NCBI RefSeq assembly: GCF_000315625.1
Contig: NW_005434586.1
Coordinates: 57,109-121,108 of the forward strand
Length of the DNA stretch: 64,000 bases
Origin: Guillardia theta CCMP2712
Lineage: Eukaryota; Protista; Cryptophyta
Direction: 5' to 3'
Part shown: piece after piece, positions 1 through 64,000 of the stretch
How the letters are laid out: every line of letters begins with the position of its first letter
How positions within the stretch are numbered: position 1 is the first letter of the stretch
Position numbers and translations under genes: made by a program
Notes under the pieces: model-generated
Database searches by the model: none
Told to the model about the DNA's origin: nothing
What the model saw: only the letters and a program-made list of their open reading frames with translations

Positions 1-704
1 TCGACTCCTCGACCTCTATTCACAGCTCCCTCCAGTCCCTACACTCGACATTCCCTCCTCCATACATCACCTGCACGATCCCTGACTCGAATGCCACAGC
101 CATGAAGCTTCTCCTCGACTTGCCTCCCTCCTTCGCCAACGACTCAGCACGTCACCTCACCTCACCTCCCCTCCTCTCCTCTCCTCTCCGCTCCCCTCCG
201 CCTCCGCCTCCCCTCCCCTCCCCTCCCCTCCCCTCCTCTCCTCTCCTCTCCTCTCCTCTCCTCTCCTCTCCACCCTCTTTCTTCCAGCTCTTCTCTTCTT
301 CTCTCAGACAGTTCAACTCCTCCTCCCCCTTTTACCTATTCCCCAAACCTCCTTCTTCCTCTATCTTTCCCTCCCCCTCCCCTCCTCCTCCTCCTCTTCC
401 TCCTCACCGGCGGTGCTATACCCACACAGAAATCGACCACTCGCTCCTTCTGCACTTTCTGCTTGCAAGTCACCGACAGGCAAGAAGCAGGAGAGGAGGA
501 GAGTTGAACTACTTCGGAGAGGACGGGCATGTCAGTTTTTTCAAGGAGGAGGAAGAAATGAATCGTTGAAGATGAGTCAAGCACAAAGAAAACCTGCATA
601 AAGAGATTCAAAAACATTCCTTCTCTTCCTCCCTTCTCTCTCCCTCCTCCTCCCTGCTCCTGACCACTCTTTCGTTCCTCCTCCTCCTCCTCCTCTCCCT
701 CCTC

Positions 705-746
<42 letters not shown>

Positions 747-2372
747 TCCTTTTCCTCGCTTCATGTTCCATCAACTCACCGCTGGCCGAGTGGGAGACCA
801 TGCGACGGACACTATTCCTCCTGCCAAGCCGATCAAACATACTGATCCCCCCCCCCTCTCCCTCCTCGCTCCTCGCTCCTCGCTCCTCGCTCCTCGCTCC
901 TCCAGCTTTTCCACTTTCCCCTCCCCTTCTTCCTATCCTCTCTGCTTTTTCTCCTCACCTTCGGCGAAGTTTCGCCATGTTCGTCTCGGCGTCGCGTTTC
1001 TCGTGCTGTAAAGCGATACCGAACCATCTCCCCGCGCCACCTGCTCATCAGCGTTAGAGGAGCGACTGAGAGGGACAAGCTGAAGGATGCAGGAGGAGGA
1101 GAAGCAGCACGAGAACGAGCAGGAGGGAAGCGCAGGGAGCGAGCAGGGAGAGGAGGAAGGAGATAAGGAGGCAGGGGAAGGGGAGGTACCAGGAACGGAT
1201 TTGCTTCCTCCTCTTCAGAAATCCGCAAGGGAAGGATGAAAAGGCAATCGAAGAAACCCGAGTTGCCCCCACCCACCCAAACCCCCCCAACCCCTCCTCC
1301 TCCTCCTCCTCCTCCTCCTCCCACTCGATCCTCTGCTTCCACGAATCTACTGGGCCGCGGGTGCCGCCCAAACCTGTGAGGGGTAAGGGAAGGAAGAAAA
1401 TAGAAGAAGGGAAGAAGATGAGAGAGACAGTGAGAGAGAGAAAGGGACAGGAAGGGAGATGAAGGGAGATGGGCAACCGTACTTGGCAAGTTGGAGGACG
1501 CTGCCGTCCTCGATTCCCAAGAGGATGAGATTGTCGTCCTGCGGATGCAGGCAGAGGGAACCTGAGGGAAGTCAAGGAGAGCAGGAGCAGGAGCGGGAGC
1601 GGGAGCAGGAGCGGGAGCAGGATCTCACAGGCGCGCTGGAGTTTCCACAGGGAGGAGGAGGATTTGTCTCGTTCCTTGTGCATGCTAAGCTGACCGATAC
1701 GGAGAAGCTTCAGGCCTCCACCTGCAGCAAAAGTACCTAGCTCCCGTCCTCCTGCCTCCACTCCCTGCACTCTCCTCCCTCCTCCTCCTCCCCTCTCCTC
1801 TCCCTCGCTCAATCCCCTCTCCTCTCCTTTCCTTCCCTTCTCCTCTCTTCGCTCCCCATTCTCCGTAGGCCTCTCTCCTCTCCTCCTCCTTCCCCCCTCC
1901 TCGCACACCATAAGCCATGTGAATGTCGTCCGGGTCCTGCGGTGAATCAAAAGTCAGAAACAATCTTTTCTTGCCTCTTCCTTCCCCCTCCCCCCACTCT
2001 CCGTTCATCCTCCCTCCTCTCCCCTGCTCTACTTCTCTTCCTCCCCCCCCCCTCATTACTTCGTCTTCTCCCCCGTCATCTTTCGTTCTCTTTCACTCAC
2101 CTCTACCACTATGATCGACCAGAAAATATTCTTTCCCTCCTCGTCTGTCGATACCACCTGCTCCAGGGTCAAACTATCCCCTCCAACTTGTTTCTGACAC
2201 TGTCTCCTCCTCTCACCCTCCCTCCTCCCCTCCTCCTCCTCCTCCTCCTCCTCCTCCTCCTCCTCCTCCTCCTCCATTACTTGTGATCTTTGCCTACCCT
2301 CTGCCTGCTCCAACGGTCAGCAGGACAACAGTGTCAGAGAATTGAAGGGAAGGAGCCCAACCATGGCTCAAA

Positions 2373-2437
<65 letters not shown>

Positions 2438-5353
2438 CAGATGGAGCAGGAGGAGCAGGAGGAGCGTTACCTGCAAAGAACGGTTGAGGACGTCGACCTT
2501 TGTGATTGTCAGGCTCGGAAGCATAAGTCGAAGAAGGGACAAGGAGGAGAAGTGGGTAGGAGGATGGAGGAGAGGAGGAGGAGGAGAACAAAGAGAGGGA
2601 GGAGGAAGAGGAGGAGGAAAGAAAAGGAGGAGGGCTAGCGATGGTGATTGTTACGTACCCCAACGATACGAGCGCAGTGAGAGTTGCCGTCTTTGATGGA
2701 GCTGAACTCGGAGCTGAACTCGGAGAGCGAGGAGGAAGAACAAGAATGCGAGAGGAAGGGGGAGGAGGAGGGAAGATGAAAAGAAAAGGAGGGAAGAAGA
2801 GAGGGCGGAAGAGGGAGCCAGTGTGGGGAGCAAGTGATCACTTCAAGTCAAGTAGGAGAAGGAAACTTTACGTGTATGCTGGGAGATGGACGTGAAGAGG
2901 TTCAGAGGAGGAAGCAACCTGGAAAGCAGCGGTTCAAATTGTGCTGGAAGAAAACAGGGAAAGGAAGGAGGAGAAGGGGGGGGGAGAAATGAAAAGTAGG
3001 TTTGGGAAGAGAAAATTAGGAGAAGCGAGTACAAGATTGAAGAAGGAAGGGAGGAAGAGAAAGGAAGGGAAGGGAATAAGCGAGGCAACAAAGAGCGGCA
3101 ATGGGGAAGGAAAATTGAGCAGAAGAAATGGAAACGGAAGGGAACGGAATGCAAAGGAACTAGAGGATGGGGAGGGAGGGAAAGCGAGAGAAGAGGGAGG
3201 GAGGGAGGGAGGAGGAGGAGGAGGAGGAGGATTGTTAGCAGGCACTAGGCACCTCATGGACGAGGAAGTCGTTGTCGAGGTCCCAAAGAGATATAGTCCC
3301 CTCTTCGCTCCCAACCTGAAACCCCATGAGGACAAGAGGAGGACGAGGACGAGGACGAGGGGCTCACAATGAGCAGGCAGCGGCCGTCGACTGAGGAGGA
3401 GGAGAAGCAGGTGGGAACAGAGTGAGTCGCGAGGACTTTCCAGTGCTCGGAGAGGTTGTCCAGCTGAAGACGAGCTTGTCAGTTATGTTTGCGGGAAGTT
3501 TGATGTAGTTTGAGACCTTCCAGACGACAATGAAGTGGTTGAAATCGTTCTCGTCGACATCTCTTGTTGCCTTGCAGGAGAAACTGGCGAAGATGTCAGA
3601 TACCCTCCCTCCCTCACTCCCTCCCTCACTCACTCACTCACTCCCTCACTCACTCACTCACTCACTCACTCACTCACTCACTCACTCACTCACTCACTCA
3701 CTCACTCACTCACTCACTCACCCTCCCCTCCCCTCCCCTCCCCTCCCTCCCTCCCTCCCTCCCTCCCTCCTTGCCCCTTCTTCTCTTCTCACCACAGTAT
3801 CTTGCTCCTTCCGTCGCTCTGCATCACCTTCACCCCTTCAAGACCCGCAAACTTCTGTGGGAACATCAACTAGCCGGCAGACAGCTGGGCGAGTGACCTG
3901 GAGGAACTTCGAAGAACATAGAGAAACAGTACTGGAAAAACTGCAAGTTTATATCAGACTCCTCCTCCTTCCCTCCCTCCCTCTCCCACCCTTCTTCCCT
4001 CCCCTCCTTCCCTCCTTCCTTCGCTCCCTCTCCCTCCCTCCCCTCCTGCCCTCCCTCCCCTCCTTCTCTTCCTCCCTCAACCCCCCTCCTACCACTCCCT
4101 CGTCTGCTCTTCCTCCTCCTCTCCCTGCTCCTGCTCCAAGTGCTCGTCCTTTTCCTCTCGTCTCCTCTTGTCCTCTTCTACCTTGTGGCGGCATTGGAAG
4201 TCCGCGCCTGCAGAGATGCCATGAGCCTTCGGAAAGGAGGCAGAGGAGGCAGAGGAGGTCCGAAGGGAAGCTCGGGAACAGCAATAGGGAGGCAGATAGT
4301 CGTAGGGAGAGGTTAGGTAACGAGCAGAGAAGGGGGATGGGCGGGACAAGGGAGGGCTTGCAATGGAAGGACGAGAAAGAGGCGGAAAGAAACCTCTGCT
4401 GCCATGAAAGCCTCCACAGGGTTCGTTCGCTTCTGCGTCTCTTTCCTGCCTCACAGGTGAGAGGAAATGGTGGAAGGAAGGGAGAAGGACGAGGACGAGG
4501 ACGAGAGCGAGAGAGAGGAGGTTGGAGGATCTTACGCAGCCTCATCGAGGAGGTTGAGCATGACAGGCTCCACGCGCTTGAGAAAAGCGACAAGTTTCGA
4601 AGTGTCCTGAGGAGTTAAGCTGACAGAGGGAAGAGGAAGAGACGAATGAAGGAAGGGATGAGGGAGGTCAGAGAGAGGAAGGAAAGGGAGAGGAGAGGAT
4701 GCAAAGAAGGGAGAGAGGTTGGAAAGGAGGCAGGCAGGAAAGATTCATACCTGACCCAAAAGATTGCTAACTTCTCCTTTTGCTGGAGTGAAAGTTAAAT
4801 TGCACTCTCTTCGTATCTTCTTTCCCCTCCCCTGCAGACTCCCCTGCTCTCCCCTAATCTCTTTCTGCATATTGTTTCCCCTTTCCTCCGCAAACTTTCC
4901 CTCTCCTCCTTTCTTCTTCATCTTCATCATCACCATCACTATCACCATCACCATCGTCACCTCCGTATTCATCAATGTCAATCAGCACCTCCGCCGTTAT
5001 CCTCAACTTTCAATGGCTCATTTCTTACCTAAGTCATCTAATCTCTTCTGTCGATCTTTTCTCTTCTCGTAATGCGTTCGCGACAACAAATCGTCAGGAC
5101 ACTGTCAGCGCGTAAGAGAGAAGAACAACGATTTGTCATCTCAGATTGACCTGCATGCCCGCATGCGAGCGAACGATGACTTCGGTTTGTGAGTCAAAGT
5201 CCCTTTGCTTGCTGCTGTCTGGACACTGAAATGGTCGTCAACTCCTCAATGCTCATATCGAACTTCAGCATCATCTCAATCATCTCCATCATCTCCATCG
5301 TCGTCTTCACCACCATGGCCATCAAAATCATCTCCACATCATGTTACCGTAAC

Positions 5354-5437
<84 letters not shown>

Positions 5438-6885
5438 TGCCACCACTACCACTACCACTACCACTACCACTACCACTACCACTACCGGCAGCATAAAACA
5501 ACATTATCGCAGTCATCATCTCTATCATAATCTGCATCAACGTCTTGTTTCATCATTGCCGTCACTCCTCACCTGAGATGCCATGCTCAATTTCCCTGCT
5601 CGCGAGATCCCTCTGGCGTAGAGCTCGAAGAGTGAGAGAGGAGGCATGTCCAGAATCGTCTTCGTGCCACAGTCCTGACATTCACCGTTAGGAGGAGAGA
5701 AGAGGAGCAGGAGGCGAGAAGAGGAGTAGGAGGAGAGAAGAGAAGCAGGAGTAGAGAAGAGGAGTAGGAGTAGAGAAGAGGAGTAGAGAAGAGGAGTAGG
5801 AGGAGCAAGAGGTGCAGGAGCAGGAAAGGAGCAGCAGGAGCAGCAGAGGAGACAAGACTCACAGAGAGTTTGACTTTGCCGCTCGTCACGAGCTCCTCAA
5901 ACTTCTTCTTGCGATGGCGAGAGAGCGCAGCCTGGTCGGCATGGTTGAGCCTGACTGAGGACGATGCAGCTGTCGGGTCCACAAACTTTCGCTCCTGCCC
6001 ACACCCTTGAGAGGCTTCGACCGAGACTTCATGACACTCACGCGCGTGGGAGGAGCGACAGGCGAAGAGTTTCCGCTGAGATTCTCCTGCGTGCTCCCGC
6101 CAGGTACATGAGGGAAGTTCTTTGAGGCAGGAGGGCCTGTCACTTCAACTTCTCCTCAGAATTGTTCGACCTTCCTCCTCCTCTCTTGTTCGAACTCCCT
6201 CTTCCTCTCTTACCTTCTTGCTGTGTCTGCTTGGATAACTTGGCGTTCTCAAGCTCCATGGCGCGTCTGACCTCCAGTACCTGCACATGCAAACTTCACG
6301 CTTGTCGCAAGCATCACTTTGACTGCCTTGGGGTCAAACTTTTCACTGGACGATCTCTCCTGCTTGTCTCTCTGCAGCAGCAGGACAACATCAGGCATCA
6401 CGATGAGCATGGCGACATGCTCACCTCCTTGTGCGCTGGGGAACGTGATGCCTTGGTGGCGGGCTCTGGGTTGTCGTCTTCGAAATCTTCCTCATACTCC
6501 TTGTAGGAAAGTCATCAACCTGATGGATCCCTGACTCTACTTCCTCCCTATCCTCTTCCTCTTCCTCTTCCTATCCTTCCCTCCCTCCCTCCCTCTCACT
6601 CACTCACTCTCACTCTCTCTTTTCCCAATCCTCCCAATCCTTCTCCCTCCTTTTTTCTCACTCACCCACCACCACTCACACTCTTCCTAACTTCCATCTC
6701 TCCCTCTCCCTCTCCCTCTCCCTCTCCCTCTCCCTCCTCTCCCTCTCCCTCTCCCTCTCCCTCCTCTCCCTCTCCCTCTCCCTCTCCCTCTCCCTCTCCC
6801 TCTCCCTCTCCCTCTCCCTCGCCCTCCTCTCCCTCTCCCTCTCTCTGCTCCTCACCTCGAAATCTTCATCTTCGTAGTCGCTCAT
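1..6885 (-). CDS. WDR60: Dynein-2 (IFT dynein) intermediate chain WDR60/FAP163-like; multi-exon, 3' end runs off the left edge
   Basis: Hand-spliced exons give MSDYEDEDFE|EYEEDFEDD (ATG 6885), TILDMPPLSLFELYARGI (~5590-5670), DFDSQTEVI (~5170-5200), SKLVAFLKRVEPVMLNLLDE (~4540-4615), VSVAWSPTRPA|VFFVLDSSSTIHFF (~780-830 and ~410-593) and RSFMAVAFESGIVQ (~70-130). These match WDR60 motifs LLDLPP..YDMY, QTEEI, FL...M..LLEE and WSPTRPAVF in the same order. Confidence 0.85.
2373..2436 (+). repeat. (GCAGGA)n microsatellite in a WDR60 intron
   Basis: Perfect hexamer tandem. Confidence 0.95.
3612..3770 (+). repeat. (CTCA)n followed by (CCCT)n microsatellites
   Basis: Visible tetramer tandems, intronic. 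Confidence 0.95.
5357..5486 (+). repeat. (CAT)n plus (CACTAC)n compound microsatellite
   Basis: Visible tandems. Confidence 0.95.
6697..6845 (+). repeat. (CCCTCT)n microsatellite in WDR60 intron 1
   Basis: Visible hexamer tandem. Confidence 0.95.
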
Positions 6886-7217
6886 GGCGTCAGTTTCCCG
6901 CACTTCTCGCCTTTGTCTATAACCCACAACCCACCTGCTTCCCTTGAATTAATTAAGACCTTTACTAGTAAAATTGGTATCTTGACCCCTTCCCATTTCC
7001 CCTGCCCGTTTCCCCTCCGACCAGTAGCTCTGCTTGTTTCAGATAGGGCGGATGACCGCATTCCTGACAGGTGGGGCTGAGTAGACGATGAGAGGAGGGC
7101 GGGAGGAGGGAGGGGAGAGGGAAGGTGGGTAGAGGAAGGAATGGAGAGGGAGGAAAGAGAGGAAGGGCAACGGAGGAAGGAGAGGAGAGGCAGGACAAGT
7201 AATCGTTCCGAGTTGAC

Positions 7218-8151
7218 ATGGGTTCAACAGGGGTTTTGCTCGTCCTTCACCTTCAAGCTCTGTCTTCCTCGCTCGTTTCAAAGCCGCTCATGAGCATGGA
7301 TCCCAACTCCATCGAGCCGCTTCCTGCCAGACCGCGACAAGCCTTCGGAAGAGCCAGACATCTTCGAGGAGGGGGGGGGGAAGTGAAAGTAGCAAGTCAG
7401 GGTGAATGTGTGGAGTATCAAGGGAACCTGGGTCAGGACGACAAGTCATTCACGGATGTAGTCAACTACGAGTACCTCGATCATACGGCTGACGTACAGT
7501 TCCACTCCTGGGGGAAGACCAAGGAAGAAGCTTTCGAACAGGTCAAGTTCAACTCCTCCCTCCTCCTCCTCTCCTCCCCCTCCTCTCCTCCCCCTCCTCA
7601 CCTCTTCCCCTCACAGGCAGTGGTCTGCATGTTCTCTTACATCACCGACCTGCCAACGGTGGAGCTGCGAGCAAGCAACACGGTTGAGGTGAGAGTAGGG
7701 CGAGAGACATGCGAGAAGTCGATGACTGGCCGATGAAGGTCACAGGGAGGGACTTGCAGAGTCTGCTGTACGCCTTCATGGACGAGTTTCTCTTTCAGTT
7801 CTCGGTAACAGCTGCGCTTGCCTCCCTCCCGCGCGCTGACTGTTGTACAGGTTGATGGGCACGTGGCAAGGCAAGTCAAGATCCTCGAGTTCGACGAGAC
7901 GAACTTTCGGTGCATGTCTAAATGTCCTTGCGACAAGTACTCATGCTTTTCAAAGGATAAAAGCAGAGGGTTATGGAGAGAAATTTCAGGTTTGATGATG
8001 ATGAGTGTGCGAGTGTAGGCTGAGTAGGTGCCGTATCCAGCCCAGGACGAAACATCCGCAAGGGACGGAGGTGAAGGCGATAACGTATTCTGCCATGCAG
8101 ATCAAGATCGAGAACGATCGGACAGACATCTATGTCATCGTGGACATCTAG
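7218..8151 (+). CDS. Archease (RtcB tRNA-ligase cofactor); ~6 exons; start may instead be ATG 7289/7296
   Basis: YEYLDHTADVQFHSWG, GRDLQSLLYAFMDEFLF and KHPQGTEVKAITYSAMQI...YVIVDI* (TAG 8149-8151) are archease signature motifs; exons are joined by GT-AG introns. Confidence 0.93.
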
Positions 8152-8301
8152 AGTTGATTGAATCTTTATGTGTCACAGTTACGGCCTTGCGTGTGTTATT
8201 AAGACTTGAAGGGGGTGGGAGGCAGCAGTTCATGTGGGGGGTGGGAGATGTACAACAGCTTTCGACGCTCTGGCCTCTTTTATCCCTTTCGATCGCTTCC
8301 T

Positions 8302-9622
8302 TCATGACAACTTTCCCTCCCTCTTCCACTTGCGGTGCATCACAGTATTGAGCCAGTTGGAGTAGAAGACCTGCACGCAAGCTAAGCTAAGCTCTCTTTC
8401 CTCCTTGAGAGTTTTCGTCACCTGGCCGGGGGTCTGCCATGTCAGGACCGGCGTGTTCTTGGGGTCGTCTCCTGCACGCCCTTCAGTCTCTGCCGTCGAG
8501 AAGTCCTGGCAGCCTCGCTCACCTGGATAGTACTGGTTGGGAATGTGAATCGGCTCCCCTGTTGGCGTCCCCTTCACTAGATCGCGCCTGTACTCTCCGT
8601 CCAGTGTGTCCACATCGTACTCGAAGTGGTTGATCATGTGCGCGTGCCCCAGGTCCTCGTCCCAGACCAGCCCGGGCCCGGCTTCCTCCGGCCCATCAAG
8701 AAGGATCTGCGAGAGGAGGAGGATGAGGGGCAGCATTATGCAGCATCATGGCTGTTACCTCGAGCTTCGGGTTCGAGATGATGTCGTCTCTCTTCCAGGT
8801 GGTATGGCGGGAAACGGGAATGCCGACATGGTCGGGGATCGCCTGCACAGGGGAGTGAGCGGCAGGAGCTCGAGCGCTCTTCCGTTGCCTGAACGAGCAT
8901 GCGATCCTTGGAGGAGATCTTGTGATCGAAGACACCGAAGACTTTGCGAGGGGTGATGTGCTTCTTCACGCCATGGAAGTGCCACAGCGAGGCCATGGCT
9001 CCCCAACACAGTGAGAGTATGCCTGCATCCATCTTTCTGACGTCTTCGAAGAAGTCTTGAAGCTCTTTCCAGTATGCAACCTGGCCATGCAGTCATCTCC
9101 TTCCCATCTCTCCTCCTTCCCTCCCTTCCCCGCTTTCTTCTCACCCCAACCTTCCCTCCTCCGCCTCCTCCCCCCCTTCCTCATTGCAGCAACCTGTTCA
9201 AAGTCTAGATGCTCAATGGGAGCCCCTGTTAAAATGATCCCGTCGTACTTCTCCCCTTTCACCTCGTTGAACCGCTTGTAAAACTTCTCCAGGTGCCCTG
9301 GCGTGGAGTTCTTGCCCGAGTAGGTGTTGGGAACGACCCACGCGATGTCAGACGCCACGGGTGAGCGAGCGAGCATCCGGCAGAGCTGTAGTTCCGTCGA
9401 TTCTTTGAGGGGCATCAGGTTCACGATGCATATCCTCAAGCTGGAGATAGTCGGGGGCGGCTTTGACTGCGAGCTTTCCACCCATGCTTTCTCTTCCCTG
9501 AGACTCTTGTAGGCTTGCAGGTCTGGATGCAGGATGGCGGGCAGCCTCGAGGCACGGCTGACGTGAAATGCTCTCACAGCGGATCCTGAGAGCAAGCGAG
9601 CAGGGCGATGAAACGCGAGCAT
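8302..9622 (-). CDS. metA: Homoserine O-acyltransferase of the MetA/HTS family (predicted acetyltransferase), N-terminal mitochondrial-type presequence, multi-exon
   Basis: Motifs IVNLMPLKESTELQLCRML, YDGIILTGAPIEHLDFEQV|AYW, catalytic CWGAMA, PVSRHT, NHFEYD (His-Glu) and FYSNWLN. The N-terminus MLAFHRPARLLSGSAVRAFHVSRASR is Arg/Ser/Ala-rich with no acidic residues. Confidence 0.92.
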
Positions 9623-10013
9623 CCCTGCCAGTTTCTAGACCAGGAGGAAAGAGAGGAGGGAGAGGAGAAGATAAGAGAAGAGACCTGCGAGGAGGGGCGA
9701 GGGGCGGGGAAGAGAAAACCAGGCAACGGATCGCTCGTGCGGGGGAGCAGGTGAGGGAGGAGGAGCCGGAGTTCGCAACGCGGACAGTACTACAAAGATT
9801 CGTCTCAGTACATTCACACCGGTACAAGATACTATTTAAAAAGTTTCTATGGTGGGTAGGGTACTAATTATTTTGTTGCGTTCTGCTTTCAAGACGTAGG
9901 AGAGAAAAATTGAGGGGATGAGGGGGATGCACGAAAAAGGGCCTGAGAGGGGACGAGGGAAATCATGGGTGGGGACGAGGGTCTGTTGTGAAGGGGCATG
10001 AAAAACAGATGAA

Positions 10014-12025
10014 ATGAGGGTGGGTGTGGCGCTGCTAGTAGCAGCGGCCATGGCGGGGATAGTAGGCGGGAGCGGTAGAGCAGAGCTACTAGAGGACGGA
10101 GATCGAGCTGCTCCAGCTTCAGAGCTGCAGCTCGATCAGGCGGGGAGGGAGCAGGCGCTGAATGGTATTGCCATGGGCACGCACGGAGGAGCTGACGGCT
10201 TGCACAACATCCCCACCCAGCGGCCGACATGGGAGCGAGGAGGAGCGACATGGGTCTATGGATCAATCTATGGCGATGGCATTCGACCCCAGGACAGCGT
10301 TTGGTGCGATTGCGACTCACCGGAGGAGTGCAAGGCAAAGTGTGGGGGGAAAGAAGAGCAGGTCGAGGCTCCTGAGAGCCCTCCCAAAGGGCAGGAGGAG
10401 GTTCAGGGTGAACCCCCCCAGGAGGAGCAGCAGGAGCAGCAGGAGCAGCCAGCGGAGACGCAGGCTGAAGAAGCACCGGCAGCTGAGCCGGAGGCGGAGG
10501 AGGCTGTGCCGGCTCGACCACGCTACAGGGACGAGAAGCCACGAGAGAAAGCCTCGCGGCAGCGGCAGCAGCAGCAGCAAGAGGAGAAGCGAATGGGTGG
10601 CACAGGATACGTTCTTACGCTTCCGCAAGAGGGCTACGAACCTAAACTCCCGGTGAGCGGTCAACCTGTGGCATATCCTGCTCAACAGACTTCAGGCTGG
10701 TAAGACGATGATACCTCAGTCTCTCCCTCACCCATTGATGCTGAGTGTGTCGAGAGTCAAGAGATGTCTTCTTCTCTTGTTGCCTCACAACTCCTCCTGC
10801 GTCATCCTCGCCTGCTCCTTGTCCTCTGATCTTTGTTTGTTCCTTGAAGGTCCAACACTCAAGCAGCTCCCACATGGACCTCAGCACAAGCGACATTCGA
10901 AAACAGCGGACTGGTCCCGTCTCGATGGACTTCGGAGGATGCTGCAGAGCACACGTTGAACCTTCAACAGTGAGTCTGAGATCGGGAGGTGACAGGAGGA
11001 GGGTGACTAGCTGTTGGTGAAGGTGGAGAATATCGATTCTTCGTTCAAAGTTGAAGCAAGCGAGGTTGAGGAAGGAGTTGATGAAAGTTGCGGTGCTGCC
11101 TCTGCTGCTGTCACTTGAGATGCGGGCTGACTTCTGTTCAGACGGTTCCGATCGATCTCGGACGGCAATCCCTTCACAGTCGTCCCAGGTCGGACTCGAG
11201 GGGTCAAGGGGAGTCGCAGGAGATCGATTCGCTCAAGAAGGACCTCGTGGCCGTTGCGAGCGAGACGGCAAGCGCGAGACCTTTTTCTTCTCGTGCGTTG
11301 ACGTTGGTGAACAGGTGAAAGCGATTCAGAACCTTCGCTCGACCATTAGCAGCATCAAAGACAAGACTAGTAGCTCCCACTCCAAGACTGCTGGCTCACG
11401 CTCGGGGCAGAGATCGCCAGCTACCTCTTCGAGTTCGCAAGCCGCTCAATCAAAGGCGACCTCGCCGTCCAACAAGCACTTGGCGTCAAGGTTGCAAGAT
11501 GTTCAGAAGAAGACTCTCTCCCTCCTCCATGCTCTCTCCAACAGAGTGGACGCGGTGGTGGCAGAAAGGAAGCGATCGGAGAGGCTGAAGCGCAGCAAGA
11601 TGCTTTCGAGCATCAGAAGCCATCTGAGAAAACAGGCGAGTGAAGGTCCTGCCCTGGTGCTCCGCTCCTCTGACTTGCTGTCAGATCACGAGGTTACAGA
11701 GGCATGTCAACGCTGCGGTGGAGCGGAAGAGGGAGGAGGAGGAGAGAGCTGCGAGGAGGAAGAGTGAGGTGGGGGAGGTGCAGTCGGCGTTAGGAAACAT
11801 TCAGAAGAGCGTCGAGAGCTCGTCGGAGGCTGTGCGGGAGGAGGGGAAGAGGTCCAAGAGGAAGGAGGAGAAGATCCTGGCTGTACGCGACAAGGCCGAC
11901 AAGGTGGTTCACGCGTGCTCTCCGTGCCCGCTGACGTGCTGCAGGAGTTGGACTCTTTGCTCAAGACAGTCGACGAGGCGATTGCAAGGAAGAAGTGGAG
12001 GGAGAAGATGAGAGACGGGGCGTGA
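10014..12025 (+). CDS. Unknown secreted protein: signal peptide, small Cys knot (WCDCDSPEECKAKC), Glu/Gln-rich linker, C-terminal coiled coil; multi-exon
   Basis: Signal peptide MRVGVALLVAAAMAG. ORF pieces 10014-10703, 11088-11318, 11051-11767 and 11640-12011 join via ~47-50 nt introns and end ...KKWREKMRDGA* (TGA 12023-12025). Confidence 0.6.
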
Positions 12026-12162
12026 CATTGCTGTGTCTCCTCCCGATCAACCTTGAATAACATCTGACCTTCAACTCTCCTCCGTTCCCTCCATCTCTCC
12101 TCTTCCCTTCCCTTCCTCCCTGCCCTCTTCCTCCCTCTCTCTTCTGATTGCCGAGCGACAGC

Positions 12163-14341
12163 TCAAATCGCCCGACGACGAGATTTGACGTTGAAGGTGA
12201 TACGGTTGGATGACCACCATACACGCCCTGTGACCACCTGCCAATGCACTCAGTCCTCACAGCACCTACTTGCTCCCTCCCTGTCCTCATCCTCTCCTCC
12301 TCCTCCTCCTCCTCCTCCTCCTCCTCCTCCTCCTCCTCCTCCTCCTCCTCTCGCCTTCTCACCGACTTCCCATCCCCCTTCTCGTTGATTGCCAACCATG
12401 ACGCGTCGGTTCTCGCGCGCACGAAGTGAGTCTGAGGTTGCCCCTTGCTGGCCTCGTTCCTGGAGGGACTTGCCCACTCCTGCAGCATCCTGGTGAGAGG
12501 GAGGAGAGCGAGAGCGCTGCCTGCCTGGTCGAACTTCGCCATGATGTAGAGCGACACAGCTCCAGCTGGCGCCGAGGCGAGCAGCTGGACCTGTGCTGGT
12601 GGGTCAGGGACGGAGGGAGGTGGGAGAGAGAGGACCTGAGACTTGATGGATGGGAGCTTCTTCCCGTCCTCCCAGAGCTTTCTGTTGGTGATGGTTGTTG
12701 AGGAGCAGAGGTTCTCGGAGGAGGCGGAAGACGAGCAGACGATCTTGGCCTCGGTGATGGAGATGGCTCCTCCCGCCTCCCACGTCACAGAGAACTTGAA
12801 CCCTGGGGTGACCCTGCGCAACGTGAGCAGCCGACAGTTGACATGCCAAGGCTCACAAGTTGGGCAGCTCGTCGACTTTCACGATCTCCAGCCAGGGTTG
12901 CACCATGTCAGCCAGGAACCAGCACAGGCGAATGTTGCGAGCCACGTGCCCGTTCCCCTTCCCTCCTCCTCCCACCAGCACCTCCTCGCTCGACCCCAGC
13001 AGGCTCTCACTGGGGGTCTTCTCGAAGGCTGTTTCCACCAGCAGGTTGATCGCTCGGTTCGTCGCGTTGTTGTACGTCGTCTTGGCTGCCGAGTACCCGT
13101 CGAAGCTCGAGGGCGAGCACTTGACCAGGCCCTCATTATCCCATGACGCCCCGTACGCCCAGTCCTCCATCCCTCCGTTGACTGGGTAGATCACCCTGGG
13201 ATCGTTGAGCGCTCCTGTGTTGTACTCCTCCACTACTCCACGTCCGCTGGCAAACTTCCCCACAAACTTCCTCAGCCCGACTGTCAGGTCGTTCATCCCC
13301 GTCTCGTCTGGCGCTTGCCAACCCCCCGAGCAGGAGTACCAGTTCCCCTGGCAGTGAATGGTGTCTCCCCAGGGATACGCGATGAGGTGGTCGCCTCCGT
13401 GGAAGGTGATGCTGAGCTGAAAGATGTGGTCCAACCAGACCTCGTTGATGCTTCTCGCCGCGATCGTTTTCATGCACGAAGATGCCTGTTGGTCCCACGC
13501 AAAGTCGCGGTTGGGATCGACTCCATTCTCCTCCCTCACGTTCTGACTGTAGCCCAGGGCGTTGGCTGCTGGCATGATCGTGATGGCCCGCGTGTCGATC
13601 AGCCGCTTTGCCCAGGCGTCTCTCGAGTAACTTCGCAGCAGGAGGGTGGCAAACTCAACAACCGTCGTGGGGCCAACTCGCTCGTTGCCATGGAGGGTCC
13701 CGGAGAAGAAGACTTGAGGCGTGTTCTGAGTGAACTTGAGCTTGTTGGTGATCCTGATAACCCACACGTCACAGTCCTTGTCCGGCCCATTGATGTAGCA
13801 CTTCCCGGCACTGCTCAGCCCGTACTTCTGCTGGGTGGTGTAGATGTCCACGAGGTCTCCGAACTCAGCCTTGAGGCTGTGAAGGCGATCGACGATGCTC
13901 GCATAGTCGAGATACTTGTAGATCACCACAGGGAGAGGAGGGAGATCAGCTGGGAGAACACAAGAGTCAGTGGGAAGCGAGAGAAAGCAAGACATTCAGA
14001 TCGAAACCAGGTGGGTTTGTGGTGTTTGTGGTGTTGGGGACAGGAAGAGAAGCTTCAACAGACTCATCGTGCTGGCTAGAAGAGTTCTTCTGGATGAACT
14101 CCACACCTTCTGTTGAAGGTGGAGCTGGGAACTTGCTGGAACTCGTGCTGAGAATCACCGCAAGCGTGATTCCAAGAGCCATGAGCAGGAAGGCAACGCA
14201 AATGAGAACGCTGCGAAGGGGGAGGCCGAACAAGGAGGCCTGCATCTTGGAGTAGATTCGAATCCCTTCTCCCTCTTCGGTCTCGAAGTCCTGTCTCGCA
14301 ATCTCCACCGGCTTCATCTCGATCAGCTTCCTGTCCATCAT
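12163..14341 (-). CDS. Zinc carboxypeptidase (peptidase M14), type II membrane-anchored, multi-exon
   Basis: GTLHGNERVG (HxxE zinc ligands), NGVDPNRDF, ITFHGG (third ligand) and GGMEDWAY. N-terminal TM segment VLICVAFLLMALGITLAVIL. Last exon VVTGRVWWSS...RRAI*. Confidence 0.9.
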
Positions 14342-14799
14342 GCTGCCTCTCTCTCTCAGCGGTGCTCACGCATGATAACGGATCAGGTTTCTGCTCAAAC
14401 CTCCTTGAAGGAAGGGAGGCCTGTACCAACCGATCCTGTCAGTACATCAATGGAATAGCATCAGTCTGCATTCGGCACATGCTATCTCAGTAATTCTCTC
14501 ATCCCCTTGCCTCGCTATCTCTTTTCCTAGTACTTTCTGTGTTCCTTGATGTGAATTATCTTATCATACTCCCTCGTTTCTCTCGTCACTTTGCTGTTCA
14601 TTTTTCTGCCTTTCTCACCTCACTTCTTGCTCCCTCCCTGCTTTCTCCTCATCCCTTCCCTCCCCTCCCCTCCCCTCCCCTCCCTTCCCTTCCCTTCCCT
14701 TCCCTTCCCTTCCCTTCCCTTCCCTGAACTTTTTCCCTGATCTCCTCCCCATGTTTCTCCAACAGCACACCTTTGCCCTCATCCCCGCTTATATCCTTT

Positions 14800-15430
14800 T
14801 CATTGGCCCGGGTCCTGGCCCGGGTCCGTCGGAGGGCCAGGCCCGGGTGCAGTGGGCCGGGCCCGGCGCGGCCCCCGTTGACTCCTGGGTCCGACACAGT
14901 TGAGGCTCAGGCCTGAGTTGACTCCACAAGCCTTGACCCGACCGGGTATAGTACACGCCCGGGCCGGTAGTCCGACGCCGGGGCCCGGGGTCACTGCGGC
15001 GGGTCACCGGGTGTCCGGCGGACTGTGATTCAAGTCCGAAATTCCGAAGTTGATCACTTGAAGTGTCAAGACTGCTGTACTCTCGGCCGCCCGCCCCCTG
15101 ATTGTACTACTGATCGCAAACCGTTGTGACTGACTGACTTGGCTTCAAACTTGAGTGACTTAATTGCTATCTCCTGATCGGATGCCGCATCGGAACAGGG
15201 CCGCCGCCGGCGGCCGGGCGGTCAGTACACTGTCCTGGCACAGTTCCCGAGTCCGTGACGGTTGGACCGTCCCGGGTGCCGGACACGGTCCGACCGCCGC
15301 CGGGGTGACGGCAGGTCGGACGGCGCCCGCGGCCCGGCTAACTTTTAGTAACCGTGTGACGGGCCCGGGGACTCGGGAGCCTCCGATGTCCGGAGCCTCC
15401 GAGTCCGAGCCGTCAGCCGTTGCAAATGGC
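14800..15430. promoter_or_regulatory. GC-rich, palindrome-rich intergenic island between divergent genes
   Basis: Dense CCGG/GGCC/CCCGGG/GACTC/GTCAC words; lies between the 5' ends of the carboxypeptidase (-) and GNW (+) genes. Regulatory role is inferred. Confidence 0.45.
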
Positions 15431-15573
15431 AGTCTTCTTAGGGGGACCCCGTGGGAATGACGGGGGGTGGGTAGTACAAGACATGAAATAGTACCCCCAT
15501 TGTAGTATAGGAATGGAGGGGTGGGTGATATAGATTGAGGGTGGGGTTGAGAGCACAGGCGTTGTCAACGGCA

Positions 15574-17696
15574 ATGGAGCGAGGAGGAACGCTCTACAGC
15601 CCTTGGTGAGTTGAGGAGGAGGACGAGGAGGAAGGAGGAGGCGGAGAAGAAAAGAAGGAGAAGGATGAGGAGGAGCAGAAGCAGAAGCTCGAGGAGAGAG
15701 ATAGGATCATGGATGGGGAAACGAGAAGAGTCTGTACGAGAGAGGGGCTCGATCAAGATGTGGAACATGGCGAAGGAGAATGTAGCGAGAATGAGAGATG
15801 AAGAGCGAACGAATTAGCTCCATCCTCCCCTGTCTAGCCCGTCTCCTTCATCCCATGAGCCGCTGACTGTGGACTATTCAGCACGTTGCAGGGCAACTGG
15901 TTGGAGGACAGAGCACAGCAGACATGCGGCAGCAACGACGGGCTTCGCAGCACAGGGTTCGCGTACAAGGAGATGATGGAGAACATGGTGGTGTACAAGG
16001 GTCCAGTGCAGGAAGTGAGTATGCCGGCGACAGAGTTCGGCAAGGTCACGACGCAAGAGACGAGCAGGAACTTGTTCGCCTGCACCAGGTACAAGCATCC
16101 CCGACAGATCCCCACCCAGCGCGTGATGCCGGACTTTGGGCTGCCTTCCTCCGCTCGGTTTCTGACGACGTCGATGCTGCTGGCCAACGGAGACCGACTG
16201 GAGTATACGAAGGAAGCGAGAAAGCCAATGGTGGACGCGACCAACATGAAGGAGACGCAGAGGATGAGGAAGACAAGCCTGCCGGAGCATGGGTTCGGCG
16301 CCATAGTCCCTCGTTTCAGCGGCGATCGAGACCTGGGGAAGAGATACTGGGAGACGACGACAAGAACATTCTTTGTAAGTTAGTTGTGAGAGTGTGATCG
16401 CCGCTACGATATCCTGACTTGCTCCTCGTCCTCCTCGTCCTCCTCGTCCTCGTCCTTCTCCTCCTCCTCCGCCTCCTCTTCGTATTTCTTATATAGAACG
16501 ACAAAACAACGATGACAAATCCTTCTCCTCCTAGAAGCCCCCTCTCTTCCCATCCTAACCCCCCACTGCCAGCGACCGTCGGAAACGCAAACAAGGTACT
16601 GTAGACCTCCTCCTTCTCCTCCTCCTCCTCCTCCTCCTCCTCCTCCTCCATCACCACCACCTTCTCTCGTTCTGGTCTCACTCTGACTCAGGGCGGCATA
16701 CACGACAAGGGAGCAGGCTTCTCGTATGACAACAGCATCACCTACAACCCCATCCCCTTCCCCGACCAGGTAGGACCTGCCCTGCCCTGCCCTGCCCTGC
16801 CCTGCCCTGCCCTGCCCTGCCCTGCCCTGCCCTGCCCTGCCCTGCCCTGCCCTGCCCTCCTCTTCTCTCCTCCCTTGCTGTCTCCTCTCTTCTCTCACCT
16901 TCTCCCAGCAGAGAGACGGAGGCGATCCCTGGGGCAGAACACGAACAGAAAAGAAAGGTGCGGAAATGAGAAAGGAGGAGGAGGAGGAGGAGGAGGAGGA
17001 GGAGGAGAATACGAGGAGGAATGATATTAGGAGGATGAGGGTTTCAGGCATTAGCGAGGTGGAAGGTTGGTGGGGGAAGGGGGGGGGGGTAGAATCTTCT
17101 ACTTCAAGTTGACGGGGGGCGGCAGGACGATTCGGAGAGCATCACATCATCAGCACAGTGAGATTGTTTCAAGACGCTCGCGGGATCGACCCTCCCCGTC
17201 TCGGCATCACGGTGAAGTCTCCTCCCCCCTCCCCCTTTCCTCCTGCCCCTGCCCCTGCCCCTGCTCCTATTCCTCTTCCTCCTCCCTCTTCCTCCTTCAC
17301 CTCCCAGTTCCCTTGCCTTCTACTCCTCTACCGTCACCAACCTCATAAACTTCCTCCTCTTCCTCCTCATCTGCTTCCTCTCCCTCCTCCTTCACCTTCT
17401 GCTCTGCTCCTGCTGCTTCTTGTGTCTCCTCAATGGATTGGCAGGTCCCAGGCGATACGACAGTCTGGCCGCGTGACCCGCTGATGCCGGTGGGGAAGCC
17501 GCGAAAATGTGTGATCGCATATGCGGCCAAGGACAATGTGAGCAGAGGGGAGAGGAGTGAGGGAGGGAGGGAGGGGAGGAGGGAAGGAGGAATGTTAGGA
17601 GGGGAGGAAAAGGTCAAACGATGGCTTAACTGACGTCTGGTGCAGCTAACGAGGAGGAACGGAGTTCACATTTGGGATGACTACGCGGGGACGTGA
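15574..17696 (+). CDS. Probable axonemal microtubule inner protein of the GNW-motif group (CFAP68/95/107-like), multi-exon
   Basis: Splicing exon 15574-15605 to 15882 gives MERGGTLYSPCTLQGNWLEDR (YS..TL.GNW.E.R motif). YWETTT follows later; the last exon is LTRRNGVHIWDDYAGT*. Confidence 0.55.
16777..16858 (+). repeat. (GCCCT)n pentamer microsatellite
   Basis: Visible tandem in an intron. Confidence 0.95.
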
Positions 17697-17936
17697 AAGT
17701 GAATAAAGAATGAAGAGACTGAGGGCGAGGAGGAGGAAGAGGAGGGAGGGGGGAGGGGAAGGAGCAGGACAGCAAGAGTCAGGAGTGATGGTTCACACAA
17801 GCAGGAGCTCTCGCTTCTCTCCTCTTCCTCCTCTTGTCTCAGGACCTCAGTCCCCAAAACTGACAGCAGCCGGCGGAGCCTCTGCTTTCCTCATGGCCTC
17901 TCGATCCCGTCGAGTGCCGGTAGCGCGTCCTCCTGC

Positions 17937-19576
17937 TCAGTCTTTGTCTTTGCCTCCGTCTCTCTTCACCTGCCGTAGCGATGAGAAAGAAAAAGGCAGC
18001 AGATGAAGAGGACGCGGACGTGAACGAGGACAGCAAGAGAGAGAGAGCAGGAGCAGGAGCAGGAAGGAGGGGGAGTAGCAGCAGGAGCAGGAGGAGGAGG
18101 AGGAGGAGCAGACGTTGAGCATCGCCATGAAGGCCTCCTGGGGCACGTCGACGCTTCCCACGGACTTCATGCGCTTCTTGCCCTCAGCCTGAAGAGACTC
18201 AAGTGAGGATGCAAACACAAGGAGAGAGGAGAACGAGGGAGAAACCAAAGAGACCGAGACAAAGGGCAGTGCTGGTCAGAGGATGGAGGAGAAGGAAGGG
18301 AAGAAAAGAAGATGATGGAGCAGGAGGAAGCAAAAGGAGGAAGGAGGAGAGGAGGTGGTGGTGGAGAAGGAGGAGGAGGCGATGGTGGTAGTGGAGAAGC
18401 AGCAGCAACATGGAGGAGGAGAAATGGAGCAGGAAGAAGGGAGAAAGAGGAAGAGGAAGAGGAAGAGGAGCAGGAGGAAGCGGGAGGAGGAGGAGGAGGG
18501 ATCGAGCACGGGTACTATGAGCGACCTGTTTCTTGAGCAATTTCTTCTTCCTCGTGATGTCTCCACCATAGCACTTAGCCAACACCTGCTCCCGCGGTGA
18601 CCACAAGACAAGAGGAGAAGACGACGAGGTGGGAGCGTTAAAGATAGAGGAGGTGGTGGAGGAGGCAGGAGGAGGAGGAGGAGGAGGAGGTGGTGGTGGT
18701 GGTANNNNNNNNNNNNNNNNNNNNNNNNNNNNNNNNNNNNNNNNNNNNNNNNNNNNNNNNNNNNNNNNNNNNNNNNNNNNNNNNNNNNNNNNNNNNNNNN
18801 NNNNAGAAGAAGGAGGAGTAGAGGAGGAGGAGGAGGAAAGAGGAGAGCGATTTAGGAGGAGGAGGAGGAGGAGGAGGATGACGACGACGACCAGGGGGAG
18901 GAAGGAAAGCAGGTGGAAAGGAAGACTTAGAGGAGGAACAGAGGGAAAAGAAGGGAAAGAACAAGAAGATGGCGGAGAGGGTGAGGAGGGAGGGGAGGGA
19001 GGGGAGGATAGGGGAGGTAGGGATGTTGAAGCTGGAGCTGGAGCTGGGAGGGTGTAAGGAGGGACTAGGAGGGAGGGAGGCCGACCTTGAACATCTGACG
19101 AGGAATGATCTCCTTGAGCTTCAGGCAAAGCTCCTTGCCGATGCCATGCGCGTTGTCCCTGTGAGGGGAAGTGACGAAGAAGATGACGCGATTAGCAAGA
19201 ATCTTCCGAGAGGGAAAAGGAGGAGAAGGACATCGATGACGATAATGATGATTATGAGGAGGAGGAGGAAGAGGCGGGGAATGCGAAGCAAGAAAGAGGG
19301 AGGAGAGAGGAGAGAGGAGAGAGGAGAGAGGAGAGAGGAGGGGGAAGGGAGGAGTCTGACCTGTGGAGGATGAACGAAAGAGCGTCCACGGGCTCTCCGT
19401 TGACGGCAACGTCGAGACGAACAAGATCATTCTGACCTTCATGCTTAGAGGCTGGAGGACAAGGGGAATTCGAGACGAGAAACCTGACGGTACTCGATGA
19501 GAGAGTACTCCATAGAAGCATATCCCTTGGATCTGTTTCAAAGTGCTCAGTGCAGATCATGATGATGAGCAACAAC

Positions 19577-19608
<32 letters not shown>

Positions 19609-19613
19609 AAATG

Positions 19614-19659
<46 letters not shown>

Positions 19660-22528
19660 CGATGAGGGATATCGACCTTGACTTGAGGTGATCGAAGAAG
19701 TCGGTGACCTGTATTGGAGTTGATGAGGAACAGAAAGAGAGAGAGAGAAAGAGAGAAAAGCAGAGAGCAAGGCGAGCACGGCAGTAGCCGAGAGACAAGG
19801 TAAACAGCAGCAGCAGCAGCAGCAGCAGGGGAGGCAGGAGCAGGAGCAGGTGCAGGTGCAGCGGAAGGAGCAGGTTCGAACCATCTCAGCCAAGGGCATC
19901 TCGTACACGATCGTTGTTCTTCCCTCCACAAGGTACTTCATGTCCTTGTAGACTCCACGACGATTCTGCAACATCCTCCATCATTCGATCCTTCTCATCC
20001 TCGATGTGCCTTCCTCCCCTCCTTGGCCCCTCTCCTCCCCTCCACTTCGTCAACGCGTGTCTCCCTTCCCTCTCCCTTCCTCTTTCTCTTCCATTAACCC
20101 CCAATTGCCGTTCTCTAACTCTCTTCCCATCTCCCCGTGCTTGTCTCCTCCTCCCTCTACCTGCGCCAGCTCCATCAAAGGCCCGACGTACTCGTCAGGA
20201 GTGATCATCTCCAGCCTTGCATATGGCTCTGCGATCCACTGAAATAGAGAAAACTAGTCAACTCTCCACTCCACCTCGACAAACATCGAATCATCATCAT
20301 CATCATCTCCATCATCATCTCCATCATTATCTCCATCATCATCATCATCATCATCATCTCCATCATCATCTCCATCATTATCTCCATCATCATCATCATC
20401 ATCATCATCTCCATCATCATCATCTCCATCATCATCATCTCCATCATCATCATCTCCATCATCATCATCTCCATCATCATCATCTCCATCATCATCAACA
20501 TCTCCATCATCATCATCTCCATTATCATCATCCCCGTCATCTCCTTCTTCTCCATCAGCATCTCCATCAGCATCTCCATCAGCATCCCCATCAGCATCCC
20601 CATCAACATCTCCATCATCATTTCCATCAACATCTCCATCATCATAATCACCACTACCAACCCCTTCCTCCCCCTTTCTCATTCTCCCGTCCCCCCGTCT
20701 CCTCCTCGCACCTCTCTCTTGGTCGGCTCAGGGAGCTCTGAGGGGTTGGAGAGGAAGTAAGCCTCTCCCTTCATGGGCTTCACCTGCTCGAGATCAACCA
20801 AGGAAGAGAACAATAGTGGAAAGTTGGTCGAGAAATCCGGAACAACAGCAGCAGGTGCAGAAGCAGGAATGGTCAAGGACAAGGGAAAGACAAGGATGGG
20901 GACGAGGGCGAGGACGAGGACGAGGACAAGGCAAAGGACAAGGACAAGGAGGAAGAGGAGGAGAGGTTCTCCTTGAGAGTGTGTACCTGGTAAACGACAG
21001 AGGGAGCTGTACAGATGAGATCGAGGTCGAACTCTCGCTCGAGACGAGTCTGAGGGGGGGGGGAGCAAGGAGCAGAGAAGACGACGAGGAGGAGGAAGAG
21101 AAAGAAAAACAAAGATCACACGCATGCAGACAGACTTGGTCCTCGACCTGCACGACGTCCATGTGCAGCAAGGCCGAGGAAGCCGCAGCGGAAGCCGAAG
21201 CCCATAGCAGCTGAGTTCTCCGGCTCGAACTGCATGGCAGGTGTCATCTCAAAAGAGAAATCCAGGAGGAGGGAGCGTGGAGGTGGTGGCGGTGGAGGAG
21301 GTGGTGGAGGAGGAAGAGATGGGGATAGAGGAGGAGGAATTGAGCGGAGGAGGTTAGTGGTTGTGGTGGGGGTTGAGATGCACAAGGAGGAGGAGGAGGG
21401 TGAAGGTTGATCAACCTGTAAAGCTGCATCATTCAGCTTGAGCTTCGACAGCGCGTCTCTCAGCGTGTCGTAGTCGGCAGCATCAGTAGGGAAAAGTCCA
21501 CTCCAGACCTGCTTGCGCCTTCAGCCAACCTCCACAACACTAGGAGGCTGACCATGGGCTTGGCTTCGGCGTAGCCGGGAAGCGCGTCCGGCGCTCTCCT
21601 GTTCTCTGCCTGCTCCACATCAGCTGGAGCCGTGCTGGCAAAGTTCACCGACCTCGTGTGTGATCGTGTCACCAACTCGAGCGTCTTCTACCGTCTTGAT
21701 CCCGGCAATGAGGTACCCAACCTCTCCCGCTGTCGTCCGATCAGAGTCAAGGACAAAGAGGAGAGGATGGTGGGGAGGGGATCGGAAAGGACGAGAGAAG
21801 GAGAGGGGGGGGAGGGGGAGGAGGAGGAGATGTCACATGAGAGAAGGAGATGGAGAGGAAGGAGGCAGTGTTTCACCTTCCAACGTGTCTGTTGGCTGTT
21901 GGGTAGGCGCGAGCACTCCAATCTCCTCTGCAAGGAAGCTCTTCCCCGTGTTCATGAACCGAATTTTGTCGCCCTTCTGAATGCTGCTCGCCAACCTCCC
22001 TCGTCAGCTAGTGAACCATCGCAGAGCCAATGGCCAACAAAGCCAGCAGGAGCGAAACAGCAGAGGTGAAGAGAGAGCAGAGGAGGGAGACGAGTGAAAC
22101 GGCAGGAGGAAACAAGTCGTACCGTCCTGACTTGATCCTAAAGTACGTCACCACTCCACGGTAGGGGTCGTAATAAGAGTCGAAGATGAGGCAACGAAGA
22201 GGCTCCTCCTGAACGATAATGAGTCCCAAAAGAAGCAAGTGAAGAAGAAGATGGCGAGGGAAAACGAGCAGTAGAAGGGGGAGGGAAGAGCGAAAGCGAA
22301 AGGGGAGGAAGAGACAATGGGGGTGGGGAACCTCGCGTGCAAGAGGAGGCGGGGTCTTCTCGATCAAAGTCTTGAGGATGTCTTCAATTCCGATCCCTTG
22401 AACAAGATCATTCACTCCCATCCCCATCACCCGCCTGCACGTCTTACCAGCCTTAGCAGAGCACAAGACAGAGTCTGTCGTGTCCAAACCTATAAGGCAG
22501 GGTCATTTCCGCTGGAGCTGGTACTGGA

Positions 22529-22609
<81 letters not shown>

Positions 22610-23638
22610 TTACCTATCACTTCCTCGATCTCTCGCTTCACCTTCTCTGGATCAGCTCCGGGAAGATCGATCTTGTTTAGCACAGGAATGATCGTCAAGT
22701 CTGCATCCAGCGCCAGGTACACGTTTGCAAGCGTCTACAGCACCAGCCAACTCTCAGTCCCACCCAGAACCCTCCTGATGCTGCTCAACCTGTGCCTCAA
22801 TCCCTTGGGAGGCATCAACGACCAGCAGCGCACTTTCACACGCAATGAGGGAGCGAGAAACCTCGTACGAGAAATCGACATGCCCTGCATCTAAGCATGA
22901 GCAAGAGAGCTGGAGCATGGCTAGATCACAAACCCACCTGGCGTGTCGATGAGGTTCAGCACATAATCCTCACCATTGTAGTTGTAGTTCATTCTCGCTG
23001 TTTGCAGCTTGATGGTGATGCCTCGCTCGCGCTAGCGATCAGGTCAGTCATCCTTCACCTCTGCTCCCTGCCATTCGGCCAACCTCGATGTCCATGTTGT
23101 CAAGGAACTGTTGTTGCAGCTCTCTGTCTGGTACGGTCCTTGTAAACTGCAGCGACCAGGCCCGAGTCAAGAAGCAAAGGAGGAACAAGAGGGTGAGACG
23201 ACACAGCAGGACAGACCTCCAGGAGGCGATCAGCAAGAGTCGACTTGCCATGGTCGATGTGCGCAATGATACTGAAGTTTCGGATTCTTTTGGCCGGTAC
23301 CTTTGGAGCTGTCAGCAGGGCAAAAGAGCAAGGCGAGCAGCAACCTTCTTGTATTGGGCGTTGCTCACGCCAGTTTGAAGCCTCTCTTCCCTGGAGAGTT
23401 TCTGCTGCATCTCCAGCCGCAGCGGAGCTGCTCGGCCCTGTCGCCCACCCGGCCTCAATCTTGACTCAAACCCCCAAGGAGCGTTCTTGAAGGACACATG
23501 GAGCCTTGAGGAGGAGGAGGAGGAAGAGGAGGAGGAAGCTAGGTAGCTGAGGGATGAGGGGCTGAGTTGCGGAGAGAACCCTGCGCATGTCACCAGGCCT
23601 GTCGCAAGCGCCAGTAAGACGCGAGCTGTGGCCGCCAT
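17937..23638 (-). CDS. lepA: Translation factor LepA/EF4 (GUF1 family), probably plastid-targeted; many exons; assembly gap inside an intron
   Basis: [95 protein letters not shown] and [23 protein letters not shown]-terminal signal peptide ends ...TCAG-F and is followed by a Ser-rich transit peptide. Confidence 0.95.
18705..18804. other. Assembly gap (100 N) between GGT/GGA microsatellite tracts
   Basis: Run of N characters inside a LepA intron. Confidence 0.98.
20291..20650 (+). repeat. Higher-order (CATCATCATCATCTC)-type satellite in a LepA intron
   Basis: CAT runs punctuated by CTC at 12-15 nt periodicity, with degenerate copies at the right end. Confidence 0.9.
22529..22608 (+). repeat. 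(GCAGGA)n microsatellite in a LepA intron
   Basis: Visible hexamer tandem; the same unit occurs at 19612-19660. Confidence 0.95.
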
Positions 23639-24161
23639 GGCCGCCGGGGGATAAAGCAACTTGGAGGTGAGCCCGCCCAAGGGTTTGGGGCCAAGAACTG
23701 GCGTCTGAGGCGAGCCCGATAACTTTCGATGAGTAAAATTCTCCAACACTCAGTGACTGCCACGGCAGGCCCGGCCGCCGTGATCGGACGGCCGGGCCGA
23801 ATATTGACCGTACTACCGGAATCTGAGTACAGATCATCGCGCAAGTTATGCCACCCATCACCCGCTGAAAGCCTTTCTTCCCTCCCGGCCCCGTGCCGGC
23901 CCTCAAAGGTACTACTCAGTACGACGGTAAGTAGGAACGGTACTCAGTACCGTTCAAACCGCGGTAGTTTTCGTCCTATATTCTCAAGGGGGTGGTGAAT
24001 GGGAAAATGGGGGTACACGGTGTGTGATTCGCGCAGGTTGAAATTTTGTACTGTTGAAATTCAAACCATGTTCAAAACCGTGATTAAAACTGATTTTGGA
24101 TGTTTAGCTCATCGTTTCCTGGTACCTTCTAAAATGTTTTAATTCTACACGCCTTCACCCA

Positions 24162-25741
24162 CTACCCCAGCGCGTCTCCCCTCACCATACCTCTCTCATG
24201 TCGCGAAGCTCTTCTCTGCCGATCCTTGTCTTCAGTGTTTGAGTTTTGTGCGAGCATGTTTGCCCAAGTTGCAGTCACTCGCAGCAGGTGAGCCTCATCA
24301 ACATCTCTCTTCGTCAAAACCTCTGTGCCGGTTGGTGAGAATGTTAATAGTGCCACAATCTGTTTCTATGGAAGGGGACGAGTATACCACGAACACACAC
24401 GAGCATGAAGAGACTCGAAAGTATTTTGTGAGAGAAGAAGGTGAAAATGAACCCATTCCATCACACAGGTAGAGAGTTCTTCTGTGGATTGTTCATTTTC
24501 TAATCGTTGTGAACAGGTAGCAAAAGCTTGGCGATGTTGAGAACTAGGTTCTGAATGGTTGCAGCTGAAACGTATTACAAGATTCCAAGACCTTTATTCC
24601 ACGAAGACCTTCATCTTCATGTGCTGGATGGAATATCATATTTATGAGAGATGCTTCACTGTGCCACATGACTTTTTCACATCATGTTTGAACTTCTCCG
24701 CCTTTGAATGATGCATCTCTTGTTGCATGACTTAAAAACACTTTGTAAAGATGCATAGTCTTGTATATATCCATGTCCACATGCTCAAAGCCTTGCCGCT
24801 TTGTGACAAACAATGTAGACAACTCTTGAAGACAGCAAATCCAACGGCACGGTGTTGGATGGCAGTGCACCTGCAGCATGATGTGCTTCCATTCTGTTGT
24901 GCGCGCAGTTGGAGACATTCCATATGCTATTGTGGTTGTCATTATCATTGACTGGGAGTTCGTGTCAATTTGCTGGTAGTTCGACATGCTGAGATAAATG
25001 CTTCTAATGAATAAGAAATGTCAAATCACATAACACCTCCAACCTTGATTCTACATTCAACGCGGCCATGTCAGTCTGGTTGCAACGCACAATAGATTCT
25101 TGCATGCCAGCTTACAAGCTCAAGACTTGATCCCTGATATGATCTGAGGCTTAATTGGACGTCAAGCTCCGCCTTTAGGGAAGCAAAGCAAAGTTCATGC
25201 ATTTCAGCAAATGTGCAAACATCCAAAGGACCTGAGTGAGGAGAGTTTGGAGAGAGGAGGGAAGATACTTCAACAAGAGCTTCGTGACTCAGAGTCAACT
25301 AATTGGCATATTTTAAAGAATCAAATATCATCAAACTTCAAGTTCTGAAGATGTGAAGCAACGATGTAACGAAGCGTACAGAAGACGTGCCAAGGAGGGG
25401 GTCAAGTGAGATGTGATTGCGCCTTAATTAAGCGGACTCGTCATGATCTTACACATATTATCATTCAGTTCATGAGAGTCTTTAGATAAAGTACATTACT
25501 CTGAGAACCCAGAAGTCTTGAAGAGAACATTGATGATACGATTGACTTAGTCGTCGGAAATGTAGGATGACGAACTCATGCTGATTGATCCACTTCTGCA
25601 AGATCACCAAGTAAGAATTTGTGCTGGATTCTTGATGCCAAGTGTACCTTGCGATCATCTTCTTACTCGGCGGTCCTTCATCTGTGCTCATGGCGGCAGC
25701 TCGTTGACCTTGCTGCTGTGCTCGCCCGGCGGCTCAGCATG
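24162..25741 (-). CDS. Hypothetical multi-exon gene of unknown function; boundaries uncertain
   Basis: A series of non-repetitive minus-strand ORF fragments (25482-25691, 25071-25298, 24682-24987, 24162-24356) with plausible GT-AG junctions. No recognisable motif. Confidence 0.35.
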
Positions 25742-26039
25742 TCGGTGTGCGATTGACGATGGGAATGATGGGGAGCGTTTCCCCACCCTGTCGATGAGGG
25801 TGGGTCATCAAAATTGTTTTAGATGATACAAATTAGCAGTTATGAACCGTTACACAGTACAACTGTTTGTACTATGTATTCGAATAAACAATTCATTGTC
25901 GTTAAAACAAATGGACACGCCAGTTCAAAATATGAAGCACCCCTACCACTGATATTACCGAGCAACACCCCTCAAAAACCAAGGGGTACACTACCACCGG
26001 TATCCTATGAGAACAGCATACGCATTCCTCTTTTGCGTT

Positions 26040-26420
26040 AAGTTCGACTACCGCGGTTTGACCCCAGAATGACTAGTACTAGGCTACTGAGGCCCCGCCT
26101 GTGCATCTTAGTTATCCGCCGACTCAGACTCGGCGCCTCAGGGGCACCGTGGCGAAGCCAGCAGCAGTGGGCCGCCCCGGTCAGGTCGTACTGTACCGTA
26201 TCGGACTGAGCAGAGTTCGAGTCCGAGTCCCCGCGGGCCATGGGACTCCGGCGTCAGTGCGCTCACCGTCGCCGGCCGGGCGTGGCCGGCGGGTCACGGG
26301 TCGCCGGTGCCACCGCCCGTGACTGTACCGGCGCCCCGGCTGACCGTCGGACGTCGCGGCCCGGGCCGCCTGGCCGCAAGGCGTTAAGTTACTAAACGGT
26401 TACTCTAAAAGCGGTCCGAA
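26040..26420. promoter_or_regulatory. GC-rich, palindrome-rich island upstream of PKD2
   Basis: Same word composition as 14800-15430; ends ~120 nt before the PKD2 ATG. Confidence 0.45.
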
Positions 26421-26537
26421 ATTGATTGACAGCTTAAAAAAACCAAAAAAAAACAGCACAGACTTTGATAGATAGAGAGGAGAGAGAGTGCTACTTTGAG
26501 GGCCGTGTGGACGGCGCCACTTCATAGTAGATCTGCC

Positions 26538-28616
26538 ATGCAGGAGGGGGCGCTGACAGGTCGGAGGACTCCGAGGCTGGAAGACTCTCTAGAGGAAGAG
26601 GCAGAAACCGTCTACTACAACGTAAAAGCAAGCATACGACAAATCGAGACATGGAAGGACGTGAAGAGAGGTTACATGTAAGCCGTTTGTCCTGTTGGCG
26701 AAGCTTGTTGTTGTCCTCCCTCTCACCTTGCTGCAGGTCACTGTCATGGTACATTTGCTTCGTTCTCATCTTCGTAGGAATCTTAGCGATGCAGATGGAC
26801 ATAGGACGAGCTTACTTGGTTGACTACTCCCTTAGAGAAGTGTTGGTTGGACAGTCTGATAAGTTGGACGGAATTCGCTCCATAAATCAATTGTGGGATT
26901 ACATCATTGGGACAGATCCAGTGACAGACACAGGCCTCGTGGGCAAGACGTTTGAGGAGAACTGGTATAATGGACAAGCGTACGATCCTAACGAGCTTGG
27001 GTTCGTTCTCGAGTACAACAAGATAGTTGGGGGAGTCCTCTTGGTACAACAGCGAGGAGTTATCAGCAACTGCACCAAGGAGAGCGTTTACTCTATCTTG
27101 TACCCAAACTGCTACGACTGGGCTGTCGACAAGTCTCCTTTCGGACCTCTGGGTGCTGATGGGTTGCCGTCGTACAATTATTCGTCGCAATGGGGCGGGC
27201 ATGGAGTGTTCTTGAAACTCTCAGACGGTCGGGATGTGAACGTGGGCATTGTCAACGATCTCAAGGCAAACCTCTGGATAGACAAGCAGACTCGCGCGCT
27301 GCACGTGAAGTTCGCGGTGTACAACGGAAACCTCGAACTCTTCACCTACATGGACTTGAAGTTTACTTTCGGTCAAGGCGGTGGCCTCAAACGTCCTCAC
27401 AGCCTCAAGATTCAATCAGTCCCTCTTGAGCTTTATACTCGTCCTATTGACTTGTTCAGGCTTACACTGGAGATGGTGTTCATCGCCATCGTAGGCTTCC
27501 AGTTTGGGACAGAGGTGAACGAACTCTTGGAATGTATCGCGAAAGGAAGACCGTTGGAATATTTCTTGGACTTCTGGAATATCTTGGACATTTTGAATAT
27601 CGCCCTCTTCTCGGTGGGTATTGTGTGGAGAGTTCAGTATGTCTCTCTCGTCAGTGCAAACCCTTTAGAAGTTCCTACTGATGAATACAAGCTGTTAATT
27701 GAAGAATCGGCACAGCTACAGGGAACTCAGGTATCAATCAATTCGTTCAACATCTTGATATGTATCTTCCGACTTTTCAAGTAAGTTTGAGTATAGTTGA
27801 GAATCCGTTCCTCTGACATGTTTTTCTCCTTTCAGATTTTATGAGTTCCAGGACAGGTTGAACATCCTGACCCGAACTTTTGGGCATGCATGGACGGATT
27901 TGTATCATTTCCTAATCATGTTTCTGGTGATTTTCTTTGGATATTCCTTTCTCAGCCACGTTATCTGGGGTCCACACCTTTACGCGTACAACACCTTCGG
28001 GCTGGCGATTCAGACCCAATGGGAGATGATCTTGGGCAACTATGACTATCAGGCCTTGAAGAAGATCGCTCCAGATTTCGCCGCCATCTTGTTCTGGTCC
28101 TTTATCTTCTTCGTTGCGATCGTCTGCCTCAATGTCTTGCTTGCTATCTTGATTGAGGCTTTTGGAACTGCTTCGGAGCCGGAAGATCAGGACATCCCCC
28201 CCAACAGCGTTGGCGAGCAGCTCACTGTAGCAGCATATCGGCTCCTGTCCAACGGACCCGGAGATCCATCTGAGAAGGACCTAACTGACGAGATGCTCGC
28301 CAGAGTTCTTAGACATTTCGCTTCAGATGGTATCAAGATCGTCACGGAGAGTGACATTGCCGCTCGTTTGGACTATGGCATGCAGGGTCAACTCCAAAGA
28401 AAGCTACCCATCCTGAAAGTTGCAGACAGCGCGATGGTCGAACGCGAGAAGGGGATCGCTGACTCAGTGAATTTGGAAATGAATCGAAAGAAGCAGGAAC
28501 TTCTACGACGATCTACAGCTTTGCTGCACGAGAATACCAGGCTCAAGGAGAGGATCGTGCAGCTTGAGCAGCTGTCAAAACCTACACAAGATGTTTTGGA
28601 TGGGAGGAAGATATAA
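26538..28616 (+). CDS. PKD2: Polycystin-2 (PKD2/TRPP)-like cation channel, ~650 aa, 3 exons
   Basis: S1, then a TOP domain (YNKIVGGVLLVQQRG, LKANLWIDKQTRALHVKFAVYNGN), YFLDFWNILDI, S4 ICIFRLFK, S5 FLIMFLVIFFGYS, pore QWEMILGNYD, S6 LNVLLAILIEAF and a C-terminal coiled coil. Introns at ~26678-26736 and ~27781-27835. Confidence 0.92.
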
Positions 28617-29233
28617 TCGTTCAAAGAGATGAACTGAATGACATGTAAAGTAAGCCTTCACTGGTTGGAAGTTTCTGCCCTTTCCTGTGCTCTCTTGAGC
28701 CTGCAAAAGTTTTGCAGCATCAACATTTATGAAATATTCATCTCAAAGTGCACCTGACGTTGTCATGATGTTCTTGTGTCATATGTCGCTTCATGCATTC
28801 ATTCATGGCGTTGTTCTGCAATCTGGCAAAATCTGTTTCAAAACTCGAACTCTGGAGAAGTCAACAAGCTCACCGGCAGTTGAAGATGACAAAGAGTCCG
28901 TTGGCTTTTTCACATTGAGCAAACTCATTAATCTCTTTCTTGCATGCAGCTACAGCATCTGATTTCACAATGTCTGCAATTCTTTTCTCTTCCTGCAAAC
29001 AGTTCAATGAAACGACTCAACTCATATCTACGAATCTTCACAGGGAAAGTTTTTCTAAGGCGAGATTCCCTGTTGAAACTTAGACCTTAGAGATTATCAA
29101 GCCCCCGCGACAACACCAACCTGTTGGAGTCATCCTTCCTTGCTTCATTTAGAGACATCGCCCTACGAACAAAGAGGTTATGCAACGAAAATGTTGAAAC
29201 CCCTGCTCCCTTGAAATCCCTCCCTCAAACTCC

Positions 29234-29408
29234 TCTCTGTCTCTGTCTCTGTCTTTGTCTCTATCTCTCGCTGTCTCTCTGTCACTGTCTCTGTCTGTCT
29301 CTCTCTCGCTCTCTGTCTGTCTGTCTCTCTCTCCCTCCCTCCCTCCCTCCCTCCCTCCCTCCCTCCCCTCCCTCCCTCCCTCCCTCCCTCCCTCCCTCCC
29401 TCTCTCCA
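29234..29408 (+). repeat. (CTCTGT)n/(CCCT)n microsatellite between PKD2 and the giant gene
   Basis: Visible tandems. Confidence 0.9.
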
Positions 29409-29769
29409 TGCATCGCTGTCCCTCTCTCCCCATCTCCATGTCTCTCCCTGTTTGTCTACTACGCACGGCTGTCAGCATTTCAGCCTTATGCCTGAGTTAG
29501 TCACATGCCAGGCCCCGGCCGAAGCCGAACGCCGGGGCCTGGCGACTCAAATTTTACTCACAGAAGTCACAGTAGCCTGGTAAGAATTAGTTATCAGCGC
29601 TACAGTAGGCTTCTCGGATTTAGAATGAGGGTACTGGTGGTGGTTATGCTAGTACGGGTGGTCTTTACCCGATGTCGTCTGTCCAATTCTCCTGGGGTGG
29701 CTCATCAGTTCCACTACAGTGGGGTAGGTCCTGTGCCGGTGCCTGTTGAGCTCTCAAGGTCGGGGGAGA

Positions 29770-32700
29770 ATGGCAGCGGCAGGAGGTCCCTGCCGCGCTC
29801 ACAAGCGATGGTGCATGCTGACGTTGCAACAATCCTTCATGCACAAGATGCTTTTGGTTGGCATCTTCTTCTTAGACTCTTTAACAAGCACGGCCAAAAA
29901 TCAAGTTCTAGCAGATGTTTTCCATGTAAATAGATCTCGGACAAGCTTGCAAATTTGTAAAATGCGGCCAAGGAGTTACGATCCTAATCTCGATATAACA
30001 CAATTTGGAGTGTCACAATTCTCATGGTATCCTAAGGGTCAGCCTCTCCTTGGCGCTACTGCGGGATGGTTGATAGGTAAGGATTCACCAACCTTGAGTC
30101 TCTATGTAAAAGGACAGCAACCACATGTTGCTCTTGTTAATGGCAATCTCGAAGTGCAAACACAAGTTGACATAACTATGAACGTCTCTCTGTACAATAA
30201 TCCTGGTTGCGCATATCTTAATGGAACCACATCAATACGAACAGCCAACGGCGTCGCTCTTTTCACAGACCTCATGATCAGTCGTAGTGGATATCCGTAT
30301 CAATTGAAATTCGAAGCAGGCGCCCGTGGAGGGCCTGTTGTCTTCATCACACCTTATTTCAGGGTCCGTGTAGGACAAATATTCTTGCCTTATGATCCCA
30401 TCTGGAATCCCATCGGACATTCTATCTCAACCTACCCAAAATTTTCAATTCCAAGTTGTAGTAAGAGTTGCTCTCAGTCTTGCAGCTGCAGAATACAGAA
30501 CATTTCTATAAGGGAGCAAGTGGTTGCTGGAACGCCAGTAAAGTCCGAGGAAAACTCGAGCCTACATGACTGCAGTGGATTTCAATTCCCTACGATGTGG
30601 GTTCGCACTTACAATTTCTCCAACACTTCCCTGGGAGTTGAGTGCGATGGTTGGGTTGACAAGTTGGACTGGAGCTACAATTTTACTTTGATTGCTGGTC
30701 CAGTCCCTCAATGTGTGAAGCGTGATCCTCTCGCTGAAATTGATGTGTGCTTGCAAGGTAGGCGTGATCGTTGTGTATTTGTTTGTCTTCATTCTGACCT
30801 TGTCACAGGCTTCAACGGGACGCTCACTCAAGTACCAGTCAATGGCAGGGCAACCTTCACAGACTTAGTCATCTGGGTTGCCGGCAAATTGACACTCACT
30901 TTTGGCACTCTTGGCATGAACAGCACAACCTTTGATATCCATGTAGTGCCAGCTGAAGCGAAATCCATCTTGATTTTGAAGCAGCCTCCGAATGTTAGCA
31001 ATGTTGGAATATTTTTCACACTATCTCAAGCTCCTATTGTAAATTTGGTAGATTCATTCAACAATTCCGTGACAAGTTCAACTTGGAAAGTTTACGTCTA
31101 TTCCTATCAGAACCAATCGAATATAACGTTTCCAAATGTCGTAAAGCCTTTCGCTTTCAACCATGAAGGTGTTGCAAAGTTTACAGATATGACCTTACAA
31201 ACTTCAGGATTAGTCGTACTGAAGTTTTATGCCAGCAACGAAACCAATGCAACTCTTCCATACAGGATTGGTCCATCAATATCATCTCCGATTTTTCTAT
31301 ATCCAGGGTACGTGCATCAGATAAGAGTTGTATCGAGCACAACTATCAACCTACCTGTGCCAAAGGTATGGAATCCTACCAGGGTTTTTGCGGCGCAAGT
31401 TCTTGCACCACAGCCAGCAATCACTTTCCTAGATAGATTCGGAAATTTAGTTTCCTTCGGGGGTATAAATGTCACCTTGACCATGACAGTGGCAACTGGT
31501 ACTGGCGTGCTCGTAGGGAATAACCAAGCACCATCCAAGCAAGGTTTTGCAGTTTTTACAGATTTGCTCATCACCTCAAAAGGAATTTATTACCTTTATT
31601 TCAGTGCCAAAACAATGTTTGTGAATCAGAGTTTGACAGTGAGTGCTGGAGTATTGCGCAGACTGCTATGGAATACTCAACCATCCTCTATTCCCGCCAC
31701 TCGCAAGTGCACTTACCAGTGCGGTATCAAGTGTGATTCTTTGACAACTCACTTTCAGACCTTCAATCCGCAAATTATAGTGAATTTCACAGATGAATAT
31801 CTGAATCCTGTTACTGCTGCAGGTGTATGGTTCATGCTTGACCTTTTTCCAAATTACAGATCTGGTTCTCTTGCGAACAGTCCAGTGGATATTTCTACAG
31901 TCAAGCTCACATGCACGAATTGCTTCAATGCAAATTTGTTGATACAGGCACAAGAAAACGATCGAGGTCTTGTTTTCACTGACCTGGCAATTACCCTGCC
32001 TTGTGAGGGTCCTTCCTCTGTTACGGGTCTGGCTCTTCGAATGACTGCCGTGGATTTGACTAAGTGCTCAAATATCGGCGGGATCACCCCTATCTATGAC
32101 TGTAGCAATCCTGTGTCTCATGTATATCAGGATGTGCTTGTACAGAATGTATCTTTGACATTCAATGTGTATAATATCAGCAATTTGAATTTATTGCCAC
32201 ATGGATTGCAATTCGTCAGCGGACAGTAAGTATTTTGATTTTGGTTACAGTCGGTGTGAATGATTTTGATTTTTGCAGGCCTCTAAATTTTCCCGTGGTT
32301 TCAGGTGCCCCAGGCGTGGAAATGAATTACCAGGCTGCAAATACCCTTAAACTTGCAGAAACTGGTGTTTTTGCTGTGGATCTAATATTATATCGCCATG
32401 TGCTAGGGACTGATCCATATGACATTGTCAAGTGTTTCGGAAATGGGGGGAAAGCCATCTGTGGAAATGTGATCTTGACGTTTTCTGGGAACTACTCATA
32501 TCAGTTTCGTTTCCCCTCTTGTATTGACTTGACGCAATGCCCTCAATATCCAATTTACTCATCTACATCCAATTTTACTGTGATTCCCGATAATGCGAAA
32601 TCTGTTTTATCATTGTCTTGTACTCAATGCCAGCAGCCTGTTTCATTCTCGATTCACACTTCCATTCCAGTTCCCATCAAGGTCCAGTTACAAGATCAAT

Positions 32701-35700
32701 TTGGAAATGCACTACCGGGAAAAGCAATCTTAATGTCGCTGGCAGAAGGCACCATACTCGCTCCTTCATACAGCAGCACAAAAGGATTGTTTGTTCTATC
32801 AAAGCAATCTGGAGTCCCTTCTTCTCTTGATGGAATTCTCCTCGAAAGTGCCAATGGTTTGATCACAACGTTTGCAACAATATTCTTCTCAGCTGCGTTC
32901 TTGCAAGCACAGTTGAACTTTTCCGTTCCAGCTGCGCCAGAAATCAAAACCACACTCTCAAACACCTTTCAAGTGTATCCAGGCAACACGACAAGCATTC
33001 AAGTCAGCTTCCAACCCCTTGCTTGCTATGCAGGACAAGAAGTGGAGCTGCAAGTAGGTTTGCTTGATGCCTACAACTATGTTCGCTATAATGACACTGG
33101 AAGTTTGATGGGACTGATTGCAAATAATAGCATTGATGCTTCTTTGTACACCAATAGTACCACAAAACAAGGTTTTGCGACATTCACTTTCAGTCTTACT
33201 GAGGTAACCTCTGACCAGAGGTTGAGAATGTTTCTTCTCTCAGATATCAGAATTAGTGTGATTGCTCAAAGAATTCAAGTTGTGAATGGATTCCCAGCCA
33301 AGCTTGTGTTCATTGATTCAGTAAGAAACCAAACTTCAATGGAAAGCATTTATCCCTCTGTGAAAATCGGCTTTTTGGATGACTTTGGCAATCGATACAT
33401 AAGTGACACATGCTCCTTTAAATCTAGTAGAAAAATTTGTGTTGACACGAGCGGCCTGTTTGACACAGCATGTCCTTCATCTACACAATCATCATGTTGC
33501 ATTACCTTTCAGAACACATCAACTCATGCTTTTTGTCAAAATCATACAAATGGAAATGTGTTTGACCTTGAAGTTACAGTGTGGAATTTGATTTCTGGTA
33601 TCGAATTGAAGAACTTTTCGGAACATCCACTCCTCTTCGGAACAACAAATCAATCCTGGTATCCAAGTGTGACACAAGTTACCTTTCCTGGTATTTCAAT
33701 CGGATTGGTGTTACCTCCTGGTCTTGGTTATAAGTTACGAGCTTCGCTGAGCGGTCTCAACTTAATTGAATATTCTAATTCTTTTTTGCTGCTGCCTGGT
33801 GCGCCGCATTCTGCTCGTTTCTTAGACATCTCTAATTATTTCGTTGCTGGTCAACCGATTCCATTTGTTGTGCAAGTTACTGACTTGTATGGAAATCTTG
33901 TCAAAAATCCCATCAAACTCAATGTGAGTTTGCTGCGTTATGAAGGATACTCAAATGCTAGTGACGAACTTGTTCGTAAGGAGCCACTTGAAGTTGTCAA
34001 TGGACAAATCATAAGTTCGATCTTTTCTGTATACCACATAGGCTGTATCACGATCTCTTGCAATACAAGCTTTATTTTTGAAGCTGCAGGCGATGAGCTC
34101 TATAATGTCAGCAATCCTTTCTCTGTAATACCCAGCTATCCGACAAAATTGATATCTTTCTCGCGTTATCAAGATTATACATGGCTGTTTAATGCAAGTG
34201 GACCTGATATCTTTTTGTACGCTGAGGATAGATACAAGAATCAGGTGTGGATGAACGACACTCTGTACGCCTTTTTCACTGTGCCAGAAGCTTGCAACTC
34301 TAGCTATCAACATTATGTCGTGTCTTGCGTGTCTCCAGACGAGGTTGGATTTTGCAAGTTTCCCTTCAATTCTCGAGATGGAACATGGTTGGCAACAATG
34401 CAAAACAGAAATACCAGCCTTACATGTCTCCGTTTCTTCGTACAGTCATATCCAAATCTATCAACGTATTACGGTCCTGTTTCCATCTTGGACAATTACA
34501 CATTAAATCTGACTCAACAGCCAGAAGTTCGGTATGCAGGCCAATTATTCTCCAAGCCACCTGAAGTACAGATTTGCCCAGCAACTCCTTTGGATCAGAA
34601 CTGCTTGGTGTATGCTAAAGTCTCGGTATCTATCACGTATACTGCAGGAGCATGCAGTCTTTACCCTTCGAATACTGATCGCTCATGTCTACTTGGTGGC
34701 CCATCAGTGACCTGGTCAACTCAAGATGGCATAGCGGTCTTTTCTGAGATTTTCATCCAGCAGGCTGGAACCCTCTACTTGACATTTCAAGTGCAGTTTG
34801 AATCGATTCAATCCGGGGTCCTCACAGTTTCCAATGCAAAAGTTGCTAGAATCGAAGTAAGTAATATCTCGAGTTCACAATCGACATGCGCAGGGTCGAT
34901 GAATTATGCAAGGGCCATTCTGTATGACGAATTTGGAAACCTAGCCTCAAGTAGTTCAATCAATGTGACATTGTTTGCGTCAATCTTGAATCAATCTCAG
35001 CTAGTAGGCATGACACAATCACAGAGCGGCGTCGCAGAAATCAGTTTTGTGTTGAAGGAGGCAGGTGAATATAACATCACGGTCTCGCTGGAAGAAGATC
35101 CAAATGTTGCAAATACTCAGTCTCTTCGAGTGGTGCCGTCAAATGTCAGCAGAATGGTAGTGAAGACAGCCAGCACAACGGTCCCTGCAGGTGATTCAAT
35201 CATATTTTCTGTAGTTGCGTACGATTCTTATGATAATGAGATTGGATGTTGTAATAGCTTGTGTCAATCATGCAAGAATGACACTAATTACCTCAATTTT
35301 TACTTTTTCTTAATGAGCGGTACTCTTCTGGTCGAGGATCTTCAGTTCGAGAGTGCAGATAATCTTGGTTCTACCCAGTGCAATTTTTCTACAAATAGTT
35401 TCATTGTACCAAGTCCTACCACAACAGGCAATGATTATTCTATCAAAGTGTGCTACTACATGATAGCAGACTGTAACGCTTCAGAGGCAAGAAATGCATT
35501 TTCAAATCCATTTACTGTGGCCCCCTCAGCAAAACAGCAATTTGTCCTTCTATCGAAGACACCAGTAAACGTGAGTATTGTTGCGGGTGAAACTCTCCTG
35601 TTTTTGGCGTTTCGCCTGCGAGATGTGTATAACAACCTTGTTCTCTCCAATGCTCATGCACATATTTGGGTATATACATCTTTGTCGAATAGTAGTTGCG

Positions 35701-38700
35701 GACAGAAATATTTCAAGATATTGCCTTGTCCTTTCGAAACCATTGAGCTTTGTCAAAGCAAACAGGATCAGCTGAACTTCATTCAAAATTGTTCATTTTC
35801 GTATGACTGTATTGCATCCCCGTCAGGTGTATCAATGCGGAATGGCAGCCTAATATTTGGTATGGAGTTTTTGAGCACAAGAATGGACTACACCGTTGAA
35901 GTGTGCCCCACTGCAAATGTTAAACCTTGCAGCAGTGCTGCATCAACCTGGTGCTCGATCACACCTGGCCGTCAGGGTCCATTCCAAGTGAGTCCTTCAT
36001 CTGCTGCTCGACTGCAACTGGAAAAGTGTTCTGTGAATACTTCTCATCCTCTGATAGCTGGTGAATCAATGGATTGCATCTTCTCTTTCCAAGACAAGTA
36101 TGGAAATCCAACGCTCTTACAAAACACGAGCAAGATTGCTCAAGTTTATTTCTCGTATCAAAATGGAACAGCAATCGTTCTCTCCAATCATTTGTTAGCA
36201 ATATATGGGGAGGTGGTTCAATATTCTACAATCTCGAATAACACCAATTCAGAATCGAGCCAGTGGCTCATTGTTCCCCAGATTCACGATGTTTCAAGTG
36301 TTCTGAACGTACAATACTTGAAAGTGATTATTCCAAAGAATGGATCAAATTTTTATTCACCTCTGACAAACGTCACGACCAGTGGGAAGATTACTTTCTT
36401 TGTTTCAAATTTTCCACCTGTCAAATCAAATGATTTTAGCATCATTCCTGGAAACATTTCTTCCATCATTTTCCTTTCGATTCCCAAGTTTGCCGTTGCT
36501 GGGAAGCTTCTGACTGAAGATAAGTTCGTTATAGTCTTTCGTGATCAATTCGACAACGTAGTTACGCATTTGAGTTCGCTGTGCGCTTTGAAGACGTTGC
36601 AGCTTTACAGCGATGGGAGTGTGATGTCTCCGGCATACTCATACGCGCAGGCCCAGCTCGGGGAGGTGAGCTTCTCCAATATTAGTCTCAGCACGACAGC
36701 ATATCAGAATGTGACCATCTACGTCAATGTCAGTGTACTTGACACTGGTCAGGCTTTCTCTCGTCTGTTGGGACAGTACTTCATCCACAGCGCTGCTCCA
36801 ACCAACTTGACGTTCCTCACTCAACCAGGCTCAAGTGTCGGCTTCGAACCTTTCCGAGCAAGCATTGACATCAGTGTGAAAGATGCGTTTGGGAACAACT
36901 TCTCTTGCCCTGTCACGCTGCGGATGAGGTTGCACCAAGAGAATGTGGGGCAATCTGCTTCGATCGTCGGCTCTCTTTATTCTAATTACAGCGTTGTTAC
37001 CGGCATCGCCGAGTTCTCAAACCTGAGTGTTCATCTGAATACATCCTATGGAACATTTCGCACCGTTGCTTATTTTTGCAAGTCTTCGATTCAGTTTTCC
37101 AGCGCATGCCCAAGCGGTTTCATTGACCCGAAGCCAGGTTGTGAGTCAGATGGTTCTGAGATTGCATCGAGTAGCGACTGTCAACAAGCTGAATCTTTCA
37201 GAACATTCGTCTGCACTTTCAGTCAAGATTTCGAAGTCAGATCTGTCGTTTCGCTCAGACTGTACATGACAGAACCCGTCGAGAGATTCGGTTACTTTCT
37301 CGCAAATCCAAGTTTTAAGACATATAGAACATTGCAGAACACATCTGTCGGGATTTTAAAAGTGTATGACTATCAAGACAACTTGTTGAACATCTCGATA
37401 GGACCTTACGATATCTTCATTCCTTCAAATCCCTCAATCCTGTCCAAACCCCCTGGTTATCCGTTCGCAGGCAAAGAGGGGTATGTGTACTTCACGGACG
37501 TATTCTTTGTGTTGCCTGGCAACAATTTGAGGCTTGTTTTCCGTCATGTGCCCAGCGGCTTACAGAACTCATCTCAGTTATTCAATGTGGAAAGTCTAGA
37601 CGTGGTTCATTTGAACCTGTCATGGCCATCTGAAAAGGTGAACTTTTCATGGATCTCTGACAATGTGAAGGAAGGGCTGACGATTCCAGCATTCAAAGCC
37701 GGTGAAGCCTTCAGTCATCAGCCAAGTGTTTCCATCTTGAACTTCTCCTTCCAACTTCGCTTGAATTTCCTGAATTCAACCACATCAATGCTGACTCATA
37801 TCCCAAGTCGAATTGCGAGCAAGAACGTTTTGTTTGGAACCACCACAGTGCCGGCAACTAACGGTATTTCACACTTCACTGATTTGCGTGTCGATCTTGC
37901 GACAAGGAGCATAAGGTGCACAGACTTGTGCCGACAGGAATATTACGCGATTGAATTTTATGTACCACAATCAAACGGATTTATTTACGGTTTACCTGAT
38001 AAGATTGTTGTCAAGTTTCATGTATTCCCAGGGAATATTTCAAATATTTCCATCACTCAACAACCCGGATCTACAGCATCTGGATTCCTCCTAGCACAAC
38101 AACCAATCTTGGAATTGACAGACAAGTACAGTAACTTGATTGAAAGTTCACCTGATGCATCGCAACCATACCGAATCATTGCAAGTCTAAATGCGCAGAC
38201 AGCAAATCTGACAGGTCACAAAATTATATCACTACAGAATGCCTCCATCAATTTTACCGATCTTGGCATGGTAGGGCCTTCTTTGGACACTTACAAGATA
38301 AAATTTACTGCAATCGAAACCGGAATCTATGCATATTCCAACGAGTTTGCAGTCAGAACGCCAACGAAGCTTGTGATTGTCACCCAGCCGAACAACCCAG
38401 CAGTATGGAATGAGGTCTTCTCGTCGACCCCTCAAGTTGGTATCTATGACGAGAAGGACTTCCTTGTGACTGCCAACTACTCCATACGTGTGAGCCTGGT
38501 GTTGGCCAGCCAAATTGAATCTCAAAGTTATCAGTTGGTAGCAGGAATAGATGGGAGTAATGTCTCTTATACAGGTACGACAGGAATAGCGACCTTTGCC
38601 AATCTTTTGATCAAATCGGCTGCTCTTATCGGAAACAGGTATGTGTTACTGTTCACCGTCTCAGCTCCGGGTGTGCAGTCGGTATATTCCATTCCGTTCG

Positions 38701-41700
38701 ATGTGAATGAAGGAATAAGGAATCAGTTCAAGATTGTGATCCAGCCCTACCAGGTTCAAACTCAAGGAGTTCCCTTCAGCAACTGGAACACAGGGTGTCC
38801 TCCCAATGTCAACCCCCCGCAAGGAAGTGCCGGGTGTGGTCCCGTCCTGGTTTTGCGAGGAGACCTTGGAAATCTGATCAGCAGCGGTCAGTCTGTGTCT
38901 CTCGACCTCATCGCATGTCCAGTCGCTGCCACCAACTCCACGCCTTGTACTCCCCTTTCCTGCACGTGTGAGAACAGAAATGACCTTCTGTCCAACTCCA
39001 CAGTGTGTGAGGCCGTAAGCAGTGCCTCGCCAGGATATGTTTCCTTTCCAAACATCACTGTTCGAGTGACTCTCAATGTTTTGTTCTACTTGAAGCTTAC
39101 CCGATATACGGACTCAACCTGCTCCATCCCAACGTCTACGTATCTTTACAGTCGAGAATTCAAAGTGACCTCATCTGAGTACTCTTACATGAGCATCGAT
39201 ACAAGTTCCTGTCCCAAAGAAGGCTCGGTCTTCACGGCAGGGAGGCCAATCATCCCTCAGCCCAGGCTCATCGGAGTGTTTGATTCCAACAATGCGCCAT
39301 CGAACTCTTACACGAACTTAGCATATGCTATGGTATTCAAGAAGCCATACAGAGATTTCCAGTTGTCATGTTCCTTTTTTCCGGATTGTTTTGCAAGCGA
39401 CTCCTTTCTCGTGGTAAATAGGAATGCAACTTTCCAGCTGGATGGAACAGCTGCTTTCAAGAATTTGACAGTCATGGCCTCGACACGCAACAGCGCAGAG
39501 GTGTCTGGCGAGCTGAAGTTTTACCTCAGGATATACACCAAATCCTTTGCGTGCGTCGGTTTGACTTGCGGGTTCATCGGCAAGCTTGTTTACACTGATT
39601 GTCCCTACCCGTTCTCAGTGCTTCCAGGAAGCCAGTTGAGGTTCCAGGTGGCGACCAACCCAGTATTCGGGATAGCAGGGAGTCCGCTGGTGCCAACCCC
39701 TCTCATTCGTGTCGTCGATTCCTTTGGGAATCGCATCAACAAATCCATGCCGATTTTCATCTTGCTCTCTACCAATGGATCGCTCAATGAAACTTTTAAT
39801 TCTATATACTTTGGGGCTGGAAACAGCGTAAGTTACAATGGCACTTTCTCAAACGGATTGATTGTTCTCGCTAACAATCAAGCTTCACCAACAGCATTTC
39901 ATGCGAGGACGGGATACAGGCTTCAGATCTTTGGTATCACGACTGACATTGCGAGTGCCATCACCCCGCCATTCACTGTACTACCTTGCTCGGTGAACTC
40001 ACTCCAAGCTTATCCCAAGAACTTGACGGCAGTGGCTGGTAACGCCATCTGTGGCCCAGATGGATCTGCTTGGGAGGAAATAGATCAGTTCCAACCGAGT
40101 CCCGTGCAGCAGTTGATCGACTTCAACAAAACATTAAACTTCACCCTTGAGAGCTACTGCAAAAGCGTGTGCTCAGAACATTTCTCTGGTATCGACACAT
40201 GCCTTCAACTGTGCGTGAACATTAGCATAACCGAGAATCCTATATTGACAGTCGAAAACATATCCGGTAATCCAACGAGTGGAATGCGATCATGGGTGAA
40301 CAACTTCTATGCCGGATCAAACATTCATGTATACAAAGATCGGACGAGCATTCCTCCTTATGCAATCAATGAAATATGTAATGCGTTCCAGGGTTGCATA
40401 GCGAATGGGCTTATTCTCGCGTATGATTCGTCAAATGGGAAAGTATTTCTGTCCTTGAAACATTTTACAAACAATGGCACGATGCCCCCCGGCCTATGGT
40501 ATAAAATCTTTCTGAACCACAAGCAACTCAACGGAGCCATTGACAGTCAAGTAAACCGGTGTGTCATTGGCTTCTTTGATAAGTTTGGGAACCTCGTTGA
40601 GACCGAACTTTTCGCAGTTCGAGTTCATTTTTACGTGAGGGGGTCCGACCAGCAGTGTGCGAACGTGTCATCTGCGGATTACTTCAGCGTGGGGGGGCTC
40701 TTGACGCTCCCGAACCTCAGGATGTATCAAGCAGGCGACTACAGCCTTAGGCTCTCCTCAGAGAATGTATCGCTGAGCAGCCTCAACCATGAGACCCTGG
40801 CGATCGACCTGACGATTGTCAACGGTCCTCGAAAGTCCATCAAAATATTACAGCAGCCCTCCGTTGTCGTGATCAGTGGTTCACTGCTAGACAGGCAACC
40901 GGTCGTGTCGATTCAAGATGCTTACGGCAACAAGGTCTCCAGCACGTGTAATGCGGTGACCGCAACTCTGAGTCCATGTGAGAGTGACTGCTCCTTTGTC
41001 ACTTCTGACCAGAATGGAGTGGCAACCTTCCAAGACATCGTTGTGCAATCTTCGACTGCCACTTCCAAAGTGAGCAGAAGTTCAATTGTTTTCAGCTCTG
41101 GATGTTGTTCGATCGATTGCAATTGTTTTGATAACGCAAATCGCCATGCTAGTATGATACTCATAGAAACAGCGTCAGCTCCATGTATCAGCAATACTTC
41201 TGCGGGGATATACGTTGTCTCTGGAGATATCAATTTTAATTTAACGTCAAACTCAATTCAAACTCTGTCTCAAGGAATTCAAGCTGGAAAATTTTTTTCT
41301 GTGGCTTTTCACGCTGATGTCTCTGAATCTGACAGCAGTGTGCTGCAAGGAATATTTGTGCAGGTCAACAAGACCCGTCATGATAATGCTAATGTCACAT
41401 CAATTCTTTCCAAGACAAGCATAAATCAAGCTGGGGAAGCGTTGTTCACAGATTTGAACCTGACATCTGTGGGTGAAAGCTACCTATCCATCACCGTGGG
41501 TTCGCTCATTTTTACGTTCCCCGAATATTCTTTCAAAGTCATACCTGGAAAACCGGCACGCCTGAACATTACTTCACAGCCAAGTACTGCGTATGCTGGA
41601 GTGAACTTAGGAGATCAAGGGATTAGAGTGCAGTTGCTCGATTCTTTTGGTAATGCGATAGACTCCCCTGAAAGCGAAATCAAGCTCACTTTGCTAGAAG

Positions 41701-44700
41701 CGGCAAACAAGACCCTGAGCAACTATGTCTGTGGAGGTACGATTTGCCAGGACAATGGCTATGCTACTCCCTTCTGTTATAGCACGTATTCACAAACGGA
41801 ATGCATCACAAATTGTATGAACTCAGAGAGCTGCAGATCTGTCACTTATCTCCTGGACCGCACCTCCATGAACTGTTTGATATCCAATGCTCCTTGTTAT
41901 GCTCCACCAAAAACCTCTAGACCCACGGTTGTCTACTTGTTCGGAAAACTGCATGGTCAGACGCAGGTCAAAACCCAGCAGGGAGGAGCGTTCTTCAATG
42001 CCACGTACTTCACCATGGTGGGGAGGTACAATGTTTCCATCTGCACCTCACCAATCGCGAGCGTGTGCACTTCCCTTGTCATCACGGTCAGTCCGAACGA
42101 AGCTGAGGGGTATAGGTTGATTGTTAGTGATCCATATAGCGTGAGTCCCTTCGATGGGATACCATTCAAACCCAGGGATGTTCTTCAGGATGAATACTTC
42201 TCCATTGCCGTTCGGGTAACTGACGCATATGACAACACCATCACCTCGAATTTTACGGTCTTGGCGTACTCCAATGCTTCGGGTACCAAGAACTCTACCT
42301 TCAGACCTGTCAATGGAACCTACATGGTAGATACTTCGAACGGCATCGCCAATTTCTCTCAGATATTTTTCGATCTGGATACTGAAATGGTGGTTCAGTT
42401 GAAATTTGAGCTGTTAAACTTTTCAATTACAAATCTTTCGCAACCTTTCGTTGTGGGTCCACCAGTCAAATCAATTGCAGTTCTTAGCTACAATCCAATT
42501 TCAATCAACTTTCCCGGAAATGAGCCCTTACTCGTACAACCTTTGATTGGCTTTTATTTTGCCAACAAAAGCTTGGCAAAGATATCCAAGTCTAGTGTTG
42601 AAGCTTACTTGCCAAGCACTCTTTCTGTTCCCATCAAGCTCAACGGTACAACCAAGCTTGATTCGTCTGGCGGTTTTGCCCAATACACTGATTTGACCAT
42701 TCAATACATCAGCGGAGCATATTATCTCAATTTGTTTTTCAAACTTGTAAATGCTCGACAGACATCGATCATCACCAATCTGACGAACACGATGTATGTC
42801 GATTTTACAGCAAGACGTTTACACGCTTCTCTCATGTCTGCCAGCCGTGTGGTTGCTGGGCAACCATTCCGAGTGTCAGTATCACTGTCATCGAACGTGC
42901 AGACACTTTCATCTCTCTACACAACCCACCGTGTTGTCAAAGGTATTTTCACCAATGTGACGTCATGCCCACAGTTTGCAGCGCTGTGCATAATTAATTC
43001 GGGAGTGTTCCCGAGGAGCACTGGTGAGCAGCCCTTTGCCAGCTCTGTTGCTTATTTCGATTCGTTGACCTTATTGACAAGCGGGAACTTCTCGTTGACT
43101 TTCTGCTCCGGCGCTGGTTGCGGCATGTCAGTTTCAACTGATTTAAGCAGCAACCCCATACCCATCATTGTCGATGCCGGTCCTATGGTGTCTCTCAGAG
43201 TCTCCCAGGAAGTGTCTGTTGCGACGGCTGGAGTGCCTTTCACAAACATAATTGTAGCATACGACACCTACGGGAATGTCGTTCAGAACGCTTCATTCCT
43301 GGTACAAGTTTCAGTCAAAAGCAACGATTGTACATTGAATTCTGGTCTGTCAAACAACCCACTCTGTGGTAAGCTGTTGCGGCCAGACAAGAAAACGGAG
43401 ATATATGCATCAATTGTGGTGGAGATGCAGAAAGGCGTAGCATATTTCAGCTGCCTGGCGGTGGACAAAGCGTTCGACAATTACATTCTCACCTTCAAGC
43501 AAATGATCACACAGTCTTCCTACGGGCTGCAAGTGGATGGCCAGCCTTTCAATGTCTTGGCGGGTCCGCCAGCTGCGATCTCAATCTTTCAAACTCCCTC
43601 GCCCGACGGGAGGATCATAGCCGGTGCGGAGCTGAATGGACCCTCCACTCCCATCGTGTACCTCATCGACAACTTTGGAAACTTATACAAAAACACCACG
43701 GGGGTCACGGTCACCATGTCTGCTCAATCACCTCCTCCCAATTCAACGTCGATCAGTGTTGGGGGCGTGGTCATTGGCAAGGTCTCCAACGGCTATTTCG
43801 CGTTTGCCGGAGCCTATATTACAGCTTCTGGCCCGGCGATTCTCCTTTCATTCAGTGCTACAGTGCCCGGAGGGCTGAGTTTCACAGCGACCAGTGTGGT
43901 AGCGTTTCCGGTCTATGGCAAGCCAATCGTCAATGCGTTGCCAATCTTAGTGGCACCCACGACCATGTATCAAGGAGAGGTGATCAAGCCCTTCCCAGCA
44001 GTCCGTTTGATAGACATGTATGGGAACACAGCGGTCGGCAAGTGTTTTGCGGTGCAGATACTCCTCCATTGCTTGGACCCCGCTGCTTGTAACTGTTCGA
44101 GCATGTCTGGTCAGACCATATCCTCTACTTGCACTGGTATCGTTCAGTTTACTGATGTCTACACCTTCGCTGCCACTGGTCAGTACGTGCTTCAGTTCAA
44201 GCTCCTAAGCGCTCCAGGCTCGTTTGACGTCCCTGTTGAGAATGACTGCATGAATCAGTCCCAAACCCTGTCCAATCAGTCGAACATTACCCTGCAACCA
44301 ACTGCCACGAATTTCTATGTCAAGCCAGGACCGAATGAATCGTGCTATGGAATAACCAATGCGACTTTGTGCAACCAGAATTGTGTCTGGGTCGCTTCGC
44401 GATGCATGGGATTTCGAAGCGCAAATGCGGGTGAGTTCCTGCTGGACCAACCCTCAGTTGAGTTCCGCGACAGTCAGAACAACCTGGTCTCAGGGATCGA
44501 GGATTATGTCGTGCGAGTTTCAGTGACTCCAGGCGCGTTTGGTCTCACCGGCACAAGCTTGGAGTCAATCCTCACGGGAAATCTGAGTGTGAAGGTGGTC
44601 AACGGCACGGCTAACTTCACAGACCTTAAGATCCTTGTCCCTGTGCAAGGGATGAGATTGAAATTTACGGTCCTCTCTTGCTGCGGAAAAGTCACTCCAC

Positions 44701-47700
44701 TGACTGGACAGAGCGTGCTGTCTCCCTCGTTTCAAGTCTACGGTCCTATCACCTTCATCCGAACTCTCGTTCAACCCTCAGACTCATTCGCTGGTGTGAC
44801 CATGAACAGCAGCGTCGTGGCACAGCTCATCGACTCTGACCGAAACCCGGTGCATTTTACGGGAGTTGGGATGTCTTTCTTGTTGAGGGGGGGCATTGGA
44901 GCTCAATGTCCTTCAGATTCCAAGACCTTGTACATCCCAACCAACGACGTTGAACTCCTCTGGACACAATACTCTTCGCTGCAAATCACACAGAGTCTTC
45001 TTCCAGTCCTTGTCATGACAAGAGCATCTTTCATACAATTGCTGCAGGTGGTGTTACAGCTATTCGTGCAGAGCTCAGTGTACGATGCGCTCTTCAGTCA
45101 GTTTGATCTCAACGGAGATGGATACATGAACTACTATGAGTTCACGACAGCCTCGTACTACTGCGTTTGCAGGACAGGTTATGTTGGAGGACAGTTCGAG
45201 ATCATATCCAAGGGGAATCCATTCACACCGGGAGAAGTCAGCGTGACAAACATCTCTTACTGTAGGCCGCAACAATTCTGCACGAACCCATTCCAATACC
45301 TGTGTGACCAGGGTGCAGCAGCGACGCGCAGGTTTGTTGAAAGAGTTAATCGGTTCAATTTCTCGAGTGCCGATCGCGTCGGAACCACCAACGCTGTGAA
45401 GATCAATGATGGCATCGCTGTTTTCAATAAACTTACCGTGTTTGAAGCCGGGGTCGGCTTGTTCCTTCAATTCTCGTTTCGTCAGGTGGTTGGGAATTCA
45501 AATTTCTTCAACTCGTATCCGAGTCTTTCTTCTTCGAATTACAAGCTCTTTTTTACCACGATTGCTCCGAACGCCTTGAAAGCTGGAACCACGTTTGATG
45601 TGTCTGCGGTGATCATCGATGAGTTTCAGAACTTTGTGCCCACTGTCAATGCTCAAGCTGTGCTCCAACACAGCAACGTTTCACTCTTTTCCAATGATTG
45701 TAATTTATCCTCACAAATTCGTTCTTGCGACAGTTGTCCTGATACGATTCAAGATTATTGCCCTGGACCGCGTTGTCCATTCCGATGTGACTTCTCGAAC
45801 GTAAAGAGAATAAACTCAAGTCATGGCATATACAAAGAATCACTGCAGGCCTGTTCGTATTACTGTAAACAAGGCTGTACATTTATGTGTGGTAACATGC
45901 GTTCAAACCTTACTAGGGGAATAGTCACTTTTACAGACCTTCAAATCAAGAGGACGGGAATGCATGAATTTCTTGCAGTCTTGCAAAACAGTGTTCAACT
46001 TTCAATCAACAGGAGCTCTGAACAATTCGCGAATCAGTTGGCTTATGGTCAGAAGTTGGTGATGGCTCAGTTGATGATGTCGCAGAACCAATACTCTACG
46101 CTGGTTTTCCATGTGATCAACTCTGATCCCTTCTATGTAGTCAACGATTTTGGGCCGACGTTGGCATATCAGAGGTCGGGGACGGGAGCGGGCAAACCCT
46201 TCGACCCGCCTCCGAGGTGCCTGGTGACAGACTTTTACGGCAACGTGGCGAGCGACTCTAAGATGAGGATCGGGCTTCTGATCCGCGACGGCGATCGCGA
46301 TCAGTACGACGCCGCTCAAGCCACGCAAAAGTACTACACTGCCCCCCTCGAAAAGGTTCCCAACACCTCCCAGTACGTGGGGTGGCCTCCCAACACTCCA
46401 GGGGCGTATCCGATCGGTCTCTATGTGGACGAAGTCTTCTCGACCTCGCCGTTTGAAAATCTGAGCAGGACTGACGATGAGCTGGGTTGCCCTTCACAAG
46501 GTGGACCCCTGGTGGGTTGTCCTGGCACGTCGACCTCTCCTTACTCCATCGCCATGAGAGACACGGTGACCAACTACAAGTGGTGCCCGTCCTCGCAGGA
46601 GAAACGATACTGCAGGACCTGCTTGACTGCTCAGAGGTACTTCCAGTCCTACAACGCAACCCACTGGACGCAGCAGTACACCTATGTCAACCCGGTCTCA
46701 CAGCAAGTTGAACGAGGAGCCTTCGACTGCCCGGGCCGGGAGCATTGCTCCGGAGGCAGTTCGAACTGCTTGTGCCTTGTGCCCCTGCACGAAGCTACTG
46801 GGAATGTAAGCTTTGATGTCTGCTCAGCATGCCAGACAAGGGGTCTCCCAATGGGCCTTCCCGTGGCTTGGACCGAGAGCGGGGTAGCCACGTTTAACAA
46901 CCTGTTTTGCAGTGTACCCAAGAGGGGTTACAGGTTCCAGTGCATCATCCCACCGGGAGATCAGGGCAGCAACGTGATCCAGCCCCTGCTGTACAGCGTC
47001 TCCTGGGATTGGAAGGACGTGAGGACCCCAAGGATCAGCTTCATCAACGACGGCACCTGGTTGTACCTCGGCACTTTCACACCTCTGCTGTGGAAGGACC
47101 CGAGCGGCAACGAACATCCCGAAGCAGCTCTCTGCGAGAGTCTCTGCGTGAATCAGACGCTGGCTCCCGACGCTCCGAGCTATCCCACCACCAGGTGCCC
47201 GAGGTCATGCTACAAGTACGGGTACCCCTATGCCAGAAACCCAACCTTCGCGTACGCTCGGCCTGAGTCTCCAGGGCTAAGCGAAGTGTTTCCTGTGACT
47301 GCTGGAGACGTAGCGATGCTGCTGATTCTGAAGCCCTACGCGAACTCCGTTGCTGACCAGATCGACCGATCTCTGTCTTCTACCACCAGCTCCTTTGCTC
47401 CTGATTCTATCCCAGAGTTTCAGATGGCAGACAAGTTTGGCAATCCAAACAGGACGAGTCAAGGCCTCGCACAGATTTCGCTGAGGTCAAGTCCTAGCAA
47501 TGTGGGCGCGGAGTTGTCTGGAATTCCCAGCAGCAGTTTGTCGAATGGTGTGGCCAGGTTTCCGTTGATAAGCATCAATTGCCCTGGTAAAAACTTTCAA
47601 CTTGAAATGAGTTACTTCCCCAACAGCTCAACCGTGGGCAGCTCTGTCACAGGAGTATCCTCCTTGTTTGACGTCTTGCCTTCGCCGCCACGTCTGACTT

Positions 47701-50700
47701 CAGTGCGATTCACCGAGACGTGGGATGCTTTGTACATCGTCATCGATCGATACACCACTCAACCCCTCTTCTCCTCCATTGGCTCTTGTAATCAAATTCT
47801 GCAATCTGTCCTGTCGTTTAATGTTTCTACGAGGACGTATAAGAATAATTCGATCTGCTCAACGCAAACCAGTGCAACGGCGACGTGCAACAACTCAATG
47901 CTGGGAGAGGGCGGGTACGAGTACTGCGATTGGGTGGATAGCAGGACGATACAGGTACAGCTCGGGCGGAATGCAGAGCTGACGCTGAGCGATCTTGTGT
48001 TCGTGAAAGGACCATGGGGGGGGCTGGCGGTGGACAGCATGGTCAACTTGGGAGCATACACCTTGAACTCGCATAGCTGGTTTGTCAACGAAAGCGTTGG
48101 GTTCCTGCCTCTCCGAAGCGATCGCCTGAGCGCAGTGAAGTGGGCCTGCATCAAAGATGCTAAGACGGGGGCTTGTCCGCCGGCCTCGTTCGGTGAGCAC
48201 ATCAGCAAAATCAAGCTGTTCGAACAGAACGGACAGAAGTTCCTGGTGGTCTTGAGATACTGTACTGGTGCAGACATGTGCAAATCATATCAGTCATCCG
48301 ACTCGATGGTAATTTATGAGATGACTTCAGATGCTACCAACACGTATTCCTTCGTGTTGATCCAAAGACAAGTCTTCTCACTCTCTGGGCCTGTTGATGT
48401 CGAATGCTTCTCACTGCCCTACGACATAGCTGCTCCCAAACGATTCTGTGCAGTCGCGCAATACTATGACGGTTTGACATTCTCAAAGTCTGCACAGATT
48501 TTTAGCCAAAGTACAGGAAGCTTTGCCTCAAGCACCTTCAGCTCCTTTGCCACCATCCCCTGTTACAAAACGATTTCAGTGAAATTCGAAAATTATGCAC
48601 AAAGCTCATTTTTACTCGTAACTGGCGAACAAGAAAGTTATCTTACACAATGGATTCCGGGACAGTTTGTGATCGATCCCAAGAACCCCGGGTCTCAAGT
48701 CTGGCAGGATGGACTTTTTCAGCTTCAAGTCACGATACCTTCCACGTCAGCTAGTCAGGCTCGCTTTTTCTTTTCGGGGAACCAATTCTACATCGGAATA
48801 TCGAATAGTCATGGATCCAAAACCTGCTCAACGTTGGACTGTCCGTACCAGTACTCCAAGAGTGCATTCCTGGACATTTTCCTGGTTGGATACAAGGCGA
48901 AACTCATTTCCTTGGGTACACTTTTCCAGCCATGCAACACAGGCAATCCTAGCACTTACTCAACAATATCAATCGATGGCATTTTCGAAAACAGTTCGTA
49001 CGTACAGGATGGAAACGTCATTCAAATACAGGGTGAAATCATGGTCTTCTCAAGTCAAAAAGAAGGCCAATACTGTGATCCACAAGGCAATCCATACACT
49101 TTAAACAAACTGAACAATATCACCTTCATCGTGAAACGAGCTTCAAGTTCTCCGCCTGGTCATTCGCCGGATGACATCGTGTACTTTCTTCCTGGGGGTG
49201 TCTACACTTCCGTGGAGCCTCAGCCTTACCTGCGCTTGCCTGGGACTGGCATCAGGGACTTCGTTCACTTCAGCGACTCTGGGGTTGACTACATCATGTG
49301 CGCCAACTACTACAGCGGGTGCAACGTGACTGGGTACGACCAAGACTCGCTGATATTCTCAGTAGACTTTGAGGCGAGGAGGTATGAGATACACCAGAGG
49401 GTCGGGACCCAAGGAGGCCTTGAGCTTATGCTCTTCAATAGAACCTTGCTCGATCTGAACGGCAAGGCTACCACCAAGCTCTACATCACTGTCGCGAATC
49501 ATAAATCCAATAGCGGGAATTCAGTCCAATCAGAACTGTTCGAATGGACAAACGTCAGTGCTGAGGTGCAGCCGTCGTACAAACCGTTCGTGGGGCTTGC
49601 TGTGAAATCGTCATGGTACACGACCTTCGCGATGTCATGGCTCTTGATACCTATCAGCACGAGTGGAAATGATCGCTCTATTCTGTTGCAGGTACCTGCG
49701 CGTCTTTGACATCTCAATCTTGACACGTTATGTTTGTGGCAGATTTCGAATGCGACCCTCACTAGCAGCAATGCCTCCATCAACGCTTATCAGTTCGAGA
49801 ACTACAAGCCTATCCCGGTCCCGCTCATATCCGGCCCGAAGGTAAGATGGGGGAGCCAACAAGATCGATTTAACACGTCGGCAGGTGATCGGGATCTGCG
49901 ACTCTCTTTACCTCGATGGGACCATGTCGACTGGAAGTGCCGGACGGGGCTGGAAGGACATTCTATGGAATGTGTCGTACCTGAACGCGTCCGTGAACGA
50001 CACACTGTGGAACAACTTGTCGTTTGCCGAGTATGCCAACTCATACAGCGGTGGGATGATACTCAACGTCACGCCAGCTCTAGATATGTCCTCGTCTTTC
50101 TGGGAGACTTTCTTCCCGCCTGGGGTTTACCAAGTCAACCTGTCACTGACAAACTGGGTTGGGCAGCAGAGCATTTCAACATTTGAGTTTGAAAAGACCA
50201 ACATCTCCACCCCTACTCTCTCCTTGCAAACATCCGCTAAAACCTTCGATATCTGGGAGTATTTTTCAGCCAGTGTGACATACTCGTTCAAATTCTGCGA
50301 GAATTCCAGTCTGGTTTACAGCAATTACAACTTTAGCTGGAGCTTGTACGATGAATCTAGCAAGCTTGAAGTGCAGTTACCATCGGAGTACATAGCTGGC
50401 TCGCAGGTGATGGTAGGGAAATACTTCTTCCTGCCAAACACTCAGTACAAGTTGGAAGCTGCTGTTGAGATTGAAGGGTTTCATGCCAGCACCTTCGTTA
50501 CCTTGCAGACTGGTGTGGATCGAGCTAACGCAGTGCTGGTGGGAGGGGACAAGACGGTGCCGCTCCAGGCGAATGCCTCTTGTGCTTCCAGCACGCCCAT
50601 CTTGCTGGATGCTTCCAAGTCTACAAACTTGGCTTTCCAACCTTTGAGCGCATACGCAAAGTCGGGCCTAAAATTCACGTGGGAGTGTAGATACCATCCT

Positions 50701-53700
50701 AGCACACAACCAACACAAGTCAGCAAATGCGATACCTCCTCGTACAACGTCTTGGGGTCCTCCTTTGAGTTTCTACCGGACAAGCTTCGATCCATCAACG
50801 CCACATACACGGTCAACGTCAAGGTGGTGCCCTTGAACTATGTATGCCTGACACAAGTTACGGCACCAGTAGGCGGATGCTTGCCAGATGAAACAGACAT
50901 CAAAGCGTCCACAGCTTACACCGCTATCCAAGTAGTGGTTTACAGGGAGCTTGTATCGCTCCCGTCTGTCAACCTTGCCTTGATGTCAAACTCAAAGACG
51001 GTGGCTGGAAACCTTCCTCAAATGTTGACTCCCATTTCGATCAACATGTTGGATCCAAACCAACAGGTTGTGTTCAATGCCACCGTCGGCATTACATGCA
51101 GTGGAAAGTGCGACGAGGCAGTGAACTCAGTACAGACGATGACTTGGAACATGTTGCGAGGAGGCTCGTCAGGGTGTCAAACCGAGAGCGATTGGTGCAA
51201 CCCAGCCAACGTGCAGGGGGCAAAGGAGGTGGTCGCTCCCAACACGCTCTTGGAGCCTTTGACTTCTTGCCAATGCCAGACGACTTGTTCTCTCACCACT
51301 CATCAGCTTTGCTCCTGCTTTGCATACCTCGTCATCAAGCCCTGTGTGCTCAAAGGCTCTCAGATCTTCACCATGGTGTTCGACGTGATCGACAGTGGAG
51401 GCAACGTCGTCAGTGCAAGCCTGAACTTCCAGGCGTACCAACAGCCGAGTGGGGGTGAATTGATCGTGACTCCCACCGCCGGCAAGTCGCTCGAGACGGA
51501 ATTCACCATTGAGACCAGCGGCTGGGCCGGGAGTTGCACATCAATGTTCTTCTACTTCTCCTACAGCTTTCAGAACTGCAGCAACTCTTTCTGTGTAGTC
51601 CCGATCTCCTCGGCATCTTCTCAGAGGGTAGTCAAAACAGTCTTCCCTTCAGGAAACTTGACCGTCACTGTTCACGCTCAGTGCGGGACTCTGCCGTCTT
51701 GTACCTCGTCATCGTTGTCTGCTTCCGTGCAGGTGGAGGCGGCGACGTCGGCCGCTCAAGCTCAATTCATCGAAAAATTCCTTGGAAGCAGTCTCAACAT
51801 GGACAACGTGCAATCGAACTTGGTCGTGCTGTCTGCAATTGCTTCGAGTCCCCAAAGTCAGCCTCACTTGAACGCATGCCTCAACATACTACAGAACTCA
51901 TGGATGCGATCCAATTCTATCTTGCTCTCTCCACAGATCTCTACCATCCTCGGCCTCTTCACATCCAACGGCGCGCAACTCGATGCGAACGGGTTGTCCA
52001 TCACCTCGAACCTCGTGAACAACATGACCTCAGCCCTGGTCCTCTCCTCTGCCGATAGCTCCTTCTCCACCTTCATCTCCAGTCAAGGTCGCTCCCTCGC
52101 GCTTCTTTTCGGAGTCATTCTCCAGGCGAACCAGAAGACATCCGTGCGGTTTCTTCACCCCGCGTACATGAGCTTGCAGCTGAGCAGGAGAGCCGGGGCT
52201 CTCAGCACCCAGCAGCAGCGACTGCTGACGAACCTCAACGGGTTGGTCGTGCAGAGCTCCATCCTCAGCGTTGCCGATCTCTTCCCTGGTTCACCTCCTG
52301 GCAACGTGTCCATCCCGGGATACTTCTACGCGGAGGTCTGGGTGCTCCAGGGGCTGGATATGCAGACGGGTGACTTTGCAGCTTCTCTTGACAGCAGGGC
52401 TGCCTTCCAACCGTGTATCACTGCGCGCGATGTCGCCACCTGCTGCCTGTCCAGTCAGCAATGCTGTGTCGATAGCCAGTGCCAGTACCCTTCGAGTGTA
52501 GAGGTTGCCTTCGGCTTTACCATAGTCCAGCAGAACATGTTTCCTTCGCTCTCGTCGGACGTCTACGAGGTGGAGCTGGGCATGTTCCCCGGCGACCCCT
52601 TCCAGCTCCTCGACTCTCGAGCCATCCTCAACGGGACGGCAGTCGTTCATGTCACCAAGAGGCCAGCAGTCGCAGTGGAGGACGTGTCTTACATCATTCG
52701 ATTGCCCATGAGTGAGGCTCTGGCAGTCTCGATGCTCGAGAGCAAGGAGTTTGCGCCTGCGTGCTTGCGGTGGAATCCCTCGACCCTCAGCTGGTCGACC
52801 TTCGGGGTGACGCAGAGCAGGGGCTTCACTGCGACCAAGAGGATGTGCGCCAACACCTCGAGCGCGGTCACGTGCTCGTACTTCATCGAGTGCTCCTCCT
52901 CCTACACAGGGTACTTCACCATCGTGAAGAGCAAGCTGGACTGCTTCGGGGTCCCCCTGGGCTCGGCAGTCTTGGACGCCTGCGGGGTCTGTAACGGCGA
53001 CAACTCAACGTGCTCGGGTTGCAACGGCATCCCGAACATGTACGATGCGGGAGTGAAGCTGGACAAGGCTTGCTCGGGGCATGGGCAGTGCCAGGGGTCG
53101 CCGCAGTGTGTCTGCTGCTCGGACAACAAGTACGAGATCAGCTACACCAGCCCCGACGGCCAGGTCTTGACCACCTGCCCCTGGTTCGGGGTGATGTGCA
53201 ACCAGTACTGCAGCCCCGGGCCACGAGCGGCTCGTCCTCGCTCGGAGCGACTCAGACGATAGACTGCAGCTCTCATGGGAGGTGCGAGACTGTGAACGGA
53301 ACCCTGACCTGCGCCTGCGACTTGGGATGGGAAAACTCGGACGGGAAGTTCTGTAACAAGGAGGTTGTGGTAGTGCAAAGCTTGAGCCGATCGTTGCAGC
53401 TCTTCTTCTATGCTGGTCTTCCAATCATCTGCTGCTTCCTGCTCATGTTCACGTTCCTGTCGTGGAGGCACGTGTCAAGGAAGCATCGGAACATCTTGAA
53501 GGTGAGCAAGGAGGTGAACAGGTCGCTGTTGGAGTTGGAAACAAGCAGCCAGGTAGCAGGCGAGGTTCAAGAGCTGAGCGAAGAGAGCTCGACGACTCAT
53601 TCGCATCCTGAGGATCACAATGTGCCAGAGGTTGGCAAGGATGAAGGCTCCAGGGCCATTCAGCTTGTAGCTGGGAAGGAGCTGGAGATTCCTTCGGTAA

Positions 53701-54191
53701 CCGCCTTCTTGACTACGTCAAAGTTCGAGGCGATCTCGGACACCTGCCCCTCAGACCCGGTGGTGATGAAGACGTTCCAACGGCTGGAGAGGCTCAAGCA
53801 AAAGATCAGCTCCGACAAGTCCTTCCGGAATGTTGCCGAGACTTTTCACGATCACGTCGACATGAACAAACTCGCAAAGGCGGGTGAACGCATGCCGACG
53901 TCGCTCAAGAAGGCCAAGGTGGAAGAAGATGCCCAAGTTGAAGTGCCAGGAGGCTTCATGCAGCAGCGCCAGCGCAAGATGATGGCAATAAGCCAAGGGA
54001 GAGCAGCCTCTGCACTGCCAAGCTTCATGGAGCGGAAGAAAGAGATGATCAGGAGGAAGAAGAGCCATGAGGTGGTCTTGTCGTCAGGCTCGAACAGAAA
54101 GAAGGACGCAGGCACAGAGCAAGACAAGTCAACTTCAACTTCCTCTGAAGGAAAATCATCCAGCAACGAGGGCGCGATCGCTTCAGTGTGA
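29770..54191 (+). CDS. Giant (~8,000 aa) type I membrane protein: many Ig-like repeats, PAN-like and EF-hand inserts, EAR/EPTP-like repeats, REJ domain, GPS-like motif, Cys-rich/EGF repeats, one TM, charged cytoplasmic tail
   Basis: ORFs 29746-32229, 32235-49709, 49734-~49840, 49885-53262 and 53010-54191 are joined by short introns (32226-32278, 49692-49742, 49841-49884, one near 53215-53270). Recurrent motifs QP..., D.FGN and G.A.F.DL.I...G.Y.L.F. REJ-type LDASKS and PSGGELIVTPTAG..LETEFTI..SGW. TM LFFYAGLPIICCFLLMFTFLSW. Confidence 0.85.
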
Positions 54192-54287
54192 AAGTGAAGA
54201 CACAAGCTCGAAGGGACAGCGATGTTCCTAGTTGGTACAGTTTTTGATAGTAAAGCTAATGTAGTCTGCTGCTGGTGCAACCGATCT

Positions 54288-55604
54288 CTACCGATCGCCG
54301 AAGTCTCCAGGTGTTCCGATCTCTGGGCCCTGGGGCACAACGCTCGACTGCAACCAGCCTTACCATCCACCCTCCCTCATCACCCTCCCTCATCCTCTGT
54401 CTCATCCTCATCCTCCTCTCCCACCCCCCGCGACACCCCTCCTCTCTCCCCCGCCGCCCCCCCAACTTCTTTGTACCCTTGGCTTACCTGCACGTCCAAC
54501 ACACGCTGACTCTCCTCCCACTCCGGCTGACCGGCATCGCTGTGGGTCCACATGGTGAGGTCGGTAGGGATCACGTGGGTGGCACAATGCTGTCCCGGTC
54601 CCATGAGACCAACTTTGCACAACCGCAGGGCCTGCCATCCATGTGACTCCACCACCACAACCATCACCACCACCACTTCCTCCTCCACCACCACCACCAC
54701 CTCCTCCTCCTCCTCCTCCACCACCACCACCACCACCTCCTCCTCCTCCTCCACCACCACCACCAGCATTTCCTCCTCCTCCTCCACCTCCACCACTTCC
54801 TCCTCCTCCCCGCTCACTCACCTTGTCCGCCTCCTCCTGCATCTGGTAAGTGAACCCGCTCCATGCCAGGGACTGGCGGATCTGACGCCTCTGCTGGCGT
54901 ACAGCCGGAACTGCTTGTTCGTTCGAGAACATGAGTCTGGTCATGACGACCAACGCTAACGCAACGACTGCGAGGAGAGCATACGACAAGTGCGTCCTCG
55001 CCCTGCTCGGCCCCGCCCCCCTTTCAAAGGTGCCGTCTACATCGAATGGGCCAGTCAGCCAGAGCGACAACTTGCCAGGAACAGAGGAGATTCGTGAAAA
55101 GTCATGAGACCAGGAAAGAAGAAGAGAAGTGCGTTGAGACGGAAGACCCTCACGGAGTAGAAAGAAGAGTAAAGAAAGGAAGAGAACAGTAAAGAATCCA
55201 TTTGTCACCGAGACAAGGCGCACAGGAAAAATGGGATAAGAAACATTGAAACAAAAGAAGGCATGTCATGTTCAAACAAGCACTTGGACAAGAGTGAGAA
55301 GATGAAGTGCACAAAGAAGAAAAGAGAAGCGACATGGAACATAACTATCTTCATGAGAAAGAGAGATCGGTCAAAGAAAAAAAATTATGGAGGGTCGAGC
55401 CGAAGGAGGAGAGTACGAGAAAACCCGAGGAGGGCTGGAGCGTGTAAGAAGATGAGGAGGAAGCGGAGTAGCAGGAACCGTAAGAGAGCATGTGAAAGTG
55501 CAGGAACAGGAAGGGAAGCGCAATCTTTCATCAACAGAGCACAATGGCTGCATGGATCTCGTTGCGCCACCTCCCCTGCCGCCATGAAACTCACAAGCTG
55601 CCAT
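54288..55604 (-). CDS. Small type II membrane/secreted protein of unknown function, ~4 exons
   Basis: A micro-exon ATGGCAGCTT (55604-55595) spliced to ~55038 gives MAAYGTFERG...LSYALLAVVALALVVMTRL. Further exons at ~54488-54631 and ~54288-54347. Confidence 0.45.
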
Positions 55605-55729
55605 TGAAGAGCCGACGCCAAGAGACATGCAATACCCCTACCCCCTTCTACATATGAACCTGCTATCATGGACCCCTTCCAAGACCTATTTTCACCCCCT
55701 ACTTTCCCTGGTCGGTACCGTGTGTTTCA

Positions 55730-56300
55730 TAACGAGGCGGACTCCGGGCGCCCGCAGCTTTCCACTGGCGTGACCGTGGGCCCGGCCCGGGCCAGCCTGC
55801 CCCCTCCGAGGCGGTCCGACCATCACTGAGTCACGCCGTGGCTGGGCCAACGCCCGGCCCGGCCCGGTGCGGCGCACCGTGCGTCGGGCCCCGGTGGCCC
55901 GGGAGCCACTGTGACCCGGGAGCCACTGTGACCCGGCCCGGGGGAGTCCGGCGGAGGCTGCCGGGGCAGGCCGGGCACCGTGGCGGCTCCCGGGGGCGCG
56001 GCGGCCCACGGCGGCGGCCGTGACGGCCGCCGCCCCTGCGTGCGACTCGGAGTCAGGAGCGGGCCCGGCGGCCCGGCCGCACTGTGCCGGGCACTGGCAT
56101 GCCATGCCAGTGACGGGCCATGCCAGTGACAGTGAGTCACTGGCTCAGTGAGTGCCAGTTCCGAAGTTCACTGCCAGGACGGCTCATTGCGGATCCGATG
56201 CCACTGATCCGATGATCATCCGGAATGTCAGTGTCGCCCCGCCCGGCGGATGGGCACAGTGATCACCCACCCAGTGACCCTCAGGATGCCCTCGGATTAC
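55730..56300. promoter_or_regulatory. GC-rich, palindrome-rich island upstream of the small minus-strand gene
   Basis: Same word composition; contains a 17-nt tandem duplication at 55898-55936. Confidence 0.45.
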
Positions 56301-56399
56301 CGTTAAGAACTTTGATCAGTAACGAGTCTCAAAGTCACTGTTTGTATGTAGGCTGCGAGCCTGTTGGCGGATACTCTACAAGCCTGAGGACGTCCAGTC

Positions 56400-58660
56400 A
56401 ACTTGAGCTCCCCAGGGTGTTTGCCGGAGGATCTCAACAAGATTGTCCCGTTTCACCTAAGTGTCCAAGCGACTTCAGTCGGGCCCTCAAGAGTTCGTCC
56501 TCTCACCTTGTCCGCCAACGATGCCCACAGCTCGACCTTGCTCCGCGCGTGCTTGGATTCTTGAAAGGCCTGCTGTAGGACCAGAGTTGGACGGAGCGAG
56601 CAGAAGCTAGATCGAACCATCTCTCTGACGGACAAGGCGGAAGCTGAGGAGGAGCACCAGCACTCGATCCAAGACACCATGGTCCCGAGACACACCTACC
56701 GCAGGCAAAATTTGAGGAGGCAAGGTAGAGAAAGCTGCAAGACCAGACCTGTCGCACGAACGCATCGTCGTCTGAACCAGCAGCGCAAGGGTCGACCAGG
56801 AGAGCATCGCGCACATCCAGCAGTTGAGTATGCCCAGCGTGAGGTAAGGTAGCCTGCAGGCACATTCAGCACGGTTCCCAGCTCCTTCAACTCCTCCACT
56901 GCGTACAAGAAGTCTTGGCGCTCCCGACTTCTCCAAAGCCGAGTAGAAAGCTACATAGTTGGCTCCGTACGGTGCACACATCCCTTCATCCGCCTGTAGA
57001 GACACGATCACTCTCTTCCATTCTTAGCTTGTGGACGCACCTGAGCCCCGACGATGGCGACGGGGACTCGCAAGTTTGTGAGGAGAGGTAGCATGGTGTC
57101 CTGGACGGCCAGTCAGTGAGAGGGAGAAGGAGGATAGTCCTACAGGTTCATAGTTGGTGCTGTCGACGGGGTCGAAGAGGACAAGAGCTCCAACTCGGCC
57201 CTTCGGTCCGGATTTGGAGAGCCAACGGTTCAGTGCCTGGAAACGAGAGCTCTGCCTCACCTTGAAGGCGCTCGCTGCTCCAATCGCGAGCTTAGCTCCT
57301 CGTGAGTGACCCACGAAGATGACAGGAAGCTCTTGATCCAGCTCAGCCATGTCCGACACAATGGGTGGCGGGGTGACGCCCTCAGCTGACGCCGGGCTGA
57401 CGGGACTGACACCTGCTGGTTGAAGTTTGACCGCTGCCGATGCAGCGGACGATGAGCGAGGAATTTTGCCTGCAGCTGTCAGGAGCTCGTTGCTCTCTAA
57501 GGCTGCTACAGAGTCTCTTTCCGCCCGCATGATCTGCCGGATGAATCGCCTAGAGCTCGAGCCCGATGTCCCAGCACCTACCCCTGACTTCAGAACCAAT
57601 CCAAACACGGTCCACGGCGAATGCAAAGAAATACCTCCTCGGATGCTGCTGCTGCTGCTGCTGCTGGTGCTGCTGGTGCTGGTGCTGCTGCTGCTGATTC
57701 CAACTTTCTCATATCTCGGAGATGTTTCAACCACTGCAGACGACAAGCAGCAAACCACCTGTCAGATTCCCTAATGAAGGAGAGCTCCTGCTCGTACTGC
57801 AAGGCCTTCTTCGTCTCCCGGATAAGATCGCTAACACCTGCGGCCCTAGCCTTGTGAGGCTGCCTCGTTCGCCCTGTCCTCTACCTTCTTTGATCGTCTT
57901 GGGATCTACAATCGTGCTCCCATCCTCGAACAGTCTGACCGCGTAACCCAGCTGCTGTAAAGCCCTGAAGACATCCGGTATCATGAGCGGAGTAACCACA
58001 AACGAAGGCTCGTCACTTCGCATAGCTGTCGTACTGGAACGAAGGGATCATGAAGCCTCCAGCAATCATCACAACCGCGATCGGGGTATGATTCCCCGCT
58101 GGATTATAATGCAGTCGATGCTCTGCTCATGAGTCAGGTTGGCTGCACGCCAGATAGCGGGTCACCTGGTCGAGATTCCAACGTGGTTTGAACGAGCTTG
58201 CTGGTTCGTCTCTTCCTCTCGCCCTGTGCCTCGGCGCCTTGAGGAGCCAGGAACTGCTCAGAGGTCATTCGATTTCTCCCTCCTCTGTGGGTCACCAGTG
58301 CTCCCATTCCTCTTCCTAGCACCTCCAAGTACTCCGATCTTGAGACCCTCGAAGCCTCTCCCACCATCTTTCAACCAACTCATCAGCCCAGGCCGAATCA
58401 AACATTTGTTTACAAACACACGTTCGTCAACACTTTCCTCTTACTTGGACCACAACGCAATTTTATCCCCTGTCGCACAGTGTGAATCGCTTCTGCCAGA
58501 AAAACTACGAACTACGAGAACTACAACTCACATTGATGCCTATACGAGGAGTCAAGAGTGGCGTGAAGACGAAGCAGGAGATTGAGTCTTGTTGTATCGT
58601 CGAACTTTTTTGAAGCAAAAGGCTTAAGAAAATGCCACACATTGCAAACTTAACGCTCAT
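56400..58660 (-). CDS. Chlorophyllase-like alpha/beta hydrolase, possibly with a bipartite plastid presequence; ends approximate
   Basis: VVMIAGGFMIPSFQYDSYA, nucleophile VGHSRGAK, LFDPVD (Asp), CAPYGANYVAFY and AGHTQLLD (His) match chlorophyllase-family motifs in order. The putative first exon MSVKFAMCGIFLSLLL...ISCF resembles a signal peptide plus Phe. Confidence 0.75.
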
Positions 58661-59109
58661 GGTCTCCTGTCCTGCTTCGTAAGTTCCTACAAAATTCTCG
58701 ACTGTTGCCCTCCCCGCAGTAAAAGCCGTGGCTCTGTTTCCCGCTTGCTTTCTCCACTGCTCTTCCTTGCTGTTCTCTCCCTCGTCTCCCTCCCTCTCCT
58801 CCCTCTCCTGGCGATTCCTCGTCGCCAAACAGACCAGGTGACGGAGAACTGACCGAGAACGGGGCGCTAGTACACCATTCCAGGCCTCGTACAAAGTTGT
58901 AAAAGATAGTCAACATGGATATAAAACTCATTTTAGAATTCAGTTATTGAAGGTATTTTTGCTCAATAAAGATGAGTAAACAAGTTCACTGTTTGTTAAG
59001 GAAATTTGGTGGAGGTGTCCCAATATGTATTAACAAATTTGAAATATTCAAAATATATTTGATATATGAATCATCAGCGGGTCATCTAGCATCACGGGAT
59101 TTTTGAAGC

Positions 59110-59930
59110 CTAGAAATTGGGGTAGCATTAGGGATTTGATGGGGTGGTGAACATGAAATGGCTTCCAAACAGGGTGGGTCCTTTTTCAAATTCACGACCT
59201 TGGTGTTGGACATCCACCTACCCCCACCCAATGAATACACGTACCCCACATCCATCAACCAATCATGTCACTCAAATGGGGGTAGGGGTTATTGAACATT
59301 TGATCATGATTTCACTCAAGCGCACCGGTGTTTCCATCACCCCACCCCCCTCTTTGACTCAGGCAAGCAGCCTCCGTTTCAGGCTAGACCCACCCCCCCT
59401 TTACCTTTTGAAAACAGATCTTCATCCCCACCCTGTCTCGATCGCAACAATTGGTACCTCCACCCCTCAACCCACCGGGAACAATCTTACTACCCCACCC
59501 TCCTAGAAGCAGAATCTACTACCCTCTATTTGGCGCTAGTTCTAGCGTCTTGAATTCAGCACACTACCCTATCCTTTGACCACTCTTCCACCTACCCTAC
59601 CCTACTTCACCAGGTCCAAGGGTCAAACCACCCACTTACATTTTACCCCTACTACCTCCACTTTACCGTGCATGCCACCCCTATCCGAATCAGATATTCA
59701 ACAGGCGTACCACCCCTTGAGTGCCTCCATCCCCACTTCTACCCCCACCCCTTCATCCGCTCAAAATTTGAAGCATCCCACCCCGTGCCCCACAAACTAC
59801 CTCCGATTCTTGTGACTACCCCTGCTCGACTTCACCCCTACCCGTAGAATAGAACTGGGCTATGACACCCCTACCCCCGATTGCAAGCATATTTTCGATC
59901 CACCCCTACACCAAACCACCCCCCTTGCTC
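59110..59930 (-). promoter_or_regulatory. Dense cluster of (C)ACCCC/CCCCTAC motifs (GGGGTRG on the minus strand) between divergent genes
   Basis: More than 20 dispersed, non-tandem copies visible; G-quadruplex-prone on the minus strand. Confidence 0.45.
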
Positions 59931-60240
59931 CCTGGTTTCTTCGCTCCTTACCTGAGTGAGACTTCGCTAATGGTGCGTCCTCGGCGGCTCGCGTCGTCCT
60001 GTCGTAGCCTTCCGCACATGCTCCCGCTCTCTTAGCCCTCTGCTTCCTCCATGCAGTCGTTCTAAGTGCCTTCCCGCTCCTCCTGGCAGAATGCTCCTTG
60101 AGGATACCCGGTGAAGCTTTCACGGTCTGCAAAGAGGTCCATTTGAATACCACGGTTACTCTGAAGGCGATCTGGCATACTAGCTTGACGAATCTGATAG
60201 AATCTAGCTGTCCAGTTGCAACCCAGTGATATTTGGAAGA

Positions 60241-63200
60241 ATGTCTGAAGGCAAGGGTGATGAAAAGGATAACCCTAGCAGTACCTCGCCGGAAGAAGGA
60301 GGCACAGTTTTTGATTTGCATGAGATCGCCATAGAGCAAACATCATTCACTGATGGGGGACCCAAAAACAGCACCAGTAATGACGGCAACAATTTTGAAG
60401 GGAACATGAGAAAAGATTCAAAACGCAAAAAAAGCAAATCTTCGAAAATAGGTAGAATACGAAAGAGAAGGAAATTGGAGACTGCTAACATGATTTTAGC
60501 GAAAGACACCGAAATATCAGCACATAGGCAACTATGGGCTCAGTGCGATTTGTGTTCCAAATGGCGGAGGCTGAAACAGGACTATTCTTTAGACTCTAAC
60601 GCAACTTTCGTGTGCTCAGATCTTGAGGGATGGTCGTGCAAAGATCCAGAGGAGAATGCCGATGGCCTCCTGGATGCGGAGGAACATGACGCTAACGACA
60701 GTTCGGGTGTGAAGAGGAACGCGAAGAGAGGATATGCAGTGTGTCCTTCATGCAAGTCGATCGTTGAGAGAGGGAAGGGTGGGAGAGAAAAGCTTACTAG
60801 GGTGCTGGAAAAACATTTCCATGCATCTCCCCTTTGCCGGCCAATTGACAAAACAACGCCTCGCATTGTTGCAGCTATTGTGCTAGATCTATCAGACCGG
60901 TTGCCTTACAGAGCAGTGCTGCGCAAGGATTTGAAGTTGTGGGACAAATTCACAGAAAAGTGCAGAAGCTGCGCTTCCTTCTCAGAAGCTACTCGACAGC
61001 TGCTCTGGCTTTACCGACAACTACGATCCGAGGTTTTTGATCCCAGCTGGAATGCAGAAAGAAGACAGAAATTTGTCTCTGACTGCGAAACTTGCGATGA
61101 TGCGTCCTTTTCCATCAAATTGACACAACAGCTTGAGTTGGAGGCGATAGATTGGAATGCAGTTCACAAGCTTTGGGCTGTTGAACGACCAGGACATGAA
61201 GCAGAATCAGTAGAGTCAGCGGCGAAGGAGGTTCCGTCAGACGATGAAACTCTACAAGGTCAGAAGAAACGTAAGAACAGTAGACGAAAGCGGTTTGTTC
61301 CCCGCAAGCGGATCCGGGTTAGATCGTCCCAGAAGGGCTCATCGAATGCTTCGGTCGATACTCCTGATGGATCCTCTGGCAATCAGGATGACGAGGAATA
61401 CCAGACTGAGAACAGTGACAACGAGCAGTTTGAAATCTTTACATCTGAAGGAGTGGGTAAGGGAGAGGAAGACGATGAGCAGGATGATGAAGATTGTGTG
61501 GATGTCAAGGAATCACCCAATCACGATGACAGTTTTCACAAACAAGATGAACCAGCAGAAAGCGTGGCTGGTACATTTACCGACTCTGATGATACGCACA
61601 TTACTGTTGGCACATTAGTTGAAGTGTTGCTAGACGACGATACAAAAGCACTTGCAATAGTCTCCGGAGTGCCGGAACAGTATGATGATGTGCCAGGACT
61701 TTACGAGATCGTCTTCTTTGATGATCAGTATCAATTGGCATTGAATGACAGGTTGAGGCTTGCACTCCCCAACGACTATGTGGAAGTGTTGCTTGTATGT
61801 GAAGACCACAAAAATCTTCCACGCGGATGGATTCCAATTCCGTTGGCTGATGGTACTTGTTTCGTTGGACCCCAAGGAGAAGTTTGTGTCTCTGTGGAGG
61901 AAGTTCTCAAGGTGTTTTATTGTCTCTTTCCTGCGTGTTCTGTTGCCGTGATAGTAACACTTATGTGGCAGCACTCAAGTTCAAGGGATAAGTTTCCACC
62001 GGTTGGCGATTGCACGAAAATCATACCAAATGCTGATAACGAAATGAAACCTTCAACATATGAAGTTAAGGATAGGGAAGTGTTGGACACACCAAAGGTT
62101 GTCACGGCAGAGAATCTTTCGGACTCAACGTCGGAAACTACGCTTATACCAACGCAGAAACCAGAACCCCCCCAGGTGCATGTGGGTGTCTCAGGCTCAG
62201 GTAGCTTGAAGCTGACTGGATCGTTCAATCCTTCTGATTCCTTTGTCAACAGGAACTTTGGATGATAACGTAACTTCCGCTGCAAGATCCAGCAAAGAAA
62301 GCAGGGACGACACTGAGAGTTCAGAAAACTCTTCAAACAAATCCACTGCTGCGACGAAAGCACCAGAAGGGACCAAGGATGATAGTCACGAGAAAAATCA
62401 AGATGCAACAGGAATAGAAAAAGGTGGTGTGGATAAGTCAGTAATTCAGAAGGAAAATCATAGATTGAATCAATCGCACAATATACATGAAGGGGAATCC
62501 ATTGGATTGGAGACTCGACAATCTGCCAGTAAGAATCAATCAGAGAGCATGTCAAGGCGGAGCGACAGCAATGTGGTGGAGTCCAACAAGCATGCATCAG
62601 ATCGGCAGGATTCTTACGAAGGATCTCAACGACCAGCCAAGAACTCATCATTGAATCGCAATATGAAACGACGCTCGAACGATGAGCGAGGGTCTGATCC
62701 CATGTTTTGCATTGCAGAACTTGACGACAAAGAGCTCTCTCCGATCAAAAACCCGGCAAGGAATTCGAACGGTTCACAGACCCATAGTAATAACAGCTCA
62801 GACAAATCATCTCGCAAGAGTGAGGTACTGCTGAGCTGTTGAATGTTCGTGTTTTGTCGAAAGGTTTCTGTTTTTGCCCAAATGCATCATTATTCACTTA
62901 GTTCTTTGTTTGACCGACCTTTTTAACTTGTTATCGGCAGGCTTCTTCGAAGAAAGGAAGGAAGGAGAAGCAAGAGAATTCTAGTCATGAGTCTGGGACT
63001 GTGATTCCATGGCCAGCAGTGGGAGAAGAGATAGAGATCCGCTCTGACACTAACGGACGAGCATGGTTGTTGTTGTTTTCTCACCCGTGGTTCGAGACTC
63101 ATGGATGGCACTGCCAGGTGGGATGCAGAGATCTTGGCGAAGCGAACGAGGGACAACGGCAAAGTAGAAATGCTGGTGAGATTCATCGGGTTCGAAGAGA

Positions 63201-63703
63201 TGGACGAATGGGTTGTGCAGGGCAGCGCAGGTAACATCCTGACTGCTAGCGCGTTGCTTGGTCACATGATACCTGCAGACATGCGGCCGAGATCGAAAGC
63301 GTTCTCAAACCAGGAGGAGTGCCAGCTAGAACGCAAAGTTGTGGCCTTGACCTCGTTCGGTCAGTGGTTTGACGGGACGATTGAGGCGATCAAGAGGAAG
63401 AGGTAAATCTGCTTGTGCGAGGCGAAGTCAGTGACGTCTCGTGCGTAGGAGCACCAACAAGATGATGTTCCAAGTGCGTTACGATGAGCCTGAGGCTTGT
63501 CTTGATAACAATGGTACCTTCTCCTCATCGCCCCCTGAGCTCATGCTGCCCCTCCAGGCAAGCCCGTCCACGTGGAGTGGCGGAGAATGAGCAGCCTGCG
63601 GGAGCGAGGTGATGAGGGCAAGTCCCCTGCGACAGACGCTCACAAGAAGCCAGCCGCAGACCCTCCGAGCATGAGCAGCGTCAAGCCTTCCAGAGGCAAG
63701 TGA
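60241..63703 (+). CDS. Chromatin-reader-like nuclear protein: CW-type zinc finger, C2H-C zinc knuckle, acidic regions, NLSs, C-terminal Tudor/chromo-barrel-like domains
   Basis: WAQCDLCSKWRRL...FVCSDLEGWSCKDPEE (zf-CW); CPSC...KHFHASPLC; WDAEILAKR...MLVRFIGFEEMDEWV and WFDGTIEAI...FQVRYD (Tudor/chromo-like); basic clusters. Confidence 0.75.
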
Positions 63704-63940
63704 TGGTCGGTCAGATGCGGAGCTGGAGGGACTGGTGGGCGGCGGCTGGCATAGCATGTAGCATTTATGTACAGGAGATGAATACTAGCAGTAAGAAGGC
63801 AATCGGTCGATCTTGCTTGGTTTGAGCGGTGGCGCTGAGTTCGCGGGCTTTATTAACAGCTCGAGCGATTGTACACGCGACATGGAGCGAAAGGAAGAAT
63901 AAGGAGAGAGCAGGAGAGGCGGCGGCGGAGCAGGTCAGTC

Positions 63941-64000
63941 TTACTCTGAGTCAGAGTCAAACTTCATCTTGGTCGCTTTCTGGTTCAGGTCGACATCCTT
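63941..64000 (-). CDS. 3' end of a gene extending beyond the window (...KATKMKFDSDSE*)
   Basis: Open frame ending in TAA at 63941-63943; too short to identify. Confidence 0.4.
   Translation of the reverse strand, partial: KDVDLNQKATKMKFDSDSE

Follow-up and report, generated by a model that had tools for sequence, protein, structure and literature searches.

Animal polycystin-1, the sperm REJ receptors and the adhesion GPCRs are the best-known proteins with REJ and GAIN domains. Among the adhesion GPCRs, ADGRV1 (VLGR1) carries a very long array of repeated β-sandwiches of the Calx-β type, an EPTP/EAR-type region and a GAIN domain above the membrane.

Known partners of PKD2 supply a channel-like transmembrane (TM) domain (PMC11015965). 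In animals, PC1 and suREJ3 pair with PKD2, and in Chlamydomonas PKD2 anchors the MST3/MST1 mastigoneme (PMC7265326, PMC11015965). MST3 is a hydroxyproline-rich glycoprotein, the PKD2-like TM domain of which is completed by SIP (PMC11015965). The sea-urchin receptor suREJ1 has a REJ module, a single TM segment and EGF-type modules, with no channel domain (PMC2120838; PMC10855541); its cDNA is given there as 5,596 bp in total (PMC2120838).

Here we analysed a window of 64,000 nt from the cryptophyte Guillardia theta CCMP2712, in which a PKD2-like gene, a CMC1-like gene and the gene of a giant REJ–GAIN protein follow one another (Table 1). A search of the literature for polycystin or REJ in Guillardia yielded no specific report.

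The giant gene and the domains of its product

We observed that the giant gene is badly under-annotated in public records, where its sole GenBank model, XP_005824995.1, spans the last 666 aa. Two spliced transcript contigs, 25,307 nt and 18,353 nt long (depth 270–294), place the transcript start at 29778-29789; the ATG lies at 29815 and the stop codon at 54189-54191, giving a product of ~8,050 aa (8,042–8,059). The reading frame breaks at ~53218-53220. As the Hanusia mRNA continues uninterrupted through this point, the break is better explained by a 1-nt indel in the assembly than by an intron, and it was translated as X in our model. A 50-nt intron at 53164-53213 was considered as the last junction and rejected, because the Hanusia mRNA retains the conserved CPWFGVMCN.YCSP.

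Table 1. Features of the PKD2-like, CMC1-like and giant genes; positions are those of the window
Feature	Position	Strand	Description	Basis
PKD2/TRPP-like channel gene	26651..28616	+	636 aa, 2 exons, complete	Pfam, PDB, hydropathy, Hanusia ortholog
PKD2 exon 1	26651-27780	+	ATG 26651	splice site read directly
PKD2 intron	27781-27835	+	GTAAGT..CAG, 55 nt	splice sites read directly
PKD2 exon 2	27836-28616	+		
PKD2 filter motif	28029-28049	+	LGNYD	
PKD2 C-terminal heptad-rich helix	28488-28574	+		
CMC1-like gene	CDS 28658-29158	-	99-aa twin Cx9C protein	spliced RNA contigs, raw RNA reads, translation, Pfam
CMC1-like introns (n = 4)	28700-28752, 28823-28873, 28992-29040, 29069-29119	-		
CT-rich microsatellite	29228..29415	.	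in divergent upstream region common to CMC1-like and giant genes	sequence
Giant gene	29778..54191	+	transcript start to stop	spliced transcript contigs, gene model
Giant introns 1, 2	30758-30808, 32226-32278	+		RNA-supported
Giant introns 3, 4	49692-49742, 49842-49884	+		unbroken alignment to intron-less ortholog ORF
Signal-peptide-like N-terminus	29839..29895	+	MHKMLLVGIFFLDSLTSTA	read from sequence
Ig-like repeat array	30079..47660	+	E-set, Big_1-like; at least 36 divergent copies, ~100 aa each, Cys-rich inserts	
EF-hand-like loop	45105-45143	+	extracellular, in Ig array	
EPTP/EAR-type repeat region	47661..49841	+	upstream of REJ	ortholog Pfam scores
REJ module	50332..51804	+	series of β-sandwich domains	Pfam, AF2
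GAIN domain	51748..52938	+	six-helix subdomain A and β-sandwich subdomain B	AF2 model
GPS-like motif	52759-52926	+	within GAIN	ortholog alignment
Cys-rich juxtamembrane stretch	52939..53354	+	contains frame break	
ADAMTS-like motif	52981-53022	+	CGVCNGDNSTC	
EGF-like modules (two)	53071-53118, 53259-53354	+		
Transmembrane helix	53394..53465	+	single	hydropathy
Cytoplasmic tail	53466..54188	+	~240 aa	alignment of ortholog tails
Conserved tail motif	53688-53807	+	IPSVTAFLTTSKFE...TFQRLERLK	ortholog alignment

From its N- to its C-terminus, the protein has a putative signal peptide, then an array of Ig-like repeats, an EPTP-type region and a REJ module; a GAIN domain, the GPS of which is degenerate, comes next, ahead of Cys-rich and EGF modules, one TM helix and a tail. 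An iterated repeat HMM detected 36 Ig-like copies; a motif-anchored alignment as the seed recovered them, and a single-sequence seed did not. The array gave weak Pfam matches to Big_1 and Ig_GEX2_N and none to the Pfam PKD domain. The AF2 model of a single repeat (pLDDT 85) matched intimin, invasin, macroglobulin and filamin with Z of 8–9, and represents a generic E-set Ig fold.

For the EPTP-type region, the homologous stretch exceeded the Pfam threshold in three orthologs (28.5–49.8 bits); the G. theta copy had no Pfam match, and an ESM Atlas search with the pre-REJ region returned none. This region is probably a β-propeller. The REJ module was matched by PF02010 at 6.7e-20 (71.5 bits; cutoff 25), with a further Pfam match at 1e-12, and residues 1–470 of the AF2 model of the REJ–GAIN part are all-β. 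A word-based protein search with the REJ region found relatives in Hanusia and Goniomonas only.

The membrane-proximal part had been described as GPS-like by the first-pass annotation. The GPS motif is indeed there, but it belongs to a whole GAIN domain and has lost its cleavage triad. Pfam at E<5 reported neither GPS nor GAIN in the giant protein, a PDB sequence search with the REJ–GPS region gave nothing useful, and the ESM Atlas offered a weak GPS lead only (0.77). The fold search settled the assignment: the top four VIA matches of the AF2 model were all GAIN domains (CELSR1, Z 17.2; BAI3, 16.9; GPR110, 16.1; latrophilin, 15.2), after which the matches fell to Z ~10. Where H-L↓S/T is usual, the Guillardia protein has Y-T↓G and the Hanusia protein S-T↓G; H-L↓S is found in Teleaulax-type orthologs.

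Between the GPS strand and the TM helix lie ~140–160 aa of Cys-rich and EGF modules. The helix is the only segment with hydropathy ≥1.8 in 8,042 aa. The earlier description of a same-strand REJ giant of ~8,000 aa with one TM was accurate. The helix is followed by the basic stretch WRHVSRKHR, which indicates a type I, N-out topology. We found no Pfam match to PLAT or PKD_channel in the giant protein, and none to Lectin_C in any Pfam scan.

The Hanusia ortholog is 64–65% identical in the C-terminal part, Teleaulax-type contigs are collinear with aa 51–8030, and further orthologs have ORFs of 5,897–9,256 aa followed by the REJ exon. When the tails from Guillardia, Hanusia, Teleaulax and Cryptomonas-type sequences were aligned, the tail motif and a C-terminal valine proved conserved. 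As judged from these alignments, the giant protein defines a conserved cryptophyte-wide family.

Likeness to known receptors and a probable role at the cell surface

In having a REJ module, exactly one TM helix and EGF-type modules, without a channel domain, the giant protein is like suREJ1. However, suREJ1 is far smaller, carries C-type lectin modules and has neither an Ig array nor an EPTP region, and its tail is unrelated to the cryptophyte one. With ADGRV1 the giant shares the order of a repeat array, an EPTP/EAR-type region and a GAIN domain, and its match to the GAIN fold was strong (Z 15–17). On the other hand, its repeats are Ig-like and not Calx-β, its GAIN domain has a REJ module inserted ahead of it, and what comes after that domain is not a 7TM part but Cys-rich/EGF modules and a single helix. 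The giant resembles suREJ1, or ADGRV1 minus its 7TM part.

Polycystin-1 likewise has a large ectodomain with Ig-like repeats and REJ followed by GAIN/GPS near the membrane, and, as for PC1–PC2, a PKD2-type channel is found in the same genome as the giant. Yet the giant has no 11-TM region, PLAT domain or channel-like S1–S6, its Ig repeats are not of the Pfam PKD type, and its GPS, with the triad lost, is ~150 aa from the membrane. The MST3–SIP–PKD2 system of Chlamydomonas also places a giant extracellular protein in a flagellate alga with PKD2 (PMC11015965, PMC7265326), and the first-pass idea of a giant ectodomain held on a channel goes back to this case. In contrast to MST3, the cryptophyte giant has one helix, no PKD2-like TM region and no poly-proline helices, and its REJ–GAIN base is absent from the description of MST3 in that paper (PMC11015965). 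Its N-out type I helix is also opposite in orientation to S1, as which SIP serves (PMC11015965).

We consider it likely that the locus holds three independent genes, and that the giant is a type I surface glycoprotein acting in its own right, be it as a receptor for adhesion or tethering or as an anchor of the surface coat. A stalk of 36–50 Ig-like domains, perhaps 150–200 nm long, would hold the distal end off the cell, and the EPTP-type region and REJ module may form a ligand- or matrix-binding base. The GAIN domain would stand above the Cys-rich/EGF spacers. Where H-L↓S is kept, as in the Teleaulax-type orthologs, this domain probably cleaves itself; in Guillardia and Hanusia the cleavage would have been lost. 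A single helix would span the membrane, and the conserved tail may dock to an intracellular partner.

Alternatively, the giant could be mainly structural, that is, a fibrous coat, a component of the periplast surface or a flagellar-hair anchor, in which GAIN and REJ are mere spacers. The very high mRNA abundance in two transcriptomes, the long rod-like Ig array, the 138 N-glycosylation sequons that the main exon encodes, the loss of the cleavage triad in Guillardia and Hanusia and the fast divergence of the ectodomain all suit such a role. However, the tail and the GAIN fold are kept across cryptophyte lineages, which argues for signalling or regulated docking. In addition, a third RNA data set, a raw-read run, contained almost no reads of the giant gene, a level hardly expected of a constitutive coat protein; expression thus depends on the condition. 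We regard a mainly structural role as unlikely.

The PKD2-like gene as a candidate partner

The first gene encodes a complete PKD2-type channel with six TM helices, as had been proposed. Its protein matched Polycystin_dom PF20519 (2.6e-12), the TOP/polycystin domain in the S1–S2 interval, and PKD_channel PF08016 (2.8e-15 to 1.8e-16), and in a PDB sequence search it matched PKD2L1/PKD2 from S1 to S6 (5e-20 for S1 through S4 and 2e-14 for S5–pore–S6). S1, S2, S3, S5 and S6 were identified by hydropathy and S4 by alignment. The acidic selectivity filter of human PKD2 is L-G-D; the sequence of the pore here reads ILGNYDY, with Asn in the place of Asp and an Asp two residues on. By analogy with other PKD2 channels, we infer that it forms homotetramers. 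A word-based protein search with exon 1 found relatives in Hanusia and Goniomonas only.

The first-pass annotation had proposed the two tandem genes as a candidate 'split polycystin', a receptor–channel pair. In such a complex the REJ–GAIN ectodomain would gate or anchor the channel, with a mechanosensor of the flagellum or periplast as one possibility. One half of this was borne out, as a PKD1-type REJ–GAIN/GPS ectodomain, extended by Ig-like repeats, is detached from channel domains; the pairing with PKD2 was not. In favour of a complex are the animal and Chlamydomonas precedents cited above, and the heptad-rich C-terminal helix of PKD2 could mediate binding. The genes lie on the same strand, and from the PKD2 stop to the giant transcript start we measured 1.16 kb, close to the ~1.15 kb claimed. 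This adjacency is nominally unusual: if genes were placed at random, a REJ giant and a PKD2 gene would be expected no more than two genes apart in ~1–3% of cases, a post hoc estimate with assumed counts of ~15–20 REJ giants and 5–8 PKD2-like genes among ~25,000 genes.

However, PKD2 and the giant gene are not immediately adjacent. Between them, on the minus strand, is the four-intron CMC1-like gene, a housekeeping mitochondrial gene whose product matched Cmc1 PF08583 at 24.7 bits (cutoff 22), and it is with this gene, not with PKD2, that the giant shares its upstream region. The CMC1 mRNA continues through its 3′ UTR to 28029 or beyond and thus overlaps PKD2 exon 2 in antisense, and RNA contigs and reads assign the stretch 28029-28699 to this mRNA.

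The RNA levels are also discordant. In the two transcriptome assemblies the giant had a depth of 270–294 and PKD2 of 0–7, although contig depth is a crude and poor measure of expression. PKD2 RNA was either absent or unspliced, the only PKD2 contig being unspliced across the PKD2 intron, and PKD2 is scarcely expressed in the sampled cultures. As the raw-read RNA run yielded almost no reads of the giant gene either, expression varies with the condition, and the two genes may be co-regulated in some other state.

Moreover, tblastn found no PKD2 near the Teleaulax-type giant ortholog, the flanks of which (3.3 kb upstream, 2–3.4 kb downstream) showed no homology to PKD2 or CMC1; this comparison covers one other lineage and ~3 kb of flank. 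The same search readily picks up a PKD2 ortholog from samples of this kind. A scan of metagenomes for PKD2 loci gave a single 1.7-kb contig, which has no gene context; an exact-protein look-up of one ORF on this contig gave no match. Between Guillardia and Hanusia, PKD2 is 92% identical, as against 64% for the C-terminal part of the giant, which means that the constraint on the two differs greatly.

Finally, the giant lacks a channel-like TM domain. We rejected a SIP-like donation of S1 by its helix, as PKD2 here has its own S1 and the type I helix is the wrong way round to mimic it (PMC11015965). With a single type I helix, the giant cannot fill the place of PC1 or of MST3:SIP in a PKD2 heterotetramer (PMC11015965). 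Beyond proximity, nothing supports the pairing, and a receptor–channel complex of this kind appears decidedly improbable. That PKD2 and the single-pass giant form a mechanosensory complex by a new contact (for example, GAIN/EGF base with TOP, or tail with coiled coil) is more doubtful still; if true, it would be a third way in which a polycystin channel is coupled to a very large ectodomain, besides PC1–PC2 and MST3:SIP–PKD2, and the gene neighbourhood would be a Guillardia-lineage trace of the partnership.

The independence of the giant from PKD2 is indicated by the intervening CMC1 gene, the discordant RNA, the absent synteny, the differing constraint and the lack of a channel-like TM domain. 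We read the closeness of the two genes as a lineage-specific or chance neighbourhood and not as a functional unit.

A family of REJ–GAIN proteins in cryptophytes

A pairing with the channel, if true, would matter more than the giant by itself, and the present evidence is against it. As a practical gain, the corrected gene model replaces a public annotation of 666 residues. The alignments point to a cryptophyte-wide family of single-pass proteins of 8,000–9,000 residues, built from an Ig-like stalk, an EPTP-type region, the REJ and GAIN modules and a new conserved tail. Some lineages retain the GPS cleavage site and others have lost it, which offers a natural contrast of cleavable and non-cleavable forms for the study of GAIN function. 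The family supports the view of the REJ–GAIN 'sensing half' as an ancient and portable ectodomain module, able to function with no channel half.

The channel gene and the gene behind it

The stretch is nuclear DNA from a cryptophyte, Guillardia theta CCMP2712. Besides the channel and giant genes it carries unrelated genes: an M14 carboxypeptidase, a zf-CW protein and LepA. The LepA-like gene is interrupted by a 100-N assembly gap. The first-pass annotation described a stand-alone PKD2-like channel, and this was borne out. Two open reading frames are joined through a 55-nt intron into a product of 636 aa, which matched the Pfam families Polycystin_dom (2.6e-12) and PKD_channel (2.8e-15 to 1.8e-16). 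Both exons matched the solved structures of PKD2L1 and PKD2 from S1 to S6 (5e-20, 2e-14), and hydropathy showed the expected helices. The filter sequence is LGNYD, and a heptad-rich helix lies close to the C-terminus. A Hanusia PKD2 fragment terminates within a retained intron ('FRLFK|YVK'). The gene encodes a complete, stand-alone channel of the PKD2 type.

The same annotation placed this gene in tandem with the giant gene. Both are real and on the same strand, but they are not immediate neighbours, because a spliced minus-strand CMC1-like gene (CMC1) sits between them. RNA mapped to positions 26500-32400 (5,901 letters) showed four CT..AC joints, marking minus-strand introns, and raw reads over 28470-29257. 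The product of the spliced mRNA is a twin Cx9C protein of 99 aa, and a single exon suffices to exceed the Pfam Cmc1 threshold (24.7 bits versus 22). Since one transcript contig joins the spliced exons to 28029-28699, the 3' UTR (at least 630 nt) runs antisense across PKD2 exon 2, from pore filter to stop codon; only ~40 nt separate the two CDS ends. The overlap could serve as natural antisense regulation of PKD2. The CDS start of CMC1 faces the giant transcript start across a CT-rich microsatellite, so that CMC1 and the giant gene have a common upstream region.

Structure of the giant gene

Spliced transcript contigs of 25,307 nt and 18,353 nt from two runs, starting at 29778 and 29789, both lack introns 1 and 2. 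Introns 3 and 4 are required for an open frame, the former removing an in-frame stop; across both junctions the spliced protein aligns unbroken to an intron-less ortholog ORF. Intron length in the window is 43-55 nt, and the ends are GT..AG. The product, ~8,042-8,059 aa with one transmembrane helix, agrees with the ~8,000 aa and single helix first proposed.

The frame shifts once, in or just past a CCCCGGG run. An intron was rejected as the cause, as it would delete a Cys-rich stretch retained in the Hanusia mRNA, which is uninterrupted at the matching site. The break is probably a 1-nt assembly indel or a strain polymorphism, since the downstream frame is open for ~320 codons and conserved in Hanusia; we translated past it with an X. 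In the first exon, one DNA-run contig lacks one base of the assembly, possibly a second indel difference between reads and assembly. An overlapping uORF of 42 codons begins at an out-of-frame ATG 7 nt ahead of the start codon. The presumed 3' UTR (~1.1 kb, from the 25.3-kb contig) includes Pro-rich frames and long low-complexity repeats that would code for Thr/Ser.

In the public G. theta annotation, GenBank XP_005824995.1 (GUITHDRAFT_154792; scaffold of 359,948 bp) represents no more of the ~8,050-aa protein than its C-terminal 666 aa, to which it is identical; the other ~7,400 codons appear to be unannotated or split.

Positions of the features in the window
Feature	Position	Strand	Remark
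LepA-like gene	18199-19974	-	
Assembly gap	18705-18804		100 N
PKD2 ORFs	26651-27784, 27858-28616	+	
PKD2 intron	27781-27835	+	GTAAGT..CAG
CMC1 stretch with 3' UTR	28029-28699	-	
CMC1 CDS	28658-29158	-	start 29158
CMC1 introns	28700-28752, 28823-28873, 28992-29040, 29069-29119	-	
Microsatellite	29228-29415		CT-rich
uORF ATG	29808	+	
Giant gene	29815-54191	+	ATG 29815, stop 54189-54191
Base missing in contig	30260		
Giant introns 1, 2	30758-30808, 32226-32278	+	
EF-hand-like loop	45105-45143	+	
Giant introns 3, 4	49692-49742, 49842-49884	+	
Modelled region	50332-53163	+	AF2
Frame break	53218-53220	+	
Transmembrane helix	53394-53465	+	
Low-complexity repeats	54531-54956		

Architecture and family of the giant protein

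Behind a signal-peptide-like N-terminus, an iterated HMM found at least 36 copies of a divergent ~100-aa repeat (aa 89-5912), with Cys-rich inserts between them; the main exon encodes 138 N-glycosylation sequons. The repeats matched Big_1 and Ig_GEX2_N weakly in Pfam, and by Pfam and a one-repeat AF2 model (pLDDT 85, a generic E-set Ig sandwich) they are not Pfam PKD domains. Structural matches of this model were velvet and Runt (Z 10-11) and intimin, invasin, macroglobulin and filamin (Z 8-9), with no single family prominent among them. The extracellular Ig array includes an EF-hand-like loop, DLNGDGYMNYYEF, which at 18.8 bits is below the Pfam EF-hand_1 threshold.

The ~690 aa between the array and REJ have no Pfam match in G. 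theta; the homologous region passes the EPTP threshold in three orthologs (28.5-49.8 bits), two of which have an extra FG-GAP propeller within it. This beta-propeller (Pfam 8e-22) lies at 14135-15820 of contig L001 (Teleaulax-type) and ~5810-7735 of L010, another environmental ortholog, and is absent from the G. theta region. There follows a REJ module (6.7e-20), so that the REJ half of the 'REJ + GPS-like' description stood while the GPS half needed correction. We modelled this part by AF2, using an alignment with 25 relatives from the exhaustive search (mean pLDDT 71.5), and obtained beta-sandwiches (1-470), a six-helix bundle (473-646) and a further beta-sandwich (657-869). The best four structural matches were all GAIN domains (CELSR1, Z 17.2; BAI3, 16.9; GPR110, 16.1; latrophilin-1, 15.2), with 260-292 residues aligned and the following rows near Z 10. 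These matches identify the GPS-like motif as the terminal part of a genuine GAIN domain. At the GPS triad, the aligned sequences read Y-T|G in Guillardia, S-T|G in Hanusia and H-L|S in Teleaulax-type and several environmental orthologs; from these residues, the Guillardia/Hanusia lineage has probably lost GAIN self-cleavage. Downstream are an ADAMTS-like CGVCNGDNSTC motif, two EGF-like modules, the helix (by hydropathy) followed by basic residues, and a 240-aa tail, in which Guillardia, Hanusia, Teleaulax and Cryptomonas-type sequences have a central motif and the terminal valine conserved.

The exhaustive search gave 377 matches, mostly through the repeated CGVC motif. True orthologs were found in Hanusia (P0003, 64-65% identity), Teleaulax amphioxeia (P0157), Cryptomonas curvata (P0010) and environmental contigs. 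On the latter, the gene comprises one ORF of 5,897-9,256 aa with the REJ and tail exons after it, and tblastn aligned the G. theta protein collinearly to one of these contigs over aa 51-8030 (25-37% identity).

The proposed pairing of channel and giant protein

The first-pass annotation proposed that the two genes encode a receptor-channel pair, which, besides the intervening CMC1, four observations do not support. First, expression is discordant. In X1 and X3, which are RNA runs since their contigs are spliced, giant mRNA depth was 270 and 294, whereas depth was 0 over the 5' half of PKD2 and 6.6 over 27135-28021, unspliced across its intron; positions 28029-28699 are part of the CMC1 mRNA. 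Of the 101 reads mapped from the raw-read RNA run, nearly all were on CMC1. Second, we walked ENA scaffold_368 to 3.3 kb upstream of the ortholog N-terminus and found no PKD2 or CMC1 there (tblastn, E>1), nor in 2-3.4 kb downstream of the ortholog on other contigs (tblastn). In a metagenome with the giant ortholog, the same search readily found a PKD2 ortholog on a separate 1.7-kb contig. Third, constraint is unequal: between Guillardia and Hanusia phi, PKD2 is 92% identical (34% to Goniomonas) and the C-terminal part of the giant protein 64%. Fourth, understood PKD2 partners supply a channel-like transmembrane domain to a 3:1 tetramer, as do PC1 and MST3 completed by SIP (PMC11015965), whereas the giant protein has a lone type I helix and this PKD2 comes with an S1 of its own.

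Giant-gene RNA, very abundant in X1 and X3, was almost absent from X10, a 2026 raw-read run of the same species, and CMC1 RNA was found in all three; giant-gene expression seems strongly condition- or stage-dependent.

What was rightly recognized is a PC1-type ectodomain without the channel half, for which suREJ1, with its single transmembrane segment, is a precedent (PMC10855541). Most likely, the giant protein acts independently, as an adhesion or tether-type receptor or a surface anchor found across cryptophytes; judged by its anatomy, its exact role may be in adhesion, coat, mechanosensing or gamete recognition.
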